Virus record (IMG/VR): IMGVR_UViG_3300005261_000049
Coordinates: 1-31,371 of that record
DNA: 31,371 bases
Source of the DNA: a virus
Taxonomy: Duplodnaviria; Caudoviricetes
Direction: 5' to 3' (one strand)
This document shows positions 1-31,371 of the stretch, in pieces. The translations under genes were made by a program, and so were the position numbers. How positions within the stretch are numbered: position 1 is the first letter of the stretch; each line of letters starts with the position of its first letter. The notes below the pieces were generated by a model. The model saw only the letters and a program-made list of their open reading frames with translations, was not told where the DNA came from and did no database searches.

Positions 1-1242
1 ATGCCTCTCACAGACACTTTCGTTAAGCAGATCAAGCACTCAGGCCGGCCTGCCGGTGACAAGCACAGCGATGCACAGGGCCTGTACTTGCATGTCAAAG
101 AGGCGGGCAAGTATTGGCGCTTGGCTTACCGCTTTGGTGGCAAGCAAAAGACGCTGGCCTTGGGTGTCTATCCAGCAGTGAGCCTGGCGAACGCGCGGCG
201 CAAGCGGGATGAGGCCAGGGAGCAGCTGGCCCTGGGTGCTGATCCCGGTGTGCAAAAGCGCGTCCAAAAGATGCAGTCAACCCAAGCCGCGGCCAATACC
301 TTTGAGACGGTGGCCAGGGAGTTCCACGCGACCAAGGCAGATAGCTGGAGCCCTGGGCACTCCATGCGCTGGATGCGCAGCATGGAAAAGGATGTGTTTC
401 CGACAGTGGGCAAAATGCTGCTGCCCGATGTCACCGCTCCCCTGATGCTGACCGTGCTCCGCAAGGTGGAGTCCCGAGGGGCCAGGGAGACTGCCAGCAA
501 GCTCAAGGAGCAGTCCGGGCAAGTCTTTCGCTATGGCATCCAGACGGGCCGCTGTACCTCAAACCCGGTCCCAGACTTGTCCGGAGCTTTGGCGCCAGTC
601 GTTGTAAAGCACATGGCGGCAGTGCTGGATCCCAAGGCTGCAGGCGCGTTGATGCGCGCGATTGACGGTTACCAAGGGCAGCCTTTGACACGTGCAGCCT
701 TGCTGCTCTCCGCTCTGCTGTTCCAGCGCCCGGGCAACATAAGGGCCATGGAGTGGGCGTGGATCGACTTTGAGGCTGCAATGATGACCATCCCTGCAGC
801 CAGCATGAAGCGAACGATTGAGGGGAAGATTAACGGCCGGCCGCACTTTGTGCCGCTGGCTCCACAGGCCATTGAAGTCCTGAAAGAAATTCACGCCCTC
901 ACTGGCCATGGCCGGTACGTTTTCCCCAGCGCGCGCACCGGGGAAAGGCCCATGAGTGACGCGACGGTGGGGGCTGCACTTAGAAGGCTTGGCTACACCA
1001 GCGATGAAATGACCGCGCACGGGTTCAGAGCCATGGCCAGAACGCTTTTGATTGAGCGGCTGCCAGGCATTCAGGCGGATGTAATCGAAGCGCAGTTAGC
1101 GCACGGTAAGTCTGGCCCACTGGGTGCCGCCTACGACCGAGCGGACTACATGGAGCAGCGCAGGCAATTGATGAGCATCTGGGCCAATTACCTTGACCAG
1201 ATCAAGAGTGGCGCAGAGATCATTCAGTTCAAGCAGGCATGA
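1..1242 (+). CDS. int: P4-type (IntA-like) tyrosine integrase with N-terminal Arm-DNA-binding (DUF4102-like) domain
   Basis: N-terminal DAQGLYLHV...KYWRLAYRFGGKQKTLALGVYPAVSLA; catalytic residues R (FQRPGNIR), HGFR, H (QLAH), Y (AAYDRA). Confidence 0.96.
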   Translation: MPLTDTFVKQIKHSGRPAGDKHSDAQGLYLHVKEAGKYWRLAYRFGGKQKTLALGVYPAVSLANARRKRDEAREQLALGADPGVQKRVQKMQSTQAAANTFETVAREFHATKADSWSPGHSMRWMRSMEKDVFPTVGKMLLPDVTAPLMLTVLRKVESRGARETASKLKEQSGQVFRYGIQTGRCTSNPVPDLSGALAPVVVKHMAAVLDPKAAGALMRAIDGYQGQPLTRAALLLSALLFQRPGNIRAMEWAWIDFEAAMMTIPAASMKRTIEGKINGRPHFVPLAPQAIEVLKEIHALTGHGRYVFPSARTGERPMSDATVGAALRRLGYTSDEMTAHGFRAMARTLLIERLPGIQADVIEAQLAHGKSGPLGAAYDRADYMEQRRQLMSIWANYLDQIKSGAEIIQFKQA

Positions 1243-1711
1243 GTGGCTGCATGACGCAGGGGGGGGCAGATGGCAGCTAGCGTCCCGTTGTAGGCGCTCG
1301 TGCCTTATGAGGCTATGTCCGTTGCGCAGCGTCAGGTGCCGGTCACGGCGGGCAGACCTGCTCACGCTTGGTATCGGCAAGCCGGCATCGGATCAGGAGG
1401 CCGGCATTGGGATGAACGGCCGCAGTGCGGAGTACGGCGACTATGGCAAGCGGCAGAGCGACCTCACTGCTTGACCGGCTTCTACGCGATGCGACTCACG
1501 GTGTAGCGCCCTCTGCAACAAATGTCCCTCGATCTCGGTGGCAGAAGGCGGACATGCTCAAAGCGCCGAAGCATCTCGTAGACTATCCCGAAGGGACTCG
1601 GCCAACCAGCTAACCCATCAGCACGGTAGCGGCGTGCTTAAATCCGCGAACTCTCAGCGACAGGCGTAGCTGGCAATCCGACCAGCCGCAGCAATAGAAC
1701 ATGGAGGAACT

Positions 1712-2704
1712 GTGGCAGAGACCAAGAACATTGACGAGATTGCAGGCCGTCTGTCGAAGTACGTCTTCAAGCACTTCTTGTGGGCCACGCATCCGAAGAC
1801 CGACGACAACTTTGAGTGCACTAACGAGAAACACGTTGGCGAGGGCGGGAAGCCGAAGGCGACACATCCGGGCGACGTGGTCTTTCACTACCGTGACCCG
1901 TATCTCGGGAAGACGGTGTACCTGCATACAGATCTGAAGAGCTACGCGGAGGACACGATCACATCAACAAGACTACGCGGTGCCTTCAAGTCCCTCTGCA
2001 TGACCATCGACTGCGCGCGATGCTCGGATGCCTGGAGAGCCAAGTATTCCGTTGATGAGGGCGAGGCCCATGAGGTCCGCGGACTATTGTTCGTCCACAA
2101 CCATGACAACGGCTATGACAAGCCGTTCTACGACGCCGTCGATAAGGTAAATCTGCAGGCACTGCCGGTCGCACCCGGAACGCAACTGCACTATCTTGGT
2201 CCTCATGACATTCAGCGGCTCTACAGCATTGCAAACGACATCATTCGCCTAAAAGGCGAAGGAGAGTTGCCCAGCACGTACACCTTCTACTACCCGGACC
2301 TGGTAATGACGCGCCGACAAGGCGACGTTTGGGATCAACCTGCGACCGTTGAAACGTTGACGGCGCCGTACATCATCATCAAGCATGGTGCGCATGAAGC
2401 TCAGTCGGCCGGCTACGTCATCTACTACAACGCGCCTGCAACCAGCCCCGAGGAGTTTGAGTACTTTCTGGATAGCCTGTCCAGATTCCAAATGCTGGAG
2501 TCGGGTGAGCGCATCTTGCTGCGCGTCACTCACCCAGACGCACCGAACGACCTCAAGTCAGTCTTTCTCATGGCGCAGAAGAAGTACGTGAAGGCCTGGG
2601 GTTTCGATCCTGAACGCGAGGCGCTCTTGAGTCAGATGCAGATCGAGCGGATCACAAGCGTCACCAGCACCTACAACCCGGGAGACATGGGGTGGCGGGA
2701 ATGA
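1712..2704 (+). CDS. Putative PD-(D/E)xK nuclease; candidate defence effector (GapS4a-like)
   Basis: GGAGG RBS at 1703-1707 before GTG; 330 aa; THPGDVVFHY...LHTDLKSY resembles the D...(D/E)xK motif. Confidence 0.6.
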   Translation: MAETKNIDEIAGRLSKYVFKHFLWATHPKTDDNFECTNEKHVGEGGKPKATHPGDVVFHYRDPYLGKTVYLHTDLKSYAEDTITSTRLRGAFKSLCMTIDCARCSDAWRAKYSVDEGEAHEVRGLLFVHNHDNGYDKPFYDAVDKVNLQALPVAPGTQLHYLGPHDIQRLYSIANDIIRLKGEGELPSTYTFYYPDLVMTRRQGDVWDQPATVETLTAPYIIIKHGAHEAQSAGYVIYYNAPATSPEEFEYFLDSLSRFQMLESGERILLRVTHPDAPNDLKSVFLMAQKKYVKAWGFDPEREALLSQMQIERITSVTSTYNPGDMGWRE

Positions 2705-3801
2705 AGAAGCGAGCACACGGTCCGTCGCTCTACTACGCAAGCGACAAGAACGTTTTCGACGCGCTGAACCAGCACAAGGTGGATACGCCCACGGTGGTGA
2801 AACTGTTTCAGCGCCGGAACATCGTGGTGAGCAAGAAGACGCCAAGAGACGAGCTGGCCAAGTACTTTTCCACGTTGACGCACGACTACTACGACCACAA
2901 AGAGATCGCTGCCAGGCTGGGAGTGGCGGTGAGGCGGGAGCGCACTACTTCGATGGATGTATCGGGGGTCAGCGATACCGACGAGCTGCAAGGCGTCGTG
3001 GAGCAGTTGAAGAAGGAGTTAGAGGCGAGCGGCGACACCGTCCAGGTTTCACGAGATGGTGACAACATCAGCATCCGCGTCCAGTACTCGGAGGTTGACT
3101 ACAAGCGCAGCGAGTTCTCGCAAGTCCAAGTCCGCGACGGAACCATCGAGTTCGTCAAGTCAGCGGCAGGCTACGTCGTGCGCAACACGCAGAACGACTA
3201 CCTCACTGGAGTAAGAGAGACCTTGCTTGCCAAGGTGGAAAAGTCGACATCTGCACCACTGACTAAGGTTGTGGTCGCCCTTTTTGACATTCCTTCGGCA
3301 AAGCTGCGTTCCAAGTTCTTCCATGAACTGGCACGCTCATTGCCTAACTTCGTCCGGCGCGATGTGACGGATGTGTATGTATTCAAAGCCAAGCCCGAGA
3401 CGGATGGCGATGCAGATGATGGCGACGACGATGGTTCGGGGAGCCACGTTGAGAGGGTCTTTCTTCGCGGCAGCGGCGTGAGTCGGTCTGAGATCTTGAA
3501 TGAGCTGCTGGATGAGGAGGACTACTACATCGTCAAGATTGGATGGACCGCGACGGAATTGCTCGGCGATGGCAACGTGTACGACGTCGAGGCCGCGTTT
3601 GCTGACCCCAAAGACTGCACCGGCTTCTCGTTTATCTTGAGCGGTGTTTTCCCATTGGAAGAGGGCAAAGTCTCGACGAAGCGGCGGCCCCCGTACAAGC
3701 ACGAGATTGACGCACTGTCGCGCGTGATCGAGTCGAAGGCCAGGGACCTAGTGGCCGAGCTACGGTCGGAATATCTTGCTGTGGACGCCGGGGGCGAGTG
3801 A
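2701..3801 (+). CDS. Hypothetical protein, gene 2 of candidate defence operon (N-terminus reminiscent of GapS4b)
   Basis: ATGA overlap with upstream stop; ~366 aa; acidic loop DGDADDGDDDG; family resemblance is from memory only. Confidence 0.6.
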   Translation: MKKRAHGPSLYYASDKNVFDALNQHKVDTPTVVKLFQRRNIVVSKKTPRDELAKYFSTLTHDYYDHKEIAARLGVAVRRERTTSMDVSGVSDTDELQGVVEQLKKELEASGDTVQVSRDGDNISIRVQYSEVDYKRSEFSQVQVRDGTIEFVKSAAGYVVRNTQNDYLTGVRETLLAKVEKSTSAPLTKVVVALFDIPSAKLRSKFFHELARSLPNFVRRDVTDVYVFKAKPETDGDADDGDDDGSGSHVERVFLRGSGVSRSEILNELLDEEDYYIVKIGWTATELLGDGNVYDVEAAFADPKDCTGFSFILSGVFPLEEGKVSTKRRPPYKHEIDALSRVIESKARDLVAELRSEYLAVDAGGE

Positions 3802-4481
3802 TGCAAACCAGGTACAGGTGGTTTCGGATACAGCTCCCTGCTCGGGCCAGAGACTTGGCAGCACTTGTGGCTACGCGCTCGTTCGATTCGACCTCGCCGT
3901 CGGGCTTCGCTCGTGTGCCAGGCGGCATAGACGGAACCTCATACCGATTTCTATGGCGGTCTCGCGTAGTCGTTACGCGGCTAGATGCCGAAGGGGTTCC
4001 GACCTATGAGCAGATCGACAGCGTCAGCTTTACAGACTTTGCGCTGGTCGCGGTTGGAGATCTGACCTTTCTCCGTATCGAGAACCCTGGCCGGAATGTT
4101 CGCGACCTACTCAATGCACTTGAGACCTTGGTCGGCATGGGCTTCACTGTGAAGCCGGTCGTATTCGACAAAGGCCAGCCCTCCACGGTGTTCCGTTCGG
4201 TTGATGCCTCAAAACTAGTAGGCTTAAAAGTCGTCGGTGCTGTGGTGTCCGACGATCTGGTCGCACGGATGGAGTTCGCTTCCAAAGAGGGGATGGTGGT
4301 CGAGAACATGACAGTTCTTGACGGCTTGAAGTACAAGGTTGAGCACGCAGTGTTCGAACTCGTCCTAGGCGGGTTAAAGGGGCAAATTGCTTTTGCCGCG
4401 AACGGAACTGTGAAGATCAGTGGTCAAGTCGCCCCGAAGCTCGTTGGCTTGGTGGAGCAGGACTTGCATCTATTCGTTTGA
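3801..4481 (+). CDS. Hypothetical beta-rich protein, gene 3 of candidate defence operon
   Basis: TGATG overlap with upstream stop (alternative GTG start at 3798); ~226 aa. Confidence 0.65.
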   Translation: MQTRYRWFRIQLPARARDLAALVATRSFDSTSPSGFARVPGGIDGTSYRFLWRSRVVVTRLDAEGVPTYEQIDSVSFTDFALVAVGDLTFLRIENPGRNVRDLLNALETLVGMGFTVKPVVFDKGQPSTVFRSVDASKLVGLKVVGAVVSDDLVARMEFASKEGMVVENMTVLDGLKYKVEHAVFELVLGGLKGQIAFAANGTVKISGQVAPKLVGLVEQDLHLFV

Positions 4482-4830
4482 AGAACGCGCCCGCCAGGGA
4501 TGCATCGCGCCGAGCCCTGCCACTAGCAGCACTCGACTGGAACGCTGGTCATGTTGCCGCGTCTGTACTGCGCTTCAATCATCGCCTTCGCGGACAGCGA
4601 GTATCCGGTCTTAACAGTGAAGCAGTCGCAAACGCCGGCACGCGCCGAACGACCGCTGAGCGCTGCCGTTGACGTTCAACTGGCGCGCAGCGAATGACTC
4701 TGACCAGCCTGGACCGGCCGTTCGCAGTCACGCACTGGGTGGCAGCTCCTTGCCGGTCGCTGTCCTTGCACGCTTGGCCACTCAAGCGAAGTCTGGGGGG
4801 CCCAGAGGGTGGCCGAAAAATTAGAGACCT

Positions 4831-4925
4831 TATTCCGCCTGACGGAGTAGGAAGGCCGATGATAGCTCCGGGAGGCGGAGCTATACAGGTGGTTTTTTGG
4901 GGGCTCTCTACTCCGGGAGACGGAG
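4831..4925. repeat. Three palindromes YTCCG-N5-CGGAG
   Basis: TATTCCG-cctga-CGGAGTA (4831-4849), ATAGCTCCG-ggagg-CGGAGCTAT (4862-4884), CTCCG-ggaga-CGGAG (4911-4925). Confidence 0.75.
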
Positions 4926-5039
4926 ACCATCTAGAGAAGCCATCTGTTGTCAGTTTTGAATCCACGACAAGAGCGACTGGCACAGGTCGAAGTCAGCAGG
5001 TGGTGACGCGATGGTTCGACGGCCAGGACAGAAACAAGC

Positions 5040-5063
5040 AAGCCCTCTTTCGAGGGCTTTTTT
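5040..5063 (+). terminator. Rho-independent terminator, probably bidirectional
   Basis: AAGCCCTC-tttc-GAGGGCTT followed by TTTT; lies between the convergent defence operon and Arc-like gene. Confidence 0.85.
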
Positions 5064-5106
5064 GTGGTGGCTTTTGCAGCAAAAGTCAGTGGCTCGTGGG
5101 CATGAA

Positions 5107-5661
5107 TTAATGATCGCTATTTTTTTTGTCGGCCTGGGCGCGTTGCGCAATTAGCATCTCTAAATCTTTGCGCCGCGCTGCAAAGGAGTCTCGCAGGAAA
5201 TTTAGTTCGGCTAGAGCTGCATCCCGGTCACGAATGATTTTTTCGGCCTCAATGTGAAGTTGCTCGGCTTGTTCTTCTATCGCATCTAGCTCTGAGATCT
5301 TTTCTTCTGATCGCTGAAAGTCCGCATCGGTTTTTGCGTTCTGAGCTAGCAATTGACTTTCGACAGAGATCCGCTGGATTTGGTTGACGAGGTTTTCATT
5401 GCGGAGTTTGACCATGTCATACCGCATCGAGAGCATCAAGACTTTGTTTTCTAAGGAAGATACAAGCAACTCAATTTGTTGAGCTGATATTGGAGCACTA
5501 GCCTTAGTAGAAAAAGATTCCTCCAGCCTTGCCACGATCTCTGCGTTCAGTGTTCGATTGTTGGACTTTGCAACTTCTTTTAGGCGGTCGCGCATGCCGT
5601 CAGGCATACGAACAAGCACCTTGTCGGCCTGATCCGATGGATACAAGTTCTTTTCAGCCAA
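5107..5661 (-). CDS. Arc/Mnt-family ribbon-helix-helix repressor with C-terminal coiled coil
   Basis: YPSDQADKVLVRMPDGMRDRLKEVAKSNNRTLNAEIVARLEESF is a typical Arc domain; TTG start. Confidence 0.88.
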   Translation of the reverse strand: MAEKNLYPSDQADKVLVRMPDGMRDRLKEVAKSNNRTLNAEIVARLEESFSTKASAPISAQQIELLVSSLENKVLMLSMRYDMVKLRNENLVNQIQRISVESQLLAQNAKTDADFQRSEEKISELDAIEEQAEQLHIEAEKIIRDRDAALAELNFLRDSFAARRKDLEMLIAQRAQADKKNSDH

Positions 5662-5698
5662 GCTATCACTCCAAGCGCAACAATATAAAAAATCAATC

Positions 5699-5770
5699 TA
5701 TCGAATCGCTATCTTTTGGTTGTCAGGTTGATAGCGATTCGATATATTTCATGGCATAGCAAGTCGCTAT
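5699..5770. promoter_or_regulatory. Operator region of the divergent promoter pair
   Basis: Perfect 15-bp inverted repeat TATCGAATCGCTATC (5699-5713) / GATAGCGATTCGATA (5730-5744), plus related ATAGC-aagtc-GCTAT (5756-5770), in an AT-rich intergenic region. Confidence 0.75.
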
Positions 5771-5787
5771 TTTACTGAAAGGACGCC

Positions 5788-5964
5788 ATGAGCGGTACGA
5801 ACAAAGAGCCGGTTCAGTCTGTTTACATGCGAATTAAGCAAGCAAACCACGATTGGCTGAAAGCACAAGCGGAAAAGGAGGAGCGCCCGGTAACTTGGAT
5901 TGTTAACAAGTTGATTGAGCAAAGCCGCAAATCAGAAGAGGCGCAGCATGAAAAGCAGGCCTGA
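5788..5964 (+). CDS. Small RHH (Arc/CopG-like) DNA-binding protein, 58 aa, absent from the ORF track
   Basis: GAAAGGA RBS; MSGTNKEPVQSVYMRIKQANHDWLKAQAEKEERPVTWIVNKLIEQSRKSEEAQHEKQA has a beta-strand-helix-helix pattern. Confidence 0.8.
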   Translation: MSGTNKEPVQSVYMRIKQANHDWLKAQAEKEERPVTWIVNKLIEQSRKSEEAQHEKQA

Positions 5965-6002
5965 AAAAGGAAACGCCCCGGTAGTTGGAGCTACCGAGGC
6001 GT
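5962..6002 (-). terminator. Stem-loop with a U-rich tail on the minus strand (possible antisense-RNA terminator)
   Basis: ACGCCcCGGTAG-ttggag-CTACCGaGGCGT (5973-6002) preceded on + by AAAAAGGAA. Confidence 0.45.
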
Positions 6003-6040
6003 CGAGTGTCAAAAACCAAGCAACCAAACAAGGAATCGAC

Positions 6041-6295
6041 ATGACGGATTCTAAAGCACCTGCCGTAGCAAGCACCAGCGTTTCGCAACAGGCCAGCCGC
6101 GCTCCTATAGTCAATACGTTCCAGTCTGCTCGCCCCAAGGCAGCAGCAAGTCTTCTCGGTGTGGGGGTCTCCACATTCTGGCGCTGGGCCAAAGAACGCG
6201 AGGACTTCCCGAAAGCACGCAAGTTGTCCAGCAGTTGCACCGTTTTTGATGTGCAAGAGCTGATGGCATGGCGTGATGCCCAAGCCAAGCAGTGA
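6041..6295 (+). CDS. alpA: AlpA-family HTH regulator/excisionase
   Basis: AAGGA RBS; RPKAAASLLGVGVSTFWRWAKEREDFPKARKLSSSCTVFDVQELMAWRD; upstream ATG at 5948 is possible. Confidence 0.88.
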   Translation: MTDSKAPAVASTSVSQQASRAPIVNTFQSARPKAAASLLGVGVSTFWRWAKEREDFPKARKLSSSCTVFDVQELMAWRDAQAKQ

Positions 6296-6304
6296 GGGGT
6301 GGCG

Positions 6305-6559
6305 ATGACGACGACATCCATCACGTTCCTGATTGAGGCCGACAAGCTGCCTCATTACACGGACGCCTACCTGGCCCAGCTTTGGCACATCGCCCAAGCG
6401 AATCCAGCACCATTTGGTGATGCGCAGGCCTGTGACCTTGCCGAACAAGTAGGGCGCGAGATTGTGCGCCGCTGGCTGGCCACCACGCCGCCAGAGCTGT
6501 GGCACCACCAAGGTCGCCACGTCAGCCAATCCAACATTCAGGCCCCAGCGGAGAACTAA
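6305..6559 (+). CDS. Hypothetical protein (satellite/island accessory)
   Basis: GAGGGG RBS; protein-like sequence LWHIAQANPAPFGD; in operon with alpA. Confidence 0.75.
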   Translation: MTTTSITFLIEADKLPHYTDAYLAQLWHIAQANPAPFGDAQACDLAEQVGREIVRRWLATTPPELWHHQGRHVSQSNIQAPAEN

Positions 6560-6562
6560 ATC

Positions 6563-6817
6563 GTGAACATGAAGAACAAAGCCGCTCAGCCAGCGGCTCA
6601 GGCGGAGCTTTCCCTGGTTGATGCCATCGACAACATCCAGTGCCCGCTTCTTAAGGCGCAAGCCCTTTTGGCCATGACGTTTGGAGAGCCTGGGGAAGCC
6701 TTTCGATCTATGGGGGGCGACTACCAAGACCGTGTTTTTTGGACTATCAGCGACCTTGTGACCGAGGCCACCAAGGCCGTGACAGAGATGGCAGCGCTGG
6801 AGGGAGTGCAAGCATGA
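6563..6817 (+). CDS. Hypothetical small helical protein
   Basis: GGAG RBS; ATGA overlap with next gene. Confidence 0.75.
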   Translation: MNMKNKAAQPAAQAELSLVDAIDNIQCPLLKAQALLAMTFGEPGEAFRSMGGDYQDRVFWTISDLVTEATKAVTEMAALEGVQA

Positions 6818-7101
6818 GCAAGAAACCAAAAGCCTGCCCCGCAGACGAACGCCACATGCTGGCACTGCAATGCACTTGGGACATTAGCGAGCTGGCCCAG
6901 GCCGTAACGCGCATGGCTGACGAAGCCGCAGCAGATGGTGACGTGGCCGTAGAGGCGTTGCTGCGCTGCTATGGCGTGCGTATTGCCACGTTGAACTCAC
7001 AGGTGATGTCCTATCTCGACAAGGAAACGCAGGTGACCGCGGAGCACATGCACAAGGCAATCTTTGGACGCATGAAGCAGTTTGAGGTGGCAGAAGCATG
7101 A
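6814..7101 (+). CDS. Hypothetical small helical protein
   Basis: Start at ATG 6814 (MSKKPKAC...) after GGAG; ATGA overlaps at both ends. Confidence 0.75.
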   Translation: MSKKPKACPADERHMLALQCTWDISELAQAVTRMADEAAADGDVAVEALLRCYGVRIATLNSQVMSYLDKETQVTAEHMHKAIFGRMKQFEVAEA

Positions 7102-7505
7102 GCAAAAAGATCAAGACACCAAGCCACCCAAGTCCTTGGCACCCCGAATTCGTCGAGGCTCAGGAGAAGATCGTGCGCATCATCTTGGGCCAAGGCCCTG
7201 AAGCAATCTTCTTGCCGGAGCATGCTGAGCTGGTGCGCACGGCGGCCAAGTACGCCCCGCCCGAGCATGCAAAAAAGCTGGGGAACATGTTGCGCACGGT
7301 GGACTTCGTCGAGGCCAGCCAGGCTGCAAAACGTGTCATCGACGTGTATGGCCCAGGGGCGCTGACCTGGCCTGAGTACGCCCACCTGGTCGACAAGATG
7401 ATGCAGAGTGCTGATCCAGAGTTGGTGGAGAACTTCCGGCTGCAGGCGCAGGCGTGTGGTTTGCTGCCGCCAGATGCTGGCCTGCCTTTGTCTCTGCTGC
7501 ACTGA
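7098..7505 (+). CDS. Hypothetical protein
   Basis: GAGG RBS, ATGA coupling, 135 aa. Confidence 0.75.
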   Translation: MSKKIKTPSHPSPWHPEFVEAQEKIVRIILGQGPEAIFLPEHAELVRTAAKYAPPEHAKKLGNMLRTVDFVEASQAAKRVIDVYGPGALTWPEYAHLVDKMMQSADPELVENFRLQAQACGLLPPDAGLPLSLLH

Positions 7506-7523
7506 AAGCACTGAGCGTGGCTA

Positions 7524-8012
7524 ATGGCTCATAACAAGAAAAAGCCGGTAGATCCTAGAGGTCCCCACGTTCGCATCTACTGGGAGTTAATCGACTCTGT
7601 GGCATGGCGTAGCCTTGGCTATGCCAGCCAGAGCTTGTTCCTGTTAATGCGACGAAAGCTGATGGGCACCAACAACGGCAACATCTCTGCAACCTTGGGT
7701 GATCTCAAACACTATGGGTGGAAGTCCTCTTCCACGCTGGCAAAAGCGCTCAAGGAGCTCCAGTTGTTGGGCTTCATTGCTGTAACACGCCAGGGTGGGA
7801 TTGCCTTCGGGCAAAAAGTTTGTACCCTTTACCGCTTTACGGATGTCGATGTGTATGAATTCCCAAAGCTTGGATTTGGGCCAATAGCTGCTACTAACGA
7901 CTGGAAGAAGTTTGCCTCCTTGGCCGAGGCTGATGCTGCCTTGGCACTCACGGAGGAAAACAATTCCGGCCTTCGGATTTCGAAGCGTATCGGTTCGGAA
8001 TCCGAAGCGTAA
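7524..8012 (+). CDS. Winged-helix protein, putative replication initiator
   Basis: NNGNISATLGDLKHYGWKSSSTLAKALKELQLLGFIAVTRQGG resembles the wHTH of phage/island initiators; repeats sit at its 3' end. Confidence 0.65.
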   Translation: MAHNKKKPVDPRGPHVRIYWELIDSVAWRSLGYASQSLFLLMRRKLMGTNNGNISATLGDLKHYGWKSSSTLAKALKELQLLGFIAVTRQGGIAFGQKVCTLYRFTDVDVYEFPKLGFGPIAATNDWKKFASLAEADAALALTEENNSGLRISKRIGSESEA

Positions 8013-8175
8013 AACGGGCCTGTCGGTTCGAATTCCGAAGCAGTGGGCGTTTTACTACTTCAGAAACTGAAGCAGTAGAAAAAATCAAAATCCGCCTCTA
8101 ACCCGCATGCAGCCTAGTTTTCTGGGCCTTGCGGGTTTTTTAATGCTGGAAAGCTCACTGCTTCGAAATTCGAAC
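7971..8175. repeat. Five 15-bp imperfect palindromes (STTC...GAAS), putative iterons/origin
   Basis: CTTCGGATTTCGAAG 7971, GTTCGGAATCCGAAG 7993, GTTCGAATTCCGAAG 8026, CTTCAGAAACTGAAG 8058, CTTCGAAATTCGAAC 8161; first spacings 22, 33, 32 bp. Confidence 0.75.
8100..8141 (+). terminator. Putative terminator of the alpA-rep operon
   Basis: AACCCGCA...TGCGGGTT stem (with inner GCCTAG/CTGGGC) followed by a T-run. Confidence 0.55.
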
Positions 8176-8610
8176 ACCTTTATATGCTGCCATCCATGCA
8201 GCAAGTTAGAGGTGCAGATTAGGTCTGTGTCGCGGTGACCCAGAACGCCAAACGTCGGCCTGCACCCATCGATCTACGGGCTGTCTGAGCGGCTGATCAG
8301 CGGTGAACGGACCACCTGGCGCACGATATGCGATCTGGAGGACGGGTAGTGGATTGCAGGGGGGACAAATGCGGCCGTCACGCGTGACATTGCCGTGACT
8401 GTGCGTGACAGCAACGCATGAAACAGGATGATAGGTCAAGCGGTAACGGGCTTGGATCATTACGTGCATGCCGCCGTAACGTTTCATGTAACGCCTGTAA
8501 CGTTACATGGGCGCAGAAAGCTGGGTGCCGGGCTTCTGAGCCGTAGGCCTAGGAGCAGGGCGTGCCAAACTGTTCCCCAACCGTTGGATAGCAGTTTCGC
8601 AACTGTTGCC

Positions 8611-8674
8611 AAACCCTTTCTTGAAGGCTTGGGCAAACCCTTTCTTGAAGGCTTGGGCAAAGCGTTTCTGGAAG
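8611..8674. repeat. 24-bp tandem repeat AAACCCTTTCTTGAAGGCTTGGGC x2 plus a degenerate third copy
   Basis: 8611-8634 identical to 8635-8658; AAAGCGTTTCTGGAAG at 8659-8674. Confidence 0.9.
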
Positions 8675-9916
8675 CGACTGCGGCAATGGGCCGCCTGGTC
8701 CTTGGCCTAGAAGCCCCTCATAAGGGCCTTGGAAGGGGCTTGATAGGGCAAGAGAACAATCATCATGATGGTGATGTAGGCCTTAGGGAGGCGTTGCGGA
8801 TGGGTCACGAACCCACAAGATTTGCCCACCGCTTCAGAGTAGCCTGTTTTTTTAAACATGCTGGACATGTGTACAGTTCTCCATGTAGACTCCTCCATGT
8901 CGGTGTCCGCCAGCACAGACGAAACGGAATAGGGCTCTTTAGCCTTAGCTCTGCGCCCGCAAGGGTACACGCTGGCGGGCGTTGCAGAGTTAGGACTAAA
9001 GGGCTTTTTTGTTGGAGTACTGGCCGAAGTTCGCAGTACGCAAAGTGGGACTAAGAACCCAGCAGCAATGATCCTCCCGACTCAGCCTGACTGGACGCTG
9101 TAAGACCGCTCTAGAGGCCGCCGTAGCAGTGTTGAGAGACCACGGGGGAACCTTCCCAAGTCAACGCCATAAGAGTGACCCGCAAGGGTATGCAGCAACG
9201 GCGAGAAGGGGCGCATGCAGAGCGCGTAATGCTGCAAGCTGTCACGCTGCACTGATGACAGTCCGATAAAGTCCGAAGGCTCGTCCGCACTGGGTGCCAA
9301 GGAATCGGTAAACGCTAAGGGGCTTGCGCAGCCTCTTAGGTGAGAGTTTGCCGATTTGCAGAACCGAAACTGAACCGCTTGGGATTCCCGCCTGTTTGTG
9401 ATAGCTAAAACAGGGGAAAAATGCACACGCTGCGCTTCGCGCTGGAAAAAATGCCGTTTTTCGGGTGAAAAACCCAAAAAAATTTCGCTAGCGCGGCACC
9501 GCTTACCAATCACCTCTCCAGTAACTGCTGTCTTGCGTGCAAAACATGCACATCGACGGCACAGAATGCCCCGCAGTTCAGCCGCAGCGCTGTTTTCGCA
9601 CTATGGCCGCACAGTGGGGTCATGAGCCAAACCACCACACTTAAACCAACAGACCAACCTCCGGTTGATCTACGCCTCACCCCCGCAGCACAGGCATACA
9701 AAGCCGCTGTATTGCGAGACCTGGCGAAGAGCTGGCGCAACGAGGCGCATCATGTTACGGAACTGACGCGCTCTGAGCTGTCACCTGATGCCCGAACTGG
9801 TACCCGTGCAGCTTTGACCGTATGGAGGGCCGCGCGCCAACCTAGGTAGCCAGTTCGGCTTGGGCCGCTTGTTTGGACGCAGTCGAGCGCGGGGCTCCGC
9901 GTGTAAAAGCTACCCG

Positions 9917-9959
9917 CCCCCCCTAAGGTTTCCACATTTCAGGGTGCAAACCAAGAATT
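9917..9959 (+). promoter_or_regulatory. Conserved promoter-like motif, copy 1 (upstream of rha-ant)
   Basis: C-run + TAAGGTT (T at 9924); AAGAATT starts 29 bp after that T. Confidence 0.65.
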
Positions 9960-9990
9960 GACCTCATAGCGAAAACCTAGCGAGGTCGAC

Positions 9991-10716
9991 ATGAACCAAC
10001 TCACTGTAGCGGGCCGTGCGCCCCTGACCATGACCAGTGCCGAGATTGGCGAGCTGGTCGAATCACGCCATGACAGTGTGAAGCGCACCATTGAACGCTT
10101 GGCCGATCGTGGTGTGATTCAACTTCCACCATTGGTGGATGTTCCAAACCACCTTGGTCAGACCGTAAGCGTCTACCAACTTGAGAAGCGTGACAGTTTG
10201 GTGGTGGTGGCCCAGCTCTCGCCCGAGTTCACAGCCCGCATCGTGGACCGCTGGCAAGAGTTGGAAGCACAGCAGGCACCAGCCTTGCCCGCCACCTACC
10301 TCGACGCCCTGCGCGCGCACCTTGCGTCTGAGGAAAAAGCCGCGGCCCTGGCCATTGAAGTCCAGAAGAAGGAGCAGGCCCTGGTGGAAGCGGCCCCCAA
10401 GGTGGAGTTCGTCGAGCGATATGTGCAGGCCAGCAGCGGGGCCTTGGGTTTCCGCCAGGTCTGCAAGACGCTGTGCCTCAATGAGAAGTGGCTGGCCGAG
10501 TTCTTGGAGCTGCACCAGATCATGTACCGCTTGGGCGGAAAACTCACCCCCTACCAGCAGCACATCCAGGCCGGCCGCTTTGAAGTGAAGACCGGTGTGT
10601 CGGATAGCGGCTATGGCTATGTGCAGCCCAAGTTCACCCCCAAGGGGGTGCAGTGGCTGGCCGCAGAGATTGCCAAGCACCATGCAGCCAAGCAGATGAA
10701 GGCGCTGGCAGCTTGA
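9991..10716 (+). CDS. Phage antirepressor: Rha-type N-terminal domain + ANT/KilA-C domain
   Basis: MTSAEIGELVESRHDSVKRTIERL...FTARIVDRWQELE (Rha); APKVEFV...PYQQHIQAGRFEVK...FTPKGVQWL (ANT). Confidence 0.9.
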   Translation: MNQLTVAGRAPLTMTSAEIGELVESRHDSVKRTIERLADRGVIQLPPLVDVPNHLGQTVSVYQLEKRDSLVVVAQLSPEFTARIVDRWQELEAQQAPALPATYLDALRAHLASEEKAAALAIEVQKKEQALVEAAPKVEFVERYVQASSGALGFRQVCKTLCLNEKWLAEFLELHQIMYRLGGKLTPYQQHIQAGRFEVKTGVSDSGYGYVQPKFTPKGVQWLAAEIAKHHAAKQMKALAA

Positions 10717-10759
10717 CGGCCTGTGTGTGGATTTTGCCAACGCTTGCAGTCAGCAAAAA

Positions 10760-11482
10760 ATGAATAGCGTTCAACAGACAAGCCAACGCGTGTACGTTGC
10801 CGGCCTTTTTAACTTCAGCCCCCGCGAGCTTGAGCGAATGGCGGGTCTCAAAAGCCTGGATGACCTGGACATCGAGTGGCTGCCGATGCGGCAGGTTCAT
10901 GAGTATGTGCCCATCGCCCAGGAAACCGCTAGGCGCCTTTGGACCTACAAGCCGCCCAAGTGCATCACTGTGCAGCGGCGTGACGGCAAGCTTTATGCCC
11001 GGGTCGAGGATCTCAGAATTTACATGGCGAGGCGTAAATTGCTCACTGAGAAACATGCGGCCCTGGGGTTTGGCCCATTGGTCAGAATTTCGACGTTGCC
11101 TGAAGAGCGGGAAAACTGGGTCGGCAGGCGTGCGACGGGGAAGTATGCGGCGATCCAGGGCATGCTGTGCACAACGCAGGACATCGCCCGTGTCATGGGT
11201 GTAAAGCGCAATTCGCTCAGTCACAAGCACTATCGAGAGATCCTGCCACGCCCACTACTGTGGAGACATGGGGGCGCGAAAGCGTCGAACCTTTGGCCGC
11301 GGGAGGTGCTTGAGTTTGCCCAGTTTGTGCGGGAGTCCTTGAGCAAATCGTCGAGAGCACGAAAGATCCTCGAAAAGGCGGCCAAACAGATTGAGCAAAG
11401 TTACGAGCACCTGTGCGTGGACGACTTGATCTTGGCGCAAATGCGAAAGTCAGGGGGCCCGGAAACCAGTCCCCCCCTCTAA
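10760..11482 (+). CDS. Hypothetical basic protein with a possible HTH
   Basis: Long ORF directly after ant; TTQDIARVMGVKRNSL is HTH-like; start uncertain (10727 or 10760). Confidence 0.6.
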   Translation: MNSVQQTSQRVYVAGLFNFSPRELERMAGLKSLDDLDIEWLPMRQVHEYVPIAQETARRLWTYKPPKCITVQRRDGKLYARVEDLRIYMARRKLLTEKHAALGFGPLVRISTLPEERENWVGRRATGKYAAIQGMLCTTQDIARVMGVKRNSLSHKHYREILPRPLLWRHGGAKASNLWPREVLEFAQFVRESLSKSSRARKILEKAAKQIEQSYEHLCVDDLILAQMRKSGGPETSPPL

Positions 11483-11515
11483 GGTTGGCGCAAACCTAGC
11501 GAAAAAAGAAAACTT
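11471..11515 (+). promoter_or_regulatory. Conserved promoter-like motif, copy 2 (upstream of packaging operon)
   Basis: CCCCCCCTCTAAGGTT (T at 11480); AAAACTT at +29. Confidence 0.65.
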
Positions 11516-11543
11516 CACCCATCGCAAGCAGTTGGAGTGAAGG

Positions 11544-12233
11544 ATGAACCAGTGTGCAACGCAAGAAGGTGCTGCCGGCACCGCAGCTGTCGCTGATGGG
11601 CTGCGCATCAGCAGCATCACAGAGACAGCGCGCCGGCAGCTCAAGAGGGCGGAGAACAAGGCGGCTACAGCCAAGAAGAAGCTGGATGGGGCCATCGCCA
11701 GCAAGAGCAGCCGCACCCAGATTCTGGAGGCCATCGCCTCGCTGCATGAATCGGAAGTGGTGATTTCCAGGCAGCGCCTGCAGACCATCACGGGCTTGAA
11801 GCAATACGTCGTAGATGACAACCTCAATACGCTTGTCAATGAGGGAGTCTTGCGTCGATTGGTGGCAGGCGTTTTCGCACCGGTAGTGACTTACCGGGAA
11901 TCACGCTCGATCTCTCATACCTTGCTGCCTGACGGCACCTCCAAGCTGGAGCTGGGGGAGCTGTGCATTGATCTGACGCCCAAGGAGCGCCGCATGTTGG
12001 GAAGCATGCTGATGGGCGACGCAGCCTTTCTCAGCAACTTGCAAACAACGCACGACTTCAACGTCTTGGCCAGTGAACTGACCACCTGCATGTTGCTGCT
12101 GCGCAGGACCACTGCCTTTCAAGAACAAATTGGCGAGCAATTGGGTGTCACCGTGGATCCCGCAACCAAGGGCCTTGGTGATCGCTTGGCAGTGCTCGCT
12201 GACCGTTTGATTGAAGGCTCTTATCGCTCCTAA
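11544..12233 (+). CDS. Hypothetical winged-helix-like phage protein upstream of terS
   Basis: GGAG RBS; QILEAIASLHE...SRQRLQTITGLKQYVVDDNLNTLVNEGVLRRLVAGVF is wHTH-like. Confidence 0.7.
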   Translation: MNQCATQEGAAGTAAVADGLRISSITETARRQLKRAENKAATAKKKLDGAIASKSSRTQILEAIASLHESEVVISRQRLQTITGLKQYVVDDNLNTLVNEGVLRRLVAGVFAPVVTYRESRSISHTLLPDGTSKLELGELCIDLTPKERRMLGSMLMGDAAFLSNLQTTHDFNVLASELTTCMLLLRRTTAFQEQIGEQLGVTVDPATKGLGDRLAVLADRLIEGSYRS

Positions 12234-12258
12234 GCGCCAGGACATGAGGGACGAGACC

Positions 12259-13032
12259 ATGACACAAGAACCCATCAAGACCCGGGCGCAGCGCTCCAAC
12301 GCGGACTGGGGCGCTATTGAGATGCTCTACAAGACGACAGCCATTTCCGTTCGCCAAATTGCGAAAGATCACGGCGTGAGCGGACCAGCTATCGCCAAGC
12401 GTGCCGCCAGAGACAAGTGGGTGCGGACAGCAGTGTGTGGCGCCCAGCAAATCCCAGCAGCCACTGAAGAGGTGCAAACCGATTTCAACCGTGAAGTGGG
12501 AAGCCAAGACGCCTGCAAAGCTGAGCCAGCTGGAAACCAAGTGCAAACCGGAAAGCGTGGCCGCAAGAGCAGCTACACCCCAGAGTTGGGTACTCACATT
12601 TGCCTGGAGATTGCAGGTGGCAAGAGCCTTCGCAAGGTGTGCTCCATGGAGGGCATGCCGGATATGAGCACTGTCCTTCGGTGGCTGGCAGATGACGAGA
12701 AGGAATTTTTCCACAAGCAATACGCGCGCGCGTGCGAGGCCCGTGGCGTCTCTTTGGCAGAAGAAGCGATGGAGATCGTTGACCAGCCAGTCAAGACGCC
12801 GCTGGAGTTGGCGCACAACAAAGCCAAGGCCGATCAACGCAAGTGGTACGCATCCAAGCTATCCCCCAAGCGCTTTGGCGACAAGCTGGCCGTTGGCGGT
12901 GCTGATGACCTGCCTCCCGTGCAAGTCCAAGAGCGTGAGCTGACAGAGGCAGAGCGCGCTGTGCGGGTGCTCAACGCCCTCAAGAGCACGCCGGATCTGA
13001 TTGCATCGCTGGTGTCTGGCGTTCAGGGGTAA
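12259..13032 (+). CDS. terS: Terminase small subunit (Sf6/P22-like core with an extra N-terminal HTH)
   Basis: GRKSSYTPELGTHICLEIAGGKSLRKVC...MPDMSTVLRWL...QYARA...RKWYASKLSPKRFGDK; sits before terL; start may be 12244. Confidence 0.88.
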   Translation: MTQEPIKTRAQRSNADWGAIEMLYKTTAISVRQIAKDHGVSGPAIAKRAARDKWVRTAVCGAQQIPAATEEVQTDFNREVGSQDACKAEPAGNQVQTGKRGRKSSYTPELGTHICLEIAGGKSLRKVCSMEGMPDMSTVLRWLADDEKEFFHKQYARACEARGVSLAEEAMEIVDQPVKTPLELAHNKAKADQRKWYASKLSPKRFGDKLAVGGADDLPPVQVQERELTEAERAVRVLNALKSTPDLIASLVSGVQG

Positions 13033-13035
13033 GCC

Positions 13036-14598
13036 GTGGCTGCAGAGTTGGACATCAACAAGGTCATTCAAGCCCTCAAAGGCATGACTCCAGAGGCCAA
13101 AAAGGCGCTGGACGCTGTGCTGCTGGCTGACGCGCCTATCTGGGTGCCGCAAGAAGGCCCGCAGCGCGCTGCTTATGACTCGCTGGCTGACATCGTTTAC
13201 TACGGCGGTTCTGCCGGCGGTGGCAAGACTGACCTGCTACTTGGCTTGGCCCTGACAAAGCAGCGTCACAGCATTCTCTTTCGGCGCCAGTCGGTGCAAT
13301 TGACCGGCATTGAAGAGCGCATGACCAAGATTCTGGGCTCACGTGACGGCTACAACGGACAGACCGGCATTTGGCGTTTGCCGTCCAAGCGCGTGCTTGA
13401 GCTGGGGCATTGCAAGGATCCTGGGGATTGGATCAAGTACCAAGGCCGCCCCCACGATGCCAAGCTGTTTGACGAGATTCCTCACTTCACAGAGACGCAA
13501 TTTCGCAACCTGATCGGCTGGCTGCGTTCTGATGACCCCTCGGTGCGTCAGCGCGTGGTGTGCGCCGGTAACCCCCCTACAGACCCAGAAGGCGAGTGGG
13601 TCAAGCGCTTTTGGGCTGCGTGGCTTGATCCGATGCACCCCAATCCAGCCAAGCCTGGTGAGCTGCGTTGGTACATCACCAACGACAAGGGCGAGGATGA
13701 GGAAGTCAGTGGTCCAGAGGACGTGCTGGTGAATGGTGAACCGGTCAAACCCATGAGCCGCACCTTCATTCCATCCAGTGTCGACGACAACTACTTCCTG
13801 ATGGCCACGGGCTACAAGCAGAAGCTGCAGGCGCTTCCAGAGCCATTGCGCTCTCAAATGCTGCGCGGCGACTTCAATGCGGGTTCTGTCGATCCTGCAT
13901 GGCAGTTGATCCCCACGGATTGGGTCAAGGCCGCACAGGCGCGCTGGGAGAAGAAAGAGGCCAAGGGCACGATGACCGCGCTGGGCTTCGATCCTTCCCG
14001 TGGTGGCCAAGACAAGTCTTCGATAGCACGCCGCCATGGCCAGTGGTTTGACGAGCTGGTGACCGCGCCCGGTTTGGTGACCAAGGACGGCCCTACAGCG
14101 GCTGCGTTCGTTGTGCCGCACGTCCGTGACGGTGCCTGCATCTGTGTGGATGCGATCGGCATTGGATCCAGCGCCTTGGACTTCCTGGTGGGCCTGAACC
14201 TCAATGTCCTACCCGTGGTGGGCTCTGAGGGCTCTGGGCTGATGGACAAGGCTGGCCAGCTGCGCTTTCGGAACAAGCGCGCCGAGATGTATTGGCGGCT
14301 GCGTGAAGCACTGGACCCCACCGTGCCTGAGCCCATCGCGCTGCCACCAGACCAAGAGCTGCTGGGTGACCTGACCGCCGTTCGCTACAAGGTGGTGACC
14401 ATGGGCAGCAAGTCAGCCATTCAGATGCGCAGCAAGGACGAAATCCGCGAAGCGCTTGGCCGCTCCCCAGACAAAGGGGACGCAGTGGCCATGACCTTTA
14501 TCTCCGACATCCCCGCACCTAAGGCAGAGCGCGCTCCAAAAAGCTGGCGCGACCGCCTGAAAAAGCACAGCGGTGGTGGCAACTACATGACTGCGTGA
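13036..14598 (+). CDS. terL: Terminase large subunit
   Basis: Walker A YGGSAGGGKT, Walker B LFDE, CAGNP coupling motif, RNase H-like GFDPSRGGQD and SPDKGDA. Confidence 0.95.
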   Translation: MAAELDINKVIQALKGMTPEAKKALDAVLLADAPIWVPQEGPQRAAYDSLADIVYYGGSAGGGKTDLLLGLALTKQRHSILFRRQSVQLTGIEERMTKILGSRDGYNGQTGIWRLPSKRVLELGHCKDPGDWIKYQGRPHDAKLFDEIPHFTETQFRNLIGWLRSDDPSVRQRVVCAGNPPTDPEGEWVKRFWAAWLDPMHPNPAKPGELRWYITNDKGEDEEVSGPEDVLVNGEPVKPMSRTFIPSSVDDNYFLMATGYKQKLQALPEPLRSQMLRGDFNAGSVDPAWQLIPTDWVKAAQARWEKKEAKGTMTALGFDPSRGGQDKSSIARRHGQWFDELVTAPGLVTKDGPTAAAFVVPHVRDGACICVDAIGIGSSALDFLVGLNLNVLPVVGSEGSGLMDKAGQLRFRNKRAEMYWRLREALDPTVPEPIALPPDQELLGDLTAVRYKVVTMGSKSAIQMRSKDEIREALGRSPDKGDAVAMTFISDIPAPKAERAPKSWRDRLKKHSGGGNYMTA

Positions 14599-14606
14599 GG
14601 CAATCC

Positions 14607-16730
14607 ATGAGCAATCCAAAAGCACGTGCCAATTGGGACCGTTGGCAGTACGGCAAGAACCGTGGCCATATCGACTACATGGAGCAGGCCGACCGCTGCG
14701 AACAGATGTATTTGGGTGGTGGCCGACAGTGGCGCGCCGAAGATCGCGCCTTTGTGGAGGGGCAAAAGCGCCCAGCCCTGGAGTTCAACGAAATCAAGGG
14801 AGCGGTCAATACCGCCATTGGCTACCAGATCCAGAACCGGATGGACATCGCTTTCAAGCCCCGCGGTGGTGAGGCTGACCTGGCCACGGCCACGATCTTG
14901 TCCAAGGTGGCCATGCAGGTGGCCGACCAGTGTGGCCTGCACTGGAAAGAAACGCAGGTGTTCAGCGATGGGCTGATTCAGCAGCGCGGCTACTTCGACG
15001 TGCGGATGAACTTCGACCAGAACATTCATGGTGAGATTCAAGTCGATACACTGGATCCGCTGGATGTCATGCCCGACCCGGATGCCAAGACCTACGACCC
15101 CAAGGGCTGGTCTGATGTGACGATCTCGCGCTGGCTCACCCTGGATGAAATCGAAAACCGCTACGGCAAGAAGGCTCGCAAGATCGCTGACGAGAGCGGT
15201 GATGCTGGCTATGACTTTGGCGATGCTGGTGATGATGGCCCAGAGCGCAACAAATTCGGTGCAGGCGGCGTTGCTGGTGTGGCTGAGGCATTCAGCAGTC
15301 AAGCCGAAGGGCCGCATCGCTTTCGGGTGATTGACCGCCAGATTCGTGTCTACAAGCTCACGAAGTGCGTGGTGTTTCCTGATACGGGCGATGTGCGCCC
15401 CGTCGATCAGCTCTCCGCGGAGTCGCTGGCAGACGCACTGGCCAAGGGGGCTGTGGAAACCAAGCGCATGCAGCACCGCATTGAGTGGGTGGTCAGCACT
15501 TGCACCAGCGTGCTGCATGATGCAACAAGCCCCTACGATGATTTCACGGTGGTGCCGTACTTCGCGTACTTCCGCCGTGGCCTGACGGTGGGCATGGTGG
15601 ACGATGCGATTGGCCCTCAGGAGGCACTGAACAAGGCTGTGAGCCAGTTTGTGCACATCCTCAACACTTCGGCCAATAGCGGCTGGATCACCGAAGAGAA
15701 CTCCATTACCAATATGGATTCGGGAGAGTTGGAGCAGCGCGGTGCCACGACTGGCTTGCATATTGAGGTGAAGAAGGGGGCGAAGCCTCCCCAGAAGATC
15801 AAACCCAACGAAGTGCCAACAGGTGTGGATCGCCTGATCGACCGCGCTGACAAGGCCATCAGGGATGCGACGGTGCCCGATGTGCTGCGTGGTTCTGCAG
15901 GACCAGAGGTGGCAGGCGTGGCTATCCAAAGCCGCCAGTTTGCAGGGCAGCAGCAGCTGGCCGTGCCGCTGGACAACCTGGCATACACCCGCAGGCTGCT
16001 GGCGCGCCGTATCTTGGCCTTGATCCAGACCTTCTACGATGCCCACCGCATTTTTCGGATCACGGAAACCAACCCTTACACCGGCAAGCAAGAGGTGGAG
16101 ACGGTGGAGATCAACCAGTACGACGGTGCTACTGGTGGCTATTTCAACGATGTGACGGTGGGCACCTATGACGTGGTGATCACTGAGCAGCCCATGCAGG
16201 TCACGTTCCAGAACAGTCAGTTCAACCAGGCTCTGGAGATGCGCAAGGCCGGCATCCGCATCTCGGATGCCATGGTGGTGCGCTACTCCAACCTCCAGGA
16301 CAAGCACGAGATCTTGCAGGGCCTGCAGCCTGCACCGCAGGAGTCGAACCCCGTGGATGCTGCACGCGCCGCTTTGTTGCAAGCGCAGGCCAACCGCACA
16401 GCCAAGGAAGCTGACCGTACTGAAGCCCAGACGCGAAAGATCGATGCAGAGGCTACCAACAAGCAAGTGGAGACGCAGTACAGCGCCGTGCAGACAGGCC
16501 AAGTGATTGCTGCCAATCCCGCTGTGTCTGGTTTGGCCGATGGCCTGCTGCGCTCTGCAAATTTCAAAGACCACGATGCCGCGCCCATCGTGCCTGAGGT
16601 GGATGCGAATGCAGCCCTCAGCGTGCCTGCCAACGTGCCCACCAACACCAACCCTTTAACCCCCGCCAACCCCAGCGTTGGCATGAATCGCGGCATCAGA
16701 ACCCCTGATGCAGATGGCGTGCAACCCTAA
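14607..16730 (+). CDS. Portal protein (P22/N4-like podoviral type, long C-terminal barrel)
   Basis: Follows terL; ~707 aa; QW...RPALEFNEIK, IGPQEALNK, GVAIQSRQ motifs; C-terminal coiled coil. Confidence 0.88.
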   Translation: MSNPKARANWDRWQYGKNRGHIDYMEQADRCEQMYLGGGRQWRAEDRAFVEGQKRPALEFNEIKGAVNTAIGYQIQNRMDIAFKPRGGEADLATATILSKVAMQVADQCGLHWKETQVFSDGLIQQRGYFDVRMNFDQNIHGEIQVDTLDPLDVMPDPDAKTYDPKGWSDVTISRWLTLDEIENRYGKKARKIADESGDAGYDFGDAGDDGPERNKFGAGGVAGVAEAFSSQAEGPHRFRVIDRQIRVYKLTKCVVFPDTGDVRPVDQLSAESLADALAKGAVETKRMQHRIEWVVSTCTSVLHDATSPYDDFTVVPYFAYFRRGLTVGMVDDAIGPQEALNKAVSQFVHILNTSANSGWITEENSITNMDSGELEQRGATTGLHIEVKKGAKPPQKIKPNEVPTGVDRLIDRADKAIRDATVPDVLRGSAGPEVAGVAIQSRQFAGQQQLAVPLDNLAYTRRLLARRILALIQTFYDAHRIFRITETNPYTGKQEVETVEINQYDGATGGYFNDVTVGTYDVVITEQPMQVTFQNSQFNQALEMRKAGIRISDAMVVRYSNLQDKHEILQGLQPAPQESNPVDAARAALLQAQANRTAKEADRTEAQTRKIDAEATNKQVETQYSAVQTGQVIAANPAVSGLADGLLRSANFKDHDAAPIVPEVDANAALSVPANVPTNTNPLTPANPSVGMNRGIRTPDADGVQP

Positions 16731-16740
16731 GGAGAACGAC

Positions 16741-16932
16741 ATGGCCAAAGACAAAAACCTGATTGCTACCTCTGGCGACCACGACAAATGGCAAGCCGAG
16801 GATGACATGCGCACCCTGGCGCGCGCCGAAGAAATTCGCAAGGACGCCAAGCGCTTTAAGGCCGCCGTGGCCATGGCCAAAGAGAAGGTCAAGGAGCTGG
16901 AAGCCCTGCAGCAACTCTCTGCCAAGTCCTAA
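16741..16932 (+). CDS. Small hypothetical head-module protein
   Basis: AAGGAGA RBS; 63 aa, WQAEDDMRTLARAEEIRKD. Confidence 0.75.
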   Translation: MAKDKNLIATSGDHDKWQAEDDMRTLARAEEIRKDAKRFKAAVAMAKEKVKELEALQQLSAKS

Positions 16933-16974
16933 GCACAACGTAGCCAGGCAATCCACCCACCACAGGAGAACAAC

Positions 16975-17916
16975 ATGCCCGCATTTATTCGCAACCTGCT
17001 GAACCGCCGTCTCATGAACCAGTTGGCTGAGGGCCAAGACTTACCCGGCGATGCCCAGGCAGCTGCTGACGAGCTGCAAAACGACGATGACTTTGCATCG
17101 ATTGAAGGACTGGATCGTGGCGATGGTCCAGGGCCTCAGACTGAGGCACCGCAGACAGCAGTTACACCAGCTGTTGATGTGAACTTGGAGGCGCTCAAGG
17201 CAATCGCGGCTTCAGCCGCCGACGAAGGCGCTGGTGATGAAGCAAAGCCACACGTGGGCAGCGTGCCAATGCCGCGCTTCCAAGAGGTTAATGAGCGCCG
17301 CAAACAGGCAGAAGCCGCGCTGGAAGCGGCCCAGGCAGAGTTACAAGCCGCGCGCAGCAAGAGCATTCCCAGCGAAGCGCTGGATGCCCTGGAAGAGAAG
17401 TACACGGCTGCCATGATGGATGGCAACACCAAGGAGGCTGTCAGTATTCGCCGCCAGATCAACCAGCATATTGAAGAGCAGGCCGTGCTGCGCATCAAGA
17501 ACGAGCAGGCACAGCGTCAAGCGGCACAGGCCAGCAGTGACTTTGTGGATTCATTCCTGAGTGCAAACCCATGGCTGAACACTGAAGAAGGCATGAAGGT
17601 TCAGGACATCCTGGCGGACTTGGTGGAGGTGCGCGTGCATCGTGGCGAGCCGTTCGAGAAGGCATTCCAAGACGTGGCAAATGAGATTCTGCCGCGTTAC
17701 GCGCCCGCAAACAGTGGGCCACCTGCTGCTGTTGACCCACGCGCCGCCAACTCGGTCAAGCGCGGGGCACAGGCTGCGGCTGCCCAAGCACCATCGATGC
17801 AAGGCGGGTTTGGCAATCGCGCCATGGGTACGGCGATGTATGACATCAACACCATCAGCGATGAAGACTTCATGAAGCTGAGCGAGGAAGACAAGGCGCG
17901 CATGCGTGGTGGCTGA
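16975..17916 (+). CDS. Putative capsid scaffolding protein
   Basis: AGGAGA RBS; acidic, coiled coil, VPMPRFQEVN motif, C-terminal ISDEDFMKLSEEDKARMRG; lies between portal and MCP. Confidence 0.75.
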   Translation: MPAFIRNLLNRRLMNQLAEGQDLPGDAQAAADELQNDDDFASIEGLDRGDGPGPQTEAPQTAVTPAVDVNLEALKAIAASAADEGAGDEAKPHVGSVPMPRFQEVNERRKQAEAALEAAQAELQAARSKSIPSEALDALEEKYTAAMMDGNTKEAVSIRRQINQHIEEQAVLRIKNEQAQRQAAQASSDFVDSFLSANPWLNTEEGMKVQDILADLVEVRVHRGEPFEKAFQDVANEILPRYAPANSGPPAAVDPRAANSVKRGAQAAAAQAPSMQGGFGNRAMGTAMYDINTISDEDFMKLSEEDKARMRGG

Positions 17917-17934
17917 TGCCAGCTCTTGAGCCTA

Positions 17935-17976
17935 CCCCCCTAAGGTTGTGAAAACCTGGGGGTGGGGTGGAAACTT
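17935..17976 (+). promoter_or_regulatory. Conserved promoter-like motif, copy 3 (upstream of MCP)
   Basis: CCCCCCTAAGGTT (T at 17941); GAAACTT at +29. Confidence 0.65.
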
Positions 17977-18187
17977 CAGTTCACTCGCAGGAGGCCAGCA
18001 CGCTCGCTGAAACTGGCCACCTTTCTTAACTCTAGCGAATCAGCCACGTGGTGAGGCGTTAAGTCGCCACCGTCTTTATAGCCCGACGCAAAACGGCTTG
18101 GCCGCTTGGCTGCCTCATTGCCATGTCTCCGCCTTTAGGGCTGCGCATGCCCGGACACAAGTACCAACTACTGCAAAAGGCATTGCC

Positions 18188-19294
18188 ATGTCGTACACCG
18201 AATTTGGAAAGCTGAGCGAGGCTCAAGTCAAAGTGTGGGCCAAGGATCTGTGGCTCACCGCAAAACACAACTCTTTCGTGAACCGTTTCATGGGCACGGA
18301 CCAGGGCTCGATGATCCAGGTGGTCAAGGAACTGACCAAGACCTCCAAGGGCGACAAAGCCATCATCCAGCTGGTCGGTGACCTGCAAGAAGACGGTGTT
18401 GTCGGTGACAACGAGAGCGAAGGCAACGAAGAAGCGATGCAAGCGCACGTCCAGGAAATCAAGCTGGACATGATCTCGCACGCTGTGATCAACAAGGGCA
18501 AGCTGTCCGACCAGCGCTCTACGATCAATTTCCGCAGCACCGGCAAGAACAGTCTGGCCGAGTGGCTGAGCCAGCGCATTGATGAGCTGGCCATGCTCAC
18601 CGCCGCGGGCATCAGCTATGAGTACAAGACGAATGGCGCCAAGCGCAGCAGCAATTCGCAATTCCCTGTGCTGGAATTTGCGACCGATGTGAAGGCGCCT
18701 ACGTCTGAGCGTGGCCTGATGTGGACCGGCGCTGGCCTGGACTACTCCAGCACCGCCAACATCACGAATGCGTTTGTGCCCAAGTACAACATGATTGTGG
18801 ACTTGGTGACCCGCGCCAAGGAGCAGCGCATTCGCGCCCTGCGCAGTGGCGGCAAGGACTACTACGTGGTTCTGGTGGCTCCTGGCACGCTGGGCGCGCT
18901 CAAGAAAGACCCTGACTACAAGGACGCGCTGGTGGCCTTGGCGTCGCGTGATGGCCAGAACTCGCCCTGGTTCACAGGCGCTACCGTCACCATGGACGGC
19001 GCCGTGATCCATGAGCACAGCGATGTGTTCAACACCAAGGGCGCAGCAGCTGGCGCCAAGTGGGGTGCGGGCGGCAACGTCAACGGCACACGCACCATGC
19101 TGTGCGGCGCTCAAGCGCTGGCCATGCTGGACCTGGGCCTGCCCGACTGGAACGAGAAGTCGTTCAACTACGGCAAGCGCCATGGCATCAACGTGGACAA
19201 GTTCCTGGGCCTGCTGAAGCCTCAGTTCGAGTCGGCAGTGACCGGTGCCGTGGAAGACCACGCCATCCTCACCTGTGACCACTACCTGGCTTAA
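18188..19294 (+). CDS. Major capsid protein, N4-gp56/DUF4043-like family
   Basis: AAAAGG RBS; ELTKTSKGD...GVVGDNESEGNEE; LCGAQALA; position after scaffold; strongly biased codons. Confidence 0.88.
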   Translation: MSYTEFGKLSEAQVKVWAKDLWLTAKHNSFVNRFMGTDQGSMIQVVKELTKTSKGDKAIIQLVGDLQEDGVVGDNESEGNEEAMQAHVQEIKLDMISHAVINKGKLSDQRSTINFRSTGKNSLAEWLSQRIDELAMLTAAGISYEYKTNGAKRSSNSQFPVLEFATDVKAPTSERGLMWTGAGLDYSSTANITNAFVPKYNMIVDLVTRAKEQRIRALRSGGKDYYVVLVAPGTLGALKKDPDYKDALVALASRDGQNSPWFTGATVTMDGAVIHEHSDVFNTKGAAAGAKWGAGGNVNGTRTMLCGAQALAMLDLGLPDWNEKSFNYGKRHGINVDKFLGLLKPQFESAVTGAVEDHAILTCDHYLA

Positions 19295-19366
19295 CCAGGG
19301 CTCCCGCTTAAGGGCGGGGCCTTGGGGCTCCGTCCTTCCTGCAACCATTCTCGAAGGACAAAGATC

Positions 19367-19768
19367 ATGGCCATCAAAAAGATCGCAGCCCGCCAGGAGC
19401 CGCAAGTCGCAATCCTGACCATCAAGCACTCTGACGTGACCGCCTACGGTACTGCAGAGCCCGCCATCGACGTGCCTGGTGGTGCCATCGTCACCGGAGG
19501 CGACATCACCGTGGTGGAGCCTTGGAATAGTGGCACCACGGCCACGCTCAAGCTGGGCGACAAAGCAGATGATGACCGCTACACCGCAGCGGCGGTGGAC
19601 CTGAAAACCGCAGGCCGCACCGCGCTGACCTTGACCGGCCACAAGCACGTTGGCATCGAATCCCTGCAGGCACTGCTTGCCCAAACTGGCGCTGCAGCCA
19701 CCAAGGGTGAAGTGCGCATTACGGTCCAGTACCTCACCGAAGGCCGCGCGACCGCATCGCTGGGCTGA
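19367..19768 (+). CDS. Putative capsid cement/decoration protein
   Basis: Beta-rich, 133 aa, directly after MCP (IDVPGGAIVTGG...WNSGTTATLKLGD...GEVRITVQY). Confidence 0.65.
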   Translation: MAIKKIAARQEPQVAILTIKHSDVTAYGTAEPAIDVPGGAIVTGGDITVVEPWNSGTTATLKLGDKADDDRYTAAAVDLKTAGRTALTLTGHKHVGIESLQALLAQTGAAATKGEVRITVQYLTEGRATASLG

Positions 19769-19783
19769 TCCTGTGTAGTGGAT

Positions 19784-19840
19784 GGCGTTGCTTTAGCGCC
19801 TTTTGTGCCCGGCGCTCTCAATGTGCCGGGCCTTTTCTTT
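19784..19840 (+). terminator. Tandem terminators after the capsid genes
   Basis: GGCGTT-gcttt-AGCGCC-TTTT and GCCCGGCGC-tctcaat-GTGCCGGGC-CTTTTCTTT. Confidence 0.7.
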
Positions 19841-19851
19841 GGGAGCCAACC

Positions 19852-20271
19852 ATGAAGAAACTCTTTTCTCCTTTTCAGCGCGTGATTCCTATTGCTTTGA
19901 CCAGTGGCCACACCTTTGTGGTGACCCAAGAACCGGTGGAAGTGCCCGATATGTACGTCGCTGAGGCCGTGGCCCGCGGCGCTGTTGAGGCTCAGGATGG
20001 TGAGCAGTCTGCCCCGGTTGTTCAAGCCGCCGCAGCGCAGGAAGAAGGGCTGACAACCCAAGCGACCGCTGGACTAGTCGCTGAAGAGCTGTCGTTGCTG
20101 CGCGCTGCCAAGATCGCACAAGCCCTGAACGGCATGCTGGATGGTGCCAATGAGGCAGATTTCACCGAAGGCGGCAAACCGCAATTGGCGCGTGTGAAGG
20201 CACTGGTGGGCTTTGCGGTGACCCGCGCTGAGGTTGATGCTGCCTGGGCAGAAGTCAGCGCAGCCGTCTAA
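19852..20271 (+). CDS. Hypothetical head-module protein
   Basis: GGGAG RBS; C-terminal DFTEGGKPQLARVKALVGFAVTRAEVDAAW. Confidence 0.75.
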   Translation: MKKLFSPFQRVIPIALTSGHTFVVTQEPVEVPDMYVAEAVARGAVEAQDGEQSAPVVQAAAAQEEGLTTQATAGLVAEELSLLRAAKIAQALNGMLDGANEADFTEGGKPQLARVKALVGFAVTRAEVDAAWAEVSAAV

Positions 20272-20289
20272 GCCCAAGGGAGTGCAGCC

Positions 20290-20961
20290 ATGCGATTGAA
20301 GCAAATGCTGGAAATCTTCCGCGCCGAGCTGGGCGATGTCCAGGAGCCTTACCTTTGGCAAGACTCGGAGCTGGTGTACTACCTCAATCAGGCAGTGCAA
20401 GAAGCGTGTGAGCGGGCACTTTTGATTGAAGACCGCAGCACCCCTGCGGCGTGTCATGTGGCTGTCCAAGCTGGAGTGGACACCTACAACCTGCACCCGA
20501 GCGTGCTCAAGGTCAAGCGCGCCAGCTACGAAGGCCGCCTACTGACGGAAACCAGCATCGAGGCGATGGACGCCGAGTCCGGCAACTGGGAAGTGCGCAC
20601 GGGGCAGCCCACGCGCTTCATTTTGGAGGCCCCTGTGGGTGGCCGCGCGGCACGTCTCCGTCTGGTACCCACGCCAGCCGCAGCTGGCCAGGTCAGCCTG
20701 ACGGTCTACCGCGGCGCTCTCAAGCTGCTGCAGGCGCAGTGCTTGAGCGACGAACCAGAGGTGCCAGTGTCTTTGCGCGATGGTCTCAAACATTGGGTGT
20801 ATCGCTGCGCCTTGCTCAAGCACGACGCCGATACCCAAAACGCTGTGCGCGCCTCCGAACATGAGGGGATTTTCTCCGGTATCTTTGGTATCAAAGTGGA
20901 TGCCAATACCGCGCGAAAGCGCAGCGATCGTCAGCCTCCGATTGTTCGTTGCGCATGGTGA
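20290..20961 (+). CDS. Podoviral-type head-to-tail adaptor (DUF6682-like)
   Basis: PYLWQDSELVYYLNQAVQEACER; DEPEVP...GLKHWVYRCALLKHDAD. Confidence 0.75.
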   Translation: MRLKQMLEIFRAELGDVQEPYLWQDSELVYYLNQAVQEACERALLIEDRSTPAACHVAVQAGVDTYNLHPSVLKVKRASYEGRLLTETSIEAMDAESGNWEVRTGQPTRFILEAPVGGRAARLRLVPTPAAAGQVSLTVYRGALKLLQAQCLSDEPEVPVSLRDGLKHWVYRCALLKHDADTQNAVRASEHEGIFSGIFGIKVDANTARKRSDRQPPIVRCAW

Positions 20962-20967
20962 GTGCTT

Positions 20968-21011
20968 CCCCCCGCTAAGGCTGGTTTCCACCTGTAAACC
21001 TCTGAAGAATT
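20968..21011 (+). promoter_or_regulatory. Conserved promoter-like motif, copy 4 (upstream of ejection genes)
   Basis: CCCCCCGCTAAGGCT (T at 20976); AAGAATT at +29. Confidence 0.65.
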
Positions 21012-21076
21012 CCAAATATCTTCAGGGGTTTACGTGTTTTTGGCCCTTGAAATGCAGCAACTTCAAGGAGCCTTCA

Positions 21077-23041
21077 ATGCCCTCACCACAAATGACAGGC
21101 AAACAGCGTTTGCTTGCTTTAGCAGCGGGGCAAGTGCCCCACAGCCGCAAGCCAGCTCAAGACCTGCGCGCCCATGGCGGCAAGATCAAAGGGCCCGGCA
21201 CCCCGACCTCTGACTCTGTGGACGCCAAGCTGTCCAAGGGCGAGTTTGTCTTGCCGGCCGACACCACCAGCAAGGTGGGCGTGCGCCGATTGAAGCAACT
21301 GGTGGCCGCTACGCACCAGCCCACAGGCAAGAAGCGCAAGCCCCATCACTATGCAGATGGTGGTCCGGTTGAGGATGAACAGGACAAACTGCGAAAAGCG
21401 GCCAGCGCTCCTGCTGCCACCGCACCTGCACCGGCCGCGACACCTGCACCACCTCCCGCCGAGCAGCCCAAAACCTTCACGCGTGACGAGCTGATCGCCA
21501 AGATCCCCGTCGATACCGAGTATGAAGCGCCGCCACGGCAAGCCACGGGGATGCTGGACAGTCTCAAGCAAACCGAAGTGGGCCGCCAGGTCTACAACAC
21601 GGCCATGGCCTTGCCTGGTGTGGGTGGTGTCGGCCGCGCAGCTGCGACGGGCGGAGCCATCAGCACGGGCGTGAACCGCCTGGCAGCCATGGCCAATACC
21701 ACCGGGAATCTGGCTGCAGGTGACGGCGCCGCACGTGAAGCAGTGACCATGGGGGCGGACTATGCGCGCAATTTCCCGGTGAGCGAAGCGCAGGCAGGCA
21801 CGCTGCCTGCCGGCGACAAGGCAGCCGGCCCCGCGGTAGACGCGCCCGCCGCAGGTCCATCGCAGCAAGCTCCCGGCAGTCAGGCACCTGGTACGCCCTC
21901 CGAGTCCCAAGCCTCCGCCTCATCTGCGCCCCAAGTCGCGCCCGGTGTCTACCAGCATGGCCGTGGCCAGTTCAGCGACCGCCCCAGTGATATGGGGTTT
22001 GCCTCTGGCTTCACCGGCCAGCCCAGCACCGCCGACCAGCAGCGCGCAGCCGCTGTGGCTCAAACCCAGAGCCCTGTGGCTGCATGGGCACAAACGCAAC
22101 AGGCACCAGCAGCAGGTGCGCAGCAGACGCGAAGCCCCGTGGGTATGACGGTGCAAGAAGCACAGGCGGCCGGCTTGATCGGTGAGCGTGTCGGCTATGA
22201 CCCCGCGTATGACCAGCGCCTGAACCCCTCAGAGCGCATGGGCCCAGTGGTCGGAGAGGGGGAGGATACGTCTGCCAGCAGCCCTGCAGCCAGCAAGCCG
22301 CGCGAGAGCTGGACGGATTTTGCCAACCGCATGATTGCCATGGAAAAGGGCATTCAGCCCAGCAACACCCCCCAGATGCGCCGCCCAACGGCCGTGCACA
22401 GTGGCAACGACTGGAACGCGCGTCAGGCGCTGGATCGCCTGAAGATGGCTGCCAATGGCATTTATCGGACCAAGGCCGAGAAAAATGTCGCGCAAGAGGC
22501 GTACATGAAAGGCTTGCTGGCTGATCAGGCCGCAATCTCAGGGCAGGCCGCATTGGATGTGGATGCCATGAAGACCAATGCTGGCCTTGAGCGCGAGAAC
22601 ATGGGCCAGCAAGGGGCCAACAGCCGTGCGCAACTTCAGGAAACCGGTGCGAACCGCCGCGAGGGTGTGCGCAGCGTGGCGGAAATGGCCAAGTTCGACC
22701 GCGAAACCGAAGAGCACAACCTGCGCGTGCGCGGCATGCAGCGTCTGGATCGGGTTCAGACCGAGCTGGAGAAGGCGCAGACCCCAGAGCAGGTATCGAG
22801 CGCTCGCGCCCGTTTGCTGGCCTTGCATGGCCGTACCGCTCAAGAGCAGGGCCGCTGGCGTAGCGGTAACGACCAAAACGGTAACCCTTTCCTCTACAAC
22901 GAGACCACGGCCGAAACCCTCACTCCAGGAGTTTCGCAACCCCGAGCAAAGCCCAATGAGGGCTCTTACGTGCGCGGCCCTGATGGCCGCCAGTACGTTG
23001 TACGCAATGGCAAGCCTGAATTGGTGGAAGGTGGTAAGTGA
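21077..23041 (+). CDS. Putative internal virion/ejection protein
   Basis: AAGGAG RBS; A/Q/P-rich; N-terminal GGKIKGPGTPTSDSV...LSKGEFVLPAD; overlaps start of the giant gene. Confidence 0.65.
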   Translation: MPSPQMTGKQRLLALAAGQVPHSRKPAQDLRAHGGKIKGPGTPTSDSVDAKLSKGEFVLPADTTSKVGVRRLKQLVAATHQPTGKKRKPHHYADGGPVEDEQDKLRKAASAPAATAPAPAATPAPPPAEQPKTFTRDELIAKIPVDTEYEAPPRQATGMLDSLKQTEVGRQVYNTAMALPGVGGVGRAAATGGAISTGVNRLAAMANTTGNLAAGDGAAREAVTMGADYARNFPVSEAQAGTLPAGDKAAGPAVDAPAAGPSQQAPGSQAPGTPSESQASASSAPQVAPGVYQHGRGQFSDRPSDMGFASGFTGQPSTADQQRAAAVAQTQSPVAAWAQTQQAPAAGAQQTRSPVGMTVQEAQAAGLIGERVGYDPAYDQRLNPSERMGPVVGEGEDTSASSPAASKPRESWTDFANRMIAMEKGIQPSNTPQMRRPTAVHSGNDWNARQALDRLKMAANGIYRTKAEKNVAQEAYMKGLLADQAAISGQAALDVDAMKTNAGLERENMGQQGANSRAQLQETGANRREGVRSVAEMAKFDRETEEHNLRVRGMQRLDRVQTELEKAQTPEQVSSARARLLALHGRTAQEQGRWRSGNDQNGNPFLYNETTAETLTPGVSQPRAKPNEGSYVRGPDGRQYVVRNGKPELVEGGK

Positions 23042-26000
23042 TGGCCGAATCTCAAATGCAATCCAGCAACCGCTTCAGCCAACAGCCGGCCTCCCAAGAG
23101 CAGGAAATCGACTGGAGCCAGTTCACCCCTATCCCCAAGGCCACCGGGCTGCAGCGCCTCAAGGACATTGGGGCATCGTTTGCCAGTGGTGCCGTGGGTG
23201 CAACCAAGGCTATCTCAGATGCTGCGGGTGCCGACAATGCTGTGTCGGCCGGGCTGGGCCGCATGCAGGATGCCACGCAAAGCTGGATCAGCCCTGAGCG
23301 CCAGGCTGAGCAGGAGCGCCGTGCTGCGACCATCCAGGCTGCCGAGAAAGGTGATAGCCGTCTGCGCGAAATTGGCGCGCAGCTGGGAGGAATTGCAGAA
23401 GCCCCTGTCAGCACGTTTGCGCAAGCTGCGGGCTCTGTGGTGCCAGTGGTGGCTAGCATGCTGGCCACCCGTGGGCGCGCCCCTGCAGCTTTGGTGGGCA
23501 CCACGTTGGGCGTGGCCCAGGGTGCCGGCGCCGTCAAGGGCAGCATCCATGAGGCCGTGAAAGATGAGCACTTGCAGGCCGGAGCTACCGAAGAAGCTGC
23601 CAGTGCCGCCGCAGAAAAGGCGCAAGCCTATGGCGGTAACAACACGAGACAGATCGCTCTGGGTGGGGCGTTGGGTGGCTTGGCCGCCCGATTTGGCGTG
23701 GAAGGCATGTTGGCCCGCAGCATGGCTGGGCGCGCCGCCGCTGGTGGTGCTTCTGCGCTGGGCCGCATCGGTGTGGGCGCTGTGTCTGAGGGAGCCCCCG
23801 AGTTGGTGCAAGGTGGCCAGGAGCGTCTGGCAGCCAACCTGGCACTGCAAAACGAAGGGTTTGACACTCCCACATGGCAGGGCGTAGCAGGGCAGGCCGT
23901 GGCGGAAGGTGTGGCCGGCACCATGCTGGGCGGTGTCACCAATGCCTTTGCCCACGGACAACCCCGGCAGAGCGAACCTCAGACCCCGAGCGATCCACCC
24001 ACCGCTGCAGGAGCCCCCGCCGAACCGACTGTGCAGGAGGCCGCCCCTGCAGTCGCCGCACAAGCGTCCACCATTGATCCTGACGACAACCCAGAAACAG
24101 GGATTGATCCCGAGCTGTCGCCCGCGGCCCAACCGGGCATCGACCCTGCTGCCGGCCCGCTGTCGCGCAATGTGGCCAAGGAGATGGAGCGTGGGGCCAT
24201 GCCAGGGGGGCAGGCCACACCTGCGCCGCGCCCCATCCATGAACGCATCCAGGATCTGCCCGATCAGGAGCGCACGCAGGCGATCATCCTGGCCGACGAG
24301 ATCAACAACCTGGACAACCCGGAGGGCGTACGCCAGTTTCGCCGTACGGAGCTGGACAGCTTGCTGCAGCAGCATGAACAGCAGGTCGCAGCCGATGGTC
24401 CCATCTCCCGCAACCTGTCGGCCCACCGTCCGAGCACGGCACTGGCCACCAGCGCGTTGACCGAAGACGATCCCGCCGATTGGCACAAGGTTTACCGCCG
24501 CAACCCCGTGGGCGTGCCCTATCAGAGCGCCGGCAACCCGCTGGCCGATGCGCAGCAGGCGGTGCGCCAGAGCACCGAATACACGGACCCCCAGCGCGTG
24601 CAGGCCGTGCGCGGCGAACTGGAAGATGCTTGGCTGGCACTGAATGTGAGCAATGAGCCTGTCTCGCAGCAGGAGACCCTCAGCGCGCCTGTCAATCGCG
24701 GCGACATCACCCCAGAGATTGACGCTCGGGTGCGCGCCGGCCGTGTGGTCAGCGGGGTGCGCAACGCCTTTGAAGGCGGTGCCCCCAACACCCTGCGCGT
24801 GATCCAAAGCGTGAATCAGGCGCTGCGCAACATTGGTGAGCAGTCGCTGACACAGGACGAGATTGCCCGTATTCGCCGGGTTGCCGATGCGCGCACGGCC
24901 TTCATGGGCCTGAACTTGCCCGCGGCATTGCCTGAAGACCTTGTGCAGCAAGTCGTACCAGCGGATGCTATGGCCGATAACAGCGCCATGGAGGCGCTGA
25001 TTCCCGAACGCCACTCCAAGCAGCAACGTGCGCAAGCACCCGCCAATTTGATGCGGGCAAATCCCGTAAGAAACCAAAACGCGTTTCAAACGCAGGTGGC
25101 TGCAGCACCAGGGGCTCCAAACCCTGCATTCGAGGGCTCTTCTGTTGCAAACGGAGAAGCAGCAGCGGCAGCGGAAACCGTGGTGGCTGACGGGGGCCAA
25201 ATCGCCCAAATTGATCCGAAAAGCCGCATGGAGACTGGGTTTGACGGTGGTGGCCAAAACGCTGTTCAAGCGCCGATGGCGACCGCCTCCGCATCGCCAC
25301 AGGCCCAGCTACAGCGCCAGGAATGGCGTGACGCTGAAAAGCGCCGCCGCGCTCCCGGCAACCGCGCCCGCTCCAATGCGTATGACGCCAATCCTTTCAA
25401 GGCTTTCTTGGGCAAGCATGGAGTGACCGTTGACCATCGTGCGGACTTTGCTCCTGGTGCAACTGAGCAACGCCAGGCCATGGTGCCGGGCTATGGCCCG
25501 ATCTTCCGCCGTACAGGTAAGCAGCTGGACGAGCTGGCACAGGCCGCCTACGAGGAAGGCTTTATTGCCACACCCGATGATGTGCAGGTGCAAGACCTGA
25601 TCAGCCGGGTGCTGCGCGGTGAGCGCGTGATTGCGGAATATTCGGCAGATGCGGTGCAAGCTGAGATGGACAGTCTCATTGCCGAGCAGATGGCCATGGC
25701 GGAAATGGAAACCGCACAGACAGACCCCGCATCGCTGGACTTTGACGAGGATGTGGCTTTGGCGCACCTGGCCGACATTTCTGACGCATCCACTTTTGAG
25801 ATACTGGACGCAGACATTCCTTGGGATGCCGAGCCCAGCAACACAACCACCGAGGCTGCTATGCGCGCCTTGGGCTTTACCGAAGAGGAAATTCAAGATG
25901 CCATTGCCCAAGAACCCAGCCGAGCGCAAGAAGTTGGCCAAGGCCGTCGCCTCGCTGATGAGTCTGCCACCCAAGCAACGCAAGGCAGTGATGGCAGAGC

Positions 26001-29000
26001 ACCTGAAGCGCCGGGGGCTGGAGCAGCCGACACAGCGCTGAGCACCTATACCCGCGAAGAAGTTCTTTCCCGTCAGTCCGAGCAAGAGCGTGCACAGTCC
26101 GAGCAAGCCCGTGCTGACCTTCAAGCCGCGCGCCGCGAGCAGGCTGACCGCGAGCGTCCCGAGTTCATCCTGACCGGCAGTGACCGCAACGCGGACGCAA
26201 ATCCCAACCAAGGGGACATCTTCAGCCCGTCTAACGCTATCAATAATGAAGTTGGTAGCGCACGCCAGCCAATAAAGCATTCGCAAAAGGAAAGCAAAAG
26301 CAGCAACGCCAAACGGCAAGCAGCTACTCAAAAAGTAGCGCAACGTGCCGTTCAGCGCATCGAGGACGTGGGCGAAAAGATTGGTGGAGCCCGTAAGGAC
26401 GTGTGGACTGGCTTCCGTGAGGATCTGCGCGTCGTGGCTGACGACCAGATCAAGGTGCAGCCCCTGTCCAAGGTCTGGCCCAGCACCGATTACCAAAAGC
26501 TGATCGATGCCGGAGCTGGTGCGGATGCCGTGGCCATGGTGCGTGCCCTGCGGGACGCTGTGGAGACCAAGCCGCGCCAGAGCTGGAAGGTAAGCCGCTG
26601 GGCCGATCAGGTGAAGGTGCTGCGCAGTTTCGCCACCGACTTGCTGGATGGCAAGGTCAATGTGGCTGCCTTGAAAGCCGATATTGGGAAGCTATCGAGC
26701 CGCTCCCTGCGGGACGTGCTGGGCCGCGCTGAACTGTATGAAGCGGTGGGGCATGGCAAGAGCCTGGAGGGCATCACCTTTGGAGAGCACCACTATTCGC
26801 TGTACCGTGGCCGTGAGAACGTGCACCTGTGGGCCGTGGAGCAAGGGGCCAAGGGCGGCACCTTCGGCAACTGGCCCCGCGAAATTGCCACTGGGGAAAC
26901 CAAAGAGGCTGCCCTGGAGGCGTTCAAGAAGGCGTATGCCAACCTGGACAGCACCAAGGAAAAGAAGGCCGCGTCCTTCGACATCATCACCGAGCAGTTC
27001 TCGAGCGATTACTTCGTGGGCAAGAAGATGGGCCGCACCTATGCCAAGCTGGCTGGACCCTTCAAAACCACCCGGGAGGCCCGCGCCTACCGTGACGGCA
27101 ACGAGGCCGAGCTGCTGAAGTCCCTGGAGGTGTTCAAGCAGATCCCGCAGGAGCGTGAAGACACTAACCGCCCCCGCGTGGGTCAGGACTATCGCCAGGG
27201 CCAGGACGTAAACCCCTCACAGTTCCGCGAAACCTTCGGCTTCCGAGGTGTGGAGTTTGGCAACTGGGTGGAGCAGGGCAAGCGTCAGCAGGAGCTCAAT
27301 GATGCCTATGACGCGCTGATGGATCTGGCGGCAGTGTTGCAGTTGCCGGCCAAAGCCATGTCACTCAATGGTGAGCTGGGCATGGCCTTCGGTGCCCGCG
27401 GCATGGGTGGTGTGGGGGCCTTCAAGGCCCACTATGAGCCTGGCAAGGTGGTGATCAACCTGACCAAGCGCACGGGTGCTGGGAGTTTGGGCCACGAGTG
27501 GTGGCATGCCGTGGACAACTACTTCTCGCGGATGCGCAGCAGTGCGAATGGCTACATGACCGACAGCAGCGACGTGAAGGCCGCTGCGAATGGTGCCAAA
27601 TACTTTCCGCGCGGGGAGGGCGTGCGCCCGGCCATGATCGAAGCCTTTGGCGCTGTGATGCGTGCCATCAACGCCACCGCCTTGCGCGCCCGCTCGGCCA
27701 AGCTGGATGAGCGTCGCACCAAGGACTATTGGTCCACTGACATCGAACTGAGCGCTCGCGCCTTTGAGAGCTATCTGATCGGCAAGCTGCAGGACCAAAA
27801 CGCCAGCAACGACTATCTGGCCAACGTAGTGAGTCCCAAGGCATGGGAGGCAGCTGCGACGGTGGGTTTACGCCAGGATGATGCCTATCCTTACCCAACA
27901 GCGGACGAGATCCAGGCCATTCGCGCCGGCTTTGACCACTTCTTCCAGACTGTGGAAACCCGTGAGACGGATCATGGCCTAGCGCTTTTTAGCAGCCGCA
28001 CCACGCCGCCCGAGTCCAAGCTTTCGCTGGAGCGTGTGCAGCAGATTGTGCAAACGGCCCTTCGGGGCATCCCCGGTTCGCCACCAGTCCACGTCGTGCA
28101 CGGCCCCGCTGACCTCGGTTTGGTCGTTGCGGGAGAGGACGTGCATTCGGGCGTCACCCTCCGCAGTGGGGACATTTACGTGTTTCAGTCCGGAGTAGGG
28201 TCTGAACTCGATGTGCTTAAGACGGTCTTTCATGAGTTGTTCCATCGTGGCTTGCGAAACGTTCTGCCTGCTGATCAGTATGTGCAGACTATGCTGGATC
28301 TGGCTAAGCGTGATGATCGGGTCCAATCCTACGCGAATGCTTGGAAGGGCCTGCCAGTGGCTGCCGAGCAACGTGCGGAGCTGGCCAAGATGGGATTTGC
28401 TGGCAGTGAGCTGCAGGCCCGCTTTGAAGCCCTGGCCATTGAGGAAGGGCTGGCCGTTGTGGCCGAAGAACTCAAAGCCGAGAAGCAAGCTGGCACCCGC
28501 TCACTGCGCTTGCGTTCCCTGACGACGTGGCTGGCCAGTATTGCCGACAAGCTGGGTCTGACCAGTGTGGCCAACGCCATCCGCCGCATGAGCTACAACG
28601 AGGCTGAGCGCTTCGTACTGTCTGCGATTGATGCATCTGGCCAGGCCGTGGCCACCGCCCACACCACCACCAACCCAGCCGCGGACGTGAACAAGATGCG
28701 CACGGCCGCCCCGCAAGAGGTGGCGAAGGTGGTGGGGGACACCCTCAAGGGCATGACCGTGCAGAACCTGCGCAAGCAGGCCGGCTTCAAGGTGACTGAT
28801 TACATGGGCATTGGCTTGCAGTTCCTGGGCCGCCGCCAGTTGACAGAGGTTTACAGCCCGATCCTGCCCCAGCTCAAGCGCTACAGCGACCTGATGGCAC
28901 GCATGGATGCGGACAAGAACGAAGCCGGTGCTGGTGCGGACGAGCTGGCCACCGAATGGGGCAAGCTTAAGGACGAGACCGCCCTGGCAGAGCTGATGCA

Positions 29001-31371
29001 CGACGCTACTTTGGCCCAGATCGACCCCGCCAAGGACTTTGTTGAAGGGGACAACAAGGCCGAATGGCAGCGCCTGAAGGCCCGCTATGGCGCCCTGACC
29101 CCAGAGGCCCGTGGCATCTACCAGCGCGCCCGTGACTCCTACCGTGATCACATGCGCCAGGTGCGCCAGGCCATCAAGGAGCGCATCGAGCGCAGCGATA
29201 TGACCGGCCAACGCAAGGCCGACATGATCAAGCAACTCGATGGCGACTTCTTTGGGCACATCAAGGGCGTCTACTTCCCTCTGGCCCGTTTTGGCCAGTA
29301 TGTGGTGGTGGTCAAGAACGCTGAGGGTAAGGCCGTGAATGTCAGCCGTGCCGAAACCATGGCCGAGGCGGACACCCTGCGCGGCACGCTGGCCGGTGCC
29401 TACTCTGCGGAGCAGGGCTATACCGTGGGCAAGGTGCTCAAGTCCAAGGACTTTGTGGCTGACCGTGACACCGTGGGCTCTGGCTTCATCCAGGAGCTGT
29501 ATGGCTTGCTCGAAAAGCAGGGCATGGACGCCAAGCAGCGCGCCGAGCTGGAGGATTCGATTGGGCAGTTGTACCTGGCATCGATGCCGGATCTGAGCTG
29601 GGCCAAGCACGGTATCCACCGCAAGGGCACGGCCGGCTTCAGCCAGGACGCGCGCCGCGCCTTCGCGCAAAACACCTTCCACGGTGCCCGCTACTTGGCC
29701 AAGCTGCGTTACTCGGATCTGCTGCAGGACGAGCTGACGGACATGGATAAGTACATTTCCATGCACGACAGCGATGCCAAGTACCCATCGGTGCGCGCCC
29801 GCCAGGTGCTGGACGAGATGGTCAAGCGCCATGAGTCGGCCATGAATCCGACCGGTAACCCGCTGTCCACCGCCTTGACCAGCTTTGGCTTCATGTTCCA
29901 TTTGGGTTTGTCGCCAGCTTCGGCCATGGTCAACCTGACCCAGACCGCGCTGGTGGCCTATCCAGTGATGGGCGCCAAGTGGGGCTATGCCAAGGCCAGC
30001 GAGGCGCTGCTGCGCGCCAGCAAGGAGACGGTGCTGGGCAAGAACGACATCACCAACTTCCTGAACAGCGAGGAGGAGGCTGCGTTTGACGAGGCGGTGC
30101 GCTCGGGCGTCATCGATGTGACCATGGCACATGACCTGGCCGGCATTGCGCAGGGTGAGGACTCGGGCGTGATGTGGCGGATCCGGCCGCTGATGAAGTG
30201 GGCCAGCTTCCTGTTCCATCATGCTGAGAAGTTCAACCGCAGCGCGACCTTTGTGGCGTCTTACCGTCTGGCGCGTGATGCTGGCAGCGACCACTACCGT
30301 GCCTATGCGGAGGCGGTGAAGGCAACCTATGACGGCCACTTCGACTACAGCAGCAATAACCGACCACGGTTCATGCAAGGCAATGTGGCCCGGGTGCTAC
30401 TGCTGTTCAAGCAGTACAGCCAGAACATGGTCTATGCCTTTGCCCGCTCTGCACAGCAGTCGCTGAAGGGGCAGACGGCCAAGGAGCGCGCCGAAGCCCG
30501 CAAGATGCTGGGTGGGTTGCTGGTGATGCACGGCATGGCAGCTGGTGCCCTGGGCCTGCCTATGGTGTCGACCCTGCTGGCCGTGGCGTCCATGCTGGGT
30601 GGCGACGATGACGAACCCTTTGACGCACAGATTGCGCTGCAGAACATGCTGGCCGACACCTTGGGGCAAAAGCCAGCAGAGGTGCTGTCGCATGGCCTCT
30701 CGCGCCTGACGCCTTGGGATACTTCCGGCCGTGTCGGCTTGGACAATCTGATCTTCCCCGACCTGCAGGAAGGTCTGGAGGGCCAGCGCCTGGCTGAGTC
30801 CGCCATGGCATCTGCCCTGGGTCCGGTGGCTGGTATCGGGGTGAACGTGCTGCGCGGTTTGCAGGATATGGCCGATGGCGACTACCTGCGCGGCCTGGAA
30901 GGCATGATGCCCAGCTTCTTGCGTGGTCCGCTCAAGTCCATTCGCTATGGCGCAGATGGCGTGGTGGACCGTAGCGGGATTGTGGTCAAGGATGATGTGG
31001 ACTATGCCGGCCTCATTGGTCAGTTCGCCGGGTTTTCTCCCTCTGAAGTGCGACTGGCCTATGAGGGCAAGGCGGCCATCAACAAGCACGACCGCGCCTT
31101 GGGTGCACGCCGATCCACGCTCATGGAGCAGTTCGCGCTGGCTGCTATGGCAGGAGACGAGGAAGGCAAGGTCGAAGCGCGCGAAGCCATCAGCCGCTTC
31201 AACGAGAAGAACCCGTCACGCGCGATCAAGCCGATGCAGCTGGCCCAGAGTGTGCGCATGCGCCAGCGCCGGATCAACCAGGCCCAAGAGGGGGTGTACT
31301 TGCCGCGTAATCGACGCGATGCGGTGGAGGCAGGGAGGTTTGCCGCAACGGGTGATGGTGAAGACGACTGA
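23038..31371 (+). CDS. Giant PLxRFG/LPD-domain polyvalent protein (probable ejected protein)
   Basis: 2777 aa; YFPLARFGQY (PLARFG 29278-29295); FGFRGVEFGNWV...GHEWWHAVD...YWST..ELSARAFESY (LPD1-like); second HELFH motif; G/A-rich N-terminus. Confidence 0.9.
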   Translation: MMAESQMQSSNRFSQQPASQEQEIDWSQFTPIPKATGLQRLKDIGASFASGAVGATKAISDAAGADNAVSAGLGRMQDATQSWISPERQAEQERRAATIQAAEKGDSRLREIGAQLGGIAEAPVSTFAQAAGSVVPVVASMLATRGRAPAALVGTTLGVAQGAGAVKGSIHEAVKDEHLQAGATEEAASAAAEKAQAYGGNNTRQIALGGALGGLAARFGVEGMLARSMAGRAAAGGASALGRIGVGAVSEGAPELVQGGQERLAANLALQNEGFDTPTWQGVAGQAVAEGVAGTMLGGVTNAFAHGQPRQSEPQTPSDPPTAAGAPAEPTVQEAAPAVAAQASTIDPDDNPETGIDPELSPAAQPGIDPAAGPLSRNVAKEMERGAMPGGQATPAPRPIHERIQDLPDQERTQAIILADEINNLDNPEGVRQFRRTELDSLLQQHEQQVAADGPISRNLSAHRPSTALATSALTEDDPADWHKVYRRNPVGVPYQSAGNPLADAQQAVRQSTEYTDPQRVQAVRGELEDAWLALNVSNEPVSQQETLSAPVNRGDITPEIDARVRAGRVVSGVRNAFEGGAPNTLRVIQSVNQALRNIGEQSLTQDEIARIRRVADARTAFMGLNLPAALPEDLVQQVVPADAMADNSAMEALIPERHSKQQRAQAPANLMRANPVRNQNAFQTQVAAAPGAPNPAFEGSSVANGEAAAAAETVVADGGQIAQIDPKSRMETGFDGGGQNAVQAPMATASASPQAQLQRQEWRDAEKRRRAPGNRARSNAYDANPFKAFLGKHGVTVDHRADFAPGATEQRQAMVPGYGPIFRRTGKQLDELAQAAYEEGFIATPDDVQVQDLISRVLRGERVIAEYSADAVQAEMDSLIAEQMAMAEMETAQTDPASLDFDEDVALAHLADISDASTFEILDADIPWDAEPSNTTTEAAMRALGFTEEEIQDAIAQEPSRAQEVGQGRRLADESATQATQGSDGRAPEAPGAGAADTALSTYTREEVLSRQSEQERAQSEQARADLQAARREQADRERPEFILTGSDRNADANPNQGDIFSPSNAINNEVGSARQPIKHSQKESKSSNAKRQAATQKVAQRAVQRIEDVGEKIGGARKDVWTGFREDLRVVADDQIKVQPLSKVWPSTDYQKLIDAGAGADAVAMVRALRDAVETKPRQSWKVSRWADQVKVLRSFATDLLDGKVNVAALKADIGKLSSRSLRDVLGRAELYEAVGHGKSLEGITFGEHHYSLYRGRENVHLWAVEQGAKGGTFGNWPREIATGETKEAALEAFKKAYANLDSTKEKKAASFDIITEQFSSDYFVGKKMGRTYAKLAGPFKTTREARAYRDGNEAELLKSLEVFKQIPQEREDTNRPRVGQDYRQGQDVNPSQFRETFGFRGVEFGNWVEQGKRQQELNDAYDALMDLAAVLQLPAKAMSLNGELGMAFGARGMGGVGAFKAHYEPGKVVINLTKRTGAGSLGHEWWHAVDNYFSRMRSSANGYMTDSSDVKAAANGAKYFPRGEGVRPAMIEAFGAVMRAINATALRARSAKLDERRTKDYWSTDIELSARAFESYLIGKLQDQNASNDYLANVVSPKAWEAAATVGLRQDDAYPYPTADEIQAIRAGFDHFFQTVETRETDHGLALFSSRTTPPESKLSLERVQQIVQTALRGIPGSPPVHVVHGPADLGLVVAGEDVHSGVTLRSGDIYVFQSGVGSELDVLKTVFHELFHRGLRNVLPADQYVQTMLDLAKRDDRVQSYANAWKGLPVAAEQRAELAKMGFAGSELQARFEALAIEEGLAVVAEELKAEKQAGTRSLRLRSLTTWLASIADKLGLTSVANAIRRMSYNEAERFVLSAIDASGQAVATAHTTTNPAADVNKMRTAAPQEVAKVVGDTLKGMTVQNLRKQAGFKVTDYMGIGLQFLGRRQLTEVYSPILPQLKRYSDLMARMDADKNEAGAGADELATEWGKLKDETALAELMHDATLAQIDPAKDFVEGDNKAEWQRLKARYGALTPEARGIYQRARDSYRDHMRQVRQAIKERIERSDMTGQRKADMIKQLDGDFFGHIKGVYFPLARFGQYVVVVKNAEGKAVNVSRAETMAEADTLRGTLAGAYSAEQGYTVGKVLKSKDFVADRDTVGSGFIQELYGLLEKQGMDAKQRAELEDSIGQLYLASMPDLSWAKHGIHRKGTAGFSQDARRAFAQNTFHGARYLAKLRYSDLLQDELTDMDKYISMHDSDAKYPSVRARQVLDEMVKRHESAMNPTGNPLSTALTSFGFMFHLGLSPASAMVNLTQTALVAYPVMGAKWGYAKASEALLRASKETVLGKNDITNFLNSEEEAAFDEAVRSGVIDVTMAHDLAGIAQGEDSGVMWRIRPLMKWASFLFHHAEKFNRSATFVASYRLARDAGSDHYRAYAEAVKATYDGHFDYSSNNRPRFMQGNVARVLLLFKQYSQNMVYAFARSAQQSLKGQTAKERAEARKMLGGLLVMHGMAAGALGLPMVSTLLAVASMLGGDDDEPFDAQIALQNMLADTLGQKPAEVLSHGLSRLTPWDTSGRVGLDNLIFPDLQEGLEGQRLAESAMASALGPVAGIGVNVLRGLQDMADGDYLRGLEGMMPSFLRGPLKSIRYGADGVVDRSGIVVKDDVDYAGLIGQFAGFSPSEVRLAYEGKAAINKHDRALGARRSTLMEQFALAAMAGDEEGKVEAREAISRFNEKNPSRAIKPMQLAQSVRMRQRRINQAQEGVYLPRNRRDAVEAGRFAATGDGEDD

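Follow-up and report, generated by a model that had tools for sequence, protein, structure and literature searches.

We analysed a 31,371-nt stretch of DNA (the window) that makes up the whole of IMG/VR record IMGVR_UViG_3300005261_000049, a provirus assigned to Caudoviricetes for which CheckV gives a completeness of 51%. The edges of the record are the ATG of an integrase gene and the last stop codon, so absence of tail or lysis genes from it covers positions up to 31371 only, and the tail-less state was therefore tested on relatives. The window contains no tRNA gene, and an exact 25-mer from its end had no match in metagenome and viral contigs. A contig of isolate run X9 holds a 98.8% identical copy and extends by 6 kb or more beyond 31371 (6.1 or 13.4 kb under the two readings of the record coordinates). 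The sister of the window is an element of Comamonas halotolerans (the sister element), whose capsid protein is 92% identical and whose att site lies 227 bp behind its giant gene. From left to right, the window carries int, Hp1-3, arc on the minus strand, alpA, four small ORFs, a gene for a 162-aa helix-turn-helix (HTH) protein, a 1.6-kb gap, rha/ant, two regulator-like ORFs, terS, terL, and genes for the portal, scaffold, capsid, cement, an unknown protein, the adaptor, a 654-aa protein and a 2777-aa protein:

1..1242, plus strand: P4-type tyrosine integrase (Pfam, PHROG)
1712..4481, plus: 3HP anti-phage cassette Hp1, Hp2, Hp3, cargo (PADLOC E = 7.6e-79, 3.1e-40 and 0.003)
5107..5661, minus: Arc-like ribbon-helix-helix regulator, likely repressor (PF03869, E = 1.5e-14)
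5695..5770, no strand: inverted repeats (19-nt arms, 95% complementary) over the best sigma-70-like promoter between arc and alpA, likely operator
5915..6295, plus: AlpA/excisionase-like regulator (PF05930, phrog_66)
6299..7505, plus: four small ORFs without known function, three of them common to the sister element
7524..8012, plus: HTH_36-like winged-helix protein (162 aa), likely replication initiator (ESM Atlas lead, HTH_36 on 18% of one cluster)
7969..8195, no strand: four TTCG-N4-CGAA palindromes spaced 22, 33 and 135 bp, likely iterons/origin
9991..10716, plus: Rha/KilAC antirepressor (PF03374, PF09669)
10727..11482, plus: 251-aa protein without known function (no Pfam, PHROG or NCBIfam match; not in the sister element)
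11544..12233, plus: phrog_8117 winged-helix protein, candidate late regulator, directly before terS
12211..14598, plus: small and large terminase (PF20901, phrog_1482, phrog_979; terS of Sf6 type; terL 76% identical to that of Acidovorax phage AP1)
14595..16730, plus: P22-like portal (PF16510, E = 3.7e-94)
16975..17916, plus: likely scaffold protein (from its position; kept in all relatives)
18188..19294, plus: major capsid protein of PF13252/N4-gp56 type (PF13252, TIGR04387; PDB 26DE, phage A1002, T=9, E = 2.6e-101)
19367..19768, plus: cement (decoration) protein (PDB 26DE chain W, E = 0.007)
19852..20271, plus: head-operon protein of unassigned role (phrog_2498; homologue in KPP25 and AP1)
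20290..20961, plus: SU10-type adaptor (PF24175, E = 7e-20; PDB 26FB chain T, E = 0.003)
21077..23041, plus: likely ejection protein 1, 654 aa (phrog_11341)
23038..31371, plus: giant LPD5-LPD1-LPD39-PLxRFG protein, 2777 aa, likely ejection protein (domain matches)

A sequence-only reading of this DNA had described a satellite-style left arm (P4-type integrase, AlpA and defence cargo) joined to podoviral head and ejection genes, and searches with Pfam, PHROG and PADLOC bore this out. Close homologues of the integrase (n = 15 examined) lie directly behind tRNA-Arg in 13 cases and behind tRNA-Gly in two. Several belong to islands that also carry an AlpA-like gene and a gene for an 820-aa protein, presumably a primase. 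Because this integrase family inserts at tRNA-Arg(UCU), attL of the window is placed at such a gene, probably about 175 bp upstream of int and outside the record. The Hp1, Hp2 and Hp3 genes stand in a row, the last being weak in PADLOC (E = 0.003) and matching phrog_5850 at 1e-11. The cassette is missing from the sister element, where other cargo occurs; in a Comamonas odontotermitis relative with its integrase at tRNA-Leu, Hp1/Hp2 homologues (3HP-like) are found at the opposite end, behind the giant gene (L003:8375-11167). The promoter at 5720-5748, at the likely operator, agrees with the consensus at 10 of 12 positions, which is a consensus match only.

The AF2 model of the 162-aa protein reached a pLDDT of 78, and Foldseek returned weak winged-helix matches, including Rep initiators, none at E <= 0.001. 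Three of 12 tail-less elements have its gene, as against none of 11 tailed ones, and the four palindromes at the gene's end recur in the sister element with identical spacing. We predict that protein and palindromes are initiator and origin. Directly after the origin, the sister element has genes for a methyltransferase, a helicase-like 900-aa protein and a 305-aa protein (L057:4188-9635), presumably a type III restriction-modification system plus an Mrr-like protein. This position appears to be a second cargo slot, filled by genes in the sister and by the 1.6-kb gap in the window; the gap holds an exact 24-bp tandem duplication with short repeats (8568-8657), non-coding and outside the stretch common to the sister. 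No primase or helicase family was matched among the 27 main window ORFs (Pfam, PHROG), as the sequence-only reading had said. The wider view that a replication module is lacking stood less well, given the candidate initiator with its iterons. Nor is missing replication a family trait, because recognisable phage replication genes occur in 8 of 9 att-bounded members of the larger of two subclades (primase-helicase in four, initiator plus IstB-like loader in three, DnaB in one). Left arms in that subclade are of phage type, two of them with S24 repressors, and those in the window's own subclade are of island type, with AlpA and small ORFs.

Two further regulators lie ahead of the head operon. The Rha/KilAC antirepressor might derepress a resident helper. 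The model of the phrog_8117 protein reached a pLDDT of 87, with weak Foldseek matches to winged-helix regulators, none at E <= 0.001. All 12 tail-less elements compared, and 8 of the 11 tailed ones, have a winged-helix gene ahead of terS. Late activation thus does not have to come from a helper, contrary to what had been proposed for this DNA; the late operon may be switched on by the element's own phrog_8117-type regulator.

The head operon ends in the adaptor, the sole tail-side protein retained in the window, which keeps 43 of 47 residues conserved in tailed phages. The cement gene had a weak PHROG match to an Rz-like spanin (E = 3e-5), which we set aside in favour of the match to PDB 26DE chain W; the A1002 cement protein gp49 has 143 aa, according to the available text of its description (PMC13730344). 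A 'tape measure' PHROG match was likewise dismissed as a short motif common to ejection protein 1. The AP1 gene in the slot of ejection protein 1 also matches phrog_2534, 'released from the phage upon host infection'. For the giant protein, the nearest functional lead is gp47 of phage phi24B (LPD5/LPD1/LPD38), which is found in virions and proposed as an ejection protein in the portion of the report available (10.64898/2026.04.10.717836). Across elements the giant protein is a mosaic of 2016-2777 aa with conserved N-terminus and PLxRFG C-terminus and variable middle domains. AP1 (L368, 19048-23386) has the same head operon, but two proteins of 848 and 541 aa replace the giant LPD/PLxRFG protein, the larger matching a P22-type 'released upon infection' family.

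Profile and six-frame searches upheld the claim that the window, while keeping an SU10-type adaptor, has no nozzle (phrog_8040), tail tube, tail fibre, holin, endolysin or other lysis gene. Nine tail and lysis profiles or single queries built from relatives gave no six-frame match in the window at E <= 1, and as a positive control the nozzle, nozzle-rope and tail-tube profiles matched 3 of 3 complete phages. ORFs in the window's gaps (8 against Pfam, 6 against PHROG) had no match, and the giant protein matched no tail, spike or receptor-binding family.

We gathered relatives with the C-terminal 600 aa of the giant protein, which matched 40 genome and 79 viral loci; the adaptor, used as a single query, retrieved none. 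In eleven relatives, direct repeats of 16-63 bp mark both ends, at the 3' ends of six tRNA types (Ser, Thr, Val in five, Asp, Leu in two, and Pro), and these elements measure 34,139-38,438 bp. In all 11, the adaptor is followed by two ejection-type genes and then by att or cargo, with 227-6093 bp between the giant gene and att in the ten elements measured. Profiles of six tail and lysis genes had no match inside att in any of the 11; a single endolysin match, in G465, lay 500 bp outside. Additional ORFs, 150 searched against Pfam and 61 against PHROG (partly overlapping) plus about 35 others, gave no tail or lysis family, the scans covering about two thirds of the 337 candidate ORFs in relatives. 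The tail-less elements come from Comamonadaceae, with the named hosts Comamonas halotolerans, C. testosteroni, Alicycliphilus denitrificans, two Acidovorax MAGs, a Diaphorobacter MAG and Ottowia thiooxydans. A capsid search of 401 host-family genomes, a sample centred on the closest relative and hence biased, returned nine matches at E <= 1e-40. Seven of these nine close matches were tail-less, and the objection that homologues might mostly be complete phages and this copy a one-off deletion was not borne out.

Such elements have been scored at 51-73% by CheckV and filed as half-complete prophages. Two of 17 have a broken morphogenesis gene, namely a portal with a stop codon (G084) and a frameshifted ejection gene accompanied by two insertion-sequence copies (G002), and the giant genes of 2000-2800 aa are intact in 17 of 17. 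Cargo across the family includes 3HP, restriction-modification-like and toxin-antitoxin genes. Between giant gene and att, two elements carry an RHS-repeat gene of 1500-1600 aa (L241:13560-18356, L256:2962-7485), and a CsrA-like regulator gene lies behind the giant gene in a Paenacidovorax element (G381, L219-L220, 20080-20884). Distant records carrying a related PLxRFG domain, among them short ones of Vibrio type, were set aside (27 of 30 have an adaptor). The short ones look truncated, and the roughly 16-23 kb between their adaptor and the PLxRFG match would accommodate a tail. Of 16 IMG/VR records that lack a phrog_8040 match, several that are fragments or belong to other phages (G497, G502) were kept out of the tail-less count.

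The nozzle is present in 34 of 50 IMG/VR records, and complete phages with the same head, 56-64 kb in size, encode nozzle, tube and lysis proteins. In two att-bounded Comamonas prophages (G936 and G001:C3; sizes of 56.4 and 59.9 kb for the pair) tail and lysis genes lie behind the giant gene; in others the tail block comes right after the adaptor. The same head operon order and families are shared by Pseudomonas A1002/KPP25 (Kochitakasuvirus), Acidovorax AP1 and the two Comamonas prophages, and AP1 is 76% identical to the window in terL, 61% in portal, 57% in capsid and 43% in adaptor. A1002 is the closest phage with a solved structure (E = 2.6e-101 for the capsid, 0.003 for the adaptor and 0.007 for the cement protein). 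According to the published account in its available part, A1002 has a T=9 head whose adaptor bears a split nozzle (gp42 and gp39), followed by tube and fibres (PMC13730344). Genes missing from the tail-less family match the A1002 nozzle base gp42 (phrog_8040) and the C-terminal part of the nozzle rope gp39 (phrog_26502); a third corresponds to a 318-aa KPP25 protein (phrog_10969), which we equate with the tail tube gp37 by gene counting. The cut therefore separates head-internal and head-bound parts from those distal to the adaptor. Measured against a complete KPP25/A1002-like podophage, portal, capsid, cement and adaptor are present, and nozzle base, nozzle rope, tube and lysis genes are absent. 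The A1002/KPP25 group, with its 56-64 kb genomes encoding split nozzle, tube, fibres and lysis and, in A1002, a T=9 head, differs from the family in these features; it is likely the parent group of the tail-less family and the class from which helpers come.

Tail-less elements formed one clade in trees of the portal (11 of 26 chosen sequences, support 96/94; 17 of 47, support 88), the PLxRFG domain (12 of 27, 95/97) and the scaffold (15 of 29, 89/95). These trees included seven tail-less elements without verified att (the window, G381, G489, G491, G524, G535 and G528, the map of the last matching that of G939), and the more careful versions omitted long-branch sequences and near-duplicates. 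Portal and PLxRFG trees agree on two subclades, one holding the window with the C. halotolerans and C. testosteroni elements and the other the remainder; portal, scaffold, capsid and PLxRFG all place the window as sister to the C. halotolerans element, deep within the tail-less clade. The capsid tree sets two tail-less clades apart, with monophyly not rejected (p-AU = 0.106). The stem leading to window and sister measures 0.59 changes per site, and divergence of their capsids peaks in the N-arm (47% versus 81% among tailed relatives) and P-domain (57% versus 80%). Between window and sister, dN/dS was 0.09-0.17 over eight genes at dS of 0.6-2.0; over eight non-independent tail-less pairs it was 0.04-0.09 for the portal and 0.02-0.13 for the capsid. 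Head genes of the tail-less elements are under purifying selection (dN/dS 0.02-0.17), and with the 11 att-bounded relatives this agrees with the expectation, voiced from the sequence, of conserved tail absence alongside selected head genes. By these trees, the tail-less elements appear to be a single old lineage.

Other genes have moved across this boundary. Three tail-less adaptors group with three different tailed phages (100/100, 99/99, 100/99), and the adaptor tree shows eight changes, with p-AU of 2e-96 for a 14-member subclade. For example, G490 and G491 are 95% identical in capsid, 97% in portal and 47% in adaptor, each adaptor being nearest a different tailed phage. The adaptors of window and sister agree at 85/75% in the helix bundle, against 47% in the beta-dock (domain limits approximate). 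The cement (p-AU = 1e-73) and terL (four changes) trees are mosaic as well. In G003, G381, G494 and G524 the large terminase is of an unrelated type (about 30% identical) that occurs in tailed phages as well, a packaging module swapped under a constant portal. Proteins that join after the procapsid (adaptor, cement, terL) are, as tree topology indicates, exchanged with tailed phages. The adaptor swaps echo the cf-PICIs, in which adaptor and connector determine tail choice, as stated in the available part of the cf-PICI preprint. Because cement and terminase are mosaic too, adaptor swaps are no proof of tail tracking; adaptor and nozzle identities were also uncorrelated among 28 tailed phages (Spearman -0.07, permutation p = 0.54), and what the swaps indicate is therefore contact with helpers.

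Window family and cf-PICIs are alike in having an integrase, an AlpA-type regulator, their own small and large terminase, portal, capsid and adaptor, variable defence cargo and no tail or holin gene (here, in the window up to its end and inside att in the 11 relatives), and in both the adaptor is more variable than the rest of the head. In the accessible portions of their descriptions, cf-PICIs have a median size of 14 kb, carry primase, HNH nuclease, protease and connector, and use long non-contractile tails (cf-PICI preprint; PMC10085698); a Podoviridae helper could not give them tails (cf-PICI preprint). The family differs in its 34-38 kb size (34.1-38.4 kb, against about 10-18 kb for cf-PICIs), P22-like portal, N4-gp56-type capsid, scaffold, cement and own ejection proteins. 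Instead of a primase or replicase, of which there is none among the 27 window ORFs, the window has a candidate winged-helix initiator with iterons, and no family match in the window was found for an HNH nuclease, prohead protease or head-tail connector. Capsid and portal belong to PF13252 and PF16510, and cf-PICI capsids to PF05065, as given in the part available of PMC13230959. Of the proposed identity as a larger podoviral analogue of cf-PICIs, the att-bounded relatives and their single clade sustain the core, and the absence of replication and the borrowing of late activation are not supported as stated.

Other systems share some of these features, as far as the available text of each report goes. 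The Streptomyces satellite Ando (PMC13587820) and the satellite-plasmid cf-PISP (PMC13230959), both 13-16 kb, likewise have their own capsid and no tail genes, with helper tails used or proposed; Ando takes siphoviral helper tails, cf-PISP clusters with cf-PICIs, and those portions mention no ejection proteins. The Stx phage phi24B resembles the window in its giant LPD5/LPD1 virion protein, proposed as an ejection protein, and in its podoviral portal-adaptor-nozzle plan with a T=9 head, but is a complete phage with two adaptors, nozzle, needle and fibres (10.64898/2026.04.10.717836). No podoviral capsid-forming satellite was found in the literature searched, most subscription papers and preprint supplements lying outside its scope; within that literature, tail borrowing has so far been described only for long-tailed satellites.

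We consider it probable that the window belongs to a capsid-forming satellite independently derived from KPP25/A1002-like podophages, which takes nozzle, tube, fibres and lysis from a helper. Upon derepression of arc/alpA the element would be excised from tRNA-Arg, and its iterons would be replicated by the winged-helix initiator with host helicase and primase. The phrog_8117 protein would turn on the head operon, and portal, scaffold and diverged capsid protein would build a self-specific procapsid, possibly T=7 as opposed to the helper's T=9. The element's own terminase would package its DNA, its adaptor would dock on the portal, and the head would be loaded with its own ejection proteins. 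A KPP25/A1002-like helper in the same cell would then add nozzle subunits onto the adaptor, followed by tail tube and fibres, and the particles would leave when the helper lyses the cell. In P22 and T7, podoviral tails are put together on the filled head one subunit at a time, and DNA is lost from heads that have no nozzle. Since the tail is built in this way, borrowing would probably happen inside the co-infected cell, unlike the capture of free tails by cf-PICIs. The smaller head is our hypothesis: related capsid structures include entries with 7 and with 9 chains, phages of 38-44 kb use the same capsid family, and the size ratio of a 36-kb element to a 59-kb helper (0.61) stands beside a T=7/T=9 volume ratio of 0.69. 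Simple loss of genes, with a T=9 head filled by headful packaging, would fit these sizes as well.

That the window is simply the left part of a complete prophage, with a tail and lysis operon beyond 31371, would suit a record that ends at a stop codon with a CheckV score of 51%, the complete relatives G001:C3 and G936 with their tail block behind the giant gene, and the near-identical isolate contig that runs on past the window end. We nevertheless judge it very unlikely, since four proteins (portal, scaffold, capsid, PLxRFG) join the window, deep in the tail-less clade, to the C. halotolerans element whose att follows the giant gene after 227 bp. Decaying prophages that lost a modular tail block, possibly in one step, and persist by vertical descent would explain the stop codon in G084 and the frameshift and insertion sequences in G002. 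A single origin, dN/dS near 0.1 at dS up to 2, different integrases at six tRNA sites in several genera within a tight size range, and intact 2000-2800-aa genes in all 17 elements speak against decay, and we give it correspondingly little weight.

Two further accounts seem to us improbable. The nozzle of this family was not found elsewhere in 7 of 8 host genomes searched, so that a resident helper of this family is usually not seen; in the eighth, a co-resident prophage with a different capsid family carries a nozzle and an adaptor 27% identical. As a side observation, the Acidovorax MAG G462 holds, next to its tail-less element (C55, L237-L238), a cryptic 28.8-kb prophage bounded by att at tRNA-His (C10 45398-74273, L242-L244), with head, tail block and lysis genes, in which neither terminase nor replication genes were recognised. 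Among tailed adaptors, that of this prophage comes closest (74%) to the tail-less element's own, making the prophage a possible resident tail donor. The rarity of resident nozzles, together with replication and repressor genes of their own in most members, would suit a self-sufficient particle, in which a tail-less head with adaptor and giant ejection protein infects alone and escapes by host lysis or vesicles. The giant protein, though, is of the same family as in tailed phages and has no tail, spike or receptor-binding match, the adaptor keeps the residues conserved in tailed phages, and in A1002 and phi24B, as far as the available descriptions go, the nozzle sits on the adaptor and holds the needle. 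Alternatively, the head genes could serve the host by soaking up helper tail subunits or, in the manner of a gene transfer agent, by packaging random host DNA with tail genes elsewhere, and the common defence cargo (3HP, restriction-modification-like, toxin-antitoxin) would accord with such a role. Yet most hosts have no nozzle or tube locus elsewhere, and a patchy element (9 of 401 genomes) bounded by att, with its own integrase and terminase, is unlike a domesticated locus; gene transfer agents occupy a fixed locus without integrase or att and keep parts at other loci, and here att lies at six tRNA types. Interference and transfer can, moreover, coexist.

Returning to a helper-dependent satellite, the borrowing of tail and lysis is what gene content suggests, and a fuller version is one we hold slightly better than even. 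By that version, these elements would be a separate, podovirus-derived satellite family that keeps a procapsid of its own, made of portal, scaffold and a fast-evolved capsid protein and possibly T=7 instead of T=9, along with its own ejection machinery, and pirates short-tail subunits from many helpers by adaptor swaps; tail piracy would have evolved a second time, on a different virion plan, and host range would be set by the helper's tail. If true, theft of the tail only would be a convergent strategy not peculiar to cf-PICIs, and satellites could have twice the size that current detectors expect. The family would also amount to a natural deletion experiment, in which head core, adaptor and ejection proteins travel with the genome and nozzle, tube, fibres and lysis can be supplied in trans, and the role of the LPD/PLxRFG giant protein would become testable. 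Finally, such satellites would move defence cargo among Comamonadaceae of water and wastewater.

Follow-up and report, generated by a model that had tools for sequence, protein, structure and literature searches.

A non-coding tract of a putative phage satellite carries phased repeats resembling those inside several families of phage initiator genes, beside a predicted structured RNA

The incA cluster of P1 and the incC cluster of F are groups of iterons that bind the replicon's own Rep without firing. Strict capsid-forming PICIs combine an HK97-type head with a primase-helicase module. Bacteriophage lambda has its origin within the O gene, where iterons together with an AT-rich tract define it, and shows an inhibition phenotype for which, when oop is present, ITN3-4 without the AT-rich tract are required; multicopy plasmids with lambda O/ori but without oop RNA gave no inhibition, and the authors reject handcuffing alone (PMC3349717). 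The PLE of Vibrio cholerae lowers helper replication 3-4-fold (PMC7145576).

The locus discussed here lies in the window, by which we mean the whole stretch of DNA analysed, a single virus record of 31,371 bases. The left part of a 1.7-kb tract within it (8200-9900) carries four repeat blocks, A to D, and probably binds initiator proteins of several helper phages, a reading to which we give a probability of about 0.75. The closest working likeness is to P1 incA and F incC, as non-firing, initiator-binding iteron arrays (binding being predicted here), but the blocks differ from the element's own origin repeats and match the initiators of other phages; this mismatch with the own origin places the array outside the plasmid inc type. 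With the lambda origin the array shares phased repeats of a kind found inside initiator genes, and the source genes here show repeats followed by an A-rich tract; unlike that origin, the array's repeats lie outside any initiator gene, belong to four families and lack an A-rich tract. The lambda inhibition phenotype is similar in placing iterons without an AT-rich tract on another replicon, beside a transcribed RNA (transcription is predicted here), and in being aimed at the start of phage replication; it differs in its artificial plasmids, its single specificity and its need for oop, to which the RNA module of our tract shows no link (PMC3349717). The PLE is likewise a satellite with its own initiator and an iteron origin in a long non-coding region with other repeat types, whereas it has one helper and, in the parts of these sources consulted, no helper-derived iterons are described (PMC7145576, PMC8263062). 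A search of largely open-access literature turned up no account of iteron arrays that are non-cognate and drawn from several families. The features of the window are as follows.

1 to 1242, plus strand: tyrosine integrase that includes an arm-binding domain, at the element's left end (Pfam PF00589, PF22022, PF13356)
1712 to 4481, plus strand: three-gene defence cargo resembling PADLOC Hp1, Hp2 and Hp3 (E 7.6e-79, 3.1e-40 and 0.003)
5107 to 5661, minus strand: Arc-like regulator, divergent from the AlpA-like gene
5915 to 6295, plus strand: AlpA-like regulator, divergent from the Arc-like gene
7524 to 8012, plus strand: initiator-like protein (own Rep), 162 aa; weak O-like and DnaD-like PHROG matches (E 0.006-0.008)
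7965 to 8200, no strand assigned: own predicted origin, inverted TTCGGA(A)TCCGAAGC-type repeats around an AT-rich core; layout repeated in L001 and L002
8258 to 8361, plus strand: broken 100-bp piece of an O-like initiator gene, helix-turn-helix region (tblastn E 1.5e-11; blastn 73% over 100 bp)
8377 to 8412, no strand assigned: block A, GTCACG/CGTGAC, four copies; initiator family A, best matches L627 and L622
8443 to 8508, no strand assigned: block B, GTAACG/CGTTAC; initiator family B, best match L614
8568 to 8675, no strand assigned: block C, AACNGTT, AACCCTT and a 24-bp tandem; initiator family C, best matches L446, L637 and L445, 0/30 shuffles
8710 to 8750, no strand assigned: block D, AAGSSSCT, three copies at 11 bp; initiator family D, best matches L630-L635
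8862 to 8891, plus strand: sigma-70-like promoter site, consensus match 9/12
8898 to 9393, plus strand: predicted structured RNA module, about 500 bases; 80-82% identical copies in L505 and L606
9394 to 9740, no strand assigned: further phased repeats (GGAAAAATGC, CCGCAG, others), phasing z 3.4-4.9
9622 to 9849: 75-aa ORF, no family, between the RNA module and ant
9991 to 10716, plus strand: Rha/ANT antirepressor-like gene (ant), opening the late block (Pfam PF09669, PF03374)
11544 to 31371, plus strand: podovirus-type head module with terminases, P22-like portal, capsid, SU10-like adaptor and two ejection-type proteins (LPD domains)

The closest relative of the element is G001, in Comamonas halotolerans, whose gene order is as in the window. 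At its right end a tRNA-like sequence comes directly after the last ejection gene, along with genes of the host, and neither tail nor lysis genes are seen; on these grounds the element is read as a tail-less head-forming phage satellite, its right flank being taken from this relative; the window record, which stops at the stop codon of the last ejection gene, likewise holds no tail or lysis genes. Satellite features present are the integrase, AlpA and a replication module, along with a chromosomal attachment site seen in the relative (tRNA-like, read by eye). With its P22/SU10-like head, its ejection proteins and a relative without tail or lysis genes, the element appears to be a podovirus-type counterpart of the capsid-forming satellites. 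It resembles capsid-forming PICIs in its integrase, AlpA and own head genes and in a closest relative devoid of tail and lysis genes, and departs from them in its P22-like portal, SU10-like adaptor, ejection proteins and lone winged-helix Rep with no primase-helicase. The head/ejection region of G001 lies in L091 and in L438 (18650-20000), and its large ejection-type gene (L091 3-5489, L438 19265-19999) lacks the counterpart of query residues 666-1585 of the window's 2777-aa protein. The Hp1-Hp3 cargo, which we take to be the system named '3HP', occupies an integrase-proximal site in the window; G001 has instead a type III R-M system and Mrr between origin and array.

Small ORFs separate the AlpA-like gene from the 162-aa initiator-like gene, the end of which is overlapped by the inverted repeats and AT-rich core of the element's own origin. 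A window ORF at 6563-6817 resembles by eye one at 3111-3404 (minus strand) of L606, a plasmid-like contig that also bears the RNA module. The structure model of the own Rep (pLDDT 82) predicts a lone winged-helix domain, the C-terminal domain being absent from it; Foldseek with this model gave weak winged-helix matches, none at E<=0.001, and none of the 27 scanned proteins of the window matched a primase or helicase family. Small integrase-bearing elements of Betaproteobacteria commonly carry the Rep family (131 loci), with an integrase match in 59 of the 134 loci examined. The head module is common to many larger prophages and is also shared by 80 terminase-anchored phage loci. The own Rep and a 229-aa ORF, as single queries, found no viral loci. 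Comparison of the tract by blastn with 401 Comamonadaceae genomes gave 14 short matches, G001 being the sole informative one; whole tract or blocks against 50,697 annotated phages gave chance-level pieces only, and an exact scan of genomes for the 24-bp tandem gave 0 matches.

The original prediction saw the tract as a gene-free mosaic of short repeat blocks, several of them at helical-turn spacing. Every motif that it listed is present in its place, the five-member AACNGTT series being exact at three (8568, 8579 and 8601) and degenerate at the other two (8590 and 8612), and the helical phasing is borne out against shuffled DNA by a 10-12-bp excess with z about 6 and 0/500 shuffles as high. 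Over 8200-9650, shared 4-mers at lag 11 number 17 against 4.7 in dinucleotide shuffles (z 5.9), and 5-mers pooled over lags 10-12 number 15 against 3.6 (z 6.0, 0/500 shuffles as high); the signal is the same without the 24-bp tandem (8610-8674, 2.7 copies), and lags 13-19 are at chance level. By segment, z is 3.9-4.0 for 8360-8770, 4.7-4.9 for 9394-9900 and 1.5 for 8898-9393, where 53-68 of 500 shuffles were as high. There is no clear excess of perfect palindromes (for 12-mers, 2 versus 0.4, with 13/200 shuffles as high). The absence of a credible gene holds overall, the exceptions being the broken initiator piece at 8258-8361 and the 75-aa ORF from 9622, which belongs to no family, has no homologue in the loci tested and stands where P1-type immunity operons have a small inhibitor gene. 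A 208-aa ORF (8428-9054) was rejected as a gene, as it has no family and a 1-base deletion at 8433 breaks its frame in 2 of the 4 runs examined. The stretch is present in 20 listed runs of 13 studies, and among the four runs examined one contig from another run covers all of it, so that the tract is not an assembly artefact; one run carries a variant with a 20-base deletion within block C. Contigs of run X17 cover 7581-8904, without the RNA module; that X17 is RNA is a guess, and these contigs have no bearing on expression. The tract is two things, an initiator-repeat part on the left and an RNA module in the middle.

That the blocks would be iterons of unrelated phage initiators is supported for A-D, each of which matches a different initiator family, and is not supported for CCCGCAAGGGTA, GTCCG and GAACCG, which belong to the RNA module, or for CTCCATGT, which overlaps a promoter-like site; none of these four has a match better than shuffles in the 72 initiator ORFs described below. 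Nor does the tract align end-to-end to a single decayed gene. A single decayed initiator gene was accordingly rejected, 8258-8361 alone aligning at length; this scrap matches a Comamonas prophage initiator, L460 (0/30 shuffles as high), of a fifth family apart from those of A-D. Exact-pattern scans of the collection gave 162 loci in total (B 23 and 16, D 47, A 76). An ORF of at least 100 aa lies over the match at 141 of them, the other 21 being set aside and read separately, and these ORFs cluster to 96 at 70% identity. For the A, B and D patterns an initiator-type PHROG (replication-initiator, O-like, replisome-organiser, DnaD-like or primosomal) is among the best five for 75 of the 96 clustered ORFs, a figure that may be set against the general expectation of a single initiator gene among the dozens that a phage carries. 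By pattern the initiator-type ORFs are 43/49 for A, 14/17 for D and, for B, 14/19 viral and 4/11 genome, with the matches mostly in the mid-protein linker just ahead of a low-complexity acidic run. The block C pattern (16 fixed bases) behaved otherwise: 34 of its 40 loci are chance, and the remaining 6, all of one family, lie in an initiator-like linker. The bare 12-bp palindrome falls in initiators at 6/30 Comamonas loci.

Direct alignment used a set of 72 central ORFs from Comamonadaceae prophage initiator loci, including a few wrong frames, fetched with four PHROG families, two of which were chosen after matching A/B/D, so that the set favours A-D. Block scores against it are 42 for A, 54 for B, 54 for C and 38 for D, each beating 30/30 shuffles and each best with a different initiator family; the null maxima are 40, 40, 44 and 36, which leaves D a narrow margin (38 versus 36). 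The matches run over 26-50 bases, past the core motif. Blocks E, H, I, J and K were equalled by 30, 14, 5, 3 and 13 of 30 shuffles; since the set favours A-D, the miss of J or K is no disproof. The linker (origin) cluster of the respective family is where A and B align, whereas C and D align best to an N-terminal repeat cluster. This additional cluster, which lies within the N-terminal part of the coding sequence and some 250 bp ahead of the linker repeats, is seen in 15/25 genes (L443, L445, L446, L614-L616, L618, L630-L637). Comamonas prophages with all four initiator families were found, and the repeats of the element's own Rep and origin differ from A-D. Single orphan blocks of family A, B or D also occur outside ORFs in distant hosts (L155, L210, L214, L215, L226, L242, L257).

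Of what makes an O-type origin, the array thus has phased repeats matching those inside initiator genes (C more weakly in the collection scan); it has neither an adjoining cognate initiator gene, only the 100-bp scrap of a fifth family being there, nor an A- or AT-rich tract beside the repeats. The latter was sought in the 120 bases after the linker repeats of initiator genes, where the best 30-base window is 50-67% A in all 25 of the 26 Comamonadaceae A-D genes examined in which a cluster could be detected, and reaches 50% A or more in 50/75 initiator genes of the collection. On the array side the value is at most 43% A in either direction at 9/9 blocks or arrays measured (four blocks of the window, three of G001, and the arrays of L309 and L344), 43% being the background 90th percentile of the window. 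Because the lambda origin is defined by iterons and an AT-rich tract, we infer by analogy that the A-rich tract of the initiator genes is an unwinding element; iterons without an unwinding tract are what the array shares with the plasmid inc type. The absence of the tract disfavours use of the blocks as stand-alone origins, and it may reflect which cluster was captured rather than selection, given the second, N-terminal cluster in 15/25 genes to which C and D best align.

Arrays of this kind recur in other small integrated elements, mostly just ahead of the packaging genes. In G001, B, C and D follow one another as in the window, immediately upstream of the ant promoter; no more than 34 bases can be aligned between the two, and the G001 array lies 8.2 kb from the origin, beyond a type III R-M/Mrr cargo. 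A motif-dictionary scan placed clusters of at least three motif families within 450 bp at three loci only, namely the window, G001 and a Pseudomonas element (L093, L107, L254), against 0/80 terminase-anchored phage loci (1.18 Mb) and 0 shuffles. A motif-free scan adds L309 (origin, array, capsid gene), L344 and L318, and arrays in L163, L652 and L658 came from other scans; z-values for the arrays of other elements are inflated, their windows having been picked after the repeats were seen. The array precedes capsid or HNH-terminase genes in L309, L658 and L163; in the window, L309 and L658 no more than a few hundred bases separate it from the own origin that it follows. Block scores against the initiator set reach 42-52 in G001, L344 and L107 (null maximum 36) and 38-40 in L309 and L318, a level once reached by chance inside the RNA module. 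A TCAACG block of the other arrays lies in an initiator at 0/12 loci from 301 Pseudomonadaceae genomes. A crude density test, by which the array of the window is missed too, shows dense arrays in 2/93 Rep-anchored loci, and arrays are a minority feature among Rep loci. In G477, several direct repeats of about 30 bases (L613 3060-3420) separate an SSB-like gene from the capsid gene.

The middle of the tract is of another nature. The RNA module, which contains the CCCGCAAGGG, GTCCG and GAACCG motifs, is 80% identical over 8898-9387 to L505 1090-1585 (minus strand), found via the GTCCG scan, and has another copy at L606 2222-2721 (minus strand). The former stands ahead of SSB and HK97-type head genes and the latter on a small contig bearing ParA and Replicase/PriCT genes; the three carriers of the module are different kinds of small replicon, and it is absent from G001. 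The CTCCATGT pair (8879, 8893) overlaps the promoter-like site ahead of the module, and TTGACA-led sites stand at the corresponding place in L505 and L606. Compensatory changes affect 14/136 pairs across the three copies (0/500 shuffles as many), a covariation that leans in favour of the structure, itself built from these three sequences. Where only one side of a pair has changed, G-U pairing is preserved on the plus strand, and CCCGCAAGGG and CCCGAAAGGG replace one another, as expected of a GNRA-loop hairpin. Two 5' folds are possible in all three copies, one a long hairpin with a U run (8932-9013) and the other pairing 8905-8914 with 8973-8982; the folding energy of the whole module is not unusual (z -1.2). 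Rfam 15 gave no match for 8898-9393 beyond one sub-threshold hairpin and none for the L505 and L606 copies, and a covariance model of the core gave only weak matches (<=20 bits) in 151 genomes and nothing further in 79 sources; the plasmids searched held no match. A simple consensus scan found no minus-strand promoter of the ColE1 RNA I type. Hammerhead, group I, group II and RNase P were considered and rejected, since their motifs are not conserved in the three copies and Rfam has no match.

The module is predicted to be separate cargo, an attenuator-led leader or a small RNA. The P4 CI and P1 C4 antisense leaders and ColE1 RNA II are alike in being promoter-led structured RNAs with alternative 5' pairings, ahead of an antirepressor and of about 500 bases, and unlike in that the module has no Rfam match or detected antisense promoter and is absent from G001. 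Of about 280 GTCCG loci, 120 were read, mostly non-coding triples, with L505 the one true homologue. Triple GTCCGA at 10-11 bp is common in non-coding DNA (L486-L605), often about 630 bases from a prophage end, and in this resembles integrase arm sites. The repeats at 9394-9740 have no match above shuffles in the 72 initiator ORFs, a set that favours A-D.

How the array might have arisen and what it might do can be set out as follows. The blocks would have been captured from initiator genes, as the 100-bp gene scrap suggests, and repeats inside such genes would, by analogy with lambda O, be the binding sites of the encoded proteins. Initiators of several helpers would then bind the blocks, and since these are helper-initiator repeats without an A-rich tract, they would bind and not fire. 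In an amplified satellite the array might act as decoy or 'handcuff' to damp helper replication, and a satellite with its own heads, dependent on a helper for tail and lysis, would gain by limiting helper DNA. The support is block identity, the four families, the missing tract, recurrence in small elements and the relative without tail or lysis genes. That a decoy or handcuff against helper replication is the main use is a tentative proposal to which we give somewhat less than even odds: each block has only 2-5 repeats, and the lambda origin plasmids that fail to inhibit without oop also count against it.

Other readings would keep initiator binding and assign it another use. Helper initiators bound to the blocks might lend their C-terminal helicase-loading domain to the satellite's nearby origin, any matching helper serving, a form of hijacking that is unlikely and yet agrees with a 162-aa Rep of no modelled C-terminal domain, with the lack of primase or helicase families among the 27 scanned proteins, with arrays within a few hundred bases of the own origin in the window, L309 and L658, and with the PLE, which has its own RepA and depends for replication on its helper (PMC7145576). 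It fits poorly with G001, whose array lies 8.2 kb from the origin beyond the restriction cargo, and with the Rep relatives, most of which have no dense array, so that Rep appears not to need one. The G001 array stays beside the ant/packaging promoter though cargo separates it from the origin, and L309, L658 and L163 hold theirs ahead of capsid or HNH-terminase genes. This is what would be expected if bound helper initiators switched a downstream promoter, coupling ant and head expression to the induction of several helpers. Such a sensor is nevertheless distinctly unlikely, given that such elements in any case tolerate insertions between origin and packaging genes, that the window has 110 bp and then the RNA module between array and late genes, and that no phage initiator is known to us to serve as an activator. 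The notion that each block is a back-up origin, firing alone when its helper initiator appears, draws on the alignment of A and B to the linker (origin) cluster of their families; with no A-rich tract beside any block in either direction, it is scarcely credible.

Whether the blocks bind helper initiators at all is the more basic matter. Repeated short illegitimate exchanges with the origins of co-resident prophages might have left functionless initiator scraps, and the 100-bp gene scrap, the indels and 20-base deletion among close variants and the patchy presence are all of a kind with neutral relics. Against this there is only one coding scrap to four repeat blocks, G001 retains the motif, phase and order of B-C-D while the intervening sequence has diverged, and arrays recur in unrelated elements, which makes mere relics quite improbable. 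Alternatively, the repeats could be convergent sites for the element's own or host proteins, such as AlpA/Arc operators or integrase arm sites, as many winged-helix proteins bind 10-11-bp phased repeats. The GTCCG triples, mostly non-coding, many near prophage ends and with few initiator-like ORFs in the 120 loci read, would suit this, as would the 9394-9740 repeats, which match none of the 72 initiator ORFs. It is highly improbable for A-D, which match initiator genes over 26-50 bases, each a different family, in an element that encodes too few such proteins for four specificities. For the left part, a multi-specificity cassette that binds helper initiators is the reading that we prefer.

In light of these comparisons, satellites may gather libraries of origin repeats from unrelated helpers, one block per initiator family, with spacer-like gain and loss, trapping or borrowing initiators by means encoded purely in DNA, here coupled to an undescribed 500-base attenuator RNA; we hold the odds for this broader picture to be evenly balanced. 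The interference and helper sensing known from satellites work, to our knowledge, through proteins or RNAs, and a non-coding cassette that reads several helpers through their initiators would, if real, be a new layer. If true, each block names its initiator family, which would provide a sequence rule for satellite-helper pairs, and from the list of blocks one could predict the phages that a satellite holds back or exploits. The RNA module offers a further lead, independent of the array. Finally, the array would be a natural test of an old question, namely whether phage replication can be silenced by iterons acting in trans.
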